From the IMG/VR virus record IMGVR_UViG_3300006903_000012: a stretch of 64,000 bases of DNA; one strand, 5' to 3'. The DNA comes from a virus. Below the pieces are notes generated by a model. It did not search any database and had not been told where the DNA came from. It worked only from the letters and a program-made list of their open reading frames with translations. The position numbers and the translations under genes were made by a program. Below are positions 1-64,000 of this stretch, in pieces (within the stretch, counting starts at the first letter, position 1; every line of letters begins with the position of its first letter).

Positions 1-120
1 CAGCAGCATCAGCAGCAGCATAAGCAGCATAAGCAGCAGCATCAGCAGCATAAGCAGCAGCATCAGCAGCAGCATAAGCAGCATAAGCAGCAGCATCAGC
101 AGCAGCATAAGCAGCAGACT
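1..120 (-). repeat. Imperfect in-frame tandem repeat encoding Ala-rich AAYAA(A)DAA peptide repeats
   Basis: Plus strand 1-117 consists only of CAGCAGCAT(C/A)A-type units. The minus-strand frame reads SAAYAAADAAAYAAYAAADAAAYAADAAAYAAYAAADAA. Confidence 0.85.
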
Positions 121-391
121 TTGCTTCTTCCCAATTCTCTTTAGTCACATTCATTGAATATTTGCTAAGACTGGGATTGACCTTAGCTGCTTCACGAAAT
201 GCAACGCCAGCGCAATAAAAGCGATAAGATTCTGAAATTTTACAAGTCAACCAACAGATCCAATCATCACGATCACATTTGCTAAGATTTTCCTGTGTCA
301 ATTCGGCATTGCCCTGAAACTCAGACTCCAACCACAAACGCGCATCACTACAAGCACCAAATTTCTTGAGTAAAGCAGATGTGATAATCAT
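1..391 (-). CDS. Hypothetical protein, N-terminal part only (runs off the window start); head MIITSALLKKFGACSDARLWLESEF...DRDDWICWL followed by Ala/Tyr/Asp repeats
   Basis: Absent from the ORF track because there is no stop inside the window. ATG at 391-389 has an AAGGAG RBS (~398-403), and the frame stays open to position 1. Confidence 0.6.
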   Translation of the reverse strand, partial: MIITSALLKKFGACSDARLWLESEFQGNAELTQENLSKCDRDDWICWLTCKISESYRFYCAGVAFREAAKVNPSLSKYSMNVTKENWEEAKSAAYAAADAAAYAAYAAADAAAYAADAAAYAAYAAADAA

Positions 392-429
392 TTTCGTCTC
401 CTTTTTCTTCTAAAAGTTGTGCCAAAAAG

Positions 430-1083
430 TTATTTATTCTTGATCGCCCACATCTTCTCAGCGATGTTAATGGCTGATTGAATGCGATCTGATGAGTTGT
501 AAACCATTGGGCAGATGTTTAGCTCTTGCATATCTAAAATGGCATCAACTAGCCATTTTGGCGACGATGTTGCTTCACTCTCATTTACTGCATTTACAAG
601 ACGTTCGGCAGCTTGTTCTACATTCTTCTGATAATCAGGAGCAAGATCATCATCTACAAAAAAATCTGCTGAAAGCCCAATCCAATGACCTTCCGCATCA
701 TAAATCTCCAGACAGTCACCACTCTTAAATGTCCATGGTGTTGGATAAGGCAACTTACCATTTACAGTTTCCAACTCCAATCTAGGCTTAGATAAATCTG
801 CAAAATAATTAACCAGATTCACGAGACCGTTTGTGTTAATTATAGCTAGATTTTGCCAAGTCAATTCAAACGTATGTCTAGCATCCGTCGCAAAATAATT
901 GAATACATCATTTCGAATTGAAGTAGCTTTATCTCGAAGCCATTGCGAATGTTTTGCCTCTAAATACTTACTAGTAAATCGTTCTTTGCGGCCTTCTATG
1001 AGAGATCGTAAATAACTTAAATTTCCGACAATCTTCATAAGATTTGATTTTGACATCTTAGATAAACTGGATGTTGTGCTCAT
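430..1083 (-). CDS. Hypothetical protein (217 aa)
   Basis: Long minus ORF with an AAGGAG RBS just upstream of the ATG at 1083. No motif recognised. Confidence 0.6.
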   Translation of the reverse strand: MSTTSSLSKMSKSNLMKIVGNLSYLRSLIEGRKERFTSKYLEAKHSQWLRDKATSIRNDVFNYFATDARHTFELTWQNLAIINTNGLVNLVNYFADLSKPRLELETVNGKLPYPTPWTFKSGDCLEIYDAEGHWIGLSADFFVDDDLAPDYQKNVEQAAERLVNAVNESEATSSPKWLVDAILDMQELNICPMVYNSSDRIQSAINIAEKMWAIKNK

Positions 1084-1338
1084 TCTTCAATTCTCCTTTT
1101 ATTAGATACAAAACTCGTTATTTAGAATAGTAAAGTTTCTTAAGTACATTTCGTTGCCAAATGAGTGTCTTGTCATTACGCGCAAAGAGTTCAATTGTAA
1201 AATAAGCAAACTCAACTTTATAATCAATCGTAACTAATCGTAACACCTTTACCGTTACAATCATAGTATGCTATTCCCGACCGAGTAAGTTCGGTATTCA
1301 TTGTGTCTTCTCCTTTTGCTAGGTATAAAGTTGTAGAA

Positions 1339-1761
1339 TCAAGCGACATCTGATTGGATAACTGTTATTGTGAGCAGTTCATATTCTCGCTCCCATTTAT
1401 GGAGCAGTACTGAAGGGGAAATAACTTTGAAGGAGCGCCGTGACATACCCGGCGCATGAAACACGGGGCGTTTGATCGGCCATTTCAGACCGGGCATAAG
1501 ATAGCAACCAATCTGTTGAAGCCCAAGTCGCTTGGCTTCAGCCAGTTCAGCAGCCATCCGACGTTCCATATCACGGCGAACAGTTGAACTATAACCTTTG
1601 CTTTGAACAATTTTCTTGCCTTGCTTGATGAGCTTTGGGCGAAGTTCGATAACTGCCGGAATGAGTTTCTTTCGTTTTTGTGTGTAACCGTTTGGCTCAT
1701 ATCCAGCTAAAATTCTATCAGATTGCCCGCCGGGAAATTGAAGCAGCCCATTGCCAGCCAT
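1339..1761 (-). CDS. Hypothetical basic protein (140 aa)
   Basis: Minus ORF abutting the stop of 1763..2152, with a GGAG upstream. Confidence 0.55.
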   Translation of the reverse strand: MAGNGLLQFPGGQSDRILAGYEPNGYTQKRKKLIPAVIELRPKLIKQGKKIVQSKGYSSTVRRDMERRMAAELAEAKRLGLQQIGCYLMPGLKWPIKRPVFHAPGMSRRSFKVISPSVLLHKWEREYELLTITVIQSDVA

Positions 1762-1762
1762 T

Positions 1763-2152
1763 TTATTTATTCTCCTCTAACATGCCACGACCAGAATCGG
1801 GGAATACCAATTCAACCCAATACTTAGAATAAGTTAAGCTGTCAAAACCCGCCGGCAATAACTTACGTGCAGCCTTTATTCTTCGATTAACTAGATTGCC
1901 AATTCCAAAATTTTCTGATTCTAGGTCAACTTTCTTCGCAAATTTAAAGACATAAGCATCTGACCATTTAGATGGATCCGGCCCTTCATCCCAAACAATT
2001 GGCACAGGTACTTTTAAAAGTGCTGATCGAATCATTTCGCATTGTTTGCAAACACATTCATTTGAAAGTGGAATACCTTGATGTAATTCTAGGATGTTTC
2101 GAAGCGTGCCCGCGAGAAAAATTTCTAATTCAGACATGTTATTCTCAATCAT
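1763..2152 (-). CDS. Hypothetical protein (129 aa)
   Basis: Minus ORF with an AAAGGAG RBS upstream of the ATG at 2152. Confidence 0.55.
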   Translation of the reverse strand: MIENNMSELEIFLAGTLRNILELHQGIPLSNECVCKQCEMIRSALLKVPVPIVWDEGPDPSKWSDAYVFKFAKKVDLESENFGIGNLVNRRIKAARKLLPAGFDSLTYSKYWVELVFPDSGRGMLEENK

Positions 2153-2182
2153 CTTCTCTTCTCCTTTTTTTATTTTATGAAA

Positions 2183-2665
2183 CTAGATTGAACAACCATA
2201 TCTAGACTGAGCTGCTCGAACAACCTCAACCAATCGTTCCTTTCGTGCTGGAACAAATCGTTTCTTTGTAATATCACATCTGCATTTTTTAGCAATCTTT
2301 TTCAAATTCTCGAGACTTGCCCACTCACAAGTGCATCGTGATGGAAATAATTTATGACAATCGATGCACTGTGCTTCCGTACTAATCTCAACAATTTTAA
2401 TATGTGTTCCCAAACGAACTAGCTGATAAGTTTCCCTAACGTCTTTATATTTCTTAAATGCTAATTCAATAGCTGCATTTACTGTTTCTTCTGACCAACC
2501 AACAAATCTACAATCACCTTCAACTCTACCATTCACTACTTTTCCTAATTCTTTCCAGCAAGTTTTTCCTGAATCGGCACAATCACCCAAGAAATCGCAT
2601 AAGTGGTCATTATGATGATGCCCAGTAATAAAATATTTCTCAGGAGTAACATCATAGATTTTCAT
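2183..2665 (-). CDS. Cys/His-rich hypothetical protein (160 aa), possible Zn-binding
   Basis: Minus ORF with an AAAGGAG RBS. It has many Cys pairs (CDFLGDC, CIDC, CTC, CRC) and an HHHNDH run. Confidence 0.55.
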   Translation of the reverse strand: MKIYDVTPEKYFITGHHHNDHLCDFLGDCADSGKTCWKELGKVVNGRVEGDCRFVGWSEETVNAAIELAFKKYKDVRETYQLVRLGTHIKIVEISTEAQCIDCHKLFPSRCTCEWASLENLKKIAKKCRCDITKKRFVPARKERLVEVVRAAQSRYGCSI

Positions 2666-2694
2666 TGCTTACTCTCCTTTTATGAGATAACTGA

Positions 2695-2895
2695 TTAACC
2701 TAATCGAACCGGTTGACCACCCTGCCACACTTGCAATCCCCGCTCTTGTGCAAACTGCACCGCTAAATCTTGCTCAAGACCATTTGTCGTCCACGAACGA
2801 ATGATGGGCAATTGAATGATCTCCTTGCCCTGTTGCACAAATGACAAGATTTTATTTTTGACTTCAGCAGGGATTTCAATTCCATAAGTATTCAT
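2695..2895 (-). CDS. Hypothetical small protein (66 aa)
   Basis: Minus ORF with an AAAGGAAGG RBS. Confidence 0.5.
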   Translation of the reverse strand: MNTYGIEIPAEVKNKILSFVQQGKEIIQLPIIRSWTTNGLEQDLAVQFAQERGLQVWQGGQPVRLG

Positions 2896-2930
2896 TTTGA
2901 GCCTTCCTTTTTGTAGGCTATAAAATTATC

Positions 2931-3203
2931 TCAAATCTTTGACTTACTCTTCTGATATTCTTTTGAACTGCTAATGTCTGGTGGCTTAATCATTCCCCAA
3001 GATCGAACAACTTGCGAATGATCTGTGTGGTTATAAATCTTCTCTATTTGCCCTTTCTTAGTAAAGTAAGCACACTGCAAGAAAACAGTTCCAGGATTTC
3101 TTTGCGGTTGTTCTAAAAGAAGAACAACTTCATTTGGTGCATCGATAAACCACAATTCAATCCATTCACCGGCTTTCAACTTCAAAACGTCTGTCTTGTT
3201 CAT
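2931..3203 (-). CDS. Hypothetical small protein (90 aa)
   Basis: Minus ORF with an AAAGGAGAG RBS. Confidence 0.5.
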   Translation of the reverse strand: MNKTDVLKLKAGEWIELWFIDAPNEVVLLLEQPQRNPGTVFLQCAYFTKKGQIEKIYNHTDHSQVVRSWGMIKPPDISSSKEYQKSKSKI

Positions 3204-3256
3204 TTATGTTCTCTCCTTTTTCTGAACGTATTTCTGAACGTAAAAAACTTATTGAG

Positions 3257-3526
3257 TTATTTCTTCTTCTTTGTTTTCACAACTTCGATAGTATAAACAA
3301 CTTCATAGCCGGATTTCAACTTCATTGTCACAAGTCGACCACACACCGAAGGGCCAACATATTGCTCAACCTCCCGGCGTGACACTTCATCTTGTGGTGT
3401 ATATCTCTGAAGATCAATAACAGCACAAACAGCAGCATCTAAAATCTTTTCATTTTGTTTGCTCATGCCCTGACTTTCCTTTTTTTTTGTAGACAAAATA
3501 AATCTGGCCCTCTGGTTATCCCACAA
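3257..3526 (-). CDS. Hypothetical small protein; the real start is probably the internal ATG at 3466 (MSKQNEK...)
   Basis: Minus ORF. An AAGGA-like RBS lies ahead of the ATG at 3466, whereas the first Met at 3526 has none. Confidence 0.5.
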   Translation of the reverse strand: MWDNQRARFILSTKKKESQGMSKQNEKILDAAVCAVIDLQRYTPQDEVSRREVEQYVGPSVCGRLVTMKLKSGYEVVYTIEVVKTKKKK

Positions 3527-3540
3527 CCAATGTTATGAGA

Positions 3541-3571
3541 CAACAAAAGGGCCGATTGTTTAGATCGGCCC
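3541..3571 (-). terminator. Intrinsic terminator for minus-strand transcription
   Basis: Minus strand reads GGGCCGAU-cuaaaca-AUCGGCCC (8-bp GC-rich stem, 3571-3549) followed directly by UUUUGUUG (3548-3541). Confidence 0.75.
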
Positions 3572-3597
3572 ATCATATTCTTATATTCTGTTGTCTA

Positions 3598-4133
3598 TTG
3601 CCAAGTCACAGTGTATTGTGTACGATTATTTGTTTTCCGCCTGACACTAACCAAGCTGTGCTCCACAACCGGCTAATGTACCTTGTGTCCAATATGTCCG
3701 CACTCATATTGTAAGCCCATCAGTAATGTTATACTCGAGTTTCAGTTTCGGCCTCAGTTCGTCTTTAACACTCTGTTTGGGTCCTGATAAGCAGAAAACT
3801 TATGCGCTCATCGCGCGGCATTCTTCATGCCTTGCCCGCGTCTTTACCATCTGGCTTAACTCTATATTAGTTTTGCCACTGGCCTGTCAGAGTCTGCAAC
3901 TTTTCACGCTCTCCGGGTCTGGCTGTCTCTCACTGCCACTCTCGCCATTGTTCTCTGTAATGGCGATCACCTTTTGGGCTGTTCATCCCATTCTCGACCC
4001 ATCCTCGTCACGCTACTGATTTGCCGCTTGAACTATTGTTCAAGCCTGACATTCACCGCTGCGTCCAAACCGGCTGTCTCAAACGCTCCGACTAACCGTC
4101 CGCTGCGTCTTCACTGGGCACTGTGACTTGCAA
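3598..4133 (-). ncRNA. Large (about 536 nt) ORF-less structured RNA of unassigned family (element A)
   Basis: There is no minus ORF. The minus strand is G/A-rich (plus strand C/T-rich). A 15-bp closing helix pairs 4133-4119 (UUGCAAGUCACAGUG) with 3613-3598 (one bulge). There are many local hairpins: 4045-4026 (8 bp), 3965-3942 (7 bp), 3831-3817, 3816-3804 and 3803-3787. Internal direct repeats are GACGCAGCGG x2 and AGCCGGUU(U/G)UGGA x2. A terminator lies immediately 3'. Confidence 0.7.
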
Positions 4134-4231
4134 TATGAGCTTTATAAACTAAATCCCCAAATCCATCAGAAGCAGGATAAGGGGAAAACAGTTATAGGCT
4201 TTTTGGAAATGTGCAAACAACACCCAAATTA

Positions 4232-4317
4232 TATATGAAGGAGCAGAAAATCACAAGGGGGCAGTTTGGTAAGATTATGTCAATTTGCCCCTTTGAATAT
4301 CCGAGTTCCTTCATATA
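4232..4317 (-). promoter_or_regulatory. Nested inverted repeat between gene 4327..4776 and element A
   Basis: The outer arms are an 11-bp repeat, TATATGAAGGA (4232-4242) and TCCTTCATATA (4307-4317). The inner arms are AAGGGGGCA (4255-4263) and TGCCCCTT (4286-4293). Confidence 0.5.
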
Positions 4318-4326
4318 AATAACCCA

Positions 4327-4776
4327 TCATTCAACGCCAGGGAATTTCTTAGCTAAAATCTCTGACAGGTCAAACAAAAATTGAGCAAAGGGTAATGACA
4401 CGCGATCCACCCGAAAATCAGGACTACACAGCCGCTCCCAGATCAAACTTGCCTGGTCATCCAATAAAACAACATCGAGCGACTCATCAGTTAGATCACC
4501 AACAAGCATTGCTAGCTTCATCCAAGGAGCGAGAGCTGTGAGAGTTGTCAGCTTCTGTTGCCCAGTTTCAGTCACTGGAACAAAATCAATAATCTTTTTT
4601 AGCCATTGCCGGTCGTGTACTTTTTCAACAAATCCCGAAATAGGACTGAAGAAATTATATAAAGCTTCTTTAGTTTGGTTCAGAGTCGGCAAAGAATAAA
4701 ACTGCCGAACTGTAACTAAATCAGCCATGATAATACCATCTGATGGTCTCGACTTCAAATTTATCTTAACTGACAT
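4327..4776 (-). CDS. Hypothetical protein (149 aa)
   Basis: Minus ORF and last gene of the tail/fibre block. No motif recognised. Confidence 0.55.
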   Translation of the reverse strand: MSVKINLKSRPSDGIIMADLVTVRQFYSLPTLNQTKEALYNFFSPISGFVEKVHDRQWLKKIIDFVPVTETGQQKLTTLTALAPWMKLAMLVGDLTDESLDVVLLDDQASLIWERLCSPDFRVDRVSLPFAQFLFDLSEILAKKFPGVE

Positions 4777-4795
4777 TCTGTCTCCTGTAGAACTC

Positions 4796-5206
4796 CTAAG
4801 GTGTAAATAAATGAACTTCTCGCATGACGCACCACCAATTAATTACTGTTGCTAATTGACCAGTTAATTCTAGATATAAAACTGCACGACCATCAGAATC
4901 AGTACCGGCTTTCGCAGTTGCTAGCCAAGTTGTTGCTAGAGTATCTTTTTGTGCAGGAACAATATTCACAATTGATCCGACTAGAACAGGCAAGATCCCA
5001 TTACTCCAAGTTCCGATCATGTCATACCACCAAGCTCGAACAGCTCCATCTGCTCGAACAGCCATTACATTATACTTAACTCTCATCATTGTTCCAGATG
5101 GAATAACAATACTTAAAGAATTACTAATTACTGTTGGCGTTGCATTGGTCGTTTGGATAACTTTTTCTTTATTAAATTTAACTTCGGTCCGCATTCTAAC
5201 TCCCAA
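4796..5206 (-). CDS. Hypothetical beta-rich protein downstream of the fibre gene (possible fibre accessory or tip protein)
   Basis: Minus ORF overlapping the fibre stop by 11 nt. The call rests on position only. Confidence 0.5.
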   Translation of the reverse strand: MGVRMRTEVKFNKEKVIQTTNATPTVISNSLSIVIPSGTMMRVKYNVMAVRADGAVRAWWYDMIGTWSNGILPVLVGSIVNIVPAQKDTLATTWLATAKAGTDSDGRAVLYLELTGQLATVINWWCVMREVHLFTP

Positions 5207-7361
5207 CCGGTTGAATACTTAATTTAGCAAGGTGCCACGTTACGTTATTGTTCGTGGCACCGGTTACTCTGATTCTAGCCGTCGCCGCTGTAACATCAAT
5301 CGTTGCATCCCAGCCTGCTTGATCCTCGCCAGAATAGTCTACCAAAACAGCACCGATCAGCGTTGCGGTACCGGCAACATTTTTGACAGTAGCAATAATC
5401 TCATAACCAGCTCCGTCTTCGGCTGTGCCAGCTGAACCGCCTGTCCGACGAGCAACCACTTCAGCATGAATTTTAACGGATGTCGAAGCTGGAACAGTAT
5501 AAGTATGTAGATTCGTTTGTGTATTATTAGTAGTTGTTATCCGATTCTGATAGATGCGATCTGATGGATCATCATTGGTAGCTACACTATCGATTCGACA
5601 GACCTCATTACCTAAAGTTGTCTCAGTAACATGAAGACGCGCACTTGCAGTAACTTGATTAATTCCCACTGACGAATCTAAATAATGATTATGACCTGAT
5701 CCAGCATAGATTCCATAATTTCCTGTTGGAAAAGTATTTCCCAAGATAAGCTCACAGTTATTCGTTCCAGAAGCCTGTGGTTGAACCTGTAGACCTACTA
5801 AATTCGTTATGCTTCCACCGCCGGTATTCGTCCCAGCAAACACATAACCACCCCGCGCAGTCACAACAACACCACTGCCGGAGTTATTTACCTGCATATT
5901 AAATCCGTGCATCGTAGTAATCGTACCAGCGCCAGTTGCGGTAATGACAAAAACACCGGCACGAAGACCACCAGCAGTAGATGTTGCTGTTGCTCCTAAA
6001 CTAACACTCATTGCCACATTTGCATTAATACCATTATACGAATTTGCATTATCAGCGGTGATGGTCTGTGTGGAAGCAACGCGAATACCTTGCGCACCAG
6101 CGAGTCCACCAAAGTCGGTCAAATTTTCTTGAACGTTCAGAACAATAGTATTAACAATACTTCCATCAGCACCGAAGACCCCATGACCGCTAACATCTAA
6201 AGTCCCAGTAATGGAAGTATCACCGCCTGATGGCACAATTATTAAATCGCCACTCGCACTAGTAAACGATACAAAATCTGTCGCACTAGTTCCGAGTCTC
6301 AATTGCTCACTAGATGAAACAACATGCAGCTTAGCAGAAGCTAAGGTAACCCCAATACCAACTTGGTCAGTAATTACAGCCAGCTGAACTAACGAGCCGT
6401 GATCTTCCCAACCACTCGGTAAGGATCCAGTACTTGTTCGACTATATAACTCAAATAAAGCATCTTCAACATTCTGCGATGTCAACACACCGCTGGGGTC
6501 AGCAACGGAAACATTCCGTGCTGGCAATGATCCAGTATGTGAGCCATAAATCGGATCTAACGCATGTGGCAACGGCGCTGTTCCACCGGACAACAACATA
6601 ATCCGAATATCGAACAGATCTGCCCAACCAATTGTTGCTGTAGTGCTGGTTAAGTAGACCGCCACTAATGGGATCCCAACTGTTGTACTAATTGATGGGA
6701 TTTGACTAACTACATCAGTTGGTGGCAATGTTTCTGAAAAAGTGCTTCCGGCCGAAACTTTGATTGTTCCCGTCCCACCATCTAAATACACAGTTACAAA
6801 TCTACCAAATGAGTCAGCTGGTTTGTAACTGGTTAAATCTGGAGAACTGCCGCCGCTAAAATATTGATTCTGACCATTCCAGAAATAAAAATCCGGCTCA
6901 ACATAGACAGTCATGTCTGCTGTCGATTGTGGGTGTGCTAAAAGCGGCTGTGCCATTTGCCGTTTATAGATAAAAGCAATATCACGACCAGCGTCAGACG
7001 GCAGTGCAAACGAATGTTGACGACCGTGTTTCGGTTGTTGTGGTTCCGGCCACTCTTGATACTTTCCGGTATCTTTTCCGATTACCCGATAAAATCGGGA
7101 ATTATATGGGTCCTTCTTTAAAAGAATGGCCTGTCCCCACTGCAACCCCGCTGTCTCATTAAAAGCTTGAACCGGCTCCGATGTTTGACCACGAATTCTA
7201 ACATGCACTAATCCGGGACGATCCGCTACACTTATTTCTTTAACGCCAAGCTCATTATAGCGACCCAACATTCCAGAAATAACTTCTTCTTTATTTTCTT
7301 TATTGTCTAAAATTCGTCTGATAGTTGAGATCAGACGATCTTGACCAGCACGATTCGGCAT
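5196..7361 (-). CDS. Tail fibre/spike-like protein (721 aa) with a Gly/Thr/Ser/Ala-rich repetitive beta-type central region
   Basis: Position at the distal end of the tail module, and long G/T/S/A/V/N-rich stretches typical of fibre shafts. Confidence 0.55.
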   Translation of the reverse strand: MPNRAGQDRLISTIRRILDNKENKEEVISGMLGRYNELGVKEISVADRPGLVHVRIRGQTSEPVQAFNETAGLQWGQAILLKKDPYNSRFYRVIGKDTGKYQEWPEPQQPKHGRQHSFALPSDAGRDIAFIYKRQMAQPLLAHPQSTADMTVYVEPDFYFWNGQNQYFSGGSSPDLTSYKPADSFGRFVTVYLDGGTGTIKVSAGSTFSETLPPTDVVSQIPSISTTVGIPLVAVYLTSTTATIGWADLFDIRIMLLSGGTAPLPHALDPIYGSHTGSLPARNVSVADPSGVLTSQNVEDALFELYSRTSTGSLPSGWEDHGSLVQLAVITDQVGIGVTLASAKLHVVSSSEQLRLGTSATDFVSFTSASGDLIIVPSGGDTSITGTLDVSGHGVFGADGSIVNTIVLNVQENLTDFGGLAGAQGIRVASTQTITADNANSYNGINANVAMSVSLGATATSTAGGLRAGVFVITATGAGTITTMHGFNMQVNNSGSGVVVTARGGYVFAGTNTGGGSITNLVGLQVQPQASGTNNCELILGNTFPTGNYGIYAGSGHNHYLDSSVGINQVTASARLHVTETTLGNEVCRIDSVATNDDPSDRIYQNRITTTNNTQTNLHTYTVPASTSVKIHAEVVARRTGGSAGTAEDGAGYEIIATVKNVAGTATLIGAVLVDYSGEDQAGWDATIDVTAATARIRVTGATNNNVTWHLAKLSIQPVGS

Positions 7362-7366
7362 TTACA

Positions 7367-9463
7367 TTATCCTAACCAAACAGCTCCAATCACTATTGGA
7401 TCTGCAAATGCCGACACAACCGTCGCCCAATTCCCAATTTTATTTACTAACGTTACGCCACTATTAGTACTATAATAGATAGCTGATGAACTCAAAAACA
7501 ATAAACGGGCTGAACTAAATGCCCATAAAACCAAACTTCGAATACCAAGTAAACCAGTTGATTGAGTCGTCCAACTAACGCCCCCGTTTGTCGACTTCAT
7601 CAGACTCCAAGTATCCGAACCTAGATGCTTAAATGTATAAATCGTATTCTTATCTGTAATAAATGATCTCAGTCTTAAGTGCCGATTTTTTGCACTCTCT
7701 GTCAATGCCAAACTAACAACACCATTGATTGTTGTATATCGATACAATCCACCATCGTTTCCCCAAAAATAAATTGAACTATCATCTGAATTACCATCTA
7801 CAAAACATTCAATATCGTTTGCCCCATTCGTCGTTATTAAATTTGAAAAAGAGCTACTACCATTTGTAGATTTCACAACTGTCGATTTATTAGCAGTATA
7901 AACTATCTGGTTATTATGCTGACCAACACTCAAACATTTCTTTTTATCAACGTCTCCTGTCGAGCCTTGTACACCGACAAGTCTTCCAGCAAATCCAGTA
8001 GCACCAAGTTGAAACGTCCCACCAACAGCTAATCGGCCGCCTTCCGAAATTCCAATGGTTTGGGGATAATCAGCTGTATTGCCACCGAATAATGTTCGCC
8101 AGATTAACGCTCCACTTGTTGGGTTAAGTTTCAAAACCTGCCAACGACGAGTATTCGGCGAACCTCCCGTTTGTTCGACAACTGCTGCATATACTCCGGA
8201 GCTGTCGGCAGATAGACCTTGTATACAAAGTGTACAGAACGTAGATGCACTAGATGGAGTTGGACTGACAGAATAATCCGCCCAACTACCACTATAATCA
8301 AATCCTGTTGACGCTGTAAGTTTCTTTATAAGACAACCATTATTAGACTGTTTCGAACCAAGTACAAAAACAGCATCTCCTAATAACGCAACACCCACAG
8401 CCCAATAACTAGAAGATGTAGTCGGTTGTACATTTCTTGACCAGACTAACCCACCAGATAAAGCAGATCGACATTCAATGCGCCACATCAAAACAGAATT
8501 CACTGAATCATATTCTGATCCGACAACATAAACAAACGATTCATCACAAACCATGTGATAAGGTTTAAAGTCGGTAGACACAGATACAAGATTAGTAACT
8601 GCCCAACCAGACGAACCATTCGATTTATCATAGCGGGCTATTCGCCAACCTCTTTTAGCTGGTGACGAATTTCTGATAAATCCTGCCGCAAATACACTTG
8701 TTGAATTACAACAAACACTTCCTGGACCAATAGAAACATCAGCTGGGGTTGTTGAGTTACTCCAAACAACTACGCCATCTATGAGTCTGCGGCATTGGAC
8801 AACCCAATTTAAAGAATCTTTCCCAAAAAGATATAAATAAGTATCATCAGTTGCAAGATGTGTTCCGTCTTCCAAGTTGTTGTTTGCTGGTGATAGATTA
8901 GCATCTACAGCAAACCAAACAGATTCTCCAGAAGATGGATCTCGTTTATAAATGGCTAGAATACCTGTCGCAGTTCCATCACGCCCACAAGTATAAATAG
9001 CATCGTCCGTAATTGAGAGAGAATCAACTGTGTCAGTATGAGCTGGATCTAAGCTATTGTCAATCGATATACCGAAAATCGAACCACCAGAACTATATCC
9101 GACATCCGTTAGACCTGTCCAAGTCGGTCCTGACCAAGTTGAACCATTATCATCAGATCGAAGAACATATTGTCGACTCTCTATATCAGTCGAAACCACT
9201 TTAGCATACATCAAAATGTAATAGACGTATTTCTTTGCGGCTGTGTTCCGAACCCGGACAAATTCCGGATTCAAACTAGAATCAAAAAAATCAGTTGTTT
9301 GAGCTATTCTAGTCCAAGTTGGAATTGAATCATTTAGATTCAACGTTTTATAAATTGAATTACTAGTTATAACCCACGCCCGATATTTCGGATAGAATGG
9401 ATCCAGAATCATATCCACAATCGTACCTGAAATAGACCCAGTTATTTTTCGCCAAGTTGCCAT
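7367..9463 (-). CDS. Tail-associated beta-propeller protein with BNR/Asp-box motifs (698 aa)
   Basis: Asp-box-like SxDxGxTW strings (SDDNGSTW, STNGGVSW, STNGSSSF) and repeated W/Y-rich blades, within the tail module. Confidence 0.55.
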   Translation of the reverse strand: MATWRKITGSISGTIVDMILDPFYPKYRAWVITSNSIYKTLNLNDSIPTWTRIAQTTDFFDSSLNPEFVRVRNTAAKKYVYYILMYAKVVSTDIESRQYVLRSDDNGSTWSGPTWTGLTDVGYSSGGSIFGISIDNSLDPAHTDTVDSLSITDDAIYTCGRDGTATGILAIYKRDPSSGESVWFAVDANLSPANNNLEDGTHLATDDTYLYLFGKDSLNWVVQCRRLIDGVVVWSNSTTPADVSIGPGSVCCNSTSVFAAGFIRNSSPAKRGWRIARYDKSNGSSGWAVTNLVSVSTDFKPYHMVCDESFVYVVGSEYDSVNSVLMWRIECRSALSGGLVWSRNVQPTTSSSYWAVGVALLGDAVFVLGSKQSNNGCLIKKLTASTGFDYSGSWADYSVSPTPSSASTFCTLCIQGLSADSSGVYAAVVEQTGGSPNTRRWQVLKLNPTSGALIWRTLFGGNTADYPQTIGISEGGRLAVGGTFQLGATGFAGRLVGVQGSTGDVDKKKCLSVGQHNNQIVYTANKSTVVKSTNGSSSFSNLITTNGANDIECFVDGNSDDSSIYFWGNDGGLYRYTTINGVVSLALTESAKNRHLRLRSFITDKNTIYTFKHLGSDTWSLMKSTNGGVSWTTQSTGLLGIRSLVLWAFSSARLLFLSSSAIYYSTNSGVTLVNKIGNWATVVSAFADPIVIGAVWLG

Positions 9464-11451
9464 TATGAAGTAAAATTCCTTGATCTTCCGATATTGTCAT
9501 CAACAGCCACATATACTAAATCGACTGTCGACAAAGTTGAGATTGGGGGCAACGGAGGAGTATCTGGAAGAGGTGCTTCCAAAGGATCATCTGGTGGAAC
9601 TGGTAAATATGGCCCAGTAACACCGGCAGGACCATCCGTTTCCTCATCGCAACCAATGTCAACTAATAAGACTTGTGCTGCTCGATCATATTGAAAATTA
9701 ACCGATCTAGGAATTACATTTTTCAACAACCAGACTAATCCGAGATAATTATCATTTACTGTCAATGTTATCTTGACACGTTCCTGTGGAGCAATATCAA
9801 AAATTCGATAATCACCCGACAAAGGGATTCGAATATCGTAGTAAATTCGATTCTGATCGGCCAAGATGTTTCCCGCTAACTGATTACTCGCATCTTGACT
9901 TTGCTGTACCAAACCATTAATAATTCTTGTCGATCCTTGATATTTCGGCGCTGAACCGGGAGCCGACGAAATAACTGCAAAAAACTGACCAGAAGCAGGT
10001 CCTTCATATAAGATTCCGCCCACTTCAACATAAGCAACCACATCTTCTCGCCGTTGTTGAATATTTAGTCGATCCCGCCAGTCGGCTCGAGTCAAAGTTA
10101 GAGAACTACCAGGATTTCTATCTTCAATAGGAATGAGATCAATTTTCTTTTCAGTCCAACCCTGGCCTTGTCGATCAAAAACTAAATGAGCTAATAATGT
10201 TGATTGTAAAAACCCATCGACCGCCGAATACATCGGTTCACGTGAAAAATCAGCAAACTGAACCGGATCAGTATTTCCATTCTTATTTATATCAGCTATT
10301 AGATACACAGTGGTATGCCAGCGAAAAAAGTGCATAACGGCTTTATCAACTGTCATATTTTTCAACTGATACCAAGAAGTTGGCGTTGATACAGATTGAA
10401 GCGAGACCGAGAAAACTTCAGAGATTTCTAATCGATCTGCTAATCCCGCCGTTTCAAAACTAACCAGTGAGGTTGTTGGATCAATCGCAACTGATCCACT
10501 TTTCACATAACCAACATAAACAATTTTCTCTAAGTTGGGATAATTCCCGCCAATGCTTTGTTGTGTAGTCGAATACCAATCATCGGCAAAGATAACTACT
10601 AAAGCACCATCAACTACATTGTCGAAATCAGCCGATTGGCGCATCCAAATCTTAGCTTCCCAACCACCACGATTATAATCACCCATTAAATTCTCAATTC
10701 CCCAATTAAGAATTGGCGGGTTATTACCACCAGGAGCATCACGAATGATTACATGTCGATAAGCTGTAAAAGACTTTCCAGAATTATTGGTGACAGTCAG
10801 ACTGACTAAATAATCGCCCGCAGTTGTCCAATTGATATTTCCCGGTGTGGCTGCTGTTGAAGATGTAACTGTCGCACCTTCAAACGACCATAGATAACTA
10901 GTTATCGTTCCACTGGCATTCAAATCGTAGCTGTGTGATCCATCAAAATAACTAGATGCTACTCCACTTCGAATAATTACTGCTCGATTAGGACCCATCA
11001 TCGGAATCGGATCAAAAATTTCATTCTGATTAGTATAAGTTACATCATAATCTTTATAGAATGTTGGAATGTTGGCACTACTTAAAGTAATTCTAGGATA
11101 AATTCCCCACAACTCAAAAAAATTCAAAACTGAAAAATAAACACCACTTGACCAATCAATGTCTGTATTTTCAGCCACTGTAATCGTCGTTCCGTTAGCA
11201 GATCGTGTCCGTAGTCGCCCTAAATCACGACCGCCCGGTGTTGTTCCGACAATCATGGTCATTCCATTTTTTATTTTTGTATAATCGCCAGTCGCATTTT
11301 GATAATGAATGACTCGATAGCCTTTAGCTGCCGTCGAGTCATTCACTTGCGCTGAAAAGATAGTTGTTGGTCGATAAATAGCTAAATGCAGACTTGTTCG
11401 ATGCGGGCGCGAACGTAATAAACTTAATTCTGTTGAAGAAATTACCGTCAC
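9463..11451 (-). CDS. Tail tip/baseplate protein with a PKD-like Ig domain (662 aa)
   Basis: The segment SYLWSFEGATVTSSTAATPGNINWTTAGDYLVSLTVTNNSGKSFTAYRHVII matches the PKD pattern (WxFGDG...GxYxVxLTVTD). It lies downstream of the tape measure and has an ATGA overlap with the next gene. Confidence 0.55.
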   Translation of the reverse strand: MTVISSTELSLLRSRPHRTSLHLAIYRPTTIFSAQVNDSTAAKGYRVIHYQNATGDYTKIKNGMTMIVGTTPGGRDLGRLRTRSANGTTITVAENTDIDWSSGVYFSVLNFFELWGIYPRITLSSANIPTFYKDYDVTYTNQNEIFDPIPMMGPNRAVIIRSGVASSYFDGSHSYDLNASGTITSYLWSFEGATVTSSTAATPGNINWTTAGDYLVSLTVTNNSGKSFTAYRHVIIRDAPGGNNPPILNWGIENLMGDYNRGGWEAKIWMRQSADFDNVVDGALVVIFADDWYSTTQQSIGGNYPNLEKIVYVGYVKSGSVAIDPTTSLVSFETAGLADRLEISEVFSVSLQSVSTPTSWYQLKNMTVDKAVMHFFRWHTTVYLIADINKNGNTDPVQFADFSREPMYSAVDGFLQSTLLAHLVFDRQGQGWTEKKIDLIPIEDRNPGSSLTLTRADWRDRLNIQQRREDVVAYVEVGGILYEGPASGQFFAVISSAPGSAPKYQGSTRIINGLVQQSQDASNQLAGNILADQNRIYYDIRIPLSGDYRIFDIAPQERVKITLTVNDNYLGLVWLLKNVIPRSVNFQYDRAAQVLLVDIGCDEETDGPAGVTGPYLPVPPDDPLEAPLPDTPPLPPISTLSTVDLVYVAVDDNIGRSRNFTS

Positions 11452-11460
11452 ATAACACCT

Positions 11461-11814
11461 CTAGATAACTATATTTCTAATCATCAATTTGACATTTGTA
11501 TAATAACCATTAAAAAAATCACCAGAAGTCGGCTCATCAATGACACAGCCAGTATAAGTTACAAACGGAGTAAAAGACGCTGCGCTTCTTGGGGGCAAAG
11601 TTACTGAGACAGTTCCAGTTGCAGAAATTGCATTCCAATAATCATACAGCGTCTTGAACTCAGCATAAGTCAATAAATCCCACGATAAAACTAGTGAATA
11701 AGTTGGTTCATAAATTACTCGATTATTTCCATCTAAGCCTAAAGACCGCCGAGACCAAGTACCAGGAACAGATGGTTCAATTGGCAGCGCTTGTCCGTTT
11801 ATTTTATAGTTCAT
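11461..11814 (-). CDS. Small tail component directly after the tape measure (distal-tail-protein position, 117 aa)
   Basis: Gene order only. Confidence 0.45.
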   Translation of the reverse strand: MNYKINGQALPIEPSVPGTWSRRSLGLDGNNRVIYEPTYSLVLSWDLLTYAEFKTLYDYWNAISATGTVSVTLPPRSAASFTPFVTYTGCVIDEPTSGDFFNGYYTNVKLMIRNIVI

Positions 11815-11815
11815 A

Positions 11816-14626
11816 CTAACCTCGTCTAATTGATGCTTTAGGAATCAATGGCGCCAAAGTATCTGCCAACCGGTCGAATAATTTATCCTCAGCTTCTTCA
11901 CTGAAATGTGAATCAGCCGAAACTTTAACTTCAACTTCTAATTTATTCGAACTGCCACCACTAATCCCGGATGCCAACTGTGATAGACTAGTCACTGAGT
12001 TCATCGGCACCTGTAATGATGCTTCGGGACCACCTTCACCAATTAAGATATTAGTTGGCTTGTTTGCAACAATTAGCCCACCGGTTGCTTGTGGGATTGG
12101 AACACCCCCATACTGATTAGCATACATGTCTTCCAAAGATGAGCCCCACAAATCACCTGATTGCTCAGAATTAATACTGATAGTGATTTGACCATTCCGT
12201 TTCATTCGAGCAATAAATCCATCGATCAATTTAGAAATTTGTCCGCCAGCACCATAGATCCTATCAATTGAGTTTAAGACTTTCTTAGCACCAGCTTCAT
12301 TGACATCTTCTTGATCTGCCCAATGTGAAACTAGCGTTGCGATTCGTTCCTTATTAGCTGCTTGTAAAGCAGCCATTTCTTTTTCGTGACTTTTCAGTAA
12401 TTCCGCATGACGTTTCTCAGTAGCAACAATTAACGCCGCCATCTCTTGACGATAATTTGATTGTAACTCAGCAATTCTTTCTTTTTCAGATTGCCGAAGA
12501 TCAGCCAAGCGATCATTATAGTTCTTAATTGCTTCTTGTTTAGCTCGCTCAGCATTTTGTCTAATTCTTTCAATATCATGCTGTTCTGATTCTTGATCCT
12601 CAGTCTCTTTCCGGCGCCGATCTTCATTTGCCCGAGAAACTTCAATTGCATGCTGCCGCATTAATTGCAAAACTTGCTTGGCATCACGATTTTGAACAGC
12701 ATCTAAAAGATTTAGATTATAATCTTCTTCCATTCGCTTCATTCGAAGCAGAAAGTCTTCCTTACTCTTTACTCGACGTTCTTCATTATCCTTTTGCTTA
12801 GCTGCAATACTTTCATTAGTTCGCTCATCGATTTTTTGAAGATCTTCATCAAGAGATTTCTTTAATTTTATTTCTTCTTTAGCTGTTCGTTCTTTGACCT
12901 TAGAAATTTCTTTAGATAATTGCTCACTTAAATCAGACATTTTTGCAACAACTTGTTGATTGAATTCATCCATTGCTTCAACAAATTTTGATTGCGACTC
13001 TTGAACTCGCTTCTGACCTTCGTCAATCGCATCCGCCAAAGAAATCGCCAGACTAGCTAATTTTTTCTTTTGCTTCTGGTCATCTTCTTCACCTTCAGAT
13101 GGGAATGGTAACGGTCCTGCTGTAGTTGTTGCTGCGGGAGTCTGTTCCTTGATCCCCACAAACGCACGCAGAATCTCATCGCCAGTAGCAATTGCAGCAG
13201 CCTTAATTTCATCAAACGTCTGCATTGCCTCACCACGCATCAACTTCCCCAAATTACTAAATGATAGTTCGACAAACTTAAAAAACGCTCCGACGCCACT
13301 TGCTGATAAGGCCAACGCTTGACCAAATGCGACAACACCAGAATTAAGAAAATCAAAAATACCCTTTAGAGCAGCGGGTGGAACAAAAGCCCCCCAAAAC
13401 GCCTTGACTGATCCGGCATAAGCTGAAAAAGTTAAAATCAAACCAGAGATTGTATTAGCCAAAGTCTGAAGATTACTAGTCAACAAGATGACTAATGGAA
13501 TGCCTTGATCCCGAATACCAGCTGCAATATCAAAGATCATTTGACCAAATTTAGTTAATTTAGGATTACCCTCTGAATCCAAAACCGAAGCTCCATTTTC
13601 AATCTCGACAAATAACTTTCTAAATTCTTTCCAAAACTTCTCGGCAGCTGTTATACTCATATCCAAAACTGGCAATAATGCCTGACCAAATGCCGCTTTA
13701 CCTTCTTCAATATATCTAGGTAATGAACCAATGCGCTTGCCTAAAGATTCCAAACTGTGCTCATATAGACCGGTAAATCCAGATGCTTGCTGTAAAATTC
13801 CATTGATAATAGCTTGCCGTTTTTCAACTTGTGTTAATTGCTCAGCCGTCTTCCCAATTGTTGCAGCATATTTCTCCTGCATTTGGGAAGCTGTTTGCTG
13901 AATACCGACCGCTCGCAGAATTTCAGCATTTCCAGTCAAGATAGCATAAACAAAACGATTAAATGTTTCACTCGAATTTCTACCGTAAGCCACTGCCATG
14001 TCTTGTCCTGCGCGCGCAAGTTTTTCAATATTTTCAATCGGCAGCTTGTTTGACAAAAACTGCATAATACTTTCTATGGCTTCAGTCGTTGTAATACCAG
14101 TTCGCTGCAGATCAGCTACTTTCGACCGAACAAAATCGACATTCTGTCCAGCGTTCTTTGAAATAACTTCAAGACCGACTTTTAGACTATCTAATCGAGC
14201 AGCTGTTTGAAGTCCTTCTTCCCCGATTTGCTTTAGGAAATTAACTACCGACCCCAATCCACCAACCACTGAAGTAATAACACCTATCCAAACACTAAAG
14301 GTGCCAACAATATCAGCAAAGACACCGGCCATCTGACTGCCAGCACCAGCGGCGGCCACTAAACCCGTATTTAATGTTTTAGTACCTTCGTTGATTGCGC
14401 TAAAAATATTCCCCGATTTATTGAGTTCCGAAAATGCTGATCCCAAAGACGTCTTAATAATTGTACCGATTAATTTAAATTCTTCTTCGGTCGAAAGTCG
14501 AGTTTTCTTAAACCCAGTTGTCAAAATCTCTTCAGCTTTTTTAGATGCTTCTTCACAACGAGCCAATAACCCGTCGGTTCTCGCAACTAAATCAACATAT
14601 AATGTATCGATTGGTTCATTTGGCAT
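11816..14626 (-). CDS. Tape measure protein (936 aa)
   Basis: Size and position after the chaperone ORFs. It has N-terminal Gly/Ala-rich hydrophobic segments and a long Glu/Lys/Arg/Gln coiled-coil centre. Confidence 0.8.
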   Translation of the reverse strand: MPNEPIDTLYVDLVARTDGLLARCEEASKKAEEILTTGFKKTRLSTEEEFKLIGTIIKTSLGSAFSELNKSGNIFSAINEGTKTLNTGLVAAAGAGSQMAGVFADIVGTFSVWIGVITSVVGGLGSVVNFLKQIGEEGLQTAARLDSLKVGLEVISKNAGQNVDFVRSKVADLQRTGITTTEAIESIMQFLSNKLPIENIEKLARAGQDMAVAYGRNSSETFNRFVYAILTGNAEILRAVGIQQTASQMQEKYAATIGKTAEQLTQVEKRQAIINGILQQASGFTGLYEHSLESLGKRIGSLPRYIEEGKAAFGQALLPVLDMSITAAEKFWKEFRKLFVEIENGASVLDSEGNPKLTKFGQMIFDIAAGIRDQGIPLVILLTSNLQTLANTISGLILTFSAYAGSVKAFWGAFVPPAALKGIFDFLNSGVVAFGQALALSASGVGAFFKFVELSFSNLGKLMRGEAMQTFDEIKAAAIATGDEILRAFVGIKEQTPAATTTAGPLPFPSEGEEDDQKQKKKLASLAISLADAIDEGQKRVQESQSKFVEAMDEFNQQVVAKMSDLSEQLSKEISKVKERTAKEEIKLKKSLDEDLQKIDERTNESIAAKQKDNEERRVKSKEDFLLRMKRMEEDYNLNLLDAVQNRDAKQVLQLMRQHAIEVSRANEDRRRKETEDQESEQHDIERIRQNAERAKQEAIKNYNDRLADLRQSEKERIAELQSNYRQEMAALIVATEKRHAELLKSHEKEMAALQAANKERIATLVSHWADQEDVNEAGAKKVLNSIDRIYGAGGQISKLIDGFIARMKRNGQITISINSEQSGDLWGSSLEDMYANQYGGVPIPQATGGLIVANKPTNILIGEGGPEASLQVPMNSVTSLSQLASGISGGSSNKLEVEVKVSADSHFSEEAEDKLFDRLADTLAPLIPKASIRRG

Positions 14627-15005
14627 TCTTGTCCCAATTTGTTTTGATCCATATTAAATTCGCTACATCTTGCCGATCAAGAATACCTAGTTCCAATAAG
14701 ACTGCAAACGCAGTATCTAACCGATTAGTTTTCCAAGAAACTTGAATATCTTTTACTACTTTAGAATCTAATTCAGAAAGCGTTTTTCCTAACAGATTCT
14801 CGGCCACTTTTAGAATGTCTGCTCGAAAATCAGAATCATTCAAAAACTTATCACTCAACTCAGCTAGAATAAGTTGTTTCCCCTTTTTTGTTTGAGCACT
14901 TCCTATTGCTGCCACGAACGGTGCATACTCTCTAAGATGTTTCGCTAGAAGTGCTATCGTCTCTAATTTCTTTTCCAACGTCATTTGCGTTGGTTGGAAT
15001 CTCAT
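14616..15005 (-). CDS. Tail assembly chaperone-position protein (129 aa)
   Basis: It lies between the major tail and tape measure genes, has its own GAGGTG RBS 7 nt before the ATG at 15005, and overlaps both neighbours. Confidence 0.5.
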   Translation of the reverse strand: MRFQPTQMTLEKKLETIALLAKHLREYAPFVAAIGSAQTKKGKQLILAELSDKFLNDSDFRADILKVAENLLGKTLSELDSKVVKDIQVSWKTNRLDTAFAVLLELGILDRQDVANLIWIKTNWDKNAK

Positions 15006-15720
15006 ATCGTTTCACCTCACCCGTCTTAGCATATTGACTTAAATCAACTACCACACCATCTGGTTGGAATTTCTCTGAAACTTTAGAAATCTTTGAATCA
15101 ACAGGAACTCTTCTAGCCCCTGATATTTTGCTCATCCAAGGCGGATCTTGATATGGTACTTTCCGATAACTGTCACCGGATTTTTCAAATCCTACTTCTG
15201 AGAGATAATATGCATTTTTTCTTTCTTCATTTTCCAGAAGAAGTGCTTCTTGAAAATACGCCATCACTTCATAATAAGATAACTGGTTAAGTATATAATC
15301 CGCCGTCCATGAAAACTTTGAAGCTAAAGTTGCAACTATTTTTGCAATAGCTTGCCCATCATAATCGACAAGCGTAACTAATTCTATTTCATTCTTCTTA
15401 TTATTTTCAACTTTACTAGTTTGCCAAGCAAACACTGGCACTATTTTGTGTATCTGACTGATTGCACTTGAGACAATCAACAAATCAGAAGCATCGAACT
15501 CTTTCCAAGTATCTGAAAAAACAATAGAAAGAATCGAGATAAAAGTTTTTAATTTTAAACAAGGATCAGCATTGATATCTATAAATTCTCGATTCAACTG
15601 GAGGCTTTGTAAAAAAGATAACGGCCCAACTCTGACAACTCCTTTGGATACCCGAACATCCAAAAATGGTCGTTCGACTGCATCAAAGAAATTCGGAGTA
15701 TCCAAAGGTGTGTCAGACAT
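14932..15720 (-). CDS. Tail assembly chaperone-position protein (262 aa)
   Basis: Directly downstream of the major tail gene, with an AAGGAG RBS. Confidence 0.5.
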   Translation of the reverse strand: MSDTPLDTPNFFDAVERPFLDVRVSKGVVRVGPLSFLQSLQLNREFIDINADPCLKLKTFISILSIVFSDTWKEFDASDLLIVSSAISQIHKIVPVFAWQTSKVENNKKNEIELVTLVDYDGQAIAKIVATLASKFSWTADYILNQLSYYEVMAYFQEALLLENEERKNAYYLSEVGFEKSGDSYRKVPYQDPPWMSKISGARRVPVDSKISKVSEKFQPDGVVVDLSQYAKTGEVKRYEIPTNANDVGKEIRDDSTSSETS

Positions 15721-15732
15721 AACTAACTCTCC

Positions 15733-16359
15733 TTAGAGCTTACTGGGATCCAACCGAAGAACCGTCGCAAACCGCTGATCGGCGGGCTTCGTATCATCAG
15801 CCAACATTCGCAACTTCACACCCAATGTCCAGGGTGTGCCGTAACTCATACCAATTTCCCAAGCATCAACAAACTGTGCCCGATGCCCCGTGAACGAAAC
15901 AAAATCACCGGTATCTTCATCATAAACACGGGAGAAGAAGACCATGTGGTACTTATTATTATCAATCTCACCGAGTCCCATCTTCTCGGTGCCCTCACTT
16001 ACATTATGTGTCACCGTGCCACCTTTGAGCATATGGGTCAGTTGGGACAGCGGCAACAAACTCATCAAAGTAAAATCAACTTCAAGATAATTTCTCTTTT
16101 GAATAACGGACTTGACACCGATCGTGTCGCATCGAACATCGGAGACTTGAACGTTATCTCTAAGTTTGAAGTTGGTGTAACAACCGATTTTATACACTGG
16201 CGCTGCAGTTGTTCCCGTAATACCCCAATAGAAGCCATCTGAATCAGGTGCATATTTCGGGACACCACCAAACCAAAAATCGGGGCCACCTTCCAAAAAC
16301 AGATCATCGACTAACTGAATGCTCCCACTAGGAGAGCTGTTGATTGTTGCAAGGGTCAT
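15733..16359 (-). CDS. Major tail (tube) protein (208 aa)
   Basis: It sits in the canonical siphovirus order connector - tail terminator - major tail - chaperones - tape measure, and is beta-rich. Confidence 0.6.
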   Translation of the reverse strand: MTLATINSSPSGSIQLVDDLFLEGGPDFWFGGVPKYAPDSDGFYWGITGTTAAPVYKIGCYTNFKLRDNVQVSDVRCDTIGVKSVIQKRNYLEVDFTLMSLLPLSQLTHMLKGGTVTHNVSEGTEKMGLGEIDNNKYHMVFFSRVYDEDTGDFVSFTGHRAQFVDAWEIGMSYGTPWTLGVKLRMLADDTKPADQRFATVLRLDPSKL

Positions 16360-16368
16360 CGTTTCACC

Positions 16369-16590
16369 TTAGAGTCTCTCAAACAATTTCACTGAAACGA
16401 CTGACCCGTCGCCATTTTTCTTACAACCACAACCTTGCGTATAGGTTATATTCAAGAAATCTGATACGTCTGCGTCTTCAACTGATAATCTATCTTTACC
16501 GGATGCAGGATCATATCGATATTTTCTACCTGTTTTAGGACCATCAATAACTAACTTGCTACCCGAATGATTGACTCTTAACTGAACCAT
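16369..16590 (-). CDS. Small QGCGC-motif protein (73 aa), paralog of 34812..35078
   Basis: The shared block is VEDADVSDFLNITYTQGCGCKKNG here versus EERDVDAMLKIMTKQGCGCNG in the paralog. Confidence 0.55.
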   Translation of the reverse strand: MVQLRVNHSGSKLVIDGPKTGRKYRYDPASGKDRLSVEDADVSDFLNITYTQGCGCKKNGDGSVVSVKLFERL

Positions 16591-16592
16591 GT

Positions 16593-17066
16593 CTATCCAC
16601 TGGCATCCTTTACCTGTGCCACAAACTGATTCTCAGCACGCCACAGCCGTTCATTTTCAGGCACCGGCGGAATTACACCATTAGGAGGGACATTGATCCG
16701 TGTTACCGGAATAACTATTGGAATATCAGAAGGATACTTAATTCGTCGACCTATTAAATACTTCTCAACAATTCCAGCCAAATTTGCGGCTGCTTTAGAG
16801 CTACTACCTTCAGCATAGCATAAAACTGAAAAGGCAACTTCCCACATTAACGGTCGACACTCACCATCACCAATTGGTGATAAGGAATTGATTGCGACCC
16901 GACATCCGGGATAAACAAAGTCAGTTCCAGTCCAATTATCCTCCCGGATTTCCGGTTTGTTCTGAGGACTCGTCGCCACTGTCGACGTGATCTGCGGAAT
17001 CGACAACATCAACTGAATGATCCCCGCTTGGACCAATACTTGGAACGAAAACTCTGACATACTCAC
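16593..17066 (-). CDS. Tail completion/terminator-position protein (157 aa); start uncertain
   Basis: Gene order. The 5' 130 nt overlap ORF 16936..17280 in another frame. Confidence 0.5.
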   Translation of the reverse strand: MSMSEFSFQVLVQAGIIQLMLSIPQITSTVATSPQNKPEIREDNWTGTDFVYPGCRVAINSLSPIGDGECRPLMWEVAFSVLCYAEGSSSKAAANLAGIVEKYLIGRRIKYPSDIPIVIPVTRINVPPNGVIPPVPENERLWRAENQFVAQVKDASG

Positions 17067-17280
17067 TCACCGGCGGTGCCACATATAAACCCAAAGCCAT
17101 TTGGGCTAGGGTTCCCCAAGTAAACAAATGATAGACACCACGTTTTATTTGCCCGCCGTCACGAAGATCCCGACAATCTTTACACCGAACATAGATACCA
17201 CTGCTATCAAAAGAAAAAAGTGGGGTGTTATAAACATTCAGATTACACCGCACTACTGTCCGTGCTGATTTATCCACCAT
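16936..17280 (-). CDS. Hypothetical head-tail module protein (114 aa) with an acidic low-complexity tail; 3' end uncertain
   Basis: Minus ORF filling the 17067-17280 gap. Its C-terminal third overlaps the next ORF. Confidence 0.4.
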   Translation of the reverse strand: MVDKSARTVVRCNLNVYNTPLFSFDSSGIYVRCKDCRDLRDGGQIKRGVYHLFTWGTLAQMALGLYVAPPVSEYVRVFVPSIGPSGDHSVDVVDSADHVDSGDESSEQTGNPGG

Positions 17281-17298
17281 ACCAATATAAATATACCT

Positions 17299-17886
17299 TT
17301 ACCCTCTCAAAGAATTAATGATCGATTGTGTAATAATTTTTTGCATCTCAACCTTTGAAGCCACAAATGCTGTTGTTAGATAAGGAAATGGTAACGTACC
17401 ATCTCTACCAATTTTTCTAGCAATCATAAAAGCAAGTTGTCGCATTTCCCGATCAACGATTGCTTTTTTATGTCGCTTTCGAGCATATACTAACCCTGCT
17501 TTACCTTTGAGTCCACCAGAAATAGACCTAGGAACGATTCCTTTTTCTTTTATCCACTGTAAAATAGCATCAACCGGTGGTGGTCTTCTCGGCCCATGAC
17601 CAGCAGCAGGACCAGTACCTTGATGTAACCAATAACCAGAAATAACTGATGGTCCAACCCGACATCGCCAAGCTCCATCTTTAAAAATAATCGGTGAAAC
17701 ACCTATTGATCTGATTGTTCTACCTGATGCACGTCCACGTGGGGCTGCTAAAGCAAACACTGCATGGACACGATTTATTAGAAAATTTGCTGCCAACCCC
17801 AACCCTGTTCGAGCACCCGCGTTTAACACATTCAATCGGCTCTTATTGATTCCTGCTCGAGTCACATTAACTTCGTCGTCTGCCAC
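17299..17886 (-). CDS. HK97 gp10-like tail/neck component (195 aa)
   Basis: Position after the head-tail adaptor and an ATGA-type junction with 17886..18269. The family call is from remembered pattern only. Confidence 0.45.
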   Translation of the reverse strand: MADDEVNVTRAGINKSRLNVLNAGARTGLGLAANFLINRVHAVFALAAPRGRASGRTIRSIGVSPIIFKDGAWRCRVGPSVISGYWLHQGTGPAAGHGPRRPPPVDAILQWIKEKGIVPRSISGGLKGKAGLVYARKRHKKAIVDREMRQLAFMIARKIGRDGTLPFPYLTTAFVASKVEMQKIITQSIINSLRG

Positions 17887-18269
17887 TATTGAATTCTTCT
17901 AGCCTCCTCCCATCTCCGCAATGATAAATACTTGTGTCGGCGAAGATCACCAGGGCTATCGGCTATCGAATCATCCTGGATTGCCAAAACAACAAAATCC
18001 ATGCCTTGATATTGTCCGGATTCAGGAACAACAATATCATCAATTCGGATAATCAAATCGGTCAGGTCAGGTGATTGACAAACACAATCATATAGATTGC
18101 TAGCCTCGATACCCTGAACTCTCAAACCCATTGGTGACCTAGTTGCACCGATTCTGGCTGGAACTCCCGACCGTCGGACAGACCGTATCTGGACTGAGCC
18201 GCCGATATCGTCGTCGGATTGCTGTTGCCGTTCGTAAATCGCTATCGTTGTATTCAATCCCTGAAGCAT
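17886..18269 (-). CDS. Head-tail joining (head closure) protein-like (127 aa)
   Basis: The N-terminal pattern IAIYERQQQSDDDIGGSVQ resembles head-tail joining proteins, and the position fits. Confidence 0.5.
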   Translation of the reverse strand: MLQGLNTTIAIYERQQQSDDDIGGSVQIRSVRRSGVPARIGATRSPMGLRVQGIEASNLYDCVCQSPDLTDLIIRIDDIVVPESGQYQGMDFVVLAIQDDSIADSPGDLRRHKYLSLRRWEEARRIQ

Positions 18270-18363
18270 CTCGTAATCCTATCTGCACAAACGCCTCTAA
18301 CTCAACTTCGTCTCGTCGAACATTTAGCCAAGCGTCAACAATTCTTACAGATAATTCTATCAA

Positions 18364-19044
18364 CTATATCTTTCGTGATCGATAATCAAATGACCGCTTT
18401 ATGATTAGACTTCTCAACATCTCTTTAGCGAGTCCTATCATTGGATCAAGAAATCCAGATGCGCCACTGCTATCACTGCTTCCAAAATCACGGCTTTCAG
18501 AGTATCCCGCCGAAGACCAACTTGTTATTCTTTGATTTCCCTGAGATGACCAACCAATACCAGATCGCAAGTATCCTAAAGCCGCCATAAAAATAGCCGC
18601 TCGCAATGTCATTCCTTCCGGAGTTGTTGCGTCAGATTGTGCCACTGTAAATCCATAGGTGTAAGCGATTTGAACTCGTTGTGGACATACACCACACGGC
18701 CAACAGATATTACTAGGTCCACCGCAATGAACGACTTCGATAATCCCTTGCTCGGAATCTAAAACAACAGCACAATCACTTACTGTTTCCCAAGCACAGG
18801 TGCAACTTAAATTGTGCAAAGCTGTAACTGACTGAACAGAAATTAGTCGCTGTTTCTTCAGCATTATTTTTCCGTCAGTCACCGGCCAGGGAACTTCATC
18901 AGTTATAGTTGTCGGCTCAACCGCCGAATTCAGCCAAGTTGCAACCTGATTCTCCGCCAACAGAAGGGCATTAATTACATCTTGGGTTCGATAACTTCCT
19001 GTACCTCCTTGATAAGCAGAAAATTCAGATGCACTTGTTAGCAT
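18364..19044 (-). CDS. gp6-like head-tail connector protein with a Cys-rich insertion (226 aa)
   Basis: The N-terminus (SEFSAYQGG...DVINALLLAENQVATWL) resembles connector/DNA-packaging adaptor proteins. It is the first gene after the glycan island. Confidence 0.45.
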   Translation of the reverse strand: MLTSASEFSAYQGGTGSYRTQDVINALLLAENQVATWLNSAVEPTTITDEVPWPVTDGKIMLKKQRLISVQSVTALHNLSCTCAWETVSDCAVVLDSEQGIIEVVHCGGPSNICWPCGVCPQRVQIAYTYGFTVAQSDATTPEGMTLRAAIFMAALGYLRSGIGWSSQGNQRITSWSSAGYSESRDFGSSDSSGASGFLDPMIGLAKEMLRSLIIKRSFDYRSRKI

Positions 19045-19914
19045 TTACCAATATTTCCATTCATCATATTCTATAATATCCTTACATCGCATTCGGAATA
19101 TTTGCTCATTGAACCGAGCGGTTTCTGAATTATTTGATCCACCAGAGAAATGATACAACTTCACCAACGGTTGATAGATAACTTTGCCACCTAATTTTCT
19201 AACTTGAAGACAATACTGTACATCCTCAAAATTGCCTTTAGTATAAATTGGATCCAAACCGCCAATTGTTTGATAGATATTTCTGCGTGTCATCAAACAC
19301 GCACCAGTCACTGCATTCATCTCCAATCGTTGGATCACTCTAGGATGCTCAGCTCGCCAACCTTGATAAATATGATATGGCTGACCTAAAAGATTGAAGA
19401 CCACCCCAGCATGTTGAATTTTACCTGCTGGCCGATTGGGTACAACTGAATCTTCAGGATATAACAATCGAGCACCGACGACCCCAACTTCCAAATCGCT
19501 AAACTCATCGGTCATTCGCCGCAGCCAACCGTCTTCGCATATCTCAATATCTGAGTTTAACAAAAGAATAATTGGTGAATGCCCACGACTGACACCGTTG
19601 TTATTTGAAACAGCAAACCCTGAATTTTTGTGATTACGGATAATTTTGATTCTTGAATCTTTTTTATAATCAGCATACAACTGATCTAATTCATCACCAT
19701 CAGGTCCCAAGTCATCGACTAGAAACAATCGCCAATCTATGCCCGCATCAAATTTTCTCAATGAATCAACCATAATTGATAAAAATCTTGGCTGCCCATA
19801 AACTGCTGTAACTATGTCAACTGATGTGATCGGTGACTGTTTCAGACTCAGAAAGTCCGTCTTCGTTACTTGCTTCCGAAATTGTCTTCGTGACATTATT
19901 GTCCACCACCTCAT
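19045..19914 (-). CDS. Family 2 (GT-A) glycosyltransferase; start uncertain (overlaps the upstream gene by ~98 nt)
   Basis: Motifs VDIVTAVYGQPRFL, LVDDLGPDGD, NSGFAVSNNNGV and LLLNSDIEI. Confidence 0.75.
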   Translation of the reverse strand: MRWWTIMSRRQFRKQVTKTDFLSLKQSPITSVDIVTAVYGQPRFLSIMVDSLRKFDAGIDWRLFLVDDLGPDGDELDQLYADYKKDSRIKIIRNHKNSGFAVSNNNGVSRGHSPIILLLNSDIEICEDGWLRRMTDEFSDLEVGVVGARLLYPEDSVVPNRPAGKIQHAGVVFNLLGQPYHIYQGWRAEHPRVIQRLEMNAVTGACLMTRRNIYQTIGGLDPIYTKGNFEDVQYCLQVRKLGGKVIYQPLVKLYHFSGGSNNSETARFNEQIFRMRCKDIIEYDEWKYW

Positions 19915-21019
19915 ATAATTTCATCGATTTTAGAATAACATCTGCTGCGACCGACCAACTATCAATCTTTTGTTTAGGAATGCGTCCTTGAACTAAAACC
20001 TGATGTAATTTTTCGACTGCATCAAGAATATTCAAACTATAATAATTGATACCACCCAATGGGTAAGAAAATATTTTGTCAGATGTAACTAACCCACCGC
20101 TGCCATTAAGTGCTTCATAAATATTTGGATGATCAGTGGCAACGATTGGGCAACCTTGTGAGCGAGCTTCATAAAGCGGTAGACCAATTCCTTCAGCATA
20201 AGACGGCAAAAGAAAACATTCTGCATTCTGATAAAGATACTTCAACTGTTCTTGAGATACAGATTTGTTATGCTTCAAATCCAAACGATCGGCTGGAAAT
20301 CCATATCTCGAACATAAATCATCAAAATCACCCCAACCATCGGGACTATCAATATTAGTTACAAGAACATAATCCCAGTTCAGATCATTAGAATACATTT
20401 CTCGGTACTTAGCTAAAATTTCAATAGCTGCCGATAAATTTTTTCTAATTTGATTATCGGCCACTGTCAAAATAAATGGCCGATCATTGTTACGAACTAT
20501 CGGTTCTGAAACATCGTCAAGCCAAAATTCATCTAAGCCCACTGGTAACCTAATCGCATCAATCAATCGTTTCTTCAACTCTGAAACACCAAAATCTGTA
20601 AATGTAAACCGAAGTGACGATGATAGCATCAATGTCTGTGCCCATTTTCGATAGAATGGATCACTCTCAACTGGGAAGATTGATGCTACTTTTTTGCCTT
20701 TATAAAAAACGAGATCATGCCGTAAAACACTATCAATAATTCCAGTTTGTTTCTGAATATCCATTAAAAACAATATCCAGTCAGGATTTATCTCTTTGGA
20801 TAAAACTCTCAACTGCTCCGGAAGCCAGGGAAGATGAGTTGGAATCAATCTAAACGGATAATCATGCTCACGACCGTCATAATTAATTCCTAAAACTGTA
20901 ACGTCACAACCCATCTCGCTAAATTGCTTAGCAAACGCCGCTGCAATAGATTGATACCCCGACGGAACTAAAAAATCACACAACATCAGCAACTTTAATT
21001 GGCTATTCGTCTCTGCCAT
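19817..21019 (-). CDS. GT-B (GT4-like) glycosyltransferase (400 aa)
   Basis: C-terminal EGIGLPLYEARSQGCPIVATD matches the E-x7-E region of GT4 enzymes. Confidence 0.7.
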   Translation of the reverse strand: MAETNSQLKLLMLCDFLVPSGYQSIAAAFAKQFSEMGCDVTVLGINYDGREHDYPFRLIPTHLPWLPEQLRVLSKEINPDWILFLMDIQKQTGIIDSVLRHDLVFYKGKKVASIFPVESDPFYRKWAQTLMLSSSLRFTFTDFGVSELKKRLIDAIRLPVGLDEFWLDDVSEPIVRNNDRPFILTVADNQIRKNLSAAIEILAKYREMYSNDLNWDYVLVTNIDSPDGWGDFDDLCSRYGFPADRLDLKHNKSVSQEQLKYLYQNAECFLLPSYAEGIGLPLYEARSQGCPIVATDHPNIYEALNGSGGLVTSDKIFSYPLGGINYYSLNILDAVEKLHQVLVQGRIPKQKIDSWSVAADVILKSMKLYEVVDNNVTKTISEASNEDGLSESETVTDHIS

Positions 21020-22065
21020 TCACTTGTCCATTCTGTTACTAGATTATCGTAACTAAACTGCATCGCATACGTCTGACAATTTAAGCGCATACGTTTCTTA
21101 GTTTCTTCGTTGAGCAAAAGCGCGCGAACTGTCTGCTCAACAAACTTATCTTGATAACGCTGATTGCTAGACCCATAAGTCGGAACAACATAACCAGTTA
21201 CCTTATTCAAGACTTTCTCCAACAAAGCAGCGCGACCAGAAACAACTGGAATTGTTCCCCACAACATACTTTCTAGAATCGCCATTCCGCACGTTTCATA
21301 AAAATCTGATGGATACAAATATAAATCCGCTTGCCGTTGAGCATCTCTAGCTATCTCTGAATTAGCATGCTTAAAATTCACAACATCCAAATCTCGAAGC
21401 GATTCAACTTTTGTATAAATACCTCTCACCATCTCTTCATTCTCTTCAGCTGTATGTCCCCAACCCATAAACGAACTATACAAATGAAGTGATGCAAAAG
21501 GTACTTGAGACTTTATTTTCGGCCAAACAGTTAACAGGTTATCTAGCCCACGCTCAGGTGTTGCCATGAAAATACAGCGACCAGGCACCTTGGTAACTAA
21601 CGGTAGATCGATAACCTCGACACCATTGGATGACACTAACCAGTGGTCATCGTGAATTTCTTCTTCTTTAGCAATTTTTTCCTTCTGCCAATGACTAACA
21701 GAAATAACTAAATCAATTCTTCCAGCTCGGATATCTTCACCCAAACCAACACTTTCAGTATCAGCCAAAAATAAAACCTTCAATTTTGTATTCAGATCCT
21801 GCTGAAATGGTTCTCGGTGCCGTAACGAGTAGACAACATCAAAATATTCTTTAGGATCAAACTGAGCGATGTTACTCCAAAGAAGTCCGCCACCATAATC
21901 TATTCGAACTGTTTCTAGTCGATTGAAGACGTGAACTTGATGACCTTGCTTGACTAAATATCTAACTGTATTCAGAAATCCATTTTCAGAACCGCCCAAG
22001 CCTTTTTCTTTATGAGTATGAATATCAAATGCTGGAATATTCTGGTATATCATTGCAATTTTCAT
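20995..22065 (-). CDS. GT-B (GT4-like) glycosyltransferase (356 aa)
   Basis: Motif YETCGMAILESMLWGTIPVVS, with an N-terminal GGSENG. Confidence 0.7.
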   Translation of the reverse strand: MKIAMIYQNIPAFDIHTHKEKGLGGSENGFLNTVRYLVKQGHQVHVFNRLETVRIDYGGGLLWSNIAQFDPKEYFDVVYSLRHREPFQQDLNTKLKVLFLADTESVGLGEDIRAGRIDLVISVSHWQKEKIAKEEEIHDDHWLVSSNGVEVIDLPLVTKVPGRCIFMATPERGLDNLLTVWPKIKSQVPFASLHLYSSFMGWGHTAEENEEMVRGIYTKVESLRDLDVVNFKHANSEIARDAQRQADLYLYPSDFYETCGMAILESMLWGTIPVVSGRAALLEKVLNKVTGYVVPTYGSSNQRYQDKFVEQTVRALLLNEETKKRMRLNCQTYAMQFSYDNLVTEWTSEWQRRIAN

Positions 22066-22770
22066 TTAGTCATCAACCCTTTCCGGCATCCCATATTTTC
22101 GACATAGTTTTTTACGACTATCGTGCATAATATCTAAAATCGAAACTCCATCATGAGTCATCCATGATAACGTTCCATGCCGAAGATGAGTTACCATTCC
22201 ATTATCTTCAATTCCGGTTGGTAAAAGTCGATATCCAGCCGCTAGAAGCCGTTGGCAGAAATCAACGTCTTCACAAGTAAATACAAATTGCTCATCGAAT
22301 GGTTTTCCATCCTGAACAATTTTCAATGCCACTTCTTTTCTAAATGCTAAGAAGGCTCCCTCTAAAAATGAAAATCCATTCCAACTCATCAGTCGGGAAC
22401 CAGCCATTCCAACATCAGGAATTCTAGCTGCGTTCGCAAGAGATGACATCCAACCAACTCGATTAAAAATCACATCGTTATTAAGAAGCAAAATAACATC
22501 ACTATTACTAGAAAGCTCGATGATATTATTCCAACAAAAAGCAATTGACTCATTCGTTGGATATTGATATGGATGCCGATAAACTTCAGATGTTTCTGCT
22601 AATGGTATAAGATAATCAAACAAGATGTTTGTCTTGCTACCATTATCAATGAGAATGATCTCATATTCTTCATCGGCTGTTGCCTTCAAAGTCTCCAAAC
22701 AGACTTTTGTCATTTCTAAAATCTCTGGTCGGCCAGGAACATCGTGCACAATTATTCCAACTGTAATCAT
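22066..22770 (-). CDS. Family 2 glycosyltransferase (234 aa), paralog of 29825..30550 and 31492..32196
   Basis: Motifs GIIVHD..., ILIDNGS, LLLNNDVIFNRVGW and FTCEDVDFCQR. Confidence 0.75.
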   Translation of the reverse strand: MITVGIIVHDVPGRPEILEMTKVCLETLKATADEEYEIILIDNGSKTNILFDYLIPLAETSEVYRHPYQYPTNESIAFCWNNIIELSSNSDVILLLNNDVIFNRVGWMSSLANAARIPDVGMAGSRLMSWNGFSFLEGAFLAFRKEVALKIVQDGKPFDEQFVFTCEDVDFCQRLLAAGYRLLPTGIEDNGMVTHLRHGTLSWMTHDGVSILDIMHDSRKKLCRKYGMPERVDD

Positions 22771-23672
22771 TGGATAACCCCGCGATACTTCAGAGTATCT
22801 AAGGCATGTTCCATTCTAATTTTGTAAGTTGCAGACTCTAAAATATATTGACGAGCAAGATCACCTGACTTCTCATCAGCAGAAGTCAGAGCTTCATCAA
22901 CGATTCGATATAATTGATCTAACGATGTGTAATCCCAAATAAAGGGACTATTAGGACTAAATAGTCGATTGATTGATGGGACAAAGTTCGTCACTAAAGG
23001 AATGCCACATGACAACGTTTCAAAAACTCGCATATTCACATCATAGGCCACCGGCTCGCCATAGAAAGAACTAATATTGAAACCGACTTTTGATCCACGC
23101 AAAACTGTCGCCCCTGCATTCATTAGAGCTACTCCATGCCCCAAGAAGCCCAGTCGATAGCGTTTAGCTAATTGATCCAAAACTTGCTGCCGAGTTGCAT
23201 CCCAAACATTGCCAACAAAACCAATATCATAAATTTTTTCTTGTTTGGGTTCATTATTCCACACATCCGGATCCGCTGCCAAGGGTAGCCAACTGACTCG
23301 ATTGATTTTATTAGCAAAACAATCTTCAACATCTTCTAATTGTGATTGAAACACCCAGCCGCCCGCAGCATTGATAATTTTACAAGTCGACAAATCAGTC
23401 GGATTCTTAAGAGTTTTTCCGCGTCGATAATCAATCATCCAAAAGCAAACTTTCTTCATATTTGGATGGGTTGCAATCTCAATATCAGTTAGATTCAGCG
23501 GCCCGCCGCTATCGACACAAAAATACAAATCGTAACTATCAGCTTTCAGTTCTCGATAAAAATCCCATTGCGATAAAATATCAACCTGATGTCCAAGCTG
23601 CTGAAACGCTCGCTTACTATACTCACCAGTAGTTCCAATTTCATAAGCGGCAATTGGAATTGCAATTTTCAT
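22767..23672 (-). CDS. CgeB-like glycosyltransferase (301 aa), paralog of 28503..29444
   Basis: It shares an architecture with 28503..29444 (DLYFCVDSG/DLFWCQDSG, SWLPLAADP/SWLPIAGDP, FETLSCGIPLVTN/FEAPLCGIPVVTP). Confidence 0.6.
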   Translation of the reverse strand: MKIAIPIAAYEIGTTGEYSKRAFQQLGHQVDILSQWDFYRELKADSYDLYFCVDSGGPLNLTDIEIATHPNMKKVCFWMIDYRRGKTLKNPTDLSTCKIINAAGGWVFQSQLEDVEDCFANKINRVSWLPLAADPDVWNNEPKQEKIYDIGFVGNVWDATRQQVLDQLAKRYRLGFLGHGVALMNAGATVLRGSKVGFNISSFYGEPVAYDVNMRVFETLSCGIPLVTNFVPSINRLFSPNSPFIWDYTSLDQLYRIVDEALTSADEKSGDLARQYILESATYKIRMEHALDTLKYRGVIQ

Positions 23673-24679
23673 ACTTTGACCGCCTCCAGACGGCGTTGTT
23701 TTTCGTAATGTATAAGTTTCCTAAGTCCTTCGAGCAATTCAACCATCGGTGTCCAGCCCAAATAATTTCTAGTTTTACGTATATCTAAAACATTGTAATC
23801 TACTTCTTCTAGATTATTCTCTAAAAATCGATATCGCAATTCTTGTTTTGGATATTGAATTTGGTATACTGAATGAAGTAAGCCTAAAATTGTTGTCTCA
23901 ATACTTGTTCCAATATTAAAAACAAGTTTGGGTGATCCGATTCCTTCAAACTCTAAAGATCGGACATTAGCGGCAACTACATCATCAATATAAATAAAGT
24001 CACGAATCTTAGAACCATCACCGTAAATGGTAGATATGCGATTAGAAAGAACATCATCAACGAACTTAGAAACCGCACCAGCTTCTCCCGATACCGACTG
24101 TCTAGGCCCATAGACATTACTATACCTAAGAACCAACAGCTGCCCAGAAAAAGTCTTAGTAAGAAGTTCTTCACAGTATTTTTTTGTCATCCCATAAATA
24201 TCTTTGGGATCTGTTGCATAATACTCTTGAATCGGTCTTTTACTATATTCTTGAGAACCATAAATCGCACCGCCGCTAGATGCAAAAATAAGTTTCTTAA
24301 CTCCATACCTATTACTCAGTTCTGAAACATTAACTGTGCCTAAAACATTTGTAGCAACATAGTCAGCTACATTGTCTTTTGCTTCACGAATTCGACAAAG
24401 AGCAGCATGATGATTGACGACTTCTGGTTGGAATTCAGCAAAAGTTTTTTGCAATCTATCAAATTCTAAAATCGAACAATGTTTAAAACTACATCGATTA
24501 TTATAAAGCTGTCTATTTGTCCAAGCTGGAATTGCTCCATGAAAAGATAACAGGTTATCTACGATCAAAACTTCGTGCCCAAGTTCAAGATACCTATCAA
24601 CAATATGAGAACCGATAAATCCTGCACCACCAGTAACTAGGATTCTCATTTTTCCATTCCAAACATATGACCGATCCAA
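23669..24679 (-). CDS. NAD-dependent sugar-nucleotide epimerase/dehydratase (extended SDR, GalE-like)
   Basis: Motifs ILVTGGAGFIGSH, YGMTKKYCEEL (YxxxK) and LRYSNVYGPRQ. Confidence 0.8.
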   Translation of the reverse strand: MDRSYVWNGKMRILVTGGAGFIGSHIVDRYLELGHEVLIVDNLLSFHGAIPAWTNRQLYNNRCSFKHCSILEFDRLQKTFAEFQPEVVNHHAALCRIREAKDNVADYVATNVLGTVNVSELSNRYGVKKLIFASSGGAIYGSQEYSKRPIQEYYATDPKDIYGMTKKYCEELLTKTFSGQLLVLRYSNVYGPRQSVSGEAGAVSKFVDDVLSNRISTIYGDGSKIRDFIYIDDVVAANVRSLEFEGIGSPKLVFNIGTSIETTILGLLHSVYQIQYPKQELRYRFLENNLEEVDYNVLDIRKTRNYLGWTPMVELLEGLRKLIHYEKQRRLEAVKV

Positions 24680-25356
24680 CGAACGTCCACTTCAATTGTT
24701 CGGCCATGTGGAACCATATAAAGTTTCCAGCCAGTTTCGAGATCATCACCAAAAACTTCTTTAAACATATTGACCCACCAAGTTACTGACTTCAAGTTCA
24801 CATGACTCTGATCTTGATCGGACGGCACTTGTCCATCGGGCAAATCAATTCCATCCCCAATACTGATTAAATGCACAATTCTAGTTGTTGCGACTCGGCG
24901 ACAATGCTCTAAACAACTTCTAACCTGCACCGGCGTCAAATGTTCAAGTACATCATTTGAGAAAATCAAATCCTGCGTATTATCTCCAAGTGCATACAAA
25001 TCGGAAATATCTTGCTCAATTAAATACGGTTGGACATCCGGATGTGCCGTTGAGACTGCATAATGCGAGTGATCGATACCCAATGGAATAACCGCTAAAT
25101 CTGGCAAGTTCAAAAATCCCCAGATCGCCCATCCACGACCACAGCCTAATTCTAAATAACTCTTGAACGGCCCCCAACGATTCCAGGTGTCTCGTGCCCA
25201 AGATTGACAAGCAGCAAGATTATTTGAATAGTCATTTCCATTATAGCTCCCACGACCAGACTCGTCACCTCTCTCCCAATAATCATAATCATAAAAATTC
25301 GCGGGAACAGATCCGTCTGAGTTCAATACTGGTTTATTTGTATAAGGTGCCGACAT
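24646..25356 (-). CDS. Class I SAM-dependent methyltransferase (236 aa)
   Basis: Motifs LELGCGRGW (motif I) and IFSNDVLEHL. Confidence 0.7.
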   Translation of the reverse strand: MSAPYTNKPVLNSDGSVPANFYDYDYWERGDESGRGSYNGNDYSNNLAACQSWARDTWNRWGPFKSYLELGCGRGWAIWGFLNLPDLAVIPLGIDHSHYAVSTAHPDVQPYLIEQDISDLYALGDNTQDLIFSNDVLEHLTPVQVRSCLEHCRRVATTRIVHLISIGDGIDLPDGQVPSDQDQSHVNLKSVTWWVNMFKEVFGDDLETGWKLYMVPHGRTIEVDVRWIGHMFGMEK

Positions 25357-25373
25357 TTTACTTACTCCTTAAT

Positions 25374-26456
25374 CTAGGAATACTTCTCAATCATTTCTCG
25401 ATATAACTGATTGTATTCAACAGCTGAGCGGCGAGCATCATACAGTTGATTTGCTCGTTTCGAACCGTAAAACCCTAACTTCCGACGAAGCTCATCATCG
25501 GATTCTAATAGAAGAGATATCGCATTAGCGTAAGACTTTGATTTATCTAGTGGCATGGGATCTTCACGAGCTGACTCGATATAAAATGCTGAAGCATCGC
25601 AAATCTCTTTACACACTGCATAATCATTGGTCACGATTGGAACTTGAGCGGCCATTGCCTCGACCATTACGCGCCCGAAAGACTCTTGCCAAGTTGGAAA
25701 ACAAAAAACATCCATTGCCCCAAAGGCAGTTGCTTTATCTCGTGTAAATCCAGGAAACCTTATATCAACACTTTTAGTAGTCGCTAGATGAATCGCGCGG
25801 CCCCGATCAACTCCATCACCGAACATAATAAATTGACAGTCGGGAAACTCATCTTTCACGAATTTGGCAATATCCAAAAACGAGAATGGACACTTAAATT
25901 GATCGAAGCGCCCGAACCAGCCAACTACAAGACGATTAGGATCAAGTCCCCATTTTTGCTTACATTCTTGTTTCGTCAAGTTTGTCTTGCATCGATCTAA
26001 ATCAACGCCGCCGACAATGACCTTGAACTCATCTTTACCATTACTACCATGAACCCAGTGCTTGTGGCTCAAATATACTGGCTGGACTTTTCCATATCGT
26101 TCCCAACCACCACTATACGAAACACAAGCTACCTGCTCAACTATTGGAAGTTGCAAATCCATTGCTGCTTGATATCCGTACTGCACATCACCACAAGCTA
26201 GAACATGAACTAATTGGATTTGATTATCAACTAAAATCTGCCGAAAATCCGAAACCGAACCGTTGCCTCTCACTCGATGAATCGGAACACCTAGCTCCTG
26301 CAATTCATCTAAAGATGCCGACCAACCAGAAGCATCTTCAGTCATAAAAATATATTCAAATTCGTTTCGATCAGAATACCGAATCTGATCGATAACCATA
26401 TCTTCCGCGCCACCAACTCCGGCCCAGTGCACATAATAAGCAATCCGAATAGGCAT
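25374..26456 (-). CDS. GT-B (GT4-like) glycosyltransferase (360 aa)
   Basis: Motif ESFGRVMVEAMAAQVPIVTND. Confidence 0.7.
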   Translation of the reverse strand: MPIRIAYYVHWAGVGGAEDMVIDQIRYSDRNEFEYIFMTEDASGWSASLDELQELGVPIHRVRGNGSVSDFRQILVDNQIQLVHVLACGDVQYGYQAAMDLQLPIVEQVACVSYSGGWERYGKVQPVYLSHKHWVHGSNGKDEFKVIVGGVDLDRCKTNLTKQECKQKWGLDPNRLVVGWFGRFDQFKCPFSFLDIAKFVKDEFPDCQFIMFGDGVDRGRAIHLATTKSVDIRFPGFTRDKATAFGAMDVFCFPTWQESFGRVMVEAMAAQVPIVTNDYAVCKEICDASAFYIESAREDPMPLDKSKSYANAISLLLESDDELRRKLGFYGSKRANQLYDARRSAVEYNQLYREMIEKYS

Positions 26457-27421
26457 TATAAAAGAATTCCGATCTCTTCCAGCATTTCTTGGATCTGTGG
26501 AATAGTTAGGCGAATATCAGGAATGTCAGATTGCTTCACATTTGTTGCCTTAGATTTATCCGGATGTACAACCAAAAGTTTTCCGATCTCGGTCTCAACC
26601 ATCTGTAATCGCTCATATTCGTCTGGCTCTAACAATGGTTCAATTAATCGCTCACCTGGACGAAATCCAACAACATCTGACCGATGCTTAGGATCAATAG
26701 CAGCAGCTAAATCGCCAATAAATAGATAGGGCATAACCCTACTCCAAATTACCCCATGCGAAAATTCAAAAGCTCCACCAAACAAAGAAACTTCGGCGGC
26801 CTGCATAGGTGTTATAGCGAATCTCATCATTCCAGGATCTGTAACTGTTAATGGTTCAAATTTATTTCTTTGCTCAAGAAATTTCCACACAACACTACCA
26901 CGACTACCCAAAACATTTCCATATCTAGAAACTGTTATCTTAGTATTTCGTTCGGGATATGAAAGAAATAATTTCTCCTGAAGACGTTTTGTCATTCCCA
27001 TAACGCCAGCAGGCGATGCAGCCTTATCAGAACTAATGCCAATCAAAATGCGAACATTGTTACTAATACTTGATTCCAAAACATTGATCGCACCCAGCAA
27101 ATTAATTTCTAGCGCTTCCGTGACATTTAATTCGCACAGATCAACATGCTTTAGAGCAGCAGCATGGATGACAATATCTTTACCTTTACAAACCTGCTCA
27201 ACTGCGAACCGATCCCGAACGTCACCTAAAACACCTTTTGTCCCAGGATACATTCGAAATGTTTCAGCTTGCAGTGTTTCATCACGACTAAAAATTGTAA
27301 TCTCGTCCGCCACATCAGTCAGCATGTCAATCATAGCTCGACCGATGCTACCGGAACCACCAGTAATCAATATTCGCGCACCGCGATAAAATTCTAAAAA
27401 CTTATACACGTCGCCTCCCAA
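26456..27421 (-). CDS. CapD/PseB/FlaA1-type UDP-sugar 4,6-dehydratase-like SDR (321 aa)
   Basis: Motifs ILITGGSGSIGRAM, SRDETLQ, GDVRD, IHAAALKHVDLCELNVTEA, ISSDKAASPAGVMGMTKRL. Confidence 0.8.
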   Translation of the reverse strand: MGGDVYKFLEFYRGARILITGGSGSIGRAMIDMLTDVADEITIFSRDETLQAETFRMYPGTKGVLGDVRDRFAVEQVCKGKDIVIHAAALKHVDLCELNVTEALEINLLGAINVLESSISNNVRILIGISSDKAASPAGVMGMTKRLQEKLFLSYPERNTKITVSRYGNVLGSRGSVVWKFLEQRNKFEPLTVTDPGMMRFAITPMQAAEVSLFGGAFEFSHGVIWSRVMPYLFIGDLAAAIDPKHRSDVVGFRPGERLIEPLLEPDEYERLQMVETEIGKLLVVHPDKSKATNVKQSDIPDIRLTIPQIQEMLEEIGILL

Positions 27422-27926
27422 CGTAATAACTAGAAGATTTCATTTTGCCCCATGACCAATCTTTATCTTTCCACAACTCACTTTTCAATTCAACTTCATC
27501 ACCATAATACCCACTTTCAAGTCGTTCGAAATTTGGATCAAACAACATTTCTAATGCCTGATGTGAAAGTCTCCAATAATCACCACTTGGATCATGGTAA
27601 GGAAATGCCCAAGGTATGGCTACAACTACATGTCCTCCCGAGCGAACAATATTTCCGATATTATTAATCGCCGCATATAAAGAAGGAATATGTTCAAGAG
27701 TATCAACTGTAATTAGAGTACCCACGGACCCATAAACCGAGCCACATATCTCGGTAATATCTATTACTTTATCAACATCTGGTTTATCGCGTTTATCCCA
27801 CACTTGATAATCAAATAAATCTTTAAATTGTCGATCAGTTTCACAACCACCCAAATCGACTATTGGACCTTGAAAATTATACTTACGATGTAACTCTGCA
27901 ATAAAAGGTGTTGTTTCAGGTCTCAT
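27402..27926 (-). CDS. SAM-dependent methyltransferase-like protein (174 aa)
   Basis: Motifs IVDLGG, TVDTLEHI and GGHVVVAIP. Confidence 0.55.
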   Translation of the reverse strand: MRPETTPFIAELHRKYNFQGPIVDLGGCETDRQFKDLFDYQVWDKRDKPDVDKVIDITEICGSVYGSVGTLITVDTLEHIPSLYAAINNIGNIVRSGGHVVVAIPWAFPYHDPSGDYWRLSHQALEMLFDPNFERLESGYYGDEVELKSELWKDKDWSWGKMKSSSYYVGRRRV

Positions 27927-28510
27927 TCTTTTCTCGCAATCCAGAGCGACGTGCCGAAAACACCACAGTGTCCACCGAAATCTAAAGAATTCAAATCTTG
28001 AACAACCTTACTGTCTGAGGAATTTGGATCATAATCATGGCAGATAATAACACCACCAGGTTTGAGTTTTTCCCAAGCCGCCATAACATCCTCTGCAGCA
28101 GTCAAATGGCATCCATCGATAAAGAACATTGAATAATTGACAACGTCTTGTTTCTCGGCAAACCATTCCTGACTAGTTTGCACGCACAATTTAACAAAAT
28201 AAGGTCGCAGGTTCCATTCATCAACTAGCGATTCAATACCTCGTTCCCACTCTTGCATCTCGTCCCAACTACGCTTACCGTGTTCTTGACCAGTCCCACT
28301 AAAATCATCGATACAAGTCAGATGCTTTAGTTTTTTTGGAGATGAATCGGCACATGCCTGTAAAATTGCAATCGTTGAGCGTCCTCGATAAGTTCCGATT
28401 TCAACAATCATAGCCGGTTCGGGCAACTTATAAACTTCTTCATATAAAACCATTGCCTCAGCTACATTAAACCAGCCTGGAATTTTATCCCATCGTTTTA
28501 CATCAAGCAT
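27923..28510 (-). CDS. Class I SAM-dependent (O-)methyltransferase, Methyltransf_24-like (195 aa)
   Basis: Motifs VEIGTYRGRST, FFIDGCH and LKPGGVIICHDY. Confidence 0.65.
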   Translation of the reverse strand: MLDVKRWDKIPGWFNVAEAMVLYEEVYKLPEPAMIVEIGTYRGRSTIAILQACADSSPKKLKHLTCIDDFSGTGQEHGKRSWDEMQEWERGIESLVDEWNLRPYFVKLCVQTSQEWFAEKQDVVNYSMFFIDGCHLTAAEDVMAAWEKLKPGGVIICHDYDPNSSDSKVVQDLNSLDFGGHCGVFGTSLWIARKE

Positions 28511-29444
28511 TTAAAACTCCTACATCTCGTAAATGATTAAGTGCATATTGAAGTCGAATATCATAAGTATGATGCCCCAAAACCCACGATCTCAACTCAT
28601 GTGTAAGTAATCCATCTTGCATTGCCATATAAGCTCGGTTAACTTGCTGCGGAATTTCTTCTAATGAATTGTAGATAAAGATTTGAAACCCATCCTGAAA
28701 CCCAAGTTTCTCAAAATCGGGCATTGGTGGAGTCACAACTGGAATTCCACATAATGGAGCCTCGAAGTACCGCATGGTTACATCGTAATCTACTCGCTCA
28801 TGCGTTACATCGTGTGGCAAATTATAGAATGTTGGAGCATGAAAACAAACCCAACTATCTCGATAAACCTTCGCAGCTTCTTTATAGAATAAACTATTTG
28901 GACCGGGCCAGAATAATTGACAAGTATCACGAGCATAATTTAATGCTGAACCTCGACCACTATCATAACAATTTCCGACAAAAGAACATTTATGAATTGG
29001 TTGATAAGATTGTGGCTCATTTGACCATTCAAACGGATCACCGGCGATTGGTAACCAACTTATTCTAGGATCATTTATATTTCCTGGAACTGTATAATAT
29101 CCAAATCTATCTAAATCAGGGCTTTGAGCTTGGAACACCCAACCACCTTTTTCCATAACCCATCGAGCCATATCATCATCACCAGGATTTCGTTGAACAC
29201 GATTCCAGCGTGAATCCCAGTACCACATTGATGTCCTTTTCAAATGAGCATCAGACGCTCGCCGAAAGTCAATGCCTTCACCGGAGTCTTGGCACCAAAA
29301 TAAATCATACTCATTCGGATCAGCAGCAAAATATTCATCCGGTGTCATTCGTCTAGTTTCATGCCCCAAACGCTGCAAAGCCTTGATCGTATAATTAGGT
29401 GCCGCACCAATATTGTCGACTGCAAACACAACTGGGATTCTCAT
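28503..29444 (-). CDS. CgeB-like glycosyltransferase (313 aa), paralog of 22767..23672
   Basis: See 22767..23672; the motifs are shared. Confidence 0.6.
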   Translation of the reverse strand: MRIPVVFAVDNIGAAPNYTIKALQRLGHETRRMTPDEYFAADPNEYDLFWCQDSGEGIDFRRASDAHLKRTSMWYWDSRWNRVQRNPGDDDMARWVMEKGGWVFQAQSPDLDRFGYYTVPGNINDPRISWLPIAGDPFEWSNEPQSYQPIHKCSFVGNCYDSGRGSALNYARDTCQLFWPGPNSLFYKEAAKVYRDSWVCFHAPTFYNLPHDVTHERVDYDVTMRYFEAPLCGIPVVTPPMPDFEKLGFQDGFQIFIYNSLEEIPQQVNRAYMAMQDGLLTHELRSWVLGHHTYDIRLQYALNHLRDVGVLNA

Positions 29445-29818
29445 AGTTTCTTCAATCCTTTTACACCCGACCAGCCCATAATTCCTGTCTCAGCCCCGCT
29501 ATGCTGTATCCATTGCTTATCATCTGAAATACTTAACTGGTTAACTTTCTGTCCCAGACTCAACTGACCCAAAACTTTCGAACCAAGCATACTTGGCTTG
29601 TCTCGAATATTCCAAACAGGTACGATCACTTCCCACATAAATCCGCTATGTGGATTTTCAGCTTTCGGTTCGCCATATGGATAAATATCACCACGTTCTT
29701 TGAGATCATCTAGCATTAGGTGCAAGTGTTGACTTATCCGAATTTGCAAATCCAACCGATCAACTGGAATAGAAACAAACCACAAATAATTAGTTATTTC
29801 AGCAACAGAATCAGCCAT
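29441..29818 (-). CDS. Hypothetical protein with a C-terminal SH3b-like segment (125 aa)
   Basis: The C-terminus GSKVLGQLSLGQKVNQLSISDDKQWIQHSGAETGIMGWSG fits the bacterial SH3 pattern (G..V.........W......G..GW). Confidence 0.45.
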   Translation of the reverse strand: MADSVAEITNYLWFVSIPVDRLDLQIRISQHLHLMLDDLKERGDIYPYGEPKAENPHSGFMWEVIVPVWNIRDKPSMLGSKVLGQLSLGQKVNQLSISDDKQWIQHSGAETGIMGWSGVKGLKKL

Positions 29819-29824
29819 GTAACT

Positions 29825-30550
29825 TTACTCCTTTCGTCCGTGCTTCTGGATCAAATATTCAAACTCAGGCTTCCGCTTCTCAAGAACAGATTGTTCGCTC
29901 TCATTACTATAAACTGTTTGAGAAACTAAATGAGTCATCATCGGATCATCACCCAATTCGACGCCAGGAACATGAGTTACCACATAACCTGCTTTCGACA
30001 TCCGAATCGACAAATCAACATCTTGACAAGAATAATTGAATTTTTCATCTAAGATTTTGCCATCTTCAGCGATTGATAAAGCAGTTGCCAAGTTGAATCC
30101 CCAAATCCCACCAGTCGCAAATGGATGACCAAAGACTGACATTGCGCTAGAACCAACTAATCCAGTACCCGGAACATGCAATCGATTTGATAGAGCTTCT
30201 AACCAACCTTCTTTCTTAAAAATCACATCGTTATTAAGAAGCCAAACATCAATTTCTTCTCTGGGAGTACTCGGATAAGTCTTCATCAGCGCATTAATGC
30301 CACGATTCCAACCTTCTGAAATTCCACAACCCTTTGCAGAGAGATAACCGGCCGTTATAAAACTATGTGGAGCTACAAAATTCAAAAATGTAGTAGCACC
30401 AAATTCTTCCAGCATATCTCCAGCGTCTACAAGAATCAAATAAATGTAAGGAGTAAAATTTTCGTTACCAATAAGCGTTTCTTTTAGAGTCTCTAAACAT
30501 TGCCAAGTCAAATCCTTACGACCTTTGACTGTCATAATTACTGCATTCAT
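29825..30550 (-). CDS. Family 2 glycosyltransferase (241 aa)
   Basis: Motifs LILVDAGD, WLLNNDVIFKKEGW and YSCQDVDLSIR. Confidence 0.7.
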   Translation of the reverse strand: MNAVIMTVKGRKDLTWQCLETLKETLIGNENFTPYIYLILVDAGDMLEEFGATTFLNFVAPHSFITAGYLSAKGCGISEGWNRGINALMKTYPSTPREEIDVWLLNNDVIFKKEGWLEALSNRLHVPGTGLVGSSAMSVFGHPFATGGIWGFNLATALSIAEDGKILDEKFNYSCQDVDLSIRMSKAGYVVTHVPGVELGDDPMMTHLVSQTVYSNESEQSVLEKRKPEFEYLIQKHGRKE

Positions 30551-31479
30551 CGACTTTTCTCCGTCATTTTCATTCGCTTATACCACTCAATTGTTTTCTG
30601 CAAACCTTCTTCTAATTGAATCTTAGCCGTCCAGCCAAATTCTTTGCTAATCCGCTCAACACTTACCCGGCGACGCGGTTGACCATTTGGTTTTGACAAA
30701 TCATAAACAATCTCACCCGTATATCCACACAGTCGGGCAATAATCATTGCCAATTCTTTAATTCGAATCTCGACCCCAGAACCGACGTTGTAGACTGTTT
30801 CCTTATTTTCATTCTCAGCAATTAATTTGATCGCAGCTGCCGCATCATCTACATATAAAAATTCTCGCGTCGCCAAACCATCACCCCATACCACAACTTC
30901 TTTCTCGTTCCGTTCAGCAGCTCTAACAAATTTCTTAATCAATGCCGGGATCACATGCGAAACATCATCGCCAAATTTATCACCGGGACCATATAAATTC
31001 GTTGGAATAACGGTTACCCCATTGAACCCAAATTGCTCACGATACGCATCAAGCATAACCATCAAGGTTCGTTTAGCAATTCCATACGGTGCATTTGTTT
31101 CTTCAGGATAGCCATTCCAAATCTCTTCCTCTCGAAACGGCACTGAACAAAACTTAGGATACGAACAAACAGTACCAACCAAAACAAATTTTTCTACCTT
31201 ATTCAAAAAGCAAGAATGAATTGTATTTATTCCCATCTGCAAATTATCAACAAGAAATGCACTCGGAAAAGATTTATTAGCACCGATTCCACCGACACGG
31301 GCAGCTAGATGAATAACTGTATCAGGTTTCCAGCCAGTTATCAGTTTACCTAAACCGTCTGAATAAATCAAATCTGTTTCATCATTGTGCCCCATCGGCA
31401 AAGTCTTATATTCTTTTTCCAATAATTCACAAAGTTTTGTTCCTAAAAATCCAGTGGCTCCTGTTACTAAAGCACGCAT
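30547..31479 (-). CDS. fcl: GDP-L-fucose synthase-like SDR (GDP-4-keto-6-deoxymannose 3,5-epimerase/4-reductase)
   Basis: Motifs ALVTGATGFLG, YGIAKR, PTNLYGPGDKFGDDVSHVIPALIKKF, VVWGDGLATREFLYVDD. Confidence 0.75.
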   Translation of the reverse strand: MRALVTGATGFLGTKLCELLEKEYKTLPMGHNDETDLIYSDGLGKLITGWKPDTVIHLAARVGGIGANKSFPSAFLVDNLQMGINTIHSCFLNKVEKFVLVGTVCSYPKFCSVPFREEEIWNGYPEETNAPYGIAKRTLMVMLDAYREQFGFNGVTVIPTNLYGPGDKFGDDVSHVIPALIKKFVRAAERNEKEVVVWGDGLATREFLYVDDAAAAIKLIAENENKETVYNVGSGVEIRIKELAMIIARLCGYTGEIVYDLSKPNGQPRRRVSVERISKEFGWTAKIQLEEGLQKTIEWYKRMKMTEKSR

Positions 31480-31491
31480 ATACTGCTCCTT

Positions 31492-32196
31492 CTAATCATG
31501 GATATTGATGTCGTCTCGCCCCAAAGTTCCTAACCATTTATAGCAAAATTCCAGTCGTGAGATATGGGCTAACCGTTGATACTCAATCAAATCATCTTTA
31601 TAGTAATTCCTTGTTGCTCCTTCGAGATGTTCGATGTACTCGCCTTTGAGATAATCAAGCGGCCGAATTTTATAACCATCTAACTGAACTCGATGATTGA
31701 AGTCGACTTCTTCACAAGTAAAGAGGAATCTTTCATCAAATCCCAATTCACCATGAGCCAAGAATCGTTCTAGCCTAAAAGCAAAGATACTACCTTGAAT
31801 AAAGGCAACATTCTGCCACGACATGCCCGTCATCCCAACAATTCCGACTTCTTGATTTTGCAGCTCGTTTTCAAATGCTTCTAACCAACCAGACTTATGA
31901 AAGATAAGATCATTATTACAAATCAGTATCTTATATTGAGTACTCATCTGATACCCGAGATTCCAAGCTTTCGACAAATTAACTGAATCTTCAAGGAGTA
32001 CAGGCCTTGTAACTATTTTGTCCTTATTAGCTACTGACCAAATACAAAAGTTCAACCAAGACTCTCGATCAGGAGAGCCGTTATCAATATAAATCAATTC
32101 CAAAACTTTATTTGGTGTTGTTTCTATAAGTGTATTTAGAAACTGCTCCGTGACTGACCACATGCCTTTTGCCACAACAATCACTGACCAAGTCAT
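31492..32196 (-). CDS. Family 2 glycosyltransferase (234 aa)
   Basis: Motifs LIYIDNGSPD, LICNNDLIFHKSGW and FTCEEVDFNHR. Confidence 0.7.
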   Translation of the reverse strand: MTWSVIVVAKGMWSVTEQFLNTLIETTPNKVLELIYIDNGSPDRESWLNFCIWSVANKDKIVTRPVLLEDSVNLSKAWNLGYQMSTQYKILICNNDLIFHKSGWLEAFENELQNQEVGIVGMTGMSWQNVAFIQGSIFAFRLERFLAHGELGFDERFLFTCEEVDFNHRVQLDGYKIRPLDYLKGEYIEHLEGATRNYYKDDLIEYQRLAHISRLEFCYKWLGTLGRDDINIHD

Positions 32197-32205
32197 TTTT
32201 TTCTC

Positions 32206-32535
32206 TCACCTTATAACAGTAATATTCAGACGATTAGCTAATCTAACAAACAATAAAGAAACGGCCGCAACTGAAAAAATCGAAATAACAGAATCAAACA
32301 CTATCGAAGCAGTTAAAGCCAAAGGCAAAGGAAATACAAGATGATAAATCAAAAGTAGAAAGGTCGAGACCCAATACGACATACATAAATCACAATTAAA
32401 TGGTCTTCCGGCCAATTCAGGAAATGTATCTAACCACTTATTTTTAAATCTCTGCCAAAGCATTGGATGACTAGCATCATCTAAGAAGTAAACGATAAAT
32501 CCAGCTGCTAAACCTATCCATAATAGTTTATCCAC
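32206..32535 (-). CDS. Small integral membrane protein (109 aa, about 3 TM)
   Basis: Hydrophobic segments LLWIGLAAGFIVYFL, WVSTFLLLIYHLVFPLPLALTASIVF and SIFSVAAVSLLFV. Confidence 0.55.
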   Translation of the reverse strand: MDKLLWIGLAAGFIVYFLDDASHPMLWQRFKNKWLDTFPELAGRPFNCDLCMSYWVSTFLLLIYHLVFPLPLALTASIVFDSVISIFSVAAVSLLFVRLANRLNITVIR

Positions 32536-33949
32536 GATTTATTTCTCCTGTATAAATCTGATTCACGTCTGGTGTCTGCCCAACTTCAAAGAACTTCTTT
32601 AGATACCCATCCGCCACTACTGTTATTTGATCGGGTGTAAATTGCAACCAAATAATCCACTCAGGATGATTGATACCCATTCGATAATCATTCCGAACTG
32701 CAAAAACTGTTTCAGAATGTTCTTCACGGAGTAATATCGAACCAGCATTTGATTTCTTATAATAACTTGGATGTTTTGCTTTGTCATCAATTACGGGTAC
32801 ATCGCCCACCACTGGTTCCAATTTTACTTCGGGCTCACTAACGACCTGTTGAACAACGATCGGTCCCAATGGTTGCGTGTCGCCGCTATAAATCTTATCA
32901 GCAAAAAATTCTGGCTCCACTAACTCAACATCATCCCACTTAAAGCCTAATTCGATTAACCATTTAGGATCACTCAACTTGATGTAGTGATTTTCACGAT
33001 ACGCATAGACTTGTGGATCAAAACCAATTTTCAGTAAACTAGCCGATAGATGCTTGTGATAATGAATAGGGTCCGACCAGTCTTGTGAATCGGTCCACTT
33101 TTTTGCATTAGCATATTTACCGACACCATGCTTCGCATCAATAAAAGTAATATTCGCTTGAACCTCGCGACTGTTGGCTTTTTGATCGCGCGGATGCCAC
33201 ACATGAAAACCAAAAATCGACTTGTAAAATAACCAGTCTGTGCCAGCCTCATCCGCTGTCAATCCAAGATCAGCATCTTCACCACCATGACCGACGATTC
33301 GCTCATCAAAACCACCCAGTTGCCAAAATAGATTTTTAGGATAAGAAATATTACCAGATAAGGCACCCAACCCCGAACCTTTACGAATGGCAGTTAGATC
33401 ATCTGTAAAATCAGCAGACCGAATATCTGGCCCAAAGGGACTATCGTTTGGAATACTTAACAACAATTGTCGAGACATAACTGTCTGCATTAGACTATCA
33501 AAACTCGGTGCCTTCCATAATAGTTCAGGCTCAAACCAATCAACTGGTGGCAACCAATGATACTGACCAACGATAATACAATCCGGTTGAGCTTCAGATG
33601 CCTTTGCATATGCCGCTAAAGCGTTTTCATTTAGAACAACGTCACTATCGACAAAAATGTAACGGTCACCGTTGGCATTGAAGGCGCCGATATTTCTAGC
33701 ACGTCCACCACGGAATCCTTTATTCGGACCTCCAGATAGATACCCTAACCAATTCCAAGCAGTAGATTTTCCTCCAGACATCCCATCAAAATTTAAATCA
33801 GCGACCCAATCCCCAGTTAAACCATCTGTTGAACCATCATCAACTACAATTACTTCAAAATCTGGTGGATTAATCTGCTGTGCTAATGATGCTAAACACA
33901 ACTTCAAATTTTCTAATCGATTATACACCGGGATAATAACTGACAGCAT
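32528..33949 (-). CDS. Family 2 glycosyltransferase with a long C-terminal extension (473 aa)
   Basis: Motifs LSVIIPVYNRLENL, VVDDGSTDG and FVDSDV, with an AAGGAG RBS. Confidence 0.75.
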   Translation of the reverse strand: MLSVIIPVYNRLENLKLCLASLAQQINPPDFEVIVVDDGSTDGLTGDWVADLNFDGMSGGKSTAWNWLGYLSGGPNKGFRGGRARNIGAFNANGDRYIFVDSDVVLNENALAAYAKASEAQPDCIIVGQYHWLPPVDWFEPELLWKAPSFDSLMQTVMSRQLLLSIPNDSPFGPDIRSADFTDDLTAIRKGSGLGALSGNISYPKNLFWQLGGFDERIVGHGGEDADLGLTADEAGTDWLFYKSIFGFHVWHPRDQKANSREVQANITFIDAKHGVGKYANAKKWTDSQDWSDPIHYHKHLSASLLKIGFDPQVYAYRENHYIKLSDPKWLIELGFKWDDVELVEPEFFADKIYSGDTQPLGPIVVQQVVSEPEVKLEPVVGDVPVIDDKAKHPSYYKKSNAGSILLREEHSETVFAVRNDYRMGINHPEWIIWLQFTPDQITVVADGYLKKFFEVGQTPDVNQIYTGEINRG

Positions 33950-33972
33950 TTCCGCTTTCTCCTTATAACTAA

Positions 33973-34512
33973 TTATTTATTGCTAAATTGAGTTTTGAGA
34001 ACTTCTGCAATTACATCTGCCGCCGTCGCCTTCTGAAACTGCGGCGGAACCTTTTTCTTAGCTGGTACTTGCTGCTGTGTATCTTCAGGAGCTTGCTCTT
34101 TTTGCTGTGCAGGAACTGCTGATTGTTCTTTTGGAGCTGGTTTCTCGTTTGTTGGTGCTTCCTCAGGCGCTTGCTCTTCAGTTTCTTCAACTGGCTCTTC
34201 GTTTTGCAGCCCTTGGCGCGCTTGCATTGATGCCAATCCACCTTGACTAGAAACACTATTTGGATCATCAGTCGGTTCAGGCGCTTCTGCTTTAGCCGCA
34301 CCCGCTTTTGTATACTTCATCGGATTAGCCGTCGCACCCGGATCATCATAAGTACACTCAACCCCAAAACCACCATTCAACCCAGTCCAAAAAGGACAAG
34401 TCCAACAAACTTTTGAAACGTGAACACCATCGAAATTAACAACATCACCCTGATAATGGCAATAGACCTGCCCATTCGGGTCGGTTGCATTTACATGTAT
34501 AACGTCTTCCAT
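33973..34512 (-). CDS. Hypothetical protein: Cys-containing N-domain plus an E/P/A/Q-rich low-complexity tail (179 aa)
   Basis: Minus ORF with an ATGA-type junction to the upstream gene. Confidence 0.55.
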   Translation of the reverse strand: MEDVIHVNATDPNGQVYCHYQGDVVNFDGVHVSKVCWTCPFWTGLNGGFGVECTYDDPGATANPMKYTKAGAAKAEAPEPTDDPNSVSSQGGLASMQARQGLQNEEPVEETEEQAPEEAPTNEKPAPKEQSAVPAQQKEQAPEDTQQQVPAKKKVPPQFQKATAADVIAEVLKTQFSNK

Positions 34513-34808
34513 TAATTATTTCCTTCGGGAGTTTCAAAAATAACACACACTGTGCCAGATGCACCTACTACATAAAGATCCGACGGATCATCCATCCACA
34601 ACGGCAAGTAGCTAGTTGTCGGAATCTCAGCACCAGATGAAGTTGTCACATTTTTATTACCCCCAACATAAATTCCAGCAGTACTGGCTTTCAATAAAAT
34701 TCTATTTGTTGGGCCGACATTACCATCGGCATCGATTGGTTGCGGTGTTGAACCAGCCGAAATTTGTGCTGTCTCAACTCCTGCGGCAGCTTGGTTAAAT
34801 CTTGCCAT
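34512..34808 (-). CDS. Hypothetical beta-rich small protein (98 aa), possible head accessory/decoration protein
   Basis: Position in the head-proximal cluster; no motif recognised. Confidence 0.45.
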   Translation of the reverse strand: MARFNQAAAGVETAQISAGSTPQPIDADGNVGPTNRILLKASTAGIYVGGNKNVTTSSGAEIPTTSYLPLWMDDPSDLYVVGASGTVCVIFETPEGNN

Positions 34809-34811
34809 AAA

Positions 34812-35078
34812 TTATCCTGATTTCTTTACCGGTGAGCCAAATTGACCAGCCCACACGGGAACTATTTTACCCGACAAGATGTCTTCTTCTTTCGCAAATA
34901 ATGGAATCTCTACTTGGGTTCCGTTACAGCCACAACCCTGCTTAGTCATAATTTTCAACATCGCATCGACATCCCGTTCTTCAACTAAACACCACGGATT
35001 AAAATTATAAATTGTAAACGATGGTCCTTGTACCGATCGTTGCTGAACCGGAACAACTCCTAATTTGACCACACTCAA
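34812..35078 (-). CDS. Small QGCGC-motif protein (88 aa), paralog of 16369..16590
   Basis: Contains the shared ...D(V/A)D....L.I.T(K/-)QGCGC..NG block. Confidence 0.55.
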   Translation of the reverse strand: MSVVKLGVVPVQQRSVQGPSFTIYNFNPWCLVEERDVDAMLKIMTKQGCGCNGTQVEIPLFAKEEDILSGKIVPVWAGQFGSPVKKSG

Positions 35079-35081
35079 CTC

Positions 35082-35426
35082 CTACTCACCTAATTTCTCT
35101 TTTGTTTCTTCCACCAGTTCACGGACTGTCATCCAACGATTATTTCTGCCAGCAATTGCAAGTTCGATATTCTCAACACGACAAATTGCATCCATCAATA
35201 CCGGAGATATAGAATCAATTGGACCTGAAACAAAGGCTCCAGTACAAGTAATTTTTTTATCATGCAATCGCTTACAGATACAACTTGGACACAGTAATCC
35301 GCTATCATCACCATTTGTAGAAATTTGTTTCCAAGCCCAATATGGAATTATAAGATCAGGAAATCCATGTTCGGCTCCATATTGCCGATTACAATCTTCA
35401 CAACTCGCAGTTTTAATTTCGTCCAT
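35082..35426 (-). CDS. Hypothetical Cys-rich protein (114 aa)
   Basis: Minus ORF with CEDC...CPSCIC pairs. Confidence 0.5.
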   Translation of the reverse strand: MDEIKTASCEDCNRQYGAEHGFPDLIIPYWAWKQISTNGDDSGLLCPSCICKRLHDKKITCTGAFVSGPIDSISPVLMDAICRVENIELAIAGRNNRWMTVRELVEETKEKLGE

Positions 35427-35642
35427 ATACTTTCTCCAGAAGTTTTGTCTTGGTGATTTTGGCTGGTTAAACGAACACCCATTCTCCTGAGGTCTACCAC
35501 ATCACGGGATATTTTATATCTAAAACTGGATGTATCCGATCACCATCCATCGGACATTTCTCAAAGTGAAAGGATAAAAGTCTTTGAGCGTCTTTTCGAC
35601 TTATTAGTCACATTTAGCAGAACAATAAGTAAAGATAGTTAA

Positions 35643-35909
35643 CTAGTTACCGCTACTAACTTCACCTGCTGGCTTTGGATACATATGATAATCCGCCACC
35701 GTCTTACCCTGTTCATTCATTACATACACATGCCCAGAATCAATGATTCTAAAATGGTGTTCTTTACCTTCATAGAAGAAATAATGAACAGCACCAGGCA
35801 TTTTACTATCACTAATTGAAACATTATCTGAAGCATAAGTCTCAACCAATGTCACATCAGGAATAACATATTCTGAATTATCGTGCCGAATAACTTTTAC
35901 TGAAAACAT
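35643..35909 (-). CDS. Hypothetical small protein (88 aa)
   Basis: Minus ORF with an AAAGGAG RBS 8 nt upstream of the ATG at 35909. Confidence 0.55.
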   Translation of the reverse strand: MFSVKVIRHDNSEYVIPDVTLVETYASDNVSISDSKMPGAVHYFFYEGKEHHFRIIDSGHVYVMNEQGKTVADYHMYPKPAGEVSSGN

Positions 35910-35929
35910 ATTTTCTGCTCCTTTATCTG

Positions 35930-36680
35930 AATAAAAATATTTCTGTTAAATGCTTCTAATATCACCGGCGGTCCGCAATAGAAAGAAACCCCAATCTCGT
36001 AAGGTTAAGAAGAACTATCGCGTAGCCTTACCCTTCCAGTTTATTTTCGTAACCCATAGTTCCTAGCATCCTACCCGGATAGATCACAGTTACCTGTGCC
36101 CCTATCAATGGCAGTTATAGGATCGAGTTTTTCAACCAGAACAGATTGGCAGCTGACCAGACTGATCTAGCTCATGCTATTGGGTCCTGTCCATGAGCTA
36201 CGGCTGAATTGTTTATCTAAATACTATCTGGGTGTCTTACACCTTGCGGAATATTTATTCGGTATATTGTTCCCTCGATCTTAATCGAGTTTTGCTAGAG
36301 AACCATCGTCCCAGTTACATTCACAATGTTTATCGGCTCTCACCAGGAAGGCTTGTCTTATTGGCTTGCTGTCCAGATGCTTCTTGCATCGCCATCGCAG
36401 GCGACATCTGGGACTTGTCAATTCAAGTTCTGACTCTGGGCCGGCCATTATTCCGCTCACCTTGCTAGTCTGTCTTCGTTATTAATCTCGTTTCAAGATT
36501 TCATAACTTACTCGGTTGCGCGCCGAGACCAGACCGCAGATAGTAATGTTATTTAGTTGTTATTACTTAATTCCCAATTATCGAACATCCCGTTCCCAGG
36601 CGACCAGTGAAGCGGGAGGTATATGCGGCTTGCGCACACATATGCTTCACAACCAACGCAGTTCATTTCTTGTTATCACA
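35930..36680 (-). other. ORF-less ~750-nt structured region (element B) containing at least two degenerate group-I-like ribozyme cores
   Basis: There is no minus ORF of 60 aa or more. Module 1 (about 36600-36400) has CUCGG-cgcgcaa-CCGAGUAAG (36527-36511), a P6-like GUUAU...AUAAC, CAGACUAG (36472-36465), AGAGUCAGAACUUG (about 36440-36427) and a P9-like hairpin. Module 2 has an 8-bp hairpin AGCUCAUG/CAUGAGCU (36199-36169) followed by AGAUCAGUCUGG (about 36168-36157). Confidence 0.5.
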
Positions 36681-37633
36681 AAGGCTCTTTATCCTTTGTT
36701 TCTATATGTCACCATATAGTTCAGACTATATCTTCACCCAAAAACAAGGATGGCCCGCTCTCGTGGAAGAATTATTGTCCAAAATAAGGACTCACTTCTA
36801 GTCGTTACACCTTCAAGCAGTTTTCACTGCGAGCTTGGCTCGGTATTGCCTTATAAAGGTTTTCACCGACTTCACGGGCTTTATACGCGGCAGCTGCGAT
36901 GATCTTTTAAACCCTCTGTATCTCGGATCAAATTTTGCATGAATTTTTGAATGACAGCTCATGCAGACAGTAACAAGATTTTCTTTTGAATGATTATCTT
37001 TACCAAAATCAATATGATGAACCCTAAGAAGCTTCTTGGATGAACAAAGAACGCACTTATAACCATCTCGTTCTTTAATTCGTTTCTGAACCTTACCATT
37101 CCAACCAGGAGCATAGCCAACCAAAGAACCGTGCCCGTGTCGAAACCAGTGGTGTTTCTTTCCTCGATGAACATTCGGACTAGCTCGTAAAAGTTCCGAA
37201 TGTGCCTCCCTTTCTTTTGGATCATCAAACCTATTTGGTCTATACTTACAGACACACGACTTACAAAATTTAGCAGTTCTAGATTTTATCTGTTTTCCGC
37301 AATCTTTACAGAACCTTGGTTTTACAAGTTTCTTTTGCCTGCCAAATGATCTAGCATATTTAGCAAATTCAGAACCGTGAGGGAGTTGGTCTCCTGCTAA
37401 ATATTTTCTATAACAAGGCCGGCAATAACCAGTTTTTGATTTTCCGTAAGGCGGATTACTTTTATTCAGCTTAGTTTTACAAACCTTACACCTAGGACGA
37501 ATCTTTTCTTTACAGACAGGACAAAGATAAGCCCGTGGGTTTATCTTTCGATGCTTGCATCTAGGACATACTTTTTTGTAATTGTGCGCCATTCCGGCAT
37601 CCTTTGTTACTATCAAAACAGAGATAAAAACAT
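36681..37633 (-). mobile_element. Group I intron-like element carrying an HNH endonuclease ORF, immediately 3' of the capsid stop codon (I8); boundaries unresolved
   Basis: Minus-strand core has UCGGUGAAAACC...AAUACCGAG (about 36880-36840), GUGUAACGACUAGAAG (about 36813-36798), GAAGAUAUAGUCUGAAC (about 36735-36719) and the P9 hairpin CUAUAUGGUGACAUAUAG. This is the same consensus as the capsid introns. Confidence 0.65.
36813..37616 (-). CDS. HNH homing endonuclease with N-terminal CxxC zinc-ribbon repeats (probable start at the ATG giving MAHNYKK...)
   Basis: Contains CVLCSSKKLLRVHHIDFGKDNHSKENLVTVCMSCHSKIH (HNH motif) and several CPRC/CPVC/CKVC pairs. The 3' end overlaps the ribozyme P4-P7 region. 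Confidence 0.8.
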   Translation of the reverse strand: MIVTKDAGMAHNYKKVCPRCKHRKINPRAYLCPVCKEKIRPRCKVCKTKLNKSNPPYGKSKTGYCRPCYRKYLAGDQLPHGSEFAKYARSFGRQKKLVKPRFCKDCGKQIKSRTAKFCKSCVCKYRPNRFDDPKEREAHSELLRASPNVHRGKKHHWFRHGHGSLVGYAPGWNGKVQKRIKERDGYKCVLCSSKKLLRVHHIDFGKDNHSKENLVTVCMSCHSKIHAKFDPRYRGFKRSSQLPRIKPVKSVKTFIRQYRAKLAVKTA

Positions 37634-37855
37634 CTACTGTATTATATCATATTCTACCGCGTAAACTTCAAAAGATATTGCCGTACACCCGGGCATCAAG
37701 TCCTTGAAACTGAGCGGGGTCTGTGTTGATTTGTAAACCAGCGGTTCACCGTTGTGGAACACACGCAACGGATAAACCGTCGAACTAAACGTCTTATCAC
37801 CCACCGCCGTCGCCGGGTACCGGAAGTCAGGCACCAGGATCAAGCGACCGATAGA
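37634..37855 (-). CDS. Major capsid protein, predicted exon 8 of 8 (SIGRLILVPDFRYPATAV...YAVEYDIIQ*)
   Basis: The track ORF 37634..37843 starts at an internal TTG. The frame is open upstream to a G (37856; alternative 37865) that can serve as the terminal G of intron I7. Confidence 0.6.
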   Translation of the reverse strand, partial: SIGRLILVPDFRYPATAVGDKTFSSTVYPLRVFHNGEPLVYKSTQTPLSFKDLMPGCTAISFEVYAVEYDIIQ

Positions 37856-38287
37856 CGTGTCTATCGCATCCTTTATTTGTTATCACTCAAAAAATAATGA
37901 GTGAGCGCAAGCATTTCTGTTGCACTCTGCAACTTATCATTTGTTGCAGAACAGACTATATCATATTCCGGAACAACCCGGAACTCGCCCTCTTAGTCGT
38001 TACACATTTAGGATAGTCGAGATTTATTTAGGACCGAACCACAAAATGGACAATAAGTTACTGGAACTCCATAGCAGAATTCTTTATCTGATAAAGTTAA
38101 GAACCAAACATCAGATAATTTTTCAATAGCCGCATCTGGAACCTTATCTTTACAAACATGTGTCTCAGTAATCTCATCTTCCCACATTCTCTAACTATCT
38201 CCTTTAGCTCGGTGTTATCATTTCAGACTTCCACCGAATTCGAGCGATTTGCACACAACCATTACTGATTGTGGGGCCTAAAAATTA
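37856..38287 (-). mobile_element. Group I intron I7 in the capsid gene (with a 59-aa ORF in the P6 region)
   Basis: The minus strand begins UAAUUUUUAGGCC (P1 with exon GGCU, U-G at 38288). P2 is CACAAUCAGUAAUGGUUGUG. The core has UUCGGUGGAAG...AACACCGAG, GUGUAACGACUAAGAGGG, P8 GUUCCGGGUUGUUCCGGAAU, and AUGAUAUAGUCUG, with P9 CUGCAAC...GUUGCAG. Confidence 0.8.
38008..38187 (-). CDS. Intron-borne small ORF (59 aa) MWEDEITETHVCKDKVP...YCPFCGSVLNKSRLS, Zn-ribbon-like
   Basis: Hand-translated (below the track cut-off). ATG at 38187 has an AAAGGAG RBS about 10 nt upstream; there are C-x-n-CxxC cysteines. Confidence 0.4.
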   Translation of the reverse strand: MWEDEITETHVCKDKVPDAAIEKLSDVWFLTLSDKEFCYGVPVTYCPFCGSVLNKSRLS

Positions 38288-38372
38288 AGCCAAAACAAAG
38301 CCGGGAACAATCTGCCCGTCTTTCTGTTGGATGATTTGCATGATGGGATGAGTTGAGCCGAGCTGAGTTGCG
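38288..38372 (-). CDS. Major capsid protein, predicted exon 7 ((I)ATQLGSTHPIMQIIQQKDGQIVPGFVLA)
   Basis: 85 nt between the terminal G of I6 (38373) and the U-G splice site of I7 (38288). Its first nt completes the AT left by exon 6, and an in-frame UAA follows directly in the intron. Confidence 0.55.
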
Positions 38373-39447
38373 CCCAAACTTAAATATCCCTTCTTTCAAT
38401 CGCTCTAGCATCACTGCTAGGATTAGACTATACCTTCATCCACAAACATTATGGATGTCTGCGTGTTGCAGGTATTTTATATTTGGCTTCGAATTTTTTA
38501 ATTTTTTCAATAAGTTTAGATTCATTTTTCAAATCATCTGTTCGAAGAATAAGAAGTTTGTATCCTCTAAGTCGATAATCCTTGTTTCTTTTCTTGTCAC
38601 GTTCAAAACTTTCTTCTCGACTATGCCAATAGTTACCATCATATTCAATAATCAGGTTATGCGTTCGGTGAACAAAATCAGGTACATGTCCCGCTACCCA
38701 GACCTTGCCCGAACCAACGAAACGATAATTGAATTTATGTTCTTTAAGGATACCTAACAACTTCTTTTCGTGTGAGTTCGCATGCCGTCGACTGCTACCC
38801 ACAATCTTCTTAGCAAACTCGATAATCTCCTCAGGCGATTTCCGAGACCAAGTTTTACTAAAACTGGCCGCTCGTTTTCTGGAAATGTCATCGTTACCCC
38901 AATTAGCTGCGTACATTTTTACCCAATTTTCAGGATCCGATAACCATTCAGTAGTTTGTATTGATTTTAGTTGACTGAAAGCTTCCAACTCACTAGGAGA
39001 TTTTGAATACCAAGATTTTAGAAAAGCTGCAACCCTTCTTTCTCTCACATCTGGATTATCATAGTTATTTTTCCTAAGTTTTTCTTGAAACTCAGGATCG
39101 GTATGATTTTCCGACATGATTTTGGATCGCAACTTCCTAAATTTTGGAGTTTGCTTAGATTCTCGCATCTTCTTTCTATAAACAGGGTCTTTAAACTTTT
39201 CTGACATTACCTTTCGCATTTTCTTCCGAAATGCTTCTTTCTCGGCTTCAGTCATTCGATCCCATTTAGACAGCTTTTCGCCATTCTTATTTTTCTTAGC
39301 CATAAAAATACCTGCCTCGGATTTCTCCTCAGTCGTTACGGGGCTAAATGTTTGATTACATCAGCTTCCCTCGGTGTTGTCTACTTGAGATTTCACCGAT
39401 ATAGCAGAATTTTACATACCCATTACTGGATAAGGCGACAAAAATTT
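38373..39447 (-). mobile_element. Group I intron I6 in the capsid gene, carrying a Vsr-like endonuclease in P8
   Basis: P1 pairs exon GCGAU (39452-39448) with GUCGC. P2 is UAUCCAGUAAUGGGUA. The core has AUCGGUGAAAUC...AACACCGAGGGAAG, CCCCGUAACGACUGAGGAGAAAUCCGAG, and 3' GAUGAAGGUAUAGUCUAAUC, with P9 CUAGCAGUGAUGCUAG. Confidence 0.8.
38449..39303 (-). CDS. Intron-encoded Vsr-like (PD-(D/E)XK superfamily) homing endonuclease with NUMOD3-like basic repeats (284 aa)
   Basis: The C-terminus GHVPDFVHRTHNLIIEYDGNYWHS resembles the Vsr pattern (PD..........DG.FWH). The N-terminus has repeats of the form ..E.R.K....K. The stop lies inside the P8/J8-7 region. Confidence 0.65.
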   Translation of the reverse strand: MAKKNKNGEKLSKWDRMTEAEKEAFRKKMRKVMSEKFKDPVYRKKMRESKQTPKFRKLRSKIMSENHTDPEFQEKLRKNNYDNPDVRERRVAAFLKSWYSKSPSELEAFSQLKSIQTTEWLSDPENWVKMYAANWGNDDISRKRAASFSKTWSRKSPEEIIEFAKKIVGSSRRHANSHEKKLLGILKEHKFNYRFVGSGKVWVAGHVPDFVHRTHNLIIEYDGNYWHSREESFERDKKRNKDYRLRGYKLLILRTDDLKNESKLIEKIKKFEAKYKIPATRRHP

Positions 39448-39686
39448 ATCGCTTCTAGCGCTTTCGGATGACCAAAGATGTGCGTTGGTTTCGCACACCC
39501 CGCCACCAAAAAGTTGTCGAACTCTTCAATGTCAAAGCTGCCAGTCGGATTTGCATTCACACGCGCGCCGTTAGCGGCCGTGACTTGGGTCGTAATACCA
39601 TCAAAGGCTTTCGAGTTAGTATTGCGATTACCCTTAACGATAGCCCTGTCCCAATATTGAAGCGTTAAAATTTCTTGCAGCTTGAT
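39448..39686 (-). CDS. Major capsid protein, predicted exon 6 (IKLQEILTLQYWDRAIVKGNRNTNSKAFDGITTQVTAANGARVNANPTGSFDIEEFDNFLVAGCAKPTHIFGHPKALEA-)
   Basis: A 239-nt open frame, hand-translated and checked codon by codon. It matches the HK97-family capsid signature as I remember it (....a.i.G......F.G.......p..i..hP....). The start could also be 39680 or 39677. Confidence 0.7.
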
Positions 39687-40023
39687 CTCTTTTCATGGTT
39701 ATCCACTATTACTAGTGGCATGGACTATTCCTTCATCCGCGATTTGCGGAGCCTGCGTATTGCAAGTTACTTATTACTTGCCTCGCCTTTCGGCTCAGTC
39801 TCTACGGGGTCACGAAGACTTCCCTCGGAATTATCCATCTTATGATAATGGATTTTATCTTTCTCAATAGTAAGATAATCAAAAACAATCTCATTCTCAG
39901 AAAGATATTTTTCAATGTCTAAAAGTTGATTAGTTGTTAGCATAAGTTTGGACTTATCCGATATGAGCAGGTTATTATTGCAAGCAATTACTCGCTTGCC
40001 AGGCTATCATTGAGATTTCCTTA
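39687..40023 (-). mobile_element. Group I intron I5 in the capsid gene (with a 58-aa ORF through P5-P8)
   Basis: It begins UAAGGAAAUC...AUAGCC (P1 with exon GGGGU, U-G at 40024). P2 is GCAAGCGAGUAAUUGCUUGC. The core has CUCAUAUCGG...UUCCGAGGGAAGUCUUCGUGACCCCGUAGAGACUGAGCCGAAAGGCGAG and GAUGAAGGAAUAGUCCA, with P9 CCACUAGUAAUAGUGG. Confidence 0.75.
39767..39943 (-). CDS. Intron-borne small ORF (58 aa) MLTTNQLLDIEKYLSENEIVFDYLTIEKDKIHYHKMDNSEGSLRDPVETEPKGEASNK
   Basis: Hand-translated, ATG at 39943. It overlaps conserved ribozyme core sequence, so coding is doubtful. Confidence 0.3.
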   Translation of the reverse strand: MLTTNQLLDIEKYLSENEIVFDYLTIEKDKIHYHKMDNSEGSLRDPVETEPKGEASNK

Positions 40024-40047
40024 ACCCCCATTACTTGAACGCAAGTT
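40024..40047 (-). CDS. Major capsid protein, predicted micro-exon 5 (NLRSSNGG)
   Basis: 24 nt between the G at 40048 (1 nt after the I4 P9 hairpin) and the U-G splice site at 40024, in frame, followed by an intron-initial UAA. Confidence 0.4.
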
Positions 40048-40954
40048 CCCATCTATTACTAGATGGCTTAGACTATACCTTCAAAGGCCGCGTATTATCA
40101 AGACAAAATAAAAGTCTCGATCTCGGATTTCTCCTCAGTCGTTACGGGGTCAAACTTTTACAAGTCGACTTCCCTCGGTATTACCCTCGTCTTCAGCGGT
40201 CGGGTTTCACCGATATGAGCGGCGTGCCGGGCCATTTCTTATTTTCCGATAAAGGCCGGAAAGCTAATTTTCTGCTTCCTGCTTCCGATCAATTTCTGCA
40301 TCACTTTCTCATCGAAGCTTTTTATCTTATCAGCTACCTGCCCAATATTTTTTAACTCTTCAGCCCAAAGAATCAGAACCGAAAATCCTTGCTTTTTGAT
40401 ATACTCAATACGCTTCACATCATAGCACCGCATTTTTCCATCTTTCCTATGATGGGTATACCCAAAAACATCGATAACAGCTTTAGCGTCCACTCGACAA
40501 AAATCAGGGCAGAATCTGCCAATCATTAGTCGACCATTCCCAACATACTCATACGGCAGATCCATCAATTTTAGAATATCCCGCACTTGCTGTTCGGGTA
40601 ATGATAACGGACGATTCCACAACGAGCTAGAAAGTCTTTCAGCACCATAAGTCGGATCTGTCTTATACAAAATTCTAGACTTCTTCCTTGCCTTCTTGGC
40701 GGCCTTACTTCTAACATCAGTTGTTAAGTGAGCTAGCCCGGTTTTCTCAAAAAGACCCTGCTTCATTCTTATTGAGTGTTCCTTACCCTGTTTAGCTGTT
40801 TTCTTTTTTCCTTCGGGTGTAGCATGATACAACTTCTTTGACTTTGAAATCTTCTTTGCGACTGCTTCACGTTCCTTTGCTGAACGGTTCTTCCAAAGTC
40901 TTTTTGCAGCTATTGAACATTTAATGCCTTTACTGGTCTTTTGCATATAGAATT
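40048..40954 (-). mobile_element. Group I intron I4 in the capsid gene, carrying a Vsr-like endonuclease upstream of P3
   Basis: Proposed P1 pairs exon GGUU (U-G at 40955) with GACC. After the ORF comes a full core with CUCAUAUCGGUGAAACCC...AAUACCGAGGGAAGUCGAC, CCCCGUAACGACUGAGGAGAAAUCCGAG, P8 AUCGAGAC...GUCUUGAU, and GAAGGUAUAGUCUAAG, with P9 CCAUCUAGUAAUAGAUGG. Confidence 0.8.
40239..40946 (-). CDS. Intron-encoded Vsr-like homing endonuclease (235 aa)
   Basis: YEYVGNGRLMIGRFCPDFCRVDAKAVIDVFGYTHH is paralogous to HE 41290..42126 (YEFVGNGKLMIGRYCPDFKRDDYRALIELGGFRH). The N-terminus has basic repeats. Confidence 0.65.
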   Translation of the reverse strand: MQKTSKGIKCSIAAKRLWKNRSAKEREAVAKKISKSKKLYHATPEGKKKTAKQGKEHSIRMKQGLFEKTGLAHLTTDVRSKAAKKARKKSRILYKTDPTYGAERLSSSLWNRPLSLPEQQVRDILKLMDLPYEYVGNGRLMIGRFCPDFCRVDAKAVIDVFGYTHHRKDGKMRCYDVKRIEYIKKQGFSVLILWAEELKNIGQVADKIKSFDEKVMQKLIGSRKQKISFPAFIGK

Positions 40955-41249
40955 AACCCCATCAAGTTGCGTACTGAGCTGCGAAATACCAAGCCCTTGA
41001 ATCCGGGCCACCGCAATCGAATGGCGGATTTCTTCGTTCGTCAAACTTTTCTTCCCGCCAATATACCGGCGGGTCTGACTCTTATTCGACCCATCGTGAG
41101 TATATTCCTCAGGACAAGAACCAGGGTCGAAGAAACCTTGATAAGTTGCGCCGTCACCACTGAAGTCTAGCGTAGTCATTTCACGCCAAAGATCAGCTTG
41201 GTAATCAGTCACAACTTCTGGAAGAACTCTCCAGTTCGTGATTTCTTCG
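40955..41249 (-). CDS. Major capsid protein, predicted exon 4 ((I)EEITNWRVLPEVVTDYQADLWREMTTLDFSGDGATYQGFFDPGS...GISQLSTQLDGV); the 5' end may be 41261 or 41264
   Basis: This is most of track ORF 40910..41254 (whose TTG start is an artefact). It ends at the phase-0 GTT (40957-40955). The three possible acceptor Gs are 41250, 41262 and 41265. Confidence 0.55.
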
Positions 41250-42270
41250 CACAACGTTAAGCATCATTTTCAGTTACCTGAAAGATAGACTATACCTTCA
41301 TCCTCTTTCGAGGAGCTCTGCGTATTACCGTATTGGTTTCTTTTAGTCGTTCCGACTTTTGTATCCTCTTATCAAAAATCAATAATTTAACCGCTAAGGA
41401 TTCCAAATCTTGTAATTCATCTTCATCGATAACTAAAGTCTGATATCCTTGAGATTTTATGTACTCAGTTCTTTTCTCAACTCGATCTCTCAGCTTTTTG
41501 GTCTTCTGATATGCCTTATGCCGAAAGCCACCTAGCTCAATCAAGGCGCGATAATCGTCTCTCTTAAAATCAGGACAATACCGTCCAATCATCAGTTTAC
41601 CATTACCAACAAATTCATAAGGTAATCCCAGTAGCTGTAAAAACGATTCAAGTTGGATCTCAATTCTGGACATCGAGCGCTTATTTAGAATTTTAGAAAC
41701 AGTATCAGCATGAACATCGCAAGATTTGTAATGCTCGTTTATTGATTTCTTAAACTTCTTCCTTCGAACAAGTCCGCCAATTTTCCAAATTTTCTTCTGT
41801 ATCTCAGATAGATACTTCCGATGAGATGCTGTTCTGACAGTTTTTCGTAGCGCTGTAGTTCTTCGTTTTCGTATTTTGGGGTCTGTCCATTCCAATTTTC
41901 TCATCTCACTGCGTCGTTTCTGCTTATCTGGATCAGAGTAATAGATATCTTGTTGTCGCTTTGCTCTTTCTTTTATTTTGCTAGGAGTCAGAATCCGCTT
42001 CTGAGCGACACTCTTCGCTTTATTTACCCTCTTAAGTTCTGACTTAGATATCTTATACTTGTATGCTCGTACTGGCTTTCCTGTTCTTGGACTTGTTCTA
42101 ATTTTATTTTTCCGGCTCAAGGCCAATCCTCCTACTTTACAATACGGTCTCGCCTTTCGGCTCAGTCGTTACGGGGTCACGAAGACTTCCCTCGGTGTTG
42201 TCCCTGTGGGAGTTCACCGATATGAGCAGAGTTGTTTCATGTGTATTACTACACAAGGAGACCTTAGTTG
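41250..42270 (-). mobile_element. Group I intron I3 in the capsid gene, carrying a Vsr-like endonuclease in P8
   Basis: P1 pairs exon GAGAU (42275-42271) with GUCUC. P2 is UGUGUAGUAAUACACA. The core has GCUCAUAUCGGUGAACUCCC...AACACCGAGGGAAGUCUUCGUGACCCCGUAACGACUGAGCCGAAAGGCGAG and 3' GAUGAAGGUAUAGUCUAUC, with P9 UUUCAGGUAACUGAAA. Confidence 0.8.
41290..42126 (-). CDS. Intron-encoded Vsr-like homing endonuclease (278 aa, TTG start with AGGAGG RBS)
   Basis: See 40239..40946. The N-terminal half is Lys/Arg-rich and repeated, and the stop lies inside J8/7-P7'. Confidence 0.65.
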   Translation of the reverse strand: MALSRKNKIRTSPRTGKPVRAYKYKISKSELKRVNKAKSVAQKRILTPSKIKERAKRQQDIYYSDPDKQKRRSEMRKLEWTDPKIRKRRTTALRKTVRTASHRKYLSEIQKKIWKIGGLVRRKKFKKSINEHYKSCDVHADTVSKILNKRSMSRIEIQLESFLQLLGLPYEFVGNGKLMIGRYCPDFKRDDYRALIELGGFRHKAYQKTKKLRDRVEKRTEYIKSQGYQTLVIDEDELQDLESLAVKLLIFDKRIQKSERLKETNTVIRRAPRKRMKV

Positions 42271-42293
42271 ATCTCAGTTGGATCAATCGGTTG
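42271..42293 (-). CDS. Major capsid protein, predicted micro-exon 3 (QPIDPTE + 2 nt); alternative acceptor gives 42271..42287
   Basis: 23 nt between the G at 42294 (after the I2 P9 hairpin CUAUAUC...GAUAUAG) and the U-G splice site at 42271. It leaves phase 2, which exon 4 completes. Confidence 0.4.
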
Positions 42294-42486
42294 CTTTGTT
42301 ATCTATATCTTCACATTCGATATAGGTCAGACTATCTCATCACCCACGTTTGTGGGGCTTCCCTCTTAGTCGTTACACATTGCCCGACTGCAGTTAGCAA
42401 TCTGCTTAGCTCGGTGTTGGCATCACAGCGTTCACCGAATTCGAGAAGTTTTATATCAGTTAATTACTTAACTGTACCCCCAACCG
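42294..42486 (-). mobile_element. Minimal (about 193 nt) ORF-less group I intron I2 in the capsid gene
   Basis: P1 pairs exon ACCCU (42491-42487) with GGGGU. P2 is AGUUAAGUAAUUAACU. The core has CUUCUCGAAUUCGGUGAACGC...AACACCGAGCUAAGC, GUGUAACGACUAAGAGGGAAG, P8 CCCCACAAACGUGGG, and UGAUGAGAUAGUCUGACC. Confidence 0.8.
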
Positions 42487-42522
42487 AGGGTATTGGGCCG
42501 TAAAATCGGTTGGCGTCACATA
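42487..42522 (-). CDS. Major capsid protein, predicted micro-exon 2 (YVTPTDFTAQYP)
   Basis: 36 nt, phase 0 to phase 0, between the G at 42523 and the U-G splice site at 42487. An alternative frame exists, so confidence is low. Confidence 0.4.
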
Positions 42523-43020
42523 CGGTTGTGGACATTTTGTTACTTAGGAAGTGATTCTATAAATTCATCTATTGTTGCGAACTCTGTGTAGCGTCCATTG
42601 ATTATATCTTCGTCTACTTTGGCTTCTTTCTGTTGCCATTCCTTTGTCCAAAACCATTGCTGATCTAACAAAGAACTTGCTAACAACAGACTAGTCCAGA
42701 TACTGACAAGTCGTCCGTTTGATTTCCTCAAAGCTATATAATCAAACAAGAAGACCCTTGGAACCTGAAGCAATCGACCAAACCAAGAACGTCGCTTCAA
42801 TGGATAAACCATAACTTATCTCCTAAGGATCAATCATTTCTGTTGATCTCTTACACTTCTAATTTGTGCAAGTTCAGACTATCTCTTCGTCTTGAAAGAC
42901 GCTATCCGTATAGTCGTTACACATTTAGTTAATTGATTAACTTTTAGCTCGGGATTAGCGTCGCAGCCTTCCCCGAATTAGGATAGATCGCATAAATAAA
43001 TCTTATGCCCCTCACTATTG
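42523..43020 (-). mobile_element. Group I intron I1 in the capsid gene (with a 90-aa ORF 3' of P9)
   Basis: P1 pairs exon UCCUU (U-G at 43021) with GAGGG. P2 is GCAUAAGAUUUAUUUAUGC. P3 is UAUCC/GGAUA. P4 is UUCGGGG...UCCCGAG. The rest of the core is GUGUAACGACUAUACGGAUAG, P8 CGUCUUUCAAGACG and AAGAGAUAGUCUGAAC. Confidence 0.8.
42540..42812 (-). CDS. Intron-borne ORF of unknown function (90 aa)
   Basis: AGGAG RBS 7 nt upstream of the ATG at 42812. No nuclease motif recognised. Confidence 0.45.
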   Translation of the reverse strand: MVYPLKRRSWFGRLLQVPRVFLFDYIALRKSNGRLVSIWTSLLLASSLLDQQWFWTKEWQQKEAKVDEDIINGRYTEFATIDEFIESLPK

Positions 43021-43296
43021 AAGGATCACCGGATCCGTCGCCTTTGTCACCAACCCGCCATCCAACCCTTTGGATTTCAAAATATGCTCTGTCATAGACT
43101 TCACGAGCAACGGATCAGCTTCGAAACCCTGGGCATTCAAATTCTTCAAAACTTGTTTCGTAATTTCGTCAGCGCCGTATGGATCATTCAGATTCACACC
43201 AGCGCTTTTTGCAAACAGACGAGCCGCATCATTGGCCGACATACCAGCCACCGGCAACACTTGCGGCACCGTCAACATATTATCAAAAGCATCCAT
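43021..43296 (-). CDS. Major capsid protein, predicted exon 1 (MDAFDNMLTVPQVLPVAG...KATDPVIL)
   Basis: ATG at 43296 lies 20 nt after the scaffold stop. 92 codons run up to the U-G splice site, and the track ORF stop (43015) lies 2 codons into the intron. Confidence 0.6.
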
Positions 43297-43316
43297 GTTA
43301 CAAAAATTCCCTAAAC

Positions 43317-44888
43317 TTAATATCTGGGACCCGACACTGTCGATTGCGCTAATTCAGAAGCGCGAAATTTCTTGATCGGCACCTGATCGCCACTTAACGC
43401 TGGAAATGATAAATCACCAGCTTGTGGAGCTGATTGAGTCGGAGTATCTGGCCGAAGCATTCCCAACGACTTACGCTGGGGACCTTTTCGACTAGATACT
43501 GACTCAACTTCTTTTTCGGTCAAGGCTTTGATTAGCGTTTCTACTTTTGCTTCCAAACCAGCTGTCTGCGACTTGTATCGAGCTTCTACCTGCTCAACCG
43601 CATGTGTTACCGCGGCCTGCACCGTCGCAGTTAAATCTACCTGACTCGGTTCTGTCGTTTGGTTAATAAAATCAACTACTGCTGGCACGAACTCATTCAG
43701 AGACTTCTGCATAAGTTCGCGTTTTTCCAGCCGACTGTAATTACCACTATCTAATGTCTGCAAAAATGAGTCGGACCATTTTTGCAGAAATGCCTCAGCC
43801 GGAGATATGGTTGCGGACTTAACATCGGCATTTGCTTGCGTCCGAACCTTGACATCTGTATCGACTGGCGTTGTTGATTTCTTTTTTGCAGCCTTGACTG
43901 GAGTCGGTGGCTGCATCGCTTGCTTTTTCGCATCATCGGTCGGTTGTTTAGAAAACATTAGCCGACCTTCTTCTGCTTCATCTTCGGGTGTTTCAGCGGC
44001 GTCCACTTCCGGATCTTCCATTGCCTCTTCTTGCTGTTGGTCAATTTGCGGATGTTGATTGATCTGTTCTTCCGGAATAGGGGCTGGATTGCCACCTACT
44101 TTTTGCATCGGTTGGGGCGCTGGATTCATATCAGTTGCCGCTGCTTGACCTTCAGCGGTAATTCCACCGTCTGGAGTTGCAGCTAATGAATGAGCATAAT
44201 CCCGCACAGCACTAACCAAATTAGCAGCATGTGCCAAAAGTTCACCTTTATTTCCCATTCCCGGCGACGCTAGTGCTTTCTGCACTGATTCCAAGGCAAC
44301 TATCGCATCGGCCACTAATTCATCTTCAACATCTGATTTTCTATAAGAAACTTCAGGCGAGGCTTCAACTGACATATCATCCGAATTAGTTTCATCTTCA
44401 GACATCTCAACGTCTTCAGTCCCATCAACTTCAGAATGAGTATGTTGTTTCTTAGCCTTATGTTTCTCAACTTCATCATCTGGTGCTGACTCATGTCCTT
44501 CATCTACATCTTGCTCAGTTTCATCAGTCAACTCATCCGTCGGCTCGTCTTCAGCATCAATGACATCCGGATTCGGCTGCAATTCATCTAAATCTTCACC
44601 ACTATAGTTCTGAGTATCGGCCTGCATCTCTTCTGGCAACACACTCATTGTACCATTAGCTGTTGCTTTACCAACCATCTTGCCACATTCCGGACAATCA
44701 ACATCTTCACTGGAAAACGAAGTCTTGCAGTTCGGGCATTCTCGCATGTGCGACTTTATAACTAATTCTGTTTCCGTATTCGATTTTCCAACTCTCTTTG
44801 ATAAATCTTTCTGAACTAATTTCTGTGCCAGCACCGGATTATTCAAAACGGCCCTAGCGTCGTCTTGCTTTGTTTTAATTTGTCCCAT
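43317..44888 (-). CDS. Scaffolding-like protein (523 aa, acidic, N-terminal CxxC...CxxC ribbon, C-terminal coiled coil)
   Basis: It sits between the protease-containing ORF and the capsid gene. It has strongly Asp/Glu-rich low complexity and CPNCKT...CPECG. Confidence 0.55.
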   Translation of the reverse strand: MGQIKTKQDDARAVLNNPVLAQKLVQKDLSKRVGKSNTETELVIKSHMRECPNCKTSFSSEDVDCPECGKMVGKATANGTMSVLPEEMQADTQNYSGEDLDELQPNPDVIDAEDEPTDELTDETEQDVDEGHESAPDDEVEKHKAKKQHTHSEVDGTEDVEMSEDETNSDDMSVEASPEVSYRKSDVEDELVADAIVALESVQKALASPGMGNKGELLAHAANLVSAVRDYAHSLAATPDGGITAEGQAAATDMNPAPQPMQKVGGNPAPIPEEQINQHPQIDQQQEEAMEDPEVDAAETPEDEAEEGRLMFSKQPTDDAKKQAMQPPTPVKAAKKKSTTPVDTDVKVRTQANADVKSATISPAEAFLQKWSDSFLQTLDSGNYSRLEKRELMQKSLNEFVPAVVDFINQTTEPSQVDLTATVQAAVTHAVEQVEARYKSQTAGLEAKVETLIKALTEKEVESVSSRKGPQRKSLGMLRPDTPTQSAPQAGDLSFPALSGDQVPIKKFRASELAQSTVSGPRY

Positions 44889-44895
44889 CTAACAC

Positions 44896-47800
44896 CTAAG
44901 AAACTGACACTAGTGTTTCGGCCACAACCGGCACTCTGGTAAACGCAAAATGTTCGATCCAGCCCCTCAGAAAATCACGCTGATTACTGGACTTCTTAAT
45001 TACACCATCTGAATCGGGATAAAATCCCATTGAAATTCTAATACAATCTTCATGCGGAATTTTATTTTGAATGTCTGATTTGACTTCTTGATACAACTGC
45101 CGACCTAATGCTGTCGGAAAAAAGATACCCCGTGCTTTTGGTTGCCGACCGTCTATCCAAATGTCAGTTGCGATCCCAGCGCTCAATCGTTCAGTTCCAC
45201 ATTTAGGACATAGATAATCAGTTAACGATTTGAACTCATAACCGCAGTCACAATCATAGAGAGAATAATGCGCGACACTGGCAAACGGCGGCGGAACTGT
45301 TTTTGATTTGAACCGTCGAATGGCTTCTTCATAAAATGCTTTAGTAACTTTATCGCCTTCAATATCTCTATCGAATTTGGTGGTAGTGGCTTCCCACTCC
45401 ATCATCCCATCATCTTTTATGCGAGCTTTTGTAATTCGCCACTCAGTTCGGAAAACATCAGAACTAAAAGAGATGGGAACTAAAGTTTGTGACTTTTTAA
45501 CTTGTGCGTCTGAAAAATCATCTAAGATTTTATCTGCCAGTTTAGAGTTAAGGGCATAATAATTTTTCAAATGTTTTTTAGCTTCCGAAATACTATCTTT
45601 ATCTGAGCTATCTCGAGATAGATGTGACCAAACATCACCAACAATTGCAGTCCCATAACGATCAACAAGTTTCGAAAGCATCTTATTAGAAGCTACATCT
45701 GAGTTATATCTACGTCTGGCATTATTATTTGTTGATCCTGAAAGAGTTGGCGCAACCTTTTGAAAAGCATTCTGATTTCCGGTGCCCTCTCCAACTCCAA
45801 TAACATGCTCACCAGGCAAAGAATTACTATGACCATGTGTACTTTGGTCATGCTTGCCTGGGAGATGTTTCTGTTCACCACCACTCTTCTCTTCTGCATC
45901 TGCTCGCCAAGCATCTAAACATTCATACTCTTTTGGATTCTTATTCGGTTGGAATCCATCTCGTGCCTTCTCAAACGCATCGGCCGCTTGTGAATATTTA
46001 CCAGCGTGATAAGCATTCCACCCTTGCGCAATCCATTTACCTGAATAGTATTTGTAATATTCTGACCAGATAGCTTTCAAGCAGCTTTGATCGGCCTTGG
46101 AAATAAGCGACTTACCTACCTTATCCAAAAGAACATCTTGATAATCGGCAATTTGTTCGCCCAAATTCTCAATGCCTTGCGACAACCTAGTTCTGGCTGT
46201 GGGATCTTTTGTTGAAGACAGATCTTCTTTTGCTCGAGCACGCTGTTGTTGAGCTAAATCGATTCTAGAATGTAACTCGGAAGTAGATAACTTGTTAAGT
46301 ATCTTTTGGTCTCGCTGTCTTTCATCGGCAGTACGGTTTGATAGAACTTTTCTTGTTGTCGGAACCTTCGCCCCGCCTCCTACCTTCTTCTTCGCCGCTG
46401 CAATGCTAGTATCATTATCTTTGGCATATTGTCGAGCCGCCGCATCGCGCAGTTGAGCAGATGTATGCGCAACTTTCCCACTGGCGCCTTTGATGCCAGC
46501 ATGACTCGACTGGTCGTGTTGTCCAGGGAGATGTTTTTCTTCCAATATATGTCGACTTGCCGCTAAATATGCTTTTAGCGACTTAAAATCTGAACCTTTG
46601 CCACGACCATAAATATCAAGTCCTTTTGAACTATGATGCTCCCACTTGCCAGAATCAGCAATATATATAGAATGTTCCAACTGATTACGTCCGTTACCCG
46701 TAGTGGACTCATATAGATCTACACCTCGTATAGGCAACGGATTATATTTAAATCCGTGTTCACTTAGCATCTTAGTAAATTCAGGTGACCGCGGAGTTCT
46801 GGTTCGACCATGACTGCTTTGGTCATGTTTACCCGGCAAATGCTTCTGCTTACTCTCATGTATCTCATTATACTTCTTGTGAACCTCAGGAATTTTATGA
46901 TCTTCTGAACCATCGTCTGCCAGTTGACCGATCTCCCGCAACTCATCTTGATAAAGAAATCGGTGGTAACCTTTTGGAAGTAGTGACTTTGTTTCTTCAT
47001 CAGTCTCGAATTCAATATCATCCAATGCAGAAGTAGCTAATTCGATTACATTCCGCCAAGCATCCCGTTCAGCTGACGTATAGTTATAAATCTTCCTAGG
47101 TTTATCAAGCTCTCTCGACAAGGCAGAAACCGCGGAATTAATGTCATGCTGTGTCTCTGGAGTAAGGTCTTCGATCTCACTGGACTGTCGTAACTGTCTC
47201 AACAAGTCTCGACCAGCACCTCGTCCGGCCCTGGTTCCCGGTCCGAACTTTTTCAGATCAGACAGATGTGACTGACCATAACCAGCATGACTTTGTTGGT
47301 CATGTTTACCCGGCAAGTGTTTCTCAACTGCCGCCACAAACAAACTCTTCTGTAACAAATAATTCTGTCGCGCTTTTTCGACTTCATTATGCGGTTGATA
47401 CTCATGCCCGCATTTTGAGCATTTATGAGTTCCGCGTCCAATATGTGGATCTTCAACTGTACTACCGCATTTAGGACAAGCGGCAGTTGGGAAATGTTTC
47501 TCAGTCATTGATTTCTTGTATTGCTGATTCGAGAAGATATTATCACTTATAAATCGATCCACTTGTAAATTAGCATCATCAAAATCACCACGATCATAAT
47601 CTACACTTTTCCAATCGAAATTATCTCTGTCTCCATTAGAAACAAAAAACTCTGCTAATACAGTTCTGCCAGAATCGGGCAAAGCCGGTATAGTATCAGC
47701 AACATAATTCAACTTAACATCATTTGACATCTGATTTATCCAAACATCAGCTGCTTGTTTTTTTGATTTCGCACGTCCACTGCGTACTAAGTCTGATGTT

Positions 47801-48216
47801 ATTTGTGACTCAAAACTTTTAACAAGTTCCTTTGCTGCACTTGTCACATCGGCATCAGATGCTTTATATGGATCAGGTCTCTTTTGTCTCATCTTCCCGG
47901 CATGTGTTCCTTGATCGTGCTTGCCGGGAAAGTGCTTTTCCGATAACGATTTCTGATTCTGCTTAGCAACAAATGCTAACAATTCATCAGGATCAATTTC
48001 TATTTCTCCGCCACCGAAATTATGTGCGCCAAGATGCGCTTCTGGAATCGATTTCTCGTGCTTGAAATACTCGACTTCAGCCAGACGCTTTGTGGCCCAG
48101 TCTTTACTAGGTCCGCAACCTAGATTTCTTTTTCCGTCTTCACTAACCACACACCACTGATTGCCTTTTTTCTTAATCCGCTTTTCAACCAACTCGCTGA
48201 TTACAAAGTCGGCCAT
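44896..48216 (-). CDS. Modular 1106-aa polyprotein ending in an HK97-type (S78-like) prohead protease domain; five HDQ motifs
   Basis: The C-terminal ~200 aa match my recollection of prohead proteases (FDRDIEGDKVTKAFYEEAI...FASVAHYSL...IRISMGFYPDSDG...HFAFTRVPVVAE). The upstream modules are separated by five KH(F/L)PG(K/Q)HDQxxH(A/G) motifs. Confidence 0.6.
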   Translation of the reverse strand: MADFVISELVEKRIKKKGNQWCVVSEDGKRNLGCGPSKDWATKRLAEVEYFKHEKSIPEAHLGAHNFGGGEIEIDPDELLAFVAKQNQKSLSEKHFPGKHDQGTHAGKMRQKRPDPYKASDADVTSAAKELVKSFESQITSDLVRSGRAKSKKQAADVWINQMSNDVKLNYVADTIPALPDSGRTVLAEFFVSNGDRDNFDWKSVDYDRGDFDDANLQVDRFISDNIFSNQQYKKSMTEKHFPTAACPKCGSTVEDPHIGRGTHKCSKCGHEYQPHNEVEKARQNYLLQKSLFVAAVEKHLPGKHDQQSHAGYGQSHLSDLKKFGPGTRAGRGAGRDLLRQLRQSSEIEDLTPETQHDINSAVSALSRELDKPRKIYNYTSAERDAWRNVIELATSALDDIEFETDEETKSLLPKGYHRFLYQDELREIGQLADDGSEDHKIPEVHKKYNEIHESKQKHLPGKHDQSSHGRTRTPRSPEFTKMLSEHGFKYNPLPIRGVDLYESTTGNGRNQLEHSIYIADSGKWEHHSSKGLDIYGRGKGSDFKSLKAYLAASRHILEEKHLPGQHDQSSHAGIKGASGKVAHTSAQLRDAAARQYAKDNDTSIAAAKKKVGGGAKVPTTRKVLSNRTADERQRDQKILNKLSTSELHSRIDLAQQQRARAKEDLSSTKDPTARTRLSQGIENLGEQIADYQDVLLDKVGKSLISKADQSCLKAIWSEYYKYYSGKWIAQGWNAYHAGKYSQAADAFEKARDGFQPNKNPKEYECLDAWRADAEEKSGGEQKHLPGKHDQSTHGHSNSLPGEHVIGVGEGTGNQNAFQKVAPTLSGSTNNNARRRYNSDVASNKMLSKLVDRYGTAIVGDVWSHLSRDSSDKDSISEAKKHLKNYYALNSKLADKILDDFSDAQVKKSQTLVPISFSSDVFRTEWRITKARIKDDGMMEWEATTTKFDRDIEGDKVTKAFYEEAIRRFKSKTVPPPFASVAHYSLYDCDCGYEFKSLTDYLCPKCGTERLSAGIATDIWIDGRQPKARGIFFPTALGRQLYQEVKSDIQNKIPHEDCIRISMGFYPDSDGVIKKSSNQRDFLRGWIEHFAFTRVPVVAETLVSVS

Positions 48217-51200
48217 GTTTTGTCATCCTCAATTCGTCCTAAAATTTCATAATGTTGCCGACCTACTGGCCGAGCTTGAATTTTTTGCAGCCAATTTTCT
48301 AAGGCTTGATTTGAATTGAACGCCATCACATCTGTTATTTTTGTAACCGGATCGCCAGCGTTATCAACTTCTTCTTTGACACGCACCGTTCGTCCGTCTA
48401 TTTGTAAATTCTTCAGTCGCTTTAATTTCTCAAAATTTCCACGATTGAAGAAATTCAAATCCGGCGGGCGTCCATCATCTGGATCATGTACACCAGAATA
48501 ACCAGTGCCAGTATAGAACGCTTTCTGCTCTAGCTCAGAATATTTAGAATCATATTCATCCATCCACATTCTCAAAGACAGATGATTAATACTATTAACA
48601 TGAACACTTTGATCTGGTAAATCTACATCATCAAAATAAAAATAACCTTTGCCTTTAACAAGTTCTGTTTTCGTCCTGCCCGTAACCTTCAGTGCTCGAT
48701 TAACTTGAGCAACTGTTTTAGGAGTTTTACTGAAATCCATTCCTGATTCTTTTTCCAAATTTCCTGCATGAGTCTTCTGATCGTGTTTGCCAGCTTGGTG
48801 TTTAACTAAAATCTCATACCCATCTTTTTGTAACTGTCGCGCCGCTTGTTTCAACTCACCTTCAACAATAAGACTCTTAACAACTATTGGCAACTCATCA
48901 TCGAAATCATATTTCCCATTATTACTCTTTACGACTGATCGAACTAATGCCGGCATCTCAGGTTTGTAATATTCAAACCCATAATGCAGCACCATGTCTA
49001 AAAAGTCTTCATAGTAACGCTTCAAGTTCTCGTCATTGACCGATTGTAGATCTTCTGTCTTAGCCCGGTCTTTGATAAACTGCTCAAATTCTTTTCGATA
49101 TTGTCCGGGGATTTTTTCAGCATAGCTATCAAATCCCAAAAGTGATTTTTCAGTCTTGGAATTACCAAAAAGATAAAACTCTTTTTCATTTCCCAGATAC
49201 AACCACACCCCAAACACATCCCATGTTACTGCTAATTCTTTCTCAGCCCCCATTGAAGTTAACTGGTTATCTGAAACTGTTACATGGGGTTTATATCCGC
49301 CCGCTTCCCACGTTCGATCTGGTGCCTGCCCATTCGACAACAAACCCGCCACCAAATCATCATGTAGATGTTTTAGGGCGGGTGTGATTTTGACTTCTGC
49401 CACAGACACTTCTTGCAGGGTTATTATAGTGCCGGTCAGGTTGAGTGTCAAGGATTTTTGATCGTATTCAGAACACACTTTTTCGATAGTTTTTCTTATC
49501 GCCAGTGAGTCAAAATACCGATCCATTTTTCCTAAGTAAACTAGTGTGATATGTGGCTCAGACTTTTTGAAATCTAACAGGTTAACTATCTCATTCGGGA
49601 CCGATAGAGCAATCATACAGGTATCATCATGCTCAGCTTTTTCTTCAACTATCTTCGACCCTTTGATTCCCTTAGCTCCAAAAATCTTGGCTCGGCCCGC
49701 TCGGATATCATCTATCGGCAAATCACCTACATCCACCAAAGCCGCTTCAACATACTCATCGGCATCGGTGCCCCATACAATTCCTGCATAAGCATAATTG
49801 CCGCCGAGCACATCTATCTCACTGTCACTAATTACCGGCACCAGACTATATTGTTGTAGATAATGCTGCGCATCGGCTACACTATCAAACCGAGACCGCT
49901 TACCAATTTGATCGGGCTGACCCCATGAATTCATGGGAAGAGATTTTTCTTTAATGGTTGTGCGATATGTTTTGTCGCCTTCTGGATCCTTCCAATCTGA
50001 AACAACCTTAACCTTTGTATTGCCTGGAACACCGAAATACTCAAGTCCACTCAAAGCTGATTTTAGATTCTGATAGGCCCGATCTTCATTATTTCCAGCT
50101 CCCATCTGACCAAAGGCTGAACCGATCCACGGATCACCTCCCTCGGTATCTACTAGAACAAGCCGAACTGCTCGATTAAATGCCGCCTGTGATAACTCGG
50201 CACTATATGCAAGCTCATGGTGACTTGTATCATTCTCAATCTGGCGACCCGCATACCACTTTCCATCTACTTTAATTAATAAAAGATTGAGATGTTTCTT
50301 AATTTCAGACTTTGTCGGGTGCCAGAACTTGTCTCGTTGATAGCTCCCGGGACCAAGCTCTGAGTAATATGACACACTGGGTTTACTAAATTTGTGCTCA
50401 ACCGCAGGTTTACCAATATCTTCTGGCACAGGAGTAGAAGAAAGAGCGCCGGCATGCTTTTTCTGATTATGCTTTCCCGGTTGGTGTTTCTCAACTGCTT
50501 TCTTATTTTCAGCAATAATTCGTTGCGTCTCTTGTTCCAGAATTTCTTTCAGCTTCGCATTCGACTCATCACCGTTCCAATAATGTCCGCCATCTTTCAA
50601 AAAGTCTTCGAATTCTTTTGGGTTCGACTGCAAGTTGCAATGGCAAGTCATGGGATGCGCCGGTGGATGTTGTGTTGTCTCACCGTCGAACACCGTTTCA
50701 TACTCAAAGTCTAAAGGCACAAATCCTTGCTCTTCATTTTGAGTACAAATATCACACACATCGTACCCACGCGTGATCCAACCTTTAGTCTTCAATCCCA
50801 CTGCTGTCATTTGATCTAGAGTCGCCCGAGAATCAGCCCAATTCAATTCCGTATTTACAATTGAACGAATGCGCGACTCACTTAACTTACCAGCATCTTT
50901 CTTAAATTTCAAACCAAAAAGATTCGCCTGGATATAATCGACAATTTCTTCGCTGCTCAAACCATTATCATAACCAGTCAAAATATTTTGCCGAAGGAAA
51001 TATTTTGTTCCACTATCGACATGCTGAACTAATGTGGCTGCTCGTGCATCTAACAGATCAATCACCGACGGATTAGTCAGAATGAACTGAAATTCTTTTG
51101 GTAACGTCAGTCGATCAGCCAAACCCGCTTCAAACATTTGCTGCTGAATATCTTGAACAGCCGTCAGAGAGCCTTCAGAATATGCTTGCCGCAAAATATC

Positions 51201-53270
51201 TAACAACTGATCTTGAATATCAGGCAGACAATACCAATCTTGCTCATTTAGAATATCGTCGAGTTTTTCAGATGCGGTAATTTCCGCTTTTTCTATTAAA
51301 TCAATTTTAGATTTTTCTTCATGGTTAATATTCCATTCCCAGATCTTTCCAGTTTTTGTTTCAGATATGATCTTACCCCCAAGAGCTTCGTTCATTGAAT
51401 TTGGCCGAATATTACCATGCTCAACATAAGCTCTAACAGAGTTAATACCCGACGATGCAAGTAACTTAAATATAGCATTTGCTGTTTCTTTTCCAAATCC
51501 AGAACCAGAACGTGACGAATCTATTCGATTGAAGTAGGCATAATCACGATCATTATTGGGTAACTCTACTGTTGCAGTTACTACTATATCATCTTTAGGA
51601 AGTGCATTTTCTAACCAATTTTCTTTTCTTAACCTATCGTTTATTTTAGCATCAAAGAAGAGCCTGTCGCCGGATTGAGTAACAGTTATGTCTAACCTAT
51701 CTGTGTGAATTTTACTGGGAATATTATCTTTTTTACCATACTCACCAGCATGTGATTCTTGATCGTGCTTGCCGGGGAGGTGTTTTTGTATTTCGTTATC
51801 TAACTCAACCAAACTTTTATACTCTTCAAGCGGCGCAACTAATTCTTCCAAATGCTCAATAGTTAACTGATTACCGACTTGCTTAAAAGACTCTTGCAGT
51901 AATTTGCTAAACTTCTTAACTGTCTCACTTGAGTTTCTTAATTGCTTGCCGTCCGCTAACAAATCTTCCGCCAGCGATTTAGCATATTGTTGCATCTCGC
52001 TGTAAGCACTGTCTATTTGATCGAGAGCTTCAGGTTTGTTAGCATCTTCTTGCAGGCCACCGATCGCTTCAGTATCTTGATCGATAGAATCCAGACTATC
52101 ACTAGGGAAACTATCCATACCTTCAAGCCCCGGAGCCGCTGGTAACCCGCTTGTTTTCACGTCAATAATTTTCCACGCCTCAGCTTGTTTCTGAGCATCA
52201 ATCGGTTTCAAGATCGGTTGATTACCAGTCAAAGTCATTAGCATCGTTGCACGTTTACCAGCCAGATCTGCTTGCACACTCGTCTCGCCGGTCATATCAA
52301 TTTTGAACTTGAACTTGAACCCAGATGCAGTCGACATCAGAATCTTTGTATTAATGAGATCCTCGACTAATTGAGCATAGAAACCAGTGCCCGCTCGCGA
52401 CGATACTTTTGAAGACGCTTCCACACCCGCCAATGTACGATCATGCTCAAAGATTCGCAAATCGCCAATTGACAATCCAAACGCAGCACACACCATTTCA
52501 GCAAAACGTTTGAAATTCTCAATCATATTCACATCAGCCGGCGAAAGAGTTAATGGAATAAATCTCGCCGGCTTTGTGTGATCGTACAACAGTGGCATTT
52601 TCATGGGATCAATGTCATTCCACATTTCGCGGAAACCTGTTGCCCATGCGATTGCTTCTGCTTCAGACATATCCATAACATCCAAAATCCCAGCCATCGG
52701 TGTGTTACCCAATTGCTTGAGATAATAAAGATAGATGCGCGAGAGAGCTTCAATCGATAAAAATGCACTTTCAACTGGCGCTTCTTGAAATACTTTGCGA
52801 GTCAAATCAGTTCGTGGTTGAGTAATCAAACGAATCACATCGCCACGACCAAAATAAACTCGATCTAATCCATTATAGGGATTGATCTGTACAAACGGAA
52901 TGTCGCGATCATAGGTGGGGTATAATGTTTCACCATCAATATGATAGAGACCACCAATGATTCCGTCCATTTCAGGATTCGCCACAACTTCAGCATTTCC
53001 CGCAATGGGGAGAATTAGAGCATCTTGCAGCATGCGCGACAACCATACGTCCCAACCATCACCATCATCTGCATCCGCCAGAACTTTCTCGAGATACATT
53101 TTCATCTCGCCTTGTTCTTCTGGCTTATCACTAACTATTTCCCATTCCAAAGATACAAGTTCGCGCAAGATATGCCGAATACAAAGCTTTGTAATCGGCT
53201 CCGTCGCAACTTGATACTTCCACTGAGCTACCGACAAGCGAGTTGGGTTAGCTAAATAAAGCGGTTGCAA
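48201..53270 (-). CDS. 1689-aa fusion: portal protein + GNAT-like + MuF/SPP1-gp7-like head morphogenesis + repeat module + 2H phosphoesterase (LigT-like) + C-terminal module; the real 5' end is probably not the TTG at 53270
   Basis: The portal-like N-terminal ~470 aa is called from position and size. The GNAT-like string is RSGSGFGKETANAIFKLLASSGINSVRAYV. The MuF-like string is NTELNWADSRATLDQM...GWITRGYDVCDIC...HPMTCHCN. Two HxT motifs are HITLVYLG (about 49553-49525) and HVTV (about 49296-49266). There are three HDQ motifs. Confidence 0.65.
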   Translation of the reverse strand: MQPLYLANPTRLSVAQWKYQVATEPITKLCIRHILRELVSLEWEIVSDKPEEQGEMKMYLEKVLADADDGDGWDVWLSRMLQDALILPIAGNAEVVANPEMDGIIGGLYHIDGETLYPTYDRDIPFVQINPYNGLDRVYFGRGDVIRLITQPRTDLTRKVFQEAPVESAFLSIEALSRIYLYYLKQLGNTPMAGILDVMDMSEAEAIAWATGFREMWNDIDPMKMPLLYDHTKPARFIPLTLSPADVNMIENFKRFAEMVCAAFGLSIGDLRIFEHDRTLAGVEASSKVSSRAGTGFYAQLVEDLINTKILMSTASGFKFKFKIDMTGETSVQADLAGKRATMLMTLTGNQPILKPIDAQKQAEAWKIIDVKTSGLPAAPGLEGMDSFPSDSLDSIDQDTEAIGGLQEDANKPEALDQIDSAYSEMQQYAKSLAEDLLADGKQLRNSSETVKKFSKLLQESFKQVGNQLTIEHLEELVAPLEEYKSLVELDNEIQKHLPGKHDQESHAGEYGKKDNIPSKIHTDRLDITVTQSGDRLFFDAKINDRLRKENWLENALPKDDIVVTATVELPNNDRDYAYFNRIDSSRSGSGFGKETANAIFKLLASSGINSVRAYVEHGNIRPNSMNEALGGKIISETKTGKIWEWNINHEEKSKIDLIEKAEITASEKLDDILNEQDWYCLPDIQDQLLDILRQAYSEGSLTAVQDIQQQMFEAGLADRLTLPKEFQFILTNPSVIDLLDARAATLVQHVDSGTKYFLRQNILTGYDNGLSSEEIVDYIQANLFGLKFKKDAGKLSESRIRSIVNTELNWADSRATLDQMTAVGLKTKGWITRGYDVCDICTQNEEQGFVPLDFEYETVFDGETTQHPPAHPMTCHCNLQSNPKEFEDFLKDGGHYWNGDESNAKLKEILEQETQRIIAENKKAVEKHQPGKHNQKKHAGALSSTPVPEDIGKPAVEHKFSKPSVSYYSELGPGSYQRDKFWHPTKSEIKKHLNLLLIKVDGKWYAGRQIENDTSHHELAYSAELSQAAFNRAVRLVLVDTEGGDPWIGSAFGQMGAGNNEDRAYQNLKSALSGLEYFGVPGNTKVKVVSDWKDPEGDKTYRTTIKEKSLPMNSWGQPDQIGKRSRFDSVADAQHYLQQYSLVPVISDSEIDVLGGNYAYAGIVWGTDADEYVEAALVDVGDLPIDDIRAGRAKIFGAKGIKGSKIVEEKAEHDDTCMIALSVPNEIVNLLDFKKSEPHITLVYLGKMDRYFDSLAIRKTIEKVCSEYDQKSLTLNLTGTIITLQEVSVAEVKITPALKHLHDDLVAGLLSNGQAPDRTWEAGGYKPHVTVSDNQLTSMGAEKELAVTWDVFGVWLYLGNEKEFYLFGNSKTEKSLLGFDSYAEKIPGQYRKEFEQFIKDRAKTEDLQSVNDENLKRYYEDFLDMVLHYGFEYYKPEMPALVRSVVKSNNGKYDFDDELPIVVKSLIVEGELKQAARQLQKDGYEILVKHQAGKHDQKTHAGNLEKESGMDFSKTPKTVAQVNRALKVTGRTKTELVKGKGYFYFDDVDLPDQSVHVNSINHLSLRMWMDEYDSKYSELEQKAFYTGTGYSGVHDPDDGRPPDLNFFNRGNFEKLKRLKNLQIDGRTVRVKEEVDNAGDPVTKITDVMAFNSNQALENWLQKIQARPVGRQHYEILGRIEDDKTWPTL

Positions 53271-53559
53271 TTTGTTACAAAGTCTTACAGACCTTTGAGT
53301 AAGTCATTTCTGCTCACTTCTTGCAATTCCTATTTCTTGCAAGTTCAGACTATATCATTATCTTTCTTCAAGATAGTTCCCACATAGTCGTTACACACTT
53401 CCGCAGATGCGGGTTGGCTCGGTATTTGGACTCTCACCATTCACCGAATTCGAGAACTGTTACAACATCCATTACTGGATGAAGCCGCCAAGTTGACGGG
53501 TTAAGTAGGGGGGCGGTTGCTGTATACTCGTCGGCGCAACCGACTTCTGTACAATAAGT
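53268..53559 (-). mobile_element. Group I intron core (I0) abutting the first codons of the portal ORF; 5' splice site unresolved (the element may include HE 53560..54432)
   Basis: P2 is CAUCCAGUAAUGGAUG (about 53484-53463). The core has UUCUCGAAUUCGGUGAAUGG...AAUACCGAGCCAACC, GUGUAACGACUAUGUGGGAA, P8 UAUCUUGAAGAAAGAUA, and AUGAUAUAGUCUGAAC. P9 is UUGCAAG...AUUGCAAG, followed by two more hairpins. A candidate terminal G is at 53268. Confidence 0.7.
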
Positions 53560-54432
53560 TCATCTGCCATCAATATTTCTCCTGAGAAATAATTTCTCAA
53601 CCCGAGCAACTTGCTCTTTTGTGTTCTTCAAAAGTTTTGTATCCCAAATCACAATAACCTTATACCCTGCATCTTTATATGCTTGAATTCTTTTCTTATC
53701 TCTTGGATTATCTTTCGCATGCCAGTAGACACCAAAAAGCTCAACAATTATTTTCTTATTGGTATTTACAAAATCTGGGTTAAACCTATTTACCCAAAAT
53801 GCACCGTTACCCACATATCTAAAACCAAATCGCTTTAGATATCTCATCAGAAGTTTTTCTGGTTTATTTGGACTTCTAGGTTCTAATCGTTTCTCAATAA
53901 CTGCATCTTTCTCACTATCTGACAAACCATCCCAATATTTTCTGAGTGATTTAGAAAGTTTATCTGACCTGAGTTGCTTAGCTTTCCTTGGTGTACGCAA
54001 CCAAGTTTCGGTAACAGATTGCGAAATCTTTTTAGCTATTTCTTGTTCTTCCTCGGCAGTTCGTCTTTTGTGTACTCGCTTAATCGCTTTCGACAAACTT
54101 TTACGAAATTCAGCATCACGCTCAGGAGTAAAGTTTCTTCTGGCTTCCGCTGATTTCCTACCAATTCGTTGTCTTTCTTCTATCGGTACCTTAGCATGTC
54201 TTTTCTTTTGAATCCTTGAAATTCGAGCACAAACTTCGGCAGAGTATTTATTGCCCTTGTTGGGCGATGGTCGACCCAAATTCTGGACAGACAGCAGAAA
54301 CTTAGTCTCATCACTCATCACTCGACCGTTGTGATGATTGATAAATCGTCTTCCAAAATTCGCTCGTTCACCACATCCACATAGACACAACGGTCCTTTT
54401 TTAGATTTAGACTTTTGTTTTCGGCCTGCCAT
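53560..54432 (-). CDS. Vsr-like homing endonuclease with NUMOD3-like repeats (290 aa), adjacent to or within intron I0
   Basis: The C-terminus RYVGNGAFWVNRFNPDFVNTNKKIIVELFGVYWHAKDN matches the family. The N-terminus has CLCGCG plus repeats of S/T.E.......I....K type (SDETKFLLSVQ, SAEVCARISRIQKK, TPERDAEFRKSLSKAIK, TAEEEQEIAKKISQS). Confidence 0.65.
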   Translation of the reverse strand: MAGRKQKSKSKKGPLCLCGCGERANFGRRFINHHNGRVMSDETKFLLSVQNLGRPSPNKGNKYSAEVCARISRIQKKRHAKVPIEERQRIGRKSAEARRNFTPERDAEFRKSLSKAIKRVHKRRTAEEEQEIAKKISQSVTETWLRTPRKAKQLRSDKLSKSLRKYWDGLSDSEKDAVIEKRLEPRSPNKPEKLLMRYLKRFGFRYVGNGAFWVNRFNPDFVNTNKKIIVELFGVYWHAKDNPRDKKRIQAYKDAGYKVIVIWDTKLLKNTKEQVARVEKLFLRRNIDGR

Positions 54433-54461
54433 AATAGACTAATCTCTTTTCACCAATAAAT

Positions 54462-54914
54462 TTATACCGGCAGAATCGCCACAATTTTTACTCTAAATGT
54501 ATCTTCACTAATTGTCTGAGTCACGGTAAATCTAGTCCGTCGACTAGCACCCCGAAGTGTCAAGGTCGCTGAAGAAGCAAACATCGCAACCCCAGCCACA
54601 TCCCATCGCAATAAAAATTCATCATCAACCTGTGATCGGTGCACTAATTCTTTCGACCAATCTGTATAACTATATGTAATTTCTTCAGGTTCAGAGTCTT
54701 CGACAGAAACACTATGTGATCGAAATAATTTTGTAGTTGAATCGACTAACGCAGAATTTGCAGATCCAGATAAAGCTGCAAATAAGTTAGGATAATTCTT
54801 TCTAACCTGGGCCGCATGTTGACCTAAATCCATCAGCGCTTCATCATAAGCCACTTCACCCGAAAAGACTTTCTCTAAAGCTGCTAACACCGCATCTAAT
54901 TCTTTATTTGCCAT
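54462..54914 (-). CDS. Hypothetical protein (150 aa)
   Basis: Minus ORF in the head module; no motif recognised. Confidence 0.55.
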   Translation of the reverse strand: MANKELDAVLAALEKVFSGEVAYDEALMDLGQHAAQVRKNYPNLFAALSGSANSALVDSTTKLFRSHSVSVEDSEPEEITYSYTDWSKELVHRSQVDDEFLLRWDVAGVAMFASSATLTLRGASRRTRFTVTQTISEDTFRVKIVAILPV

Positions 54915-54943
54915 ATAATATTTTCTCGATTCAATCTATCGTC

Positions 54944-55927
54944 TTATAAATTAGATTTCTCTTTAATAAAAAATGCCGATGCAGGAGGTGTCGGTTCGTC
55001 CGAATATCCTTCCCAATCATCGGGAGTTTTATCACTTAAAAAATTAGTTAGGAATTCTGCACGTTTTGGATATCGTTCAGAAAAATAATCAGGAAGAGTG
55101 TAAAACAATTCAACTGACGTTGCAAAATCTTCTGACAAATTAGTCTTACTTAGATGTGCAGAATGGATTTGTCTAGCGTTTTTCTTCTCACTATTGATTA
55201 CATTTTTCCAAAGCTTAGATCTGCTAAAACTTAAAGAACCCTTACTGGCACCCATTGCAGCGTCCAAATTATGTGCCAACTCGTGAATCGCTGACCGTTC
55301 ATCGGTATAATTCAAAACTGGTGGATGAGAGTCTTGTTCTTCAAGTGGACGACTCACTACGGAAAATGTCCCAGCAATTCCAGTAACAAACCCTTTCTTT
55401 CTAGAAAAAACTCTCTTCCTATATTTAGAAATTTCATTCTTTGCCCAAGACGGAAATCTTCCTAAAGCCTGCTCATAAACCGCTGCATCGTTCTCGTAAG
55501 TCGCAAAATTTCTAACCATCGAACCAGCATGCGTTTTCTGGTCATGCTGGCCGGGCAAATGCTTTCCAATACTTCCACTTGTCTCTTTCCGGCCCACTAA
55601 CATCTTCAATCGCCCCTTCGGCGTCAATAGCAACGTCCGAGTTGTACCACCTGCACTACCATTACTTGTTTCTAACTGCTCAACTAAACCTTGTCGCACT
55701 AATTCGTGAATCTCATTTTTGTGCTGCATCCAATAAACATCTGAAAGTGCGTGACCTTCAGTTTCTATTTTGTAGAGAATTTCAGATTCGAAATTAGATT
55801 GGCCGAGTTGAGATTCGTCGATATTAGACTTTTCAACAGATGCTCGTCTCTTCGGATCATGCAAAGAATGTATCTCAGTAACTAAATCAAGAACATAGTT
55901 CCCATCGCTATCAGTATAAATTTTCAT
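54944..55927 (-). CDS. HExxH (zincin-like) metallopeptidase-motif protein with one HDQ motif (327 aa)
   Basis: Contains GKHLPGQHDQKTHAG (about 55567-55523), then AIHELAHNLD (55291-55262). Confidence 0.5.
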   Translation of the reverse strand: MKIYTDSDGNYVLDLVTEIHSLHDPKRRASVEKSNIDESQLGQSNFESEILYKIETEGHALSDVYWMQHKNEIHELVRQGLVEQLETSNGSAGGTTRTLLLTPKGRLKMLVGRKETSGSIGKHLPGQHDQKTHAGSMVRNFATYENDAAVYEQALGRFPSWAKNEISKYRKRVFSRKKGFVTGIAGTFSVVSRPLEEQDSHPPVLNYTDERSAIHELAHNLDAAMGASKGSLSFSRSKLWKNVINSEKKNARQIHSAHLSKTNLSEDFATSVELFYTLPDYFSERYPKRAEFLTNFLSDKTPDDWEGYSDEPTPPASAFFIKEKSNL

Positions 55928-58737
55928 TGATTAATAACCAAGTCAGCTACAAGTAACGGAGCCTTAAAACTATCTGTCCGAATAGTTGTACTTCTAACTT
56001 CTACTTTACCATTAATAATCGGTACAATCTCATGCTCATCATTGTATCCAAAATTATTAATTTTATAAGAATATAAAATAGATTCTCTAGGGACATTAAC
56101 TATAAACATTAACTTTCCTTCAGAAAAATCATGTGCTACCTCATAAGTATCTGACCAATGACCGACAGTATCTACATCAGCTAATTTTATACTTCCATTA
56201 GCAATTCTTGTAATTAATTCATCAGGAACATCTAAACCTCTATGAAGCACAACAGAGTTCTCTGGTAATGTCAGTTGTGCTGCAGCCCACATCATATCGA
56301 GACCTGGATCATTTTTTCCGGCTGTCCAAGATTTTACTCTAGATGCTAGCTCGTCGGCACTCCCCTTTTTACCATCATAAAATCTTTCTATACTGACAAA
56401 TGCAGATAGTACTGATCTATTATAGGGAGTGTTTAAAATACGATCTTTATCTGAAAAAGTAATTCCCAAATCCTCAAACCTTTTTCTGTCATCATATACA
56501 TAGTTACCCACTTTATATCCCTGCCCCACAGTATTTCTTACTGCTTTAACTCCGCCAGCCTTTTTCACAATACCAATCATTTTTCTGGCACGTTCCAACG
56601 ATTTGTTTTTAGCAATTCCACTTGGTCGCCCATGTGTTAACTGATTGTGTCTACCGGGTAAATGCTTCTTAATCTCTTCTCGCAACTTCTCTTTAGCAAG
56701 ATAATGCTTAACGACTTCATCAAGTCTAGAATCTTGCTCCAATATCTGATCTGTAGTAAAAGATTCTAACTTGCCATATCCATCATCTAATAATAGCTTT
56801 CCCTTATAACCAGCAGACTGTAAACTGGTAGCTAAACTTAAGACATCGCCTTTAGGCGGCAAATCAGATCGAATATCAAAAAGAGACATTCCGGGCTTAA
56901 ATTTCTCAGTTGAATAAATATAAATACCAGCAGATGATAATGCTATCCGCATGGCTATCATTCGACTACTGTCAGTCTGCCGCAACAAGTTTTTAGCCAG
57001 AACAATATGCTCAACTGAAGACCTGCCGGACGGAGCAAAGACCAACCGATCTTCAGTTGGCAAGTATAAACCGACGACACTGGACGAGTCGTCTTCTTCA
57101 GAATTCTCAACCTCTGACAGAACTTTATATGCCTTTGCTAATTCGTTTTTATTGGACGCTACAATATCATCCCCAGCATGAGATTGTTGATCGTGTAACC
57201 CTGCTAAATGTTTTATTTCCTGCACTTCACGGTACACTCGATCACCCGCATCAATTTGATTACGCAGTTTCGCAATTGTGAAAGCATCACGCGATTGGAG
57301 AGCCATCTTTAGTTTATCTTCCAATGAGCGTCGGCGAGATATCCAAGCCTTATGAGCACCAGAAGATGTGCCATATTTTTCAATTAGAGATTTTTCTCCA
57401 ATTGTCGTAGAATAATCGTCTTCTTCATTATTAATATCTTGAATATATACCTTCATTGATTTTGGTAAACCAAAATACTCAAGACCAGATAAAGCCGATT
57501 TTAAATTACGATACGCATCATCACTTCTAGTACTACCTAAATGATCTGAGAGCGAACTGACTACCAACTTTTCATCTGAACCTTTTACAAGCCTAAGACG
57601 AACAGATTTATCGAACTCATCAGAAGAGAGACCAATATCTGCAGCAAGATCGGCATGCATTGAAATTTTATTTTTAGTTCCTTGTATTGCTGGTTTTGCA
57701 TACCATTTCTTACCAACTTTCAGTAACAATAAGTTTGATCTCCAGAAACTATCATTTTGATAACTATCTTTCAACAAATTAGAGTAATAAATTGTCCCAT
57801 CTTTAGATTTATGTTTCTCAGCCAATGATGTAGCAATACTACTACCATCATTACCACCATGAGTTTTCTGATTATGTTTCCCCGGTTGATGCTTCTCAAA
57901 CACTATCGGATTCTCATTCTCATCAAATCCCAGCGCGATTCTAATTTGCTCAGCTAATTCGGCGGCAGCATCTTTCTTTTTCTTATCTTGGTCGGCACTG
58001 ATTATTTCGACAGGGCTAATAGGTTGGGGATATTCAGCAGCAAAATCGGGCAGATACTTGATACTCAATATCGCATCTTGTAATCTTTTGACTGCCAAAG
58101 ATTTGACCGTCGTCGTAACGACTCGGCCTGAATGCAAATCAATTTTAACAGGAGTCTCGGCAGGTATTCCAATTTGATAAAGTTTATCTAGCGCCCAATA
58201 AACTTTCTTAACTCTCGGCTCATCATCAGCTGGACCAACTATTCCTGTGCCTGAGCGATCTATAGTTATTTGACCTTTCTGATATCTAAACCGAATGCTT
58301 GTATCAAACAAATGCCTAATATCCGCATTAGCAGTTATATCAGCGTGAACAGCATCAGAATCCAGTGTTGCATAAACATTGCCGTTAGGAGTAACAATAG
58401 CTGTTACCTTTTCGTTGTCTATTTCATCATCTTGAAGATCTTTTGTAAAATCTGACCAATCATCTACTCGATAGATATTAAATCGTTTAGATCTACCATA
58501 TTTAGTTGCATCATAAATAAGTTCATTAGAACTCGAAATAATATCTTTGCTACTTCCACCCACTTCACCCTTACGACCACTATGTCCAAAGTTTCCAGAA
58601 CCGACGCCACCTTTAACAACAAGATGCCCAACATCTTGGATAATCATTTGTAATCTTTGTCTAGTGTCAAGCATCTTGAAACTCCTAATCGTGCACTGCA
58701 CTTTCCAAAAGAATATCCGAACCGGACTCAGTAACAT
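55924..58737 (-). CDS. Modular 937-aa polyprotein with a C-terminal ADP-ribosyltransferase-like domain; three HDQ motifs and one GSGNFGHSGRKGEVGGS motif
   Basis: The C-terminal ~170 aa carry an R-S-ExE-like triad (VLHRGLD, GHWSDTY, NDEHEIVP). Internal modules repeat. Confidence 0.55.
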   Translation of the reverse strand: MLLSPVRIFFWKVQCTIRSFKMLDTRQRLQMIIQDVGHLVVKGGVGSGNFGHSGRKGEVGGSSKDIISSSNELIYDATKYGRSKRFNIYRVDDWSDFTKDLQDDEIDNEKVTAIVTPNGNVYATLDSDAVHADITANADIRHLFDTSIRFRYQKGQITIDRSGTGIVGPADDEPRVKKVYWALDKLYQIGIPAETPVKIDLHSGRVVTTTVKSLAVKRLQDAILSIKYLPDFAAEYPQPISPVEIISADQDKKKKDAAAELAEQIRIALGFDENENPIVFEKHQPGKHNQKTHGGNDGSSIATSLAEKHKSKDGTIYYSNLLKDSYQNDSFWRSNLLLLKVGKKWYAKPAIQGTKNKISMHADLAADIGLSSDEFDKSVRLRLVKGSDEKLVVSSLSDHLGSTRSDDAYRNLKSALSGLEYFGLPKSMKVYIQDINNEEDDYSTTIGEKSLIEKYGTSSGAHKAWISRRRSLEDKLKMALQSRDAFTIAKLRNQIDAGDRVYREVQEIKHLAGLHDQQSHAGDDIVASNKNELAKAYKVLSEVENSEEDDSSSVVGLYLPTEDRLVFAPSGRSSVEHIVLAKNLLRQTDSSRMIAMRIALSSAGIYIYSTEKFKPGMSLFDIRSDLPPKGDVLSLATSLQSAGYKGKLLLDDGYGKLESFTTDQILEQDSRLDEVVKHYLAKEKLREEIKKHLPGRHNQLTHGRPSGIAKNKSLERARKMIGIVKKAGGVKAVRNTVGQGYKVGNYVYDDRKRFEDLGITFSDKDRILNTPYNRSVLSAFVSIERFYDGKKGSADELASRVKSWTAGKNDPGLDMMWAAAQLTLPENSVVLHRGLDVPDELITRIANGSIKLADVDTVGHWSDTYEVAHDFSEGKLMFIVNVPRESILYSYKINNFGYNDEHEIVPIINGKVEVRSTTIRTDSFKAPLLVADLVINQ

Positions 58738-58894
58738 TAAGTGACGAAAAAGACTTGACCGGATTAGTTAACCCATTACCATCACCAATCCACACTACAA
58801 ATGGCTCGCCCGTTTCAGAATTAACTTCAGGCAGATCTTTTACTAACTCTTTCAGTCTTGCAACTGTTAATGGACTATCAAAATTTAAGATCAT
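58685..58894 (-). CDS. Hypothetical small protein (69 aa)
   Basis: Minus ORF with overlapping junctions to both neighbours. Confidence 0.45.
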   Translation of the reverse strand: MILNFDSPLTVARLKELVKDLPEVNSETGEPFVVWIGDGNGLTNPVKSFSSLNVTESGSDILLESAVHD

Positions 58895-59352
58895 TCTGTA
58901 TGTGCCCGCTTTCTAAAATAAAAGACTGTTCCAGTTGTAGTCTCTTCTTGTACCAACTCGCATTCATCCGGCTGCAAATCGGTTTTCTTCATAAATGCCG
59001 CTGCCATCATTTCAAGATGCGCATACTTTAAAAACATCAGACTATCCCAATGTTTTTGTAAGGGGCTGAGTCCCAAAGTTTGCCGATCAAGATTATCTAT
59101 AAGTCCTTCACCAACTTCATCTAGTACGCTTGGAAGATTATTTGACACAATATCAAATGGAATATCCAAAACTATTCTCTCAGGTATTTTAGCTGTTTGA
59201 ATTAGCTCCGAAAGATCACCAGCTTTACCCGGGTCGGCCTTCAAACCAAAATAACAATTTATTAGATCTTCATTAAGCTTAGTTGTTCGCTCAATAAGAT
59301 CATCTACAACTCTATTGGCTTCTAAACGAATATCATCATTTGATTTCGACAC
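58891..59352 (-). CDS. Hypothetical protein (153 aa)
   Basis: Minus ORF with a 4-nt overlap to the downstream gene. Confidence 0.55.
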   Translation of the reverse strand: MSKSNDDIRLEANRVVDDLIERTTKLNEDLINCYFGLKADPGKAGDLSELIQTAKIPERIVLDIPFDIVSNNLPSVLDEVGEGLIDNLDRQTLGLSPLQKHWDSLMFLKYAHLEMMAAAFMKKTDLQPDECELVQEETTTGTVFYFRKRAHTE

Positions 59353-59725
59353 TGTCTATCACTCCCAATAGCAAAAGAATATTACTAATGCTAGATCGAA
59401 GACGCGACGCTTGAGTCGCAAACGCTTGATATTCTAATTCCATTTGCTGATCCGAGACTTGCGGAACTTTCTCGGCCGCTACTTTCAAAATATAATTCAG
59501 CATCTTCAAAAGCATTACATCTTCACTGTTCGTTCGACCGTACAACAAATTGACTAATGTTTGTCGAATTCTAAAATCGAAATGTGGCGAAGCAAATGTT
59601 GCTACAAAAGTCTTCCAATTTTCTGTCTCAATTATATGCGATTGAAATGTAATTAAATCATCATTATTCCAACTAACAATAATATTTTCAGAGTCTTGAG
59701 CTTTAACGATTTGGAAGTCTTTCAT
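59336..59725 (-). CDS. Hypothetical protein (129 aa)
   Basis: Minus ORF. Confidence 0.55.
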   Translation of the reverse strand: MKDFQIVKAQDSENIIVSWNNDDLITFQSHIIETENWKTFVATFASPHFDFRIRQTLVNLLYGRTNSEDVMLLKMLNYILKVAAEKVPQVSDQQMELEYQAFATQASRLRSSISNILLLLGVIDSVEIK

Positions 59726-59976
59726 TCACTACCACCTTCTTGCTCAATAACTGCATCGGCATTCCCATAAGAATTAAACCATACTTCACGACTATCAGAA
59801 AGTTGTGATTGATACCAGCCGTTCCATCCGGGCCATCTAATTTTCTCATAATCTTTAATGATTGAAACCATAGTTTGCAACTGATAAGACTGTATCGTTT
59901 CCAACGGCGGATCAAGATCAATAATCTTCTCAACCAGATCTAAAACCATCCCATAATCAGCATCAGTTTTAATCAT
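59722..59976 (-). CDS. Hypothetical small protein (84 aa)
   Basis: Minus ORF with a 4-nt overlap to the downstream gene. Confidence 0.5.
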   Translation of the reverse strand: MIKTDADYGMVLDLVEKIIDLDPPLETIQSYQLQTMVSIIKDYEKIRWPGWNGWYQSQLSDSREVWFNSYGNADAVIEQEGGSE

Positions 59977-59977
59977 A

Positions 59978-60358
59978 TTATTTATTGTCTTTCTTTTCTT
60001 CTTCTACTTGTGCAGCATACAGCGTCGGATTCCATTCATGATCGCTCATCTGGTGCATGAGCCGATCCTGGGCAGCCTCTGTTTCAACACGAGCAATAGC
60101 CAAGATCTCAGCACAGACAGCCACCATCAATTTACCATTCGGTGTGGACGGATCAAATGTTTTAGTTTCAGCACGAGTTTCGTAACCAAAAGATGGTGCG
60201 AGCCGTTCATAGGTTTCGTGAAAAAGAATAGCGAGTTTCAAAGCCGCATCATCTACCAACTCAGAGAATGGGTTAGTCATAAGTGTTATCTTTCTTCTTA
60301 TTCGTCTCATCAAGTAATTCACTTGCGTCCGAAAGTTTTGCTTTAATAAAACTTTCAT
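59978..60358 (-). CDS. Hypothetical protein; the likely start is the internal ATG at 60280 (MTNPFSELVDD...)
   Basis: The first 26 codons overlap 60273..60884 out of frame. A start at 60280 would reduce the overlap to 8 nt. Confidence 0.5.
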   Translation of the reverse strand: MKVLLKQNFRTQVNYLMRRIRRKITLMTNPFSELVDDAALKLAILFHETYERLAPSFGYETRAETKTFDPSTPNGKLMVAVCAEILAIARVETEAAQDRLMHQMSDHEWNPTLYAAQVEEEKKDNK

Positions 60359-60884
60359 ACCTAACTGCAGATTCTTTATCTAATCTAAGAAATTCTATAT
60401 CCTTCTCACTTAACCTTAATGGCTCAAAAACCGTTTTATCTTGACTCTTGTCTTCTTTAGCCCAATCCACACCAAAAACAAGTGGTGATGGATTACTCAA
60501 AGTTTTCTCGAAAGCAACTTTGCACATATCTTGAAAAGCAATGTCTAATACCTTTATACACTGAAACATCGTTTCTTCAAATGACCAATGCCCAGACAAA
60601 AATATTCTATAACAATTGCGAATAACTGAGTTACTCTGAGATAGAACTCTTAAATAAAGATGATACTGTTGATAATCTTTTCGAAGACCTTTGTAAAGAT
60701 TTGTCTTTTCGAACTCTCTTCGCTGACGATCTAAGGTTCTCCATTCTTTAATCAGTTCTGCGATTCGATTATCGTCCGGCACGTTATCGTAAAAGAACAA
60801 AACTTGTCTGATCTTATCAATCCTATGCTCAATGGCAGTTAACTGATAAGCAATATCTAAAGTAGTTACAGGTTCATTATTCAT
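60273..60884 (-). CDS. Hypothetical protein (203 aa)
   Basis: Minus ORF. Confidence 0.55.
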   Translation of the reverse strand: MNNEPVTTLDIAYQLTAIEHRIDKIRQVLFFYDNVPDDNRIAELIKEWRTLDRQRREFEKTNLYKGLRKDYQQYHLYLRVLSQSNSVIRNCYRIFLSGHWSFEETMFQCIKVLDIAFQDMCKVAFEKTLSNPSPLVFGVDWAKEDKSQDKTVFEPLRLSEKDIEFLRLDKESAVRYESFIKAKLSDASELLDETNKKKDNTYD

Positions 60885-60983
60885 TTCTTTTCCTCACAAA
60901 CCACTCAACCATCAAGTCACTTATATATCTGATTGCAGCAGATACGATTCCAGACAACGTCACGAATTGAATAGTAATCAGAT

Positions 60984-61220
60984 TTACTCGCCATATTTCT
61001 CAAATAAACATTGTCGAATATAAACTACAGCATCTAGTAGTTCTTGGTAAAGATCAATTAGCGGATCGCGACCGTTATTTGCGTAATGCTCAGTCCCATA
61101 CTTCTTTGCACCAAACTGCTTCCGCTTCGACATATCTTCTAAAACTAACGACCAAAGTTCAACTTTGTGCGCCTGTGATGGATCAACTGGATCTGGTTGT
61201 GGTAAAACAAATCTAGACAT
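60984..61220 (-). CDS. Hypothetical small helical protein (78 aa)
   Basis: Minus ORF. I noted a weak resemblance to small phage nucleotide-pyrophosphohydrolase-like helical proteins (KKYGTEHY...DLYQELLDAVVY), which is not enough for a call. Confidence 0.5.
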   Translation of the reverse strand: MSRFVLPQPDPVDPSQAHKVELWSLVLEDMSKRKQFGAKKYGTEHYANNGRDPLIDLYQELLDAVVYIRQCLFEKYGE

Positions 61221-61222
61221 GA

Positions 61223-61831
61223 TTATTTTCTTTCATTAGACTGACGCAATTTCTCAATTTCTTTTTCTAATTCAGAATTGCGACTAACCATCACCTTCAA
61301 TTGCTGATCGGTCTGCGCATTCTTCTCAGTTAATTGCTGAATCAATCGTTCATTCTGATCGTTCTTTATACTCAAATCTGCGATCACTAACGCGTTGCGG
61401 TGATTACCATCTTCACGTGCCACTTGTTCTTGTTGCAATTTGAGTTCTAGATTAGCGACTTTCTCTTCATACTCAGCTCGTAACCCTTCAATCTTCTTAC
61501 TGTGATCCATTTTGATTGAAGTTACGTCTTTAGCATGTTGGGAAATTAGCATATCCATTTGAGCCATGCAACCAATTGTTTGCTCGCGATATCGACTCAC
61601 TTCGATGCGAAGATTTGCTACTAACTCATTTGATGCCTCAACATTCTTATTCGCTGCGTCAACGTTCTTAGCAGCTGCAGTTAATTCAGCACTAACAGGA
61701 ATTTGATCGATTTGTTTCTGTAGTTTTCGGGCTCGTAAATAAGCTGCCCATAAACCAATAGTAACAGTTGCCAGTGTAATCACATCCCCTAAGCTAAAGC
61801 TAAGAGTCATCTCGTTCGCCTCCGCCACCAT
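61223..61831 (-). CDS. Membrane-anchored coiled-coil protein (202 aa)
   Basis: N-terminal TM segment LGDVITLATVTIGLWAAYL, followed by Glu/Lys/Gln heptad-like sequence. Confidence 0.55.
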   Translation of the reverse strand: MVAEANEMTLSFSLGDVITLATVTIGLWAAYLRARKLQKQIDQIPVSAELTAAAKNVDAANKNVEASNELVANLRIEVSRYREQTIGCMAQMDMLISQHAKDVTSIKMDHSKKIEGLRAEYEEKVANLELKLQQEQVAREDGNHRNALVIADLSIKNDQNERLIQQLTEKNAQTDQQLKVMVSRNSELEKEIEKLRQSNERK

Positions 61832-62079
61832 AACTGAAACAGAATTGAGATGACTTCGATCACTAGAATAGAGACAATCGCTGACCTGACTAAATCCGTT
61901 CGATCAATTAGTGGTGGATTGAAGAGAAAGATCCACGTATATACAGCACATAAGAATAGACGCACGAGTGCCGATAAGACATCAAACAGATCACGCCCTA
62001 GATATTGGAACTTTAGAAACCACAACACGCAAGAAACTGCTGCTAAGACCATAGGAGTCCATGAAGGAATAACGCCCAT
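61807..62079 (-). CDS. Small membrane protein with about 3 TM segments (90 aa), holin-like topology (function not established)
   Basis: Three hydrophobic segments and a basic C-terminus WWRRRTR. Confidence 0.5.
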   Translation of the reverse strand: MGVIPSWTPMVLAAVSCVLWFLKFQYLGRDLFDVLSALVRLFLCAVYTWIFLFNPPLIDRTDLVRSAIVSILVIEVISILFQLWWRRRTR

Positions 62080-62080
62080 C

Positions 62081-62650
62081 TTAATCGGGCATCAATTCTG
62101 AAAGTGGATAAGTTTGAATCTTGCCATCACTCATCTGCACAAAAGCTAGCTCTTCATCACTTTGTAAAGTCGATTTAGCTACTATCGGATCAACATCACT
62201 AAGAAATACACATGACTTTTTCTCACCTGGAATTGAAACTTTATCGCCGCCCTTTAGTTTCTTCTTAGGAATAGTCGGCTCTTCCTCACCTGTCTCAGCT
62301 TTGGGATCCGTCAGCTCATCAATACCTTCGCGCATCTCAGTATCATTGACTTCAGAAGCATCAGTTTCTTTAAGTTCATCGTGCGAATGACCGGTCAATA
62401 GCTCATGCTTCTCTTGAATAGCTTTTTGAATAGCTTCAGCTGTCGCCACCATTGTCTTTTGATCCATTTGCACAACTTGTCGAGCCATTCCAGATGTCTG
62501 AGTTTGGTTCTGCTTATCATCAGGCAGTTGAGATGCTTTTTCAGCTAGCGTTCGCTTATCACTCTTCACTTCAGTCTTTTCAATGGGATCCTGAATCGTC
62601 ACCGTCCCCAACCCAGGCACAAAACTTGTTTTACTCATTACCGTCTCCAA
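62081..62650 (-). CDS. Hypothetical acidic protein (189 aa)
   Basis: Minus ORF. Confidence 0.55.
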   Translation of the reverse strand: METVMSKTSFVPGLGTVTIQDPIEKTEVKSDKRTLAEKASQLPDDKQNQTQTSGMARQVVQMDQKTMVATAEAIQKAIQEKHELLTGHSHDELKETDASEVNDTEMREGIDELTDPKAETGEEEPTIPKKKLKGGDKVSIPGEKKSCVFLSDVDPIVAKSTLQSDEELAFVQMSDGKIQTYPLSELMPD

Positions 62651-62921
62651 CTAAAATTTGTTCCTGCATTCCGCTCTGCAATTCAAATTTAGCTTTTTCT
62701 AAAGCATCAATTACAACCTGCACAGATTCTGGATTTGAAAATTCAAAACACACATTCGGCTCGATCTCATTCAAATCTTTACCGACTACACTCGAATCTT
62801 GCTCACCAACATCATGCGATTCCTTTACAATCTGAAAAGCTATTCCAGTTTTCTTACTCGAAGCACCAAACATTTTGTAGTTCATAACACCAATCTTACC
62901 ATTACCAAATTCTAGAATCAT
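62631..62921 (-). CDS. Hypothetical small protein (96 aa)
   Basis: AAAAGGAG RBS 8 nt upstream of the ATG at 62921. Confidence 0.55.
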   Translation of the reverse strand: MILEFGNGKIGVMNYKMFGASSKKTGIAFQIVKESHDVGEQDSSVVGKDLNEIEPNVCFEFSNPESVQVVIDALEKAKFELQSGMQEQILVGDGNE

Positions 62922-63210
62922 TCTAAGTCTCCTTTTACCTGCTTACACGTACAGGTCGCCGCTTGCTCATTTGAAATAAAGGAGTTCCACCTCCGGCGAT
63001 GCGACTAGTTAGTAATTTAAATATGCAGACAGGCCTTGAGTACCTGCTACGAACGCCAAGCGGCATCTGTTATTGCCGCAGTTAAATCCGCATTATCTGG
63101 GCTGCGTGTCCTTCCACGCCGCTGCATATCTAATTAGATAATATTTACAATTTCCAGTAGACCAAAAATAATTACAACTCCAACAAGTGAAACAACTGCA
63201 TAAGTTATAA

Positions 63211-63402
63211 TCATTTCAAAGCATCCAACATTTTCTGCTGAATCTCTGATTTAGCTTGCTCAAGAGCTGCATCATATTCTTTATCTTGCGGAATAGTAAT
63301 GACTGAACTAACACCTTTGAGCATCGAGATAGCGTCATAAATTCTTTGTGTAGTTTCTGGATCGGCAATAGCCTCTTCAGATAAAGTTACAAGAATTTTC
63401 AT
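63211..63402 (-). CDS. Hypothetical small protein (63 aa)
   Basis: Minus ORF with an ATGA overlap to the upstream mini-ORF. Confidence 0.5.
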   Translation of the reverse strand: MKILVTLSEEAIADPETTQRIYDAISMLKGVSSVITIPQDKEYDAALEQAKSEIQQKMLDALK

Positions 63403-63515
63403 CTATTCTTTCTCCGATGTCGTTCTTCATAAACTGCAACGCCAATAACAATTACACCAAATAGAATCACACCCAAGATACCAACAATCAAAGCAATTTG
63501 CACGATTTGTTCCAT
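63399..63515 (-). CDS. Single-pass membrane mini-protein (38 aa) MEQIVQIALIVGILGVILFGVIVIGVAVYEERHRRKNR
   Basis: Hand-translated (below the track cut-off). It has a hydrophobic core with a basic tail, and an ATGA coupling to 63211..63402. Confidence 0.4.
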   Translation of the reverse strand: MEQIVQIALIVGILGVILFGVIVIGVAVYEERHRRKNR

Positions 63516-63596
63516 AGCTATTCTTTCGAATCTTCTGATTTTCCAGAGTCAACTGCTGATTCTGTCTCTTGCACCTTTTGCAGCTCTTTAATGAGT

Positions 63597-63815
63597 TTAC
63601 TTATTTCCATATTTATATTTCTCAAGTCCTAAACGTTCTACAATATTATTTGCCCACTTTAATTGAGATGCAGTCGGCGGTGAATTATCCCAATGAATCA
63701 AATTATTAGCTAAAAGAATAAATGAAAAATCACTCATTTGTCCAGATTGGACTTTGTCTAATGCTGAGTCTAACATACTAATAATTTGACTATCACTGAA
63801 CTTTCTTTTAGACAC
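63597..63815 (-). CDS. Hypothetical small protein (72 aa); start uncertain
   Basis: The GTG start at 63815 directly abuts a GAGGAG with no spacer, so the true start may differ. Confidence 0.45.
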   Translation of the reverse strand: MSKRKFSDSQIISMLDSALDKVQSGQMSDFSFILLANNLIHWDNSPPTASQLKWANNIVERLGLEKYKYGNK

Positions 63816-63818
63816 TCC

Positions 63819-64000
63819 TCAAGAGCGAACACCTTCAATTGCCTTTTGAATCTCGCGGCTCATATCTGAGATACCCCAACCCGCAATATAGGCCATCGCC
63901 CATGACTCTGTACCAACTAAATTCTGAGCAACGAAAGGCATAATAAATAGATTGATAATGACAGACGCTACAGGACCGACAATATAATACCAATTCCAAG
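63819..64000 (-). CDS. Membrane protein, C-terminal part only (...WNWYYIVGPVASVIINLFIMPFVAQNLVGTESWAMAYIAGWGISDMSREIQKAIEGVRS*), runs off the window end
   Basis: Hand-translated open frame from 64000 down to the TGA at 63821-63819, with hydrophobic segments. Confidence 0.5.
   Translation of the reverse strand, partial: WNWYYIVGPVASVIINLFIMPFVAQNLVGTESWAMAYIAGWGISDMSREIQKAIEGVRS

Follow-up and report, generated by a model that had tools for sequence, protein, structure and literature searches.

A candidate new class of large structured non-coding RNA in one clade of uncultivated phages

Directly past the tail genes of an uncultivated phage, on the minus strand of the 64-kb stretch of DNA that was analysed here (the window), lie about 680 bases that are free of open reading frames. 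This element is non-coding, structured and conserved in place, and its helices covary. It belongs to no known RNA family and is therefore a candidate new class, its standing as a large structured non-coding RNA (ncRNA) outside the known families being supported by the evidence that follows. The reading favoured here, with moderate confidence, is that the element is a gene in its own right for a large, highly folded ncRNA of about 680 nt. The family, absent from Rfam, would be limited to a single clade of uncultivated phages whose genomes measure roughly 100-110 kb, and the RNA is inferred to act in trans by its shape.

The element is found where the late gene block, here at its tail-fibre/lysis end, gives way to the next block, in which small genes precede an AAA_5 ATPase. 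For the 149-aa and 721-aa proteins next to it, which are near-orphans, one distant relative was found, in the phage L003, which has genes and not the RNA at the equivalent place. The minus strand of 3541-4326 is 61% purine (A 32%, G 29%, C 19%, U 20%), in keeping with the G/A-richness remarked on in an initial annotation of the sequence, and the G+C content of the element is 48% vs 40% for the genome. The same annotation saw no credible ORF here and this holds, each minus-strand frame of 3541-4326 having 13-15 stops that include TAA, TAG and TGA, so that reassignment of a stop codon is excluded. That the region is a decayed or recoded protein gene, or codes for a small peptide, is hardly tenable with all three stop codons in all frames. 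There is a hydrophobic ORF of 40 aa at 4192-4314 along with antisense ORFs of 59-97 aa, and gene callers do report antisense ORFs in the related phages L105 and L153, but ORFs of this kind are to be expected where the antisense strand is pyrimidine-rich, and similarity between the phages at the protein level does not go beyond 18 residues that overlie a conserved RNA motif. The plus-strand ORF at 3726-4019 sits on that pyrimidine-rich strand and such ORFs are not conserved in the homologues, which agrees with its earlier dismissal as antisense noise. A conserved small ORF would have refuted the annotation's case for an RNA, and no conserved ORF was found across the five phages compared.

A sigma-70-like promoter is predicted at 4228-4256 on the minus strand, with a -35 box TTGTGA (4256-4251), a 17-nt spacer and a -10 box TATAAT (4233-4228), matching the consensus at 10 of 12 positions. 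A TAnAAT -10 box followed by T[A/U]GG is kept in all five phages (the window, L149, L150, L105 and L153); a sigma-70-like -35 box is present in the window, L150 and L153 and not in L105, with the -35 position of L149 falling outside the segment examined. At the other end there is an intrinsic terminator (3541-3571, minus strand), an 8-bp G+C-rich stem GGGCCGAU/AUCGGCCC at 3571-3549 with a U tract, correctly called strong at the outset, which is the only strong one of the area and has an equivalent closing the element in all four homologues. Counted from just past the -10 box up to where the U tract stops, the predicted transcript is about 680 nt (3541-4221, minus strand), and on this prediction a start near 4221 is more probable than the 536-nt RNA starting at 4133 that had been proposed. 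Both ends, at about 4221 and about 3541, are inferred from promoter and terminator with no expression data.

The element might also be no more than a structured 3' untranslated region that closes the late (tail-fibre) operon, made by read-through only and serving as a block to 3'-to-5' exonuclease or as a processing site without a function in trans, an explanation that we consider unlikely though not negligible. It does stand behind the last late gene on the same strand with no intrinsic terminator between the two, the area's only strong terminator is at its end, and RNase III might cut at a long hairpin of about 100 nt that separates gene and RNA. This hairpin (4225-4326, minus strand; MFE -31.8 kcal/mol, z -4.8; inverted repeat 4232-4242/4307-4317) starts straight after the stop codon of the 149-aa gene and overlaps the promoter-like site. 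The retention of the -10 box and T[A/U]GG just upstream in five phages speaks for a promoter of the element's own, and in L105 and L153 the RNA comes after a lysozyme gene and not after the tail-fibre gene, which suggests that RNA and signals travel together as one unit. Furthermore, the protection of a 3' end needs far less than 500-900 nt in which single-stranded motifs are conserved and long-range helices covary. The earlier suggestion of a protected end of the late transcript thus gives way to a gene of its own as the more likely arrangement given the conserved -10 box, although read-through is not excluded. Antisense pairing or the cis-regulation of a neighbouring gene seems less likely, and a role as a leader is unlikely because the strong terminator divides the element from the downstream genes.

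Folding of the minus strand of 3541-4140 gives an MFE of -202.2 kcal/mol, with z = -6.65 and -6.9 relative to dinucleotide shuffles, the background being a mean of -1.0 (sd 1.3, minimum -3.0) in 23 evenly spaced 600-nt windows of the same strand. Two coding windows chosen as extremes have z of -5.5 and -5.9, and a plain regression of MFE against GC does not place the element with its strongest outliers, the pairing potential of purine-rich sequence being low from the start. Hairpins with a pair probability of at least 0.9 number more than six, where at least six had been anticipated. The evidence fits the minus strand as the RNA strand, since the G.U pairs in the helices Pa, Pb and P2 (described below) and the difference in MFE agree (minus -202 vs plus -174 kcal/mol). 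A perfect 12-nt inverted repeat (3602-3613/4119-4130) lengthens in the fold into the outer closing helix, P1, of 16 bp with one bulge (4135-4120/3612-3596, pair probability 0.91-0.96), much as the long one-bulge helix of the initial annotation; its 5' strand is UAUUGCAAGUCACAGU (4120-4135, minus strand) and its 3' strand ACUGUGACUUGGCAAUA, with one bulged G (3596-3612, minus strand). P1-like long-range helices are found at the equivalent place in L105 (10 bp), L149 (7 bp) and L153 (6 bp), with sequences that cannot be aligned.

Terminal inverted repeats of 12-17 nt (4135-4119/3612-3596) could mark an element that works as DNA, be it a replication origin, a packaging site or a MITE-like insertion, and the reverse strand also folds well (z -6.0) whilst the absence of the element from more distant relatives resembles that of an insertion. 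Such a role at the level of DNA is very improbable. The conserved helices keep G.U pairs and the fold of the transcribed strand is the more stable one by 28 kcal/mol, promoter and terminator follow the gene orientation, and it is the internal helices that are conserved and not the inverted repeat itself. The element is G+C-richer than its genome, unlike typical origins, no target-site duplication could be read from the sequence around it, and no other copy was found in the window by nhmmer or in INPHARED phages, PLSDB plasmids and E. coli genomes by BLASTN.

Synteny, followed outward from a conserved 662-aa tail protein (9463-11451), led to the corresponding regions of four related metagenomic phages (L149, L150, L105/L106 and L153). 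These relatives share tail genes and the AAA_5 ATPase with this phage, and their regions, of 510-860 nt, are purine-rich, ORF-free and structured (z of -5.1 in L149, -3.7 in L150, -4.8 in L105 and -6.7 in L153) and lie at the same genomic boundary. The motif CAGTGAAGACG is present in only four of 150 loci examined, L105, L106, L150 and L002, the last being identical to window 1327-7776, with the variants CAGAGAAGACG in L153 and CGGAGAAGACG in L149. The nearest relatives without the RNA are L003, L140, L141 and L143, so the RNA is dispensable for this type of phage, and it is also missing from more distant relatives.

Common to all five phages are the motif CAG[U/A]GAAGAC, the helices Pa and Pb, the junction GGYRMAYGURRG, the long-range helix P2 and the hairpin Pd (coordinates that follow are on the minus strand). 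In the window, as in all homologues, the order of the core (4116-4046) is the same, with the motif (CAGUGAAGAC, 4107-4116) followed at once by Pa, which encloses GA and Pb, and then by the junction. Pa is a 7-bp helix of CGCAGCG (4101-4107) with CGCAGCG (4057-4063), having a central A.A mismatch in this phage. The invariant GA (4100-4099) comes just before the Pb hairpin (4071-4098), the outer pairs of which are CGGU (4098-4095) and GCCG (4074-4071). The junction strand GUGAAUGUCAG (4046-4056) gives, with the preceding G, the family consensus GGYRMAYGURRG, and is followed by the Pc hairpin GCUUGAAC-AAUA-GUUCAAGC (4026-4045, probability 1.00); a hairpin after the junction can be read by eye in L105 and L153 too. 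P2, formed by UGCCC (4116-4120) and GGGCA (3833-3837, preceded by AAAGACG), is a long-range helix that closes domain 1, with a probability of 0.91 for GCCC/GGGC. Within 1-2 nt of P2 in the hand alignment of the five phages comes Pd, which has an A/G-rich AAGA-type loop and here is GGCAU-GAAGA-AUGCC (3817-3831, probability 1.00).

Covariation supports these helices. Pa has 94% of cells paired and four pairs with double compensatory changes, and it is also predicted by RNAalifold on an automatic MAFFT alignment; Pb is paired in 20 of 20 cells, with all four pairs changed on both sides. Taken together the two have 96.4% of cells paired and double changes in 8 of 11 pairs, a score reached by none of 500 shuffles, and registers that were slid are only 28-44% paired. 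P2 is paired in 24 of 25 cells in the five phages, with compensatory changes in all five of its pairs, and Pd in 20 of 20 cells, with three of four pairs compensatory. For the four helices this amounts to 97 of 100 cells paired, with double compensatory changes in 15 of the 20 pairs, which answers the annotation's call for homologues and covariation with four related phages. The set has only five distinct members, and the alignment was built by hand with the helices in mind, so the pair counts are biased upward. The words AAGAC and AGACG are the most enriched 5-mers in the five RNAs (16 observed vs 5.8 expected), which carries little weight, as each RNA owes one copy to the homologous motif and the test took in 1024 words.

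Outside this core the RNA is variable, and domain 2 and P1 cannot be aligned across members. The fold has a further hairpin, Pe (GCGC-GAUGA-GCGC, 3804-3816, minus strand), at the position of which L149 has GGAGC-GAUGA-GCUCC. Domain 2 (3632-3799, minus strand) is an 11-bp helix (3799-3789/3642-3632) around three hairpins, with probabilities of 0.81-0.99. Within it lies a second, diverged copy of the segment that runs from the 3' strand of Pb through the tail and the 3' strand of Pa to the junction (AGCCGGUUGUGGAGCACAGCUUGGUUAGUGUCAGGC, 3639-3674, minus strand), which here folds as a hairpin. By eye, the hairpin at 3679-3644 has an AGC...GUU pairing faintly like that of group II domain V. Duplicated segments had been pointed out from the start, and GACGCAGCGG does occur twice (4109-4100 and 4065-4056), but the two copies are the strands of the one conserved helix Pa and not only a duplication. 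The repeat of about 35 nt (4075-4044 vs 3674-3639) scores 43, against 20.6 +/- 3.4 and a maximum of 32 in shuffles. The internal pseudo-symmetry that was proposed is partly the two strands of Pa.

No family of Rfam 15 matches the element, neither in a scan of the whole window at gathering thresholds nor at E<=10 on 3400-4350, and there is no match at E<=1 on the homologues L149, L150 and L153. Families without a match in these scans, the check that had been advised, include ROOL, GOLLD, OLE, HEARO, raiA, group I and II introns, RNase P, tmRNA and 6S. The only RNase P entry in the permissive scan is a 9.6-bit chance match outside the element. ARAGORN found no tRNA and no tmRNA in the 64 kb. The earlier view that it is neither a group I nor a group II intron is upheld by the scan of 3400-4350, in which models of group II D1-D4 or domain V/VI also have no match at E<=10. 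A diversity-generating retroelement template or a retron was ruled out, with no repeat of the region elsewhere in the window and no reverse transcriptase seen among the neighbours screened.

It remains conceivable, if improbable, that this intron-rich phage has here a mobile or catalytic RNA, such as an intron-like element that is degenerate or lacks an ORF, or another ribozyme. The window has four group I introns (RF00028) with homing endonucleases, all outside the element, the size is within the range of ORF-less group II introns, and the faint domain V-like pairing at 3679-3644 would be in line with it. The element matches no group I, group II or small-ribozyme model (E<=10, and E<=1 for the homologues), it is intergenic and interrupts no gene, it has a predicted promoter and a terminator of its own, and it has no second copy in the window; its position is conserved in relatives, which is unusual for mobile elements.

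Large phage RNAs can escape sequence search, the homologues here being missed by nhmmer and BLAST and recovered through synteny. A search of all loci examined with the single RNA by nhmmer found only itself and missed even the homologues recognised later. An exact 26-mer and the internal-repeat motif had no match in IMG/VR; the motif had 99 matches in JGI metagenomes, and among those listed 80 loci were all nhmmer-negative, with 42 matches being one variant family, antisense of a soil helix-turn-helix gene where translations were inspected. The family pattern CAGTGAAGACG...GGTSAATGTNAG had no matches in IMG/VR and two chance matches in GTDB genomes, and its GAGAAGACG variant one chance match, all at 17 bits or less with model R1. 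This model of the 5' core gives 54-70 bits on the window, L149, L150, L105/L106 and L153, which are its own training set, and no more than 17 bits on the loci of 45 other relatives. None of 38 IMG/VR relatives found through a 36-sequence alignment has the RNA, and a two-sequence protein alignment found no match in IMG/VR or GTDB genomes. A tblastn search of INPHARED with the portal fusion and a tail protein was also empty, leaving the lineage without an isolated relative in that collection. No conserved protein partner adjoining or co-occurring with the RNA was found.

For a separate RNA gene, the reading preferred here, transcription would probably be driven by a sigma-70-type promoter of the element's own, late-operon read-through being possible as well, and would stop at its own intrinsic terminator. 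In the folded RNA P2 would close the first domain, CAG[U/A]GAAGAC would run directly into Pa with its GA and Pb, the single strand GGYRMAYGURRG and a hairpin would follow, and Pd would come straight after P2, the core being surrounded by variable peripheral domains and the outer closing helix. That the RNA acts in trans through its three-dimensional shape, whether it binds a protein or another macromolecule or assembles with itself, is pure inference by analogy with other large ornate phage RNAs.

A bolder idea, which can only be tentative, is that these RNAs are the first known members of a class of large ornate phage RNA that is new and has no relation to ROOL or GOLLD. They would be transcribed by the host polymerase from a promoter of their own, and their architecture would suffice for their action, for example by assembling with one another into a particle or by trapping a host factor or a defence protein as a decoy. 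If true, it would be a new case of RNA-only machinery in the conflict between phage and host. To our knowledge very few classes of bacterial or phage RNA exceed 500 nt. ROOL and GOLLD have been found to build RNA-only cages, the purpose of which is open, and an unrelated further class would enlarge the sample for working out what such RNAs are for. The compact conserved core, clear gene structure and natural presence or absence in relatives make a defined experimental target.

The initial annotation likened the element to ROOL and GOLLD, which stands as a resemblance in kind, of size and phage origin, and not as membership, there being no Rfam match. ROOL is usually found near tRNA islands in phages or prophages and assembles as an RNA-only homo-oligomeric cage. 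It is an elaborately folded ncRNA of about 0.6 kb that phages and prophages encode and for which neither a protein partner nor a function is known (PMC12286853). The element shares with it size, heavy folding, phage origin and the lack of a known protein partner, but fails its Rfam model, has no tRNA neighbours and has other conserved motifs. GOLLD is phage-encoded with a conserved core and variable parts, some members being 800-900 nt, its expression is tied to lytic growth and its conserved part is the 3' region (PMC12286853). The element is likewise a large phage RNA with a conserved core and variable parts, and the upper sizes of GOLLD resemble that of L105, but here it is the 5' domain that is conserved and there is no Rfam match and no tRNA neighbourhood. 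OLE and raiA are chromosomal RNAs of bacteria, and HEARO is an RNA of IscB-type elements. The element is like these three in size class and degree of folding, and in being defined through covariation and not through a known function, and differs in having no Rfam match to them and no associated protein gene nearby. The pRNA of phi29, at about 120-174 nt, is restricted to phi29-like podoviruses, and the element resembles it in neither sequence nor structure and has no Rfam match to it. The likeness is that of a phage-encoded structured RNA, one which in phi29 is transcribed from its own promoter and works, through its shape, as a multimer within a protein machine.

On the minus strand, 3541-4326 is the interval between a gene for a 149-aa protein, whose stop codon is at 4327, and the next gene (3526 downward). 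That it is coding sequence is less likely; each minus-strand frame has 13-15 stops with all three stop kinds represented, and every ORF listed is either short or on the antisense strand, which is pyrimidine-rich. Purines make up 61% of the minus strand, and its G+C content is 48%, against ~40% for the genome. A 12-nt perfect inverted repeat (3602-3613 / 4119-4130) belongs to a 16-bp helix with one bulge (4135-4120 / 3612-3596, pair probability >0.9), and the fold inside this closing helix is well determined, with a 7-bp helix (4119-4112 / 3840-3834) predicted to enclose a domain of ~270 nt, followed by two neighbouring hairpins (3831-3817 and 3816-3804) and an 11-bp helix (3799-3789 / 3642-3632) around a ~150-nt domain with three hairpins. 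A terminator is found at 3571-3549. The initial annotation had described a purine-rich, strongly folded strand with no credible ORF, a closing helix and a terminator, all of which is confirmed. The repeats it listed are also present in the sequence, although the two copies of GACGCAGCGG, which it took for internal pseudo-symmetry, are the two strands of one helix, Pa.

The 600 nt of 3541-4140 fold at -202.2 kcal/mol, with z scores against shuffled sequence of -6.65 (100 shuffles) and -6.9 (separate own shuffles); the background of 23 evenly spaced windows on the same strand has a mean z of -1.0 (sd 1.3, minimum -3.0). There are caveats, in that two coding windows picked as extremes are almost as extreme as the RNA gene, these being 22201-22800 (z -5.5), within coding sequence, and 43201-43800 (z -5.9), which covers the 3' end of a 523-aa ORF and a non-coding stretch beside an intron, both on the minus strand. 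Furthermore, a plain regression of MFE on G+C does not pick out the region, because purine-rich sequence has low pairing potential, leaving own shuffles as the sole fair control. A separate hairpin of ~100 nt (z -4.8) is found in 4192-4326 (minus), directly after the 149-aa gene, where it overlaps a 40-aa hydrophobic ORF (4192-4314, MKELGYSKGQIDIILPNCPLVIFCSFIYNLGVVCTFPKSL) as well as a promoter-like site; possible readings are a processing site, an attenuator and a small membrane peptide.

Scanning the whole window with Rfam 15 at gathering thresholds detected only four group I introns elsewhere (RF00028, 52-59 bits; 36702-36940, 42305-42496, 42850-43031 and 53326-53505, minus), a permissive scan of 3400-4350 at E<=10 gave noise only, three homologous loci at E<=1 gave one irrelevant microRNA match only, and ARAGORN found no tRNA or tmRNA in the window. 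The RNA therefore belongs to no Rfam family, with membership of ROOL, GOLLD, OLE, HEARO, raiA, group I/II introns, RNase P, tmRNA and the other families excluded, and the ROOL- or GOLLD-type resemblance noted initially does not amount to membership in the window or the three homologous loci. An intron-like or ribozyme element is less likely. HNH/homing endonuclease ORFs (36813-37616, 38449-39303 and 53560-54432, minus) occur in the same regions as the introns, and 34.5-43.3 kb appears to be one or more genes interrupted by introns.

The window comes from a phage genome that has every gene on the minus strand and no resemblance, at DNA or protein level, to anything in INPHARED. A single 1689-aa ORF (48201-53270) fuses a portal domain (residues 15-325) to a Mu F-like head-morphogenesis domain (668-883), with a C-terminal domain of unknown function. 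The window also encodes a head-tail adaptor, as well as many glycosyltransferases and a nucleotide-sugar epimerase; glycosyltransferase, epimerase and related genes form an unusually long series within the structural gene block at 19045-34000, and such a run is also present in the relatives L105, L107, L109, L151 and L153. Logan, JGI and ENA assemblies have contigs of ~111.5-112 kb that encode the 149-aa protein adjoining the RNA, and one such contig (L002) is identical to the window across 6450 nt.

Direct DNA searches found no homologues of the RNA, and the two proteins nearest to it are almost orphans; the sole distant relative to which they led (L003) lacks the RNA and carries ordinary genes downstream of the tail genes. 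Of the 155 relatives of the 662-aa PKD-domain tail protein (9463-11451), contigs were fetched for the closest, at 45-56% identity. Four related phages have an equivalent region, which is an uncalled gap of 710 nt after the last tail gene in L149 (ENA ERZ28563591), a gap of 663 nt in L150 (Logan SRR21686420), and a gap of 0.8-1.1 kb after a lysozyme gene in both L105/L106 (JGI 3300033074, Logan SRR32380201) and L153 (Logan SRR13378642). The gaps match the window RNA in composition (A 29-34%, G 27-30%, C 18-21%, T 20-21%), and each has a TAnAAT box, then T[A/U]GG, and a strong terminator at its end, with z scores of -5.1 (L149), -3.7 (L150), -4.8 (L105) and -6.7 (L153). All four have small genes and an AAA_5 ATPase within the next 1-5 kb, and the sequence of a further locus, L148, ends ~110 nt past the same kind of promoter. 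The gene caller placed a spurious antisense ORF inside the gap of L105 (19449-19916, 155 aa) and L153 (18772-19182, 136 aa), on the minus strand of those loci. Their window counterpart, 3726-4019 (+), had already been dismissed as antisense noise, and as these ORFs are not conserved between phages they are most likely artefacts of a stop-poor, pyrimidine-rich strand.

Whilst nhmmer detected no similarity among these RNAs, they have co-linear words in common, and CAGTGAAGACG is confined to these loci among 150. Reading the sequences side by side gave a common 5' core. It begins with five nucleotides whose pairing partners lie far downstream (P2), then CAG[U/A]GAAGA, the 7-bp helix Pa, whose first base is the C of GAAGAC, an invariant GA, a hairpin of variable length (Pb), a tail of 7-10 nt with GA or AA at its end, and the Pa return strand. 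There follows a single strand, GGYRMAYGURRG (GGUGAAUGUCAG in the window, 4057-4046), and a hairpin observed in the window, L105 and L153. The register of Pa is not free, because its strands abut conserved blocks on both sides; its sequence is CGCAGCG/CGCAGCG in the window, with a central A.A, CGCCUAG/CUAGGCG in L153, CGUGCGG/CCGCGCG in L105, CGCUAAG/CUUAGCG in L150 and CGACUGG/CCAGUCA in L149. In the hand alignment 96.4% of cells (one base pair in one sequence) in Pa and Pb are paired, with changes on both sides in 8 of 11 pairs, a covariation score matched by none of 500 shuffles, and slid registers are only 28-44% paired. RNAalifold predicted Pa unaided on the untouched MAFFT alignment, with 4 of 7 pairs compensatory. 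The window MFE (ViennaRNA) already includes Pa and Pb, although the A.A mismatch keeps their probability low.

P2 spans ~225-345 nt and reads UGCCC/GGGCA in the window (4120-4116 / 3837-3833), CUGCC/GGCAG in L153, CUGGC/UCCAG in L105, CAGGC/GCCUG in L150 and GCUCG/CGGGC in L149; 24 of its 25 cells are paired, and each of the five pairs shows compensatory changes. The hairpin Pd starts 1-2 nt later and has a GC-rich stem of 4-5 bp (20/20 cells paired) with loops such as GAAGA, AAAGAAC, UAAGAAU and AGAGA. Together the four helices have 97 of 100 cells paired and double changes in 15 of 20 pairs. The counts are strong but, with five distinct sequences in a structure-guided hand alignment, remain below R-scape grade. 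A DNA-level element is less likely; the four G.U pairs in the helices are consistent with an RNA read from the minus strand, which is 28 kcal/mol more stable than its complement.

Immediately 5' of P2 a long-range helix encloses most of the molecule in each RNA, being 16 bp in the window, 10 bp in L105 (ACCGUAGUCC/GGACUACGGU), 7 bp in L149 and 6 bp in L153, with candidates in L150. These outer helices cannot be aligned and thus P1 is an architectural feature of unproven homology. The hairpin Pe (GAUGA loop) is common to the window and L149 only, and conservation of domain 2 (3632-3799) across phages could not be established. The closing helix of that domain (3799-3789 / 3642-3632, GUUUUCUGCUU / AGGCGGAAAAC) is similar in sequence to the outer helix of L153 (18572-18577 / 19104-19109, AGGCGGAUAAAC ... 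AUUUUCCGCC) with the strand order swapped, which is either coincidence or a domain rearrangement or permutation.

A covariance model of the core scored 54-70 bits on the five sequences, its own training set, and matched nothing further in the loci of 45 other relatives, which total 0.93 Mb. In relatives whose tail protein is <=40% identical, the position expected for the RNA is densely packed with genes, including in three that retain the AAA_5 ATPase at a comparable place downstream, and core pattern scans of IMG/VR and GTDB representative genomes gave no additional member, three chance matches being rejected as lacking the helices. The family is therefore so far limited to one subclade of uncultivated phages, with a G+C content of 40 to 51%. 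A distant relative of 65% G+C (L118:20109-20425) has a 317-nt divergent intergenic region that folds into a very long hairpin rich in G+C (z of -6.5 for the gap and -3.7 over 501 nt), unrelated to this RNA family.

The element is thus non-coding, strongly folded and conserved in position, its helices covary, and both a terminator of its own and a conserved -10 box accompany it. At -35 the window has TTGTGA, L150 has TTGACG and L153 has TTGATT; the L105 element is not sigma-70-like and the L149 position lay outside the fetched segment. It is inferred to be a discrete RNA gene that would be transcribed by a host-type polymerase. It could instead be the 3' UTR of the late operon, but this is less likely, as 500-900 nt of conserved architecture goes far beyond what a 3' end requires. 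Since the terminator also separates the RNA from the next genes, a discrete RNA is thought likely to act in trans through its shape, although this is inference and its target is unknown; no conserved neighbouring protein was found as a possible partner. The candidate new class of large ncRNA proposed in the initial annotation is supported, and strengthened by covarying homologues, with its transcript extent, transcript origin and the meaning of the repeats corrected. Large ornate phage RNAs are a known phenomenon, to which it adds a new family of unknown function. ROOL and GOLLD form RNA-only cages and are thought to act through shape (PMC12286853), and the likeness of the present RNA to them is that of another large phage RNA for which a shape-based action is proposed, here by inference.

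Follow-up and report, generated by a model that had tools for sequence, protein, structure and literature searches.

The capsid glycans of chlorovirus PBCV-1 and the fibril polysaccharides of Mimivirus are products of clusters that encode many soluble transferases, sugar-nucleotide SDRs and sugar methyltransferases, and that decorate virion proteins with complex deoxy or amino sugars, some of them methylated, without drawing on the lipid-carrier pathways of the host. Among bacteria, flagellin islands and the Bacillus spore-crust genes (cgeB, sps, cotSA) combine soluble GT2-, GT4- and CgeB-type transferases with PseB/CapE-type dehydratases and methyltransferases, and these clusters adjoin the gene of a self-assembling structural protein and lack a flippase or polymerase. 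In tailed phages, the mycobacteriophage literature reports glycosylated virions for Che8, Corndog and Myrna (PMC12363180, citing Freeman et al. 2023) and places the glycans on capsid and tail-tube subunits, lowering antibody recognition (PMC12363180, PMC12619734, PMC13313380). Here we describe a far larger set of 18 genes in an uncultured tailed phage, whose conserved location next to the capsid gene suggests that phages of this kind put a complex glycan coat on their own particles. To our knowledge, no glycosylation system approaching this scale is on record for tailed phages.

Organization of the island and its structural neighbours

We mapped the open reading frames of a 64-kb stretch of viral DNA (the window) and observed 18 consecutive, co-oriented ORFs on the minus strand, from 33949 down to 19045, in agreement with the layout given in a preliminary description of this DNA. 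The island is one gene block between an HK97-fold capsid gene and a head-tail adaptor gene: the spacing between neighbours ranges from −98 to +23 nt, with ORFs overlapping or abutting at 13 of 17 internal junctions. Promoter-like matches within it do not exceed the shuffled-sequence expectation, terminator-like matches in the region are weak and located within ORFs, and neither GC content nor GC skew shifts at the island edges. The encoded proteins comprise 5 GT2-type, 3 GT4-type and 2 CgeB-like glycosyltransferases, 3 methyltransferases and 3 SDRs, with two of the glycosyltransferase calls and one methyltransferase call being sub-threshold or based on paralogy; the remaining two ORFs are a small membrane protein and a protein without assigned function. 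The genes, referred to below by their lower coordinate, are as follows.

36567..43296, minus strand: major capsid protein gene (HK97 fold), upstream flank; exon mapping, spliced-product match, Foldseek
33973..34512, minus strand: 179-aa conserved protein, just upstream of the island
32528..33949, minus strand: GT2 (GT-A fold) glycosyltransferase, 473 aa, first island gene; PF00535 73.3 bits, also Glyco_tranf_2_2
32206..32535, minus strand: small membrane protein, 109 aa, ~3 predicted transmembrane segments
31492..32196, minus strand: GT2-type glycosyltransferase, 234 aa; PF00535 33.2 bits, above gathering score
30547..31479, minus strand: GDP-L-fucose-synthase-like SDR (3,5-epimerase/4-reductase type); NF047922 297 bits, PF01370 181 bits
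29825..30550, minus strand: GT2-like paralogue of 22066 and 31492, 241 aa
29441..29818, minus strand: 125-aa ORF without family assignment
28503..29444, minus strand: CgeB-like glycosyltransferase (Glyco_trans_1_2); PF13524 46.8 bits
27923..28510, minus strand: class I SAM methyltransferase, Methyltransf_24/TylF type; PF13578 64.7 bits, weak TylF match
27402..27926, minus strand: probable methyltransferase, 174 aa; PF13489 19.5 bits, cut-off 27 (sub-threshold)
26456..27421, minus strand: CapE/FnlA-like UDP-GlcNAc 4,6-dehydratase-type SDR; PF02719 (Polysacc_synt_2) 213.6 bits
25374..26456, minus strand: GT4-type (GT-B fold) glycosyltransferase; PF13692 65.2 bits, PF00534 64.3 bits
24646..25356, minus strand: SAM methyltransferase (Methyltransf_11/25); PF08241 33.9 bits
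23669..24679, minus strand: GalE-like extended SDR (epimerase or reductase); PF01370 160.5 bits
22767..23672, minus strand: CgeB-like glycosyltransferase, core gene; PF13524 47.7 bits
22066..22770, minus strand: GT2-type glycosyltransferase, core gene; PF00535 19.6 bits, cut-off 23.3 (sub-threshold)
20995..22065, minus strand: GT4-type glycosyltransferase, core gene; PF00534 38.8 bits
19817..21019, minus strand: GT4-type glycosyltransferase, core gene; PF00534 50.4 bits
19045..19914, minus strand: GT2 glycosyltransferase, last island gene, core; PF00535 56.8 bits, above gathering score
18364..19044, minus strand: head-tail adaptor, downstream flank; phrog_442, E=1.1e-8

Group I introns and homing-endonuclease ORFs interrupt the capsid gene, dividing it into ~9 exons, and its region contains matches to Rfam RF00028; the exons were mapped against the uninterrupted genes of two relatives, L023 and L028. 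The spliced 446-aa product is 80% identical over 99% of its length to uninterrupted metagenomic proteins (P0099), and the composite capsid sequence of one relative gives a weak major-head match (phrog_212). Foldseek of an AlphaFold2 model of a capsid homologue returned 260 matches at E≤1e-3, and the 50 matches listed are all HK97-fold capsids or encapsulins. The C terminus of the capsid protein is short and conserved and has no Ser/Thr-rich extension (alignment A2).

The preliminary description had placed the island between capsid and connector genes. Its position within the virion module is borne out, but it does not directly adjoin the capsid gene, as five small ORFs (33973–35909) lie between the island and the last capsid exon (36567–36662). 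The protein encoded by 33973 has homologues at the matching position in L012, L013, L018 and L023, combines an N-terminal domain rich in Cys with an extended disordered Pro/Glu/Ala/Gln-rich region, and matches no Pfam or PHROG family; a role as head accessory protein or as glycosylation substrate is a speculative possibility. At the other end, the 19045 GT2 abuts the adaptor gene, homologues of which (37–45% identity) come after the island in L005, L012, L023 and L028. Further out, a portal fusion and protease/scaffold-like ORFs lie upstream and tail genes downstream.

Conservation among relatives

An island of glycosyltransferase and methyltransferase genes lies downstream of the capsid gene in all 10 of the 10 contigs examined, with capsid identity down to 46%. 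Six close relatives (L011/L005, L012, L013, L018, L023 and L028) are syntenic with the window and have a core of six transferases in common, their gene order being capsid, small ORFs, 473-aa GT2, further island genes, GT4, GT4, GT2 and adaptor. In the distant capsid relatives L036 (49% identity), L037 (56%) and L038 (46%), GT2, CgeB-like, GT4, methyltransferase or SDR genes are found just 3′ of the capsid gene. The island at this capsid-adjacent position is a clade-wide trait of the capsid family. Its sugar-nucleotide and methylation modules differ among relatives: the window has the largest version, and the module 24646–30550 is found in some relatives only. The ORFs between capsid gene and island also vary, with ConA/GH16-like and Gly/Thr-rich examples in L011, L013 and L018.

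Island proteins are 31–58% identical among relatives, and the neck and tail proteins fall in the same range. For four of five core transferases, pairwise identity correlates with that of the adaptor (r=0.48–0.74). Core-transferase identity thus roughly tracks structural-gene identity, as in vertical inheritance, and the island is not a recent insertion. Deposited phages lack the capsid of the window, and each has at most one co-located homologue of the island.

Enzymes of the island

Pfam profile searches of each ORF upheld the glycosyltransferase, methyltransferase and SDR content proposed in the preliminary description. The ten transferases follow from Pfam matches and paralogy: 22066 is sub-threshold, and 29825, which matches no Pfam or NCBIfam model, is assigned by paralogy. 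These two and 31492 are mutual paralogues (30–33% identity, E from 1e-21 to 1e-31), so that the GT2-type label is acceptable for all five; 22066 is additionally MftF-like at E=4e-10 in NCBIfam. The two CgeB-like proteins, 22767 and 28503, are likewise paralogues, with 33% identity. None of the island transferases reaches an NCBIfam equivalog cut-off, and neither CgeB-like ORF matches any NCBIfam model; donor, acceptor and linkage are therefore not assignable.

The 473-aa GT2 at 32528, a core gene in the clade, carries a C-terminal extension of ~170 aa. Its best solved match is the GT2 domain of chondroitin synthase, followed by weaker ones to TarS, GalT1 and TarP, and its DDGS, DxD and GGEDAD motifs are invariant across alignment A1. 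All 94 of its homologues are metagenomic, ~40 of them at 39–56% identity. For the 19045 GT2, the best solved matches are polypeptide GalNAc-transferases, which are weak (E=2e-5); its homologues are 263–281 aa long, and its true start probably lies downstream of 19914. Among the other core genes, 22767 has homologues of 41–57% identity in L011, L012, L018, L023 and L028, 20995 has homologues of 38–54% identity in every relative whose contig extends that far, and the homologues of 19817 are 31–38% identical.

Two of the three SDRs keep the labels given to them earlier, both scoring under equivalog cut-offs. The GDP-fucose-synthase-like 30547 (297 bits, NCBIfam cut-off 500) is ~40% identical to cyanophage Fcl, with ~40–56% identity over the Fcl-like SDRs of the cluster type of phages P-SSM2, S-SRM01 and S-SKS1 and IMG/VR locus L002, and is present in the window only, with no orthologue in the six syntenic relatives. 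The GalE-like 23669 (151.7 bits to TIGR01179, cut-off 262) is also seen only in the window, no orthologue having been found in L011 or L018. The third, 26456, had been called CapD/PseB-like; it is indeed an SDR, but CapE/FnlA-like rather than PseB-like, because CapE is its best solved relative (167 bits) and Met stands at the SDR Tyr position, its GVMGMTK aligning with NAMGISK in CapE (NLYGATK in PseB). A CapE/FnlA-type dehydratase catalyses the entry step toward 6-deoxy-HexNAc sugars.

The methyltransferase calls are solid for 27923, probably a sugar O-methyltransferase, and for 24646, which is 51–68% identical to homologues in L011, L013 and L018. The sub-threshold 27402 has homologues in L011/L005 and L013 (40–46% identity), and the one in L005 weakly matches Methyltransf_23. 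Given the CapE-like dehydratase, the two further SDRs and three methyltransferases, the earlier idea of a methylated deoxy-sugar is reasonable.

Of the small ORFs, 32206, described previously as a small membrane protein, is the only island protein with hydrophobic segments. Its sole Pfam match is a weak one to DUF1360 (E=0.0055), with none to GtrA, and five of the six syntenic relatives (L011, L012, L013, L018 and L023) encode a homologue directly after the 473-aa GT2. A purely cytoplasmic pathway does not explain this retention. The SH3b-like label previously attached to 29441 is not sustained, since its SH3_3 match is not significant (E=0.17, 12.5 bits); this ORF has no PHROG match and no homologue in the relatives.

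Proposed role and alternatives

Virion glycosylation is the best-supported reading of the island, and we place its probability at roughly 0.55: the genes would form a phage pathway that makes and attaches a glycan, expressed with the late head genes and acting cytoplasmically on a virion component, be it the capsid, an accessory protein of the head, or one from the neck or tail. In such a pathway, the CapE-like 26456 would turn UDP-GlcNAc into a 4-keto-6-deoxy intermediate, which 30547 and 23669 may epimerise or reduce to 6-deoxy-HexNAc-type donors. One GT-A enzyme, with 32528 and 19045 (core genes at the two island ends) as candidates, would attach the first sugar of the chain to a protein side chain; the other GT2, GT4 and CgeB-like enzymes would extend and branch the chain, and the methyltransferases would O-methylate its sugars. 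The core of six transferases could make a conserved base glycan, and the module 24646–30550 and the window-only SDRs could elaborate it, giving serotype-like diversity among related phages. By analogy with the mycobacteriophages, shielding or altering of the virion surface would be a likely benefit.

The preliminary description had taken the lack of a flippase, polymerase or lipid-carrier transferase as evidence against a host-surface polysaccharide. The lack itself is confirmed for the window, in which Pfam detects no sugar-phosphate transferase, flippase, polymerase or ligase and no multi-span membrane protein is predicted, transmembrane segments being confined to the one small island protein. 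The argument drawn from it is weaker than claimed, because Tar enzymes need no phage export, and TarS and TarP are weakly matched. The window is ~57% of its source contig (111.5–112.0 kb, depending on the sample); the ~47 kb beyond the window could carry Gmd, flippase or polymerase genes. Soluble transferases might thus decorate a host glycopolymer at the cytoplasmic membrane face (for instance nascent teichoic acid, a glycolipid, or a lipid-linked precursor of O-antigen or capsule), leaving export to host machinery, and so block superinfection by competing phages or stop progeny from readsorbing to lysing cells. Decoration at this face requires no flippase from the phage, and the cytoplasmic transferases TarS, TarP and TarM modify host teichoic acid without phage-encoded export machinery. 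Such envelope remodelling would accord with the weak matches of the N-terminal half of the 473-aa GT2 to TarS (E=3e-6), TarP (E=1.5e-3) and polysaccharide synthases, and with the best sub-threshold NCBIfam matches of the transferases, which point mostly to enzymes of exopolysaccharide, teichuronic-acid, glycolipid and thiol biosynthesis. The small membrane protein could anchor the enzymes, and in other uncultured phages (L002) large sugar clusters adjoin replication genes. We nevertheless regard it as unlikely: the island stays between capsid and neck genes in all 10 contexts, across capsids that diverge to 46% identity, its tight coupling to late structural genes would leave little time for a surface change, and no integrase or lysogeny gene is seen in the window. 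Moreover, such divergent relatives may well infect different hosts, all of which would need to offer an acceptor polymer that suits the pathway.

Synthesis of a free or non-covalently bound polysaccharide, or glycosylation of a non-virion phage or host protein such as a cytoplasmic decoy or assembly factor, would suit the number of transferases, ten being more typical of repeat-unit synthesis than of short phage protein O-glycans. No motif that could serve as acceptor was identified in the capsid protein, and the variable proteins encoded between capsid gene and island could be the real partners. This explanation seems distinctly improbable, as no primer, lipid-carrier or export component is recognised in the island by Pfam or transmembrane prediction, and it does not account for the linkage of island and capsid gene across the clade. 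Where several transferases are known to work in the cytoplasm without a lipid carrier, as for flagellin islands, the spore crust and giant-virus fibrils, they act on proteins. Hypermodification of phage DNA bases, which would evade restriction, is highly improbable: enzymes of the GT4, CgeB-like, CapE-like and O-methyltransferase kinds are not typical of DNA glycosylation, and in Pfam searches the island has neither a base-modifying enzyme nor a TAGT- or T4-type DNA transferase. In L037, TAGT (PF20691) and ADDT (PF18724) genes lie upstream of the head genes, apart from the capsid-adjacent island, which persists. The replication and modification part of the genome does lie beyond the window, and a preprint records phage transferases that hypermodify DNA with glycans (bioRxiv 10.1101/2023.12.21.572611). 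Comparative evidence favours a virion-linked role, given the island's place after the capsid gene in all ten contexts, the tracking of identities, the arrangement in L037 and the precedent of Corndog, whose experimentally validated cassette likewise lies within the head module.

Comparison with known systems

Corndog resembles the window in carrying transferases and a TylF/Methyltransf_24-type methyltransferase within its head-gene module, where portal gp34 and protease gp39 flank gp35 (methyltransferase), gp37 (GT2-like) and gp38 (GT25-like). Although gp35 and 27923 belong to the same Pfam families, we detected no pairwise similarity between the island and the two Corndog proteins compared, the methyltransferase and the GT2-like protein; the precedent is thus one of analogy, not homology. 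The Corndog cassette has ~3–4 genes in lieu of 18, runs from portal to protease rather than from capsid to adaptor, and lacks the sugar-nucleotide enzymes, CgeB-like and GT4 genes that the island has. Its host group is Actinobacteria.

The cyanophage and pelagiphage type of auxiliary sugar-gene cluster, as in Prochlorococcus phage P-SSM2, Synechococcus phages S-SRM01 and S-SKS1, and L002, has the Fcl-like SDR in common with the island, but its capsid families are unrelated to that of the window, and the L002 cluster, which contains many transferases, adjoins DNA polymerase III alpha and SSB genes and not the virion module. Compared with a flagellin glycosylation island, as presented in PMC13317340, the window has no flagellin, Maf, nonulosonic-acid synthase or aminotransferase. 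It resembles the flagellin and spore-crust clusters in its CgeB family (PF13524), of which it has two members, and the assembling structure would here be the phage head. PBCV-1 and Mimivirus are eukaryotic viruses with jelly-roll capsids, and the likeness of their clusters to the island is one of gene content: their SDRs include the UDP-GlcNAc 4,6-dehydratase type, as in the window, and their glycosylation clusters, too, differ from lineage to lineage.

Organization and gene content of the island

All long ORFs of the window lie on the minus strand. Eighteen of them form the consecutive, co-oriented series from 33949 to 19045 that the preliminary description had reported, with spacings between neighbors of -98 to +23 nt and with 13 of the 17 internal junctions overlapping or abutting. 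A promoter and terminator scan of 17000-36900 yielded nothing usable. By Pfam matches and paralogy, the phage itself encodes ten GT2-, GT4- or CgeB-type ORFs. Most of the gene labels proposed earlier are borne out by Pfam; 22066 and 27402 score below threshold, and 29825 is without a Pfam match but backed by its paralogues.

Island ORFs, named by lower coordinate
19045, 31492, 32528 (-): GT2 (PF00535), above the Pfam gathering score
19817, 20995, 25374 (-): GT4-type (PF00534/PF13692), Pfam
22767, 28503 (-): CgeB-like (PF13524), Pfam; paralogous to each other
27923 (-): methyltransferase, Methyltransf_24, 64.7 bits
24646 (-): methyltransferase, Methyltransf_11
23669, 26456, 30547 (-): SDRs, Pfam
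22066 (-): GT2-type, weaker label, 19.6 bits against a cut-off of 23.3; paralogue of 29825 and 31492
27402 (-): methyltransferase, weaker label, 19.5 bits against a cut-off of 27
29825 (-): GT2-type, weaker label, no Pfam match; paralogue of 22066 and 31492

The three GT2-type ORFs 22066, 29825 and 31492 are clear paralogues, with identities of 30-33% and E down to 1e-31. ORF 32206 (109 aa) is the sole island protein with hydrophobic segments of membrane-spanning length. The label SH3b-like, once given to ORF 29441, is not borne out, the only match being to SH3_3 at E=0.17.

No SDR of the island reaches an equivalog cut-off in NCBIfam, nor does any transferase, and therefore no donor, acceptor or linkage can be assigned. 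The GDP-fucose-synthase-like 30547 scores 297 bits against a cut-off of 500, the GalE-like 23669 also falls below its equivalog cut-off, and 26456 scores between the PseB and FnlA models. This last protein had been called CapD/PseB-like. It has the Polysacc_synt_2 fold, its best match among solved structures is CapE, and in the alignment a methionine faces the SDR tyrosine of PseB (GVMGMTK in 26456, NAMGISK in CapE and NLYGATK in PseB), so that CapE/FnlA-like is the better label. We take the Ser-Met-Lys arrangement to be the signature of CapE/FnlA-type enzymes, the openers of 6-deoxy-L-HexNAc routes. We infer that 26456 is a UDP-GlcNAc 4,6-dehydratase/epimerase of this type, an activity that stays putative because its score lies under the equivalog cut-offs of both FnlA and PseB.

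Structural genes flanking the island

The island had been placed between capsid and connector genes, and this position holds, with a head-tail adaptor gene downstream and a capsid gene of predicted HK97 fold upstream. The capsid gene is not directly adjacent; five small ORFs (33973-35909) stand between the island and the last capsid exon.

Flanking genes
18364-19044 (-): head-tail adaptor, phrog_442, E=1e-8; downstream of the island
48201-53270 (-): 1689-aa ORF, portal phrog_2662, MuF-like head-morphogenesis phrog_2468 and C-terminal phrog_9154 (function unknown)

Beyond the adaptor, small ORFs of the neck and tail are followed by two longer ones: one of 208 aa, the best conserved in the tail region (64% identity to its counterpart on the metagenomic contig L005), and one of 936 aa, a probable tape measure. 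Upstream of the capsid gene we find the 1689-aa portal/head-morphogenesis fusion, a 1106-aa ORF and a scaffold-like acidic ORF of 523 aa. A group I intron (53326-53505, minus strand; RF00028, 54.7 bits) and a homing-endonuclease ORF (53560-54432, minus strand) lie just upstream of the portal-fusion ORF, which suggests that the portal gene may include a further exon on that side, with 54462-54914 as a candidate. The 1106-aa ORF (44896-48216, minus strand), which lies upstream of the scaffold gene, contains five copies of the motif K-H-[LFP]-[PG]-G-[KQH]-[HED]-D-Q-[SQG]-x-H-[GA]. The same K-H-[LFP]-[PG]-G motif occurs near the N terminus of five small ORFs (5509-9986) between capsid and island in the related contig L012, and it may be a capsid-targeting or protease-cleavage signal.

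An intron-rich gene for the major capsid protein

The capsid gene (36567-43296, minus strand) appears to comprise about nine exons and about eight introns over 6.7 kb. Nine exons were resolved by comparison with the uninterrupted genes of two relatives, L023 (450 aa) and L028 (440 aa).

Capsid exons mapped to L023/L028, and intron-borne ORFs; boundaries marked ~ are approximate
43296-43021 (-): exon
42531-~42485 (-): exon
42293-42270 (-): exon, 24-nt micro-exon
41260-~40964 (-): exon
~40040-40017 (-): exon, 24-nt micro-exon
39692-39447 (-): exon
38395-38288 (-): exon
~37870-37650 (-): exon
36662-36567 (-): exon
41290-42126, 40239-40946, 38449-39303 (-): homing-endonuclease ORFs, DUF559-type, in introns
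36813-37616 (-): homing-endonuclease ORF, HNH, in intron

Rfam places group I introns in 36.5-43.3 kb, detecting only three of the capsid introns. In the relatives, the capsid introns sit at other positions or are absent (L023 and L028), and such an intron density within one phage gene seems exceptional. A reading of 36.5-43.3 kb as debris mixed with homing-endonuclease ORFs was overturned by the intact L023 and L028 genes.

The spliced product, of 446 aa, has metagenomic matches with up to 80% identity over 99% of its length, and the composite sequence of one relative matches phrog_212 ("major head protein") at E=1.3e-4. We modeled the metagenomic homologue P0099 with AlphaFold2 from 33 aligned sequences, at a modest mean pLDDT of 59.9. 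Foldseek returned 260 matches to this model at E<=1e-3, and the 50 listed are without exception HK97-fold capsid, encapsulin or derived shell proteins. On the basis of these three lines of evidence, the upstream flank is a predicted HK97-fold major capsid protein; its gene follows the portal, protease and scaffold genes. The incomplete exon concatenate gave no match in Pfam, PHROGs or PDB sequences, a PDB profile search with the capsid alignment gave none either, and a single-sequence AlphaFold2 model of the spliced capsid reached a pLDDT of only 31.

Occurrence of the island in related phages

Neither the island DNA (megablast) nor the portal (tblastn) matched any of 50,697 deposited phage records, and tblastn with P0099 found no match in deposited phage genomes. 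Two concatenated tblastn queries covered 14 of the 18 island ORFs, those of 23669-27421 being left out; no deposited phage record held more than one co-located homologue of these 14 proteins, and the matches were to single genes only, namely Fcl in cyanophages and a lone GT2 or GT4. In IMG/VR, a portal scan found no match and a scan with a GT2 alignment returned just three distant loci. Three further loci from an Fcl scan of IMG/VR (L002-L004) were set aside as unrelated phages with sugar clusters beside replication genes. A scan of GTDB genomes gave no close relative and no hint of a host.

The window itself matches part of a metagenome-assembled contig of 111.5 kb in the retrieved copy, some 47 kb of which extend beyond the window. 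Other long metagenomic contigs were reached through homologues of the adaptor, the 473-aa GT2 (ORF 32528) and the capsid protein. Six loci (L011/L005, L012, L013, L018, L023 and L028) clearly belong to the same kind of phage as the window and share the gene order protease-like ORF, scaffold, capsid, a conserved 88-aa ORF, variable ORFs, the 473-aa GT2, further island genes, GT4, GT4, GT2 and adaptor. A homologue of ORF 33973 usually precedes the 473-aa GT2, being detected in four of the six. In three more distant contigs, too, sugar genes follow the capsid gene at a distance of a few genes: GT2, GT4, CgeB-like and methyltransferase genes in L037 (capsid 56% identical), SDR, GT2, CgeB-like and methyltransferase genes in L036 (49%), and SDR, GT2, CgeB-like and radical-SAM genes in L038 (46%). 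A sugar-gene island thus lies downstream of the capsid in all ten contexts examined. At E<=1e-5 the capsid family numbers 1085 proteins, more than 1000 of them from metagenomes, none in GenBank phage records and none with an informative name. Its sole organism label is that of a "Candidatus Hodarchaeales" MAG (NCBI label) for P0177, the capsid homologue on L036 (JGI Ga0452210_000798). We regard this archaeal label as a probable product of mis-binning, because the sister contig L038 encodes a bacterial-type DNA polymerase III beta clamp (1285-2424).

A sugar cluster also lies a few genes upstream of a T4-type portal in an unrelated phage (L019, JGI Ga0366832_1000590, 10001-16365), with a fused GT2-GT2, a GT2, a methyltransferase, a GT4, an acetyltransferase and a DegT aminotransferase. 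Sugar islands may have originated repeatedly next to structural genes.

Architecture and evolution of the island

The island has a core made up of 32528, a 234-aa GT2-like protein, a CgeB-like protein, the GT4s 20995 and 19817, and the terminal GT2 19045; these core transferases are present wherever the contig of a relative extends to them. All of the six syntenic relatives except L028 encode a homologue of the membrane protein 32206 directly after the 473-aa GT2. A second module (24646-30550) comprises a GT2-like and a CgeB-like protein, two methyltransferases, the CapE-like SDR, a GT4 and a further methyltransferase. It is found in the window, L011, L013 and L018 and is missing from L012 and L028; of its genes, L023 carries just a counterpart of the methyltransferase 27923. 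Because it repeats the pair of GT2-like and CgeB-like genes, its composition suggests an origin by internal duplication. The Fcl-like gene, the GalE-like gene and ORF 29441 occur in the window only, which makes this the largest version of the island seen.

Island proteins are 31-58% identical between relatives, as are neck and tail proteins, and in both groups of genes L028 diverges most among the relatives. In four of five core transferases, pairwise identities correlate with those of the adaptor (r=0.48-0.74), modest support that comes from ten non-independent pairs. These three observations argue for long residence and vertical descent rather than recent insertion. Neither GC content nor skew changes abruptly at either edge of the island.

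The sugar chemistry encoded by distant versions of the island differs markedly. The version in L017 (3947-11888) includes an HldE-like bifunctional heptose kinase/adenylyltransferase together with two transketolase- or E1-like genes that form a split pair; radical-SAM enzymes of the B12-binding type occur both there and in L038 (19695-21056). In L036 (9224-10260) and L038 (13771-14832), a ClpP-like protease and a cREC_REC receiver-like gene lie mid-island, between the GT2 and CgeB-like genes. Large Gly/Ala/Thr-rich beta-type proteins are encoded directly upstream of the island in L011 (5137-6726), L013 (7450-8712) and L018 (2099-4476), one of which also has a Glyco_hydro_16 protein (ConA-like fold). 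These proteins, which have no counterpart upstream of the island in the window, could be head fibers or decoration proteins and possible carriers of a glycan.

Proposed function

We favor the reading, at a probability of about 0.55, that the island serves the cytoplasmic glycosylation of some component of the virion while heads are being assembled. Five considerations point this way: the place of the island is fixed across the clade within the head-to-neck gene series, its genes are packed tightly against late genes, the window encodes no membrane-embedded protein beyond one small one and no recognizable lipid-carrier machinery, the recognizable DNA-modification genes of L037 lie apart from its island, and mycobacteriophage Corndog sets a precedent. 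The CapE-like enzyme would produce UDP-4-keto-6-deoxy-HexNAc, which the Fcl-like and GalE-like SDRs could then epimerize or reduce; GT-A enzymes would start the chain, GT-A and GT-B enzymes would extend it, and the methyltransferases would O-methylate its sugars. We go no higher in probability because no acceptor signature was found, because Corndog is an analogy only, because the small membrane protein beside the 473-aa GT2 has no evident part in a purely cytoplasmic model, and because the window covers only part of the contig. On the capsid, a search for a Ser/Thr-rich C-terminal extension that might serve as acceptor found none, the C terminus being short and conserved. More tentatively, the virions of this sizeable clade of uncultured tailed phages might routinely bear a complex, partly methylated 6-deoxy-HexNAc heteroglycan, built in the cytoplasm by up to ten transferases without a lipid carrier, whose swappable modules would give rise to differing "serotypes". 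Such a coat would parallel, in phages, the fibril glycans of Mimivirus or the spore crust of bacteria.

The glycan might instead be destined for the host envelope, a reading that we regard as unlikely. Against it, the preliminary description had cited the lack of a flippase, and indeed none is found in the window; the argument does not, however, tell against enzymes that modify host polymers on the cytoplasmic side of the membrane, for which no phage-encoded flippase is needed. TarS, TarP and TarM work in just this way, and the 473-aa GT2 weakly resembles TarS and TarP, as well as polysaccharide synthases. A free or non-covalently held glycan, or a protein target outside the virion, seems to us more doubtful still. 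Glycosylation of DNA is very improbable: Pfam identifies no TAGT or T4 alpha/beta-GT families and no base-modifying enzymes in the island, and where L037 does encode TAGT and ADDT they lie apart, with the capsid-adjacent island still in place. These DNA-hypermodification genes of L037 (ADDT, PF18724; TAGT, PF20691; 11-1866) stand upstream of its head genes, and some members of the clade probably also modify their own DNA.

Glycosylation of virions by phages is already established, and in the searchable literature it is confined to actinobacteriophages with cassettes of few genes; we found there no account of a phage whose structural module contains so large a transferase island. What is new is the scale, with ten transferases alongside enzymes for making donors and for methylation, the variation by modules, and the strict association with a large capsid family that is wholly uncultured and stands outside the actinobacteriophages. 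The function given here to the island is a prediction, and it extends a known idea rather than upsetting one. If the island acts as its position suggests, elaborate and heavy virion glycosylation would be a constant feature of a phage clade that is widespread in the environment and distinct from the actinobacteriophages, with a bearing on the contact of phage particles with host surfaces, grazers and environmental particles, on virion stability and stickiness, and on the evolution of virion antigenic diversity, given modules that appear to be gained, duplicated and lost. The island would further provide a set of soluble transferases, methyltransferases and 6-deoxy-HexNAc enzymes. The link between capsid family and downstream transferase island, seen in ten of ten contexts, is a concrete comparative signal that is open to testing.

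Comparison with known systems

The island is not of the surface-polysaccharide, gtrABC or DNA-glycosylation families, since their defining parts were sought in the window and not found. It resembles a surface polysaccharide locus in clustering sugar-nucleotide enzymes with transferases (here three SDRs and ten transferases). An initiating polyprenyl-phosphate sugar-phosphate transferase was sought among the scanned ORFs of the window, with no Pfam match and no multi-span protein, and the 64-kb window has no family matches to a flippase, polymerase or ABC exporter. As for a gtrABC cassette, 32206 matches DUF1360 weakly and not GtrA (PF04138), no GT2 protein has the transmembrane segment of a GtrB type, and there is no large membrane protein corresponding to GtrC.

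Mycobacteriophage virion glycosylation offers a closer likeness in that phage-encoded transferases lie inside or beside the virion structural module. Corndog is listed among mycobacteriophages with reported capsid and tail-tube glycosylation (PMC12363180, citing Freeman et al. 2023). Its cassette, gp35-38, consists of TylF/Methyltransf_24 methyltransferase, GT2-like and GT25-like genes and lies between portal and protease, whereas the island described here extends from capsid to adaptor. In BLASTP, neither 27923 and gp35 nor 31492 and gp37 aligned significantly, and the likeness is thus one of analogy, with no similarity in the two protein pairs compared. There is also a functional likeness to the glycosylation machinery of giant viruses and to the bacterial cytoplasmic protein-glycosylation islands for flagellin and spore crust. 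In these bacterial islands, as here, CgeB-type, GT2 and GT4 transferases, PseB/CapE-type dehydratases and methyltransferases are encoded beside a structural gene.

Follow-up and report, generated by a model that had tools for sequence, protein, structure and literature searches.

How a tailed phage could make its major capsid protein from coding pieces strewn over several kilobases is the question raised by the minus strand of a 64-kb stretch of viral DNA (the window), to which all coordinates below refer. An earlier note had placed an HK97-type capsid here, in the scaffold-to-capsid position and split by related group I introns, and covariance-model hits, helix covariation, junction rules and colinearity with homologs bear this out. 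Its count of seven introns and eight exons becomes eight and nine, and its coding sum of 276+36+23+295+24+239+85+222 = 1200 nt (399 aa) is corrected to 275+46+23+306+18+246+109+215+97 = 1335 nt (444 aa). Very probably, the stretch 43296-36567 (minus strand) is one gene, encoding the major capsid protein of an uncultured tailed phage (~111 kb), in which eight mobile group I introns have settled. This gene starts at the ATG at 43296, with a 523-aa ORF ending 20 nt upstream, and the introns together account for 5395 nt, or 80 % of its length.

All nine exons were placed by tblastn, exon 1 with the homologs P0001 and P0002. Exon 1 (43022-43296, 275 nt) ends in ...AUCCU, the last U forming the U.G pair of P1 (CCU|UCA / UGAGGG), and is followed by exon 2 (42487-42532, 46 nt, ..PQPYVTPTDFTAQYP) and exon 3 (42271-42293, 23 nt, QPIDPTEI; P1 GAGAU|C / GGUCUC). 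Exon 4 (40956-41261, 306 nt, LTLCEEITNW...QLDGV, E=2e-55), exon 6 (39448-39693, 246 nt, KEIKLQEIL...HPKALEAI, E=4e-43), exon 7 (38288-38396, 109 nt, KKGYLSLGAT...PGFVLA, E=2e-12) and exon 8 (37656-37870, 215 nt, DAIDTSIGRL...FEVYAV, E=5e-37) are longer. The residues PQP, LTLC, KKGYLSLGA and DAIDT, absent from the earlier splice, are brought back by exons 2, 4, 7 and 8, respectively. Exon 9 (36567-36663, 97 nt, TALVVKHMCAQAAYTSRFTGRLGTGCSIIGN), which runs to a TAA at 36569-36567, matches the P0001 C-terminus at 90 % identity (E=2e-13). Exon 5 (40024-40041, 18 nt, (V)VQVMG(V)), which with exon 3 is one of the two smallest, has the least certain borders, with an alternative start at 40047 and an alternative end at 40018; the earlier note had read it in the wrong frame (NLRSSNGG instead of QVMGV). 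In this region, QVMGVKE is identical to P0001 at seven of seven residues and correctly ordered between exons 4 and 6. The canonical splice of exons 5 and 6 gives ...GVKEIK..., and VKEKE is invariant in 33 homologs; either the protein differs from its homologs at this point or the splice site is unusual. Among the 14 junction coordinates proposed earlier, seven were off, by 1-24 nt: exon 1 ends at 43022 rather than 43021, exon 2 starts at 42532 rather than 42522, exon 4 starts at 41261 (offered as an alternative to 41249) and ends at 40956 rather than 40955, and exons 6, 7 and 8 start at 39693, 38396 and 37870 rather than 39686, 38372 and 37855.

Uninterrupted homologs of 440-450 aa align colinearly with the corrected product, at up to about 80 % identity (BLASTP identity for the earlier splice was 72 %), and the alignment is free of gaps at seven of the eight splice junctions. 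None of the nine exons contains a frameshift or stop. At codon positions 1, 2 and 3, nucleotides are 78, 89 and 41 % identical to those of L065, an intronless relative, a pattern that indicates strong purifying selection on the capsid frame. The fold was assessed on P0001, the closest homolog (80 % identical to the spliced product); its AlphaFold model (pLDDT 71) matches SPO1, HK97, T5 and other capsids as well as encapsulins with probability 1.0, in keeping with the earlier capsid assignment. Modelling of this homolog thus supports the designation of the spliced product as an HK97-fold major capsid protein.

The Rfam group I model RF00028, whose use the earlier note had proposed, matches all eight introns, including the seven cores described at 43296-37634, always on the coding strand and exactly between coding pieces. 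The gathering score (50 bits) is reached by three of them, i.e. introns 8 (58.9 bits, the top match in the window), 1 (55.4 bits) and 2 (52.4 bits); the other five (introns 3 to 7) score 18-36 bits because ORFs and inserts split their cores. Two models of our own were also applied, with R2 scoring introns 1, 2 and 7, and R1 scoring introns 3, 5 and 6. The core motifs quoted earlier (UCGGUGAA...ACCGAG, GUAACGACU and GAxGxUAUAGUC) are found in the sequence. The single architecture proposed with them gives way to two subfamilies, A (introns 1, 2 and 7) and B (introns 3, 4, 5 and 6), and introns 1, 4 and 8 do not have the AGUAAU P2 loop. The P7.1/P7.2 elements are missing from subfamily A and sit between P7 and P3' in subfamily B and intron 8. 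When P1-P9 (plus P7.1/P7.2) were annotated by hand in nine introns, every ungapped helix checked was fully complementary, though the copies differ in sequence; pairing was 100 % with a strand's own partner versus 38-56 % after strands were swapped between introns. RNAalifold independently recovered P3, P4, P5, P8 and P9 in subfamily A, with compensatory changes in 15 of 31 pairs, and P3-P6, P7.1, P7.2 and P9 in subfamily B (20 of 36 pairs). Every intron has a U.G at its 5' splice site and G as its last base, and introns 2, 3, 4 and 6 have a P10 of 4-6 bp. Intron cores, helix covariation, junction rules and a colinear frame under selection therefore support the reading as a split capsid gene.

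Within subfamily A, intron 1 (42533-43021, 489 nt; core 43021-42845; R2 152 bits) is paired throughout P1-P9, ends in ...ACAAAAUG and carries in its 3' tail a 90-aa ORF (42812-42540) for which Pfam and PHROG searches gave no match. Intron 2 (42294-42486, 193 nt; R2 147 bits) is without an ORF, has a 6-bp P10 (CAACCG/CGGUUG) and has an orthologue at the same site in the relative L061. Intron 7 (37871-38287, 417 nt; Rfam 33.6 bits; R2 89 and 47 bits; P1 GGCU|UAA / UUAGGCC) contains a 59-aa Zn-ribbon-like ORF (38187-38008) in its P6 loop. In subfamily B, introns 3 (41262-42270, 1009 nt) and 6 (38397-39447, 1051 nt) each give Rfam half-hits (42031-42280 and 41267-41386 for intron 3), with R1 scores of 93 and 47 bits and of 106 and 57 bits, respectively. 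Both hold an EDxHD/DUF559 endonuclease ORF in the P7.2 loop, at 42126-41290 (Pfam DUF559) and at 39303-38449 (Pfam DUF559, 8e-9; PDB 3R3P, I-Bth0305I, E=5e-6), and the P10 of intron 6 is 5 bp. Intron 5 (39694-40023, 330 nt; Rfam 27.1 bits; R1 161 bits; P1 GGGU|UA / UAGCCU; end ...ACCAUG) contains a 58-aa ORF (39943-39767) within a 100-nt insertion in P5. Intron 4 (40042-40955, 914 nt; core 40233-40042; Rfam 35.7 bits; P1 GGGU|UA / UGGCCC) bears an EDxHD/DUF559 ORF (40946-40239; Pfam DUF559, 5e-9) in its P1 loop. It is without the P2 and P8 hairpins, the latter present in its three closest paralogs, and its minimum free energy fold forms P3-P7.2 and P9 with P8 absent. As a ribozyme, it may be weak or dependent. 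Its 3' splice site is put at 40042 in preference to 40048 because of the P10 CGUU/AAUG and the ...CUUG end. Intron 8 (36664-37655, 992 nt; core 36895-36696, with a P7.1/P7.2-like insert; P1 GCGGU/GCCGC; end ...AGAAAUG) has in its P1 loop an HNH endonuclease ORF (37616-36813; Pfam HNH; PHROG 1271, 1e-17) that overlaps P3-P6. Homing endonuclease ORFs are thus present in four of the eight introns, with the EDxHD/I-Bth0305I type in three and HNH in the fourth; the short ORFs of introns 1, 5 and 7 were assigned to no family. Among 148 related loci that were fetched, the majority are intronless and the remainder have one or two introns, related to those here and with canonical junctions throughout, at other sites of the capsid gene.

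What we infer from the sequence about self-splicing, splicing order, endonuclease activity and homing would run as follows. The 6.7-kb primary transcript would fold into eight ribozymes, in each of which the internal guide sequence would pair with the last 4-7 nt of the upstream exon (P1, with U.G at the cut); free guanosine would then attack the 5' splice site, and the exons would be ligated after the terminal G of the intron, yielding a 1335-nt mRNA for the 444-aa HK97-fold protein. In every intron, the capsid frame meets a stop 0-16 codons past the 5' junction, and such early stops would hold ribosomes off the ribozyme cores. In this respect, the earlier note was right about the in-frame UAA that opens intron 7 and the TAG two codons into intron 1, but the UAA it cited in intron 5 is out of the corrected frame. 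The endonucleases of introns 3, 4, 6 and 8 presumably spread their introns into intronless capsid alleles at co-infection, with introns 1, 5 and 7 perhaps riding along or moving by other routes.

Several other readings of the locus deserve consideration. The original seven-intron, eight-exon gene, with its 399-aa product and stop TAG at 37634, has the merit of a spliced frame open throughout and of strong homologs, which it matched because it includes most of the exon sequence. However, gaps in the homolog alignment fall precisely at its junctions (PQP, LTLC, KKGYLS, D.IDT), its exon 5 is unrelated, and the last 31 conserved residues are absent; shifted junctions together with intron 8 and exon 9 recover everything missing. 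The TAG itself lies seven codons inside the intron with the best Rfam score, upstream of exon 9. This exact model, rejected by alignment to uninterrupted homologs, is hardly credible. Inteins or free-standing endonuclease genes, with the capsid made as separately translated pieces, might be suggested by endonuclease ORFs between the coding pieces; yet the capsid frame stops soon after each 5' junction, each intervening sequence has a group I core, no Hint/intein domain was found, and pieces of 18 and 23 nt are too small for separate genes. On these sequence grounds, that explanation is rejected, and its chances are practically nil.

More turns on intron 4, which might not be autonomous, needing a protein or the adjacent intron 5 as helper, or else the ribozyme of intron 5 might excise intron 4, exon 5 and intron 5 as one 1.26-kb intron. 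As exon 5 is 18 nt, its skipping preserves the frame, and a protein six residues shorter would result, possibly beside the full form. The two 5' splice sites are nearly alike (AUGGGGU|UAA and AUGGGGGU|UAA), the guides UGGCCC and UAGCCU can each pair with either, and the P8 of intron 4 is precisely deleted relative to introns 3, 5 and 6. Against this, the QVMGVKE match, with a chance of arising anywhere in the gap that we estimate at ~1e-6, argues that exon 5 is in use, and the remaining core helices of intron 4, its guide and its 4-bp P10 are all intact; composite or assisted removal is therefore deemed unlikely. That selfish elements have overrun the gene, which is decaying in a defective phage and yields no functional capsid mRNA, could be argued from the sheer proportion of intron, the intron without P8 and the junction that breaks an invariant motif. 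Such decay is very improbable given the intact exons, the codon-position pattern of strong purifying selection, and the intact helices of the seven introns other than intron 4; in addition, the intron 4 endonuclease ORF is present on four contigs of 50-200 kb, and there is no second capsid homolog in the 64-kb window. The preferred reading remains a single capsid gene interrupted by eight group I introns.

As for known systems, fungal mitochondrial cox1 is likewise an essential gene crowded with endonuclease-bearing group I introns, there at conserved sites, with micro-exons between them and splicing that is often maturase-dependent, although it belongs to the genome of an organelle and not to a prokaryotic virus. 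The td, nrdB and nrdD introns of phage T4 belong to subgroup IA2. Features that we take to be T4-like are the J6/7-P7 UAACGACUA, the J8/7-P7' GAGAUAUAGUCUG, the 3' end ..AAUG, the P9 with a GGUGA loop in intron 8, the P7.1/P7.2 position in subfamily B and intron 8, and in-frame stops soon after the 5' splice site. Unlike T4 introns, subfamily A is without P7.1/P7.2, and endonuclease ORFs here occupy the P1 or P7.2 loop rather than P6 or P9. Staphylococcus phage Twort has three introns in orf142. Its nrdE has two, and nrdE of Brochothrix phage A9 has three plus an intein (PMC3653736); these cultured Firmicutes phages have at most three introns per gene, and splicing was shown experimentally for Twort, whereas it is predicted from sequence here. 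In Bacillus phage 0305phi8-36, a recA intron encodes I-Bth0305I of the EDxHD family (PMC3239194, PDB 3R3P), the endonuclease family predicted here for introns 3, 4 and 6, but that is one intron in a different host gene. A Cluster J mycobacteriophage needs splicing of a capsid-gene intron for its capsid protein (PMC3706429), although the intron is single and the capsid family unrelated. Jug (jumbo gut) phages average 18.5 group I introns per genome, located in essential genes, and metatranscriptome reads confirm splicing of 37 of 76 predicted introns (PMC12363816 / PMC12880540). Their genes (terL, nrdD) are in two or three fragments, in genomes of 360-402 kb with gut Bacteroides hosts, versus eight introns in one 1.3-kb coding sequence here. 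A close case is the crAss-like Zeta-group cMAG OLRF01000054, a metagenomic phage genome of high intron density whose capsid gene is also fragmented by endonuclease-bearing group I introns; four inserts, of which three have intron-type domains, break that gene into five fragments (Yutin et al. 2021, PMC7886860). It differs from the gene here, with its nine exons and eight introns, in these counts, in phage lineage and in capsid family. The crAss introns were recognized by protein domains, whereas the present analysis resolved ribozyme cores, junctions and covariation. The novelty claimed in the earlier note holds in part: the literature searched yielded no phage gene interrupted by seven introns or more, making eight the largest number found reported for one phage gene, but the five-fragment capsid gene and phage genomes with 14-18 introns were already published. 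The mechanism itself is ordinary. Multi-intron phage capsid genes had been described before, in the crAss Zeta group, and the capsid gene considered here is a new, extreme case of that kind.

All long ORFs of the window lie on the minus strand, and on that strand the major capsid protein (MCP) gene runs from 43296 to 36567 as nine exons (E1-E9) separated by eight group I introns (I1-I8, numbered 5' to 3'). The exons were placed by tblastn of homologs together with the rules for a U.G wobble at the 5' junction and a terminal G in the intron, namely 43296-43022 (E1), 42532-42487 (E2), 42293-42271 (E3), 41261-40956 (E4), 40041-40024 (E5, 18 nt), 39693-39448 (E6), 38396-38288 (E7), 37870-37656 (E8) and 36663-36567 (E9). 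E9 matches the C-terminal end of P0001, the closest uninterrupted homolog, at 90% identity. After predicted splicing, the nine exons form a coding sequence of 1335 nt, and its 444-aa product is up to 80% identical over its full length to its closest homolog. The introns (489, 193, 1009, 914, 330, 1051, 417 and 992 nt, in order) make up 80% of the gene.

The earlier note had described seven introns, eight exons and a 399-aa product ending at the TAG at 37634. Its seven group I cores are real, being matched on the minus strand of 43296-37634 by RF00028, the Rfam group I intron model, but the gene does not end at that TAG, since an eighth core lies just beyond it and is followed by E9. The proposed splice did yield a stop-free 399-aa product that found 962 homologs, the best of them uninterrupted and 440-450 aa long; it was the exon borders that had to be redrawn. 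Gaps in the homolog alignment fell exactly at the proposed junctions, where PQP, LTLC, KKGYLS and D.IDT were absent, and the last ~31 residues of the homologs were lacking at the C-terminus. The proposed exon 5 was unrelated to the homologs, the true piece lying in another frame (QVMGVKE, identical at seven of seven residues by tblastn). Every piece absent from that splice was located in the window by tblastn of homologs.

As judged from a structural model, the MCP product has the HK97 fold, in agreement with the family assignment made in the earlier note. The AlphaFold2 model of the 80%-identical P0001 (pLDDT 71, pTM 0.60) has a long spine helix and a beta-rich P domain, and it matches the capsids of SPO1, HK97, T5, SU10 and others, as well as encapsulins, with a Foldseek probability of 1.0 and E-values of 7e-12 to 4e-8. 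At the sequence level, there is a weak partial match to PHROG 212, 'major head protein' (6e-5), and none to Pfam. Aligned with the intronless relative L065, the first, second and third codon positions show nucleotide identities of 78, 89 and 41%, respectively, which indicates purifying selection across all exons. The gene order of portal, 1106-aa ORF, 523-aa ORF and MCP fits a head-gene module, and tblastn detected no second capsid homolog within the 64-kb window. The protein had no match among 50,697 GenBank phage records, and thus the phage has no cultured relative there.

All eight MCP introns are group I introns, for which guanosine-dependent self-splicing is predicted from sequence and pairing. 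RF00028 matches I1 (42850-43031), I2 (42305-42496) and I8 (36702-36940), all on the minus strand, at 52-59 bits against a gathering score of 50. A permissive scan of 35500-44000 added, on the same strand, I3 (42031-42280 and 41267-41386), I4 (40049-40294), I5 (39702-40045), I6 (39213-39458 and 38404-38540) and I7 (37927-38297); these five score 18-36 bits (E 2.5e-6 to 0.37 in the 8.5-kb search), short of the threshold because their cores are interrupted or lengthened by ORFs. Elsewhere in the 64-kb window, the only further match was a portal-side core at 53326-53505 (-), above the gathering score at 54.7 bits. When P1-P9 were written out by hand for nine introns, each ungapped helix was fully Watson-Crick or G.U paired, with helix sequences that vary between copies, and swapping strands between introns lowered pairing from 100% to 38-56%. 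Blind RNAalifold runs recovered P3, P4, P5, P8 and P9 in one group of introns, subfamily A, with pair-preserving double changes at 15 of 31 pairs, and P3-P6, P7.1, P7.2 and P9 in the other, subfamily B, with such changes at 20 of 36 pairs.

I1, I2, I7 and the core at 53326-53505 make up subfamily A; its members are compact, without P7.1 or P7.2, and carry the signature ..CGAAUUCGGUGAA..ACCGAGC.AA..GUGUAACGACUA... I8 resembles this subfamily apart from extra sequence inserted between P7 and P3'. In subfamily B (I3, I4, I5 and I6), the signature ..GCUCAUAUCGGUGAA..ACCGAGGGAAG..CCCCGUAACGACUGAG leads into a P7.1 capped by GAAA, and a long P7.2 then precedes P3'. At junctions set independently by protein homology, all eight introns have a U.G wobble in P1 with the guide sequence at the 5' junction and all eight end in G, mostly as ..AUG or ..UUG (from I1 to I8: ..AAUG, ..AAAG, ..GAUG, ..CUUG, ..CAUG, ..AUUG, ..AAAG and ..AAUG). 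A P10 of 4-6 bp can be drawn in I2, I3, I4 and I6, and the capsid frame meets a stop codon 0-16 codons into every intron. In I1 (42835-42845, -) and I7 (37915-37925, -), an internal copy of the family 3'-end motif CAACAGAAAUG stands directly after P9, well upstream of the true 3' splice site. An older 3' end seems to have been extended in each, by an ORF in I1 and by a hairpin in I7, and alternative 3' splice sites are possible in both introns. A promoter and terminator scan of the MCP locus gave nothing informative.

The borders of exon 5 are the weakest point of the gene model. For the 3' splice site of I4, position 40042 is backed by a 4-bp P10 and the family ..UG end, both of which are missing at 40048, the other site considered, which would read ..DGVTCVQVMGV... 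The canonical 5' splice site of I5, GGGGU/UAAGG with the guide UAGCCU, places ..QVMGVKEIKLQ.. in the product, so that the E5/E6 region reads ...QLDGVVQVMGVKEIK... rather than the ...VKEKEIK... of the alternative. VKEKE is present in all 33 aligned homologs, the canonical site loses one copy of the invariant KE, and AAG GAA stands in the genome directly after that site. Cutting after A40018 would bring back VKEKE but offers neither a U.G pair nor a matching guide, and a cut after U40015 likewise has no guide. Borders at 40042 and 40024 were kept because all 12 other junction pairs of the family, here and in relatives, are canonical; even so, we favour the canonical I5 site over the KEKE-restoring one by only a little.

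I4 is itself anomalous, as P2 is absent and the P8 hairpin is precisely missing relative to I3, I5 and I6. At the 5' splice site, I4 and I5 are almost the same in sequence, and hence the I5 guide could use the I4 site, in which case the 18-nt exon 5 would be skipped with the frame kept. A bolder proposal can be built on this, which we consider unlikely as a whole: that this would be the most intron-dense protein-coding gene so far observed in a prokaryotic virus, requiring eight ribozyme reactions per transcript across exons of 18 and 23 nt; that at least one intron (I4, lacking P2 and P8) would no longer be autonomous and would be removed either with assistance from I5 or jointly with it, the I5 guide fitting both 5' splice sites; and that the intron load would act as a timer or competition device rather than being pure parasitism. 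If true, the I4/I5 dependence would make a phage structural gene the site of cooperative or alternative splicing by group I introns.

Several introns carry passengers. DUF559 proteins that are paralogous to one another and score above the Pfam cut-off are encoded in I3, I4 and I6, the I6 product matches the catalytic domain of I-Bth0305I (PDB 3R3P) at E=5e-6, and four EDxHD paralogs align with VG.G...PDF...G conserved; the three are predicted to be EDxHD (I-Bth0305I-like, Vsr/DUF559) homing endonucleases, a family first described from a Bacillus phage recA intron (PMC3239194). The I8 ORF is predicted to encode an HNH homing endonuclease, with 22.3 bits to Pfam HNH (cut-off 21.4), a PHROG 1271 match at 1e-17 and the motif ...RVHHIDFGKDNHSKENLVTVCMSCHSKIH. 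These genes sit in the P7.2 loop in I3 and I6; in I4 and I8 they lie within the P1 loop, where they separate the 5' splice site from the guide. The 3' tail of I1 holds a 90-aa ORF (42540-42812, -) with its own Shine-Dalgarno AGGAG and no Pfam or PHROG match; the C-terminal part of its product (..DEDIINGRYTEFATIDEFIESL) may resemble antitoxin-type tails. Smaller ORFs occupy P5 of I5 (58 aa) and P6 of I7 (59 aa), and I2 is ORF-free. The I4 endonuclease ORF is present on four contigs of 50-200 kb, and on one of these (111.5 kb, SRR5585387_261051) the gene calls show the intron ORFs arranged as in the window.

Within its own family, a phage with eight such introns is an outlier. Of the 148 loci encoding the MCP family that were retrieved (1.8 Mb in total, drawn from public metagenome and MAG assemblies), nearly all have an uninterrupted gene, ~140 relatives being intron-free. 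RF00028 found only one of the relatives' introns, the remainder being detected with our own covariance models R1 and R2, whose matches lie in the window, its own contig and a few relatives. Single introns occur behind TALVI, at a point 14 nt 3' of the I8 site (L001, L057 and L072), at the end of DYQAD (L058 and L059), and between QYP and QP at the identical nucleotide position to the I2 site (L061); this last intron is orthologous to I2 and shows a compensatory P7 change. Two further loci (L062 and L063) have two introns each, between LTLQ and YWDR and between RVFH and NGEP, and a partial match in L070 is cut off at the contig end just past the capsid match. All of the relatives' junctions that were read out are canonical, and the insertion sites across the family number at least 12, all at conserved codons. 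A GTDB genome scan returned four short MAG contigs (Anaerolineae, Woesearchaeota and Bathyarchaeia), which are probably binned phage fragments, and no host is therefore inferred from them. A DNA search of the locus against GenBank phages gave a single 70-nt match, the 3' end of I8 (36670-36739, -) in Clostridium perfringens phages. This segment is 90% identical to an unannotated 1.07-kb gap in phiCP13O, phiCP34O, CPQ4 and 17DYC, flanked by two 'minor tail protein' CDSs (in phiCP13O, 15594-18663) and with a partial R1 match; the gap probably represents a related intron, so far without annotation, that interrupts a tail gene.

Outside the capsid gene, the ninth core at 53326-53505 (-) lies within 53305-54466, just upstream of the portal ORF, and a fourth endonuclease gene of EDxHD/DUF559 type (53560-54432, -) precedes it. 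Two 5' splice sites can be considered for it: 54466, at the end of a 150-aa ORF, where the phase fits and the guide is weak, and 53493, which forms a perfect local P1 hairpin but which no ORF can cross. The 150-aa extension is absent from the portal genes of relatives. The portal ORF itself (48201-53270, -) is a giant of 1689 aa that combines a portal domain and an SPP1-gp7-like head-morphogenesis domain (PHROG 2468) with a domain of the 2H phosphoesterase / 2'-5' RNA ligase type (PF13563, residues 1234-1335). It is curious to see a head protein with a domain for RNA-end processing in a phage whose capsid mRNA would have to be spliced eight times. Between the portal gene and the 523-aa ORF, a 1106-aa ORF (44896-48216, -) bears five copies of a KH(L/F)PG(K/Q)HDQ..H motif, and its only family match was a weak one to a PHROG of unknown function. 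The head genes are followed immediately downstream, at ~18000-34000 (-), by a block of glycosyltransferase, epimerase/dehydratase and methyltransferase genes, which may serve virion or host-surface glycosylation; relative L062 contains the same block (6771-11986).

The invasion of an essential phage gene by mobile group I introns that carry homing endonucleases is a textbook mechanism, and what stands out here is the scale, a single 1.3-kb coding sequence being divided by eight introns. The locus offers a natural setting in which to study the folding and splicing of many ribozymes on one transcript while ribosomes follow, and it bears on the minimum exon length between two group I introns as well as on why some capsid alleles become intron magnets when ~140 relatives do not. 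Automatic annotation renders the MCP gene as a string of short hypothetical ORFs (gene calls of L064), and consequently intron-aware annotation is needed to recognise such capsid genes in such phages.

Among known systems, orf142 of phage Twort has three introns. The nrdE gene has two in Twort and three plus an intein in Brochothrix phage A9 (PMC3653736), and cluster J mycobacteriophages have a group I intron in the capsid gene (PMC3706429). On the genome scale, Jug phages average 18.5 introns per genome, with splicing confirmed by metatranscriptomes (PMC12363816), and Yutin et al. reported crAss-like genomes with up to 14 introns and, in the Zeta group, a capsid gene in five fragments (PMC7886860). 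The novelty claimed in the earlier note thus holds in part, as a multi-fragment phage capsid gene had already been published, and the literature searched, itself incomplete in coverage, contained no phage gene with seven or more introns. The published maxima found are three introns, in Twort and A9, and four inserts, in the crAss Zeta capsid gene, compared with eight in the capsid gene described here.
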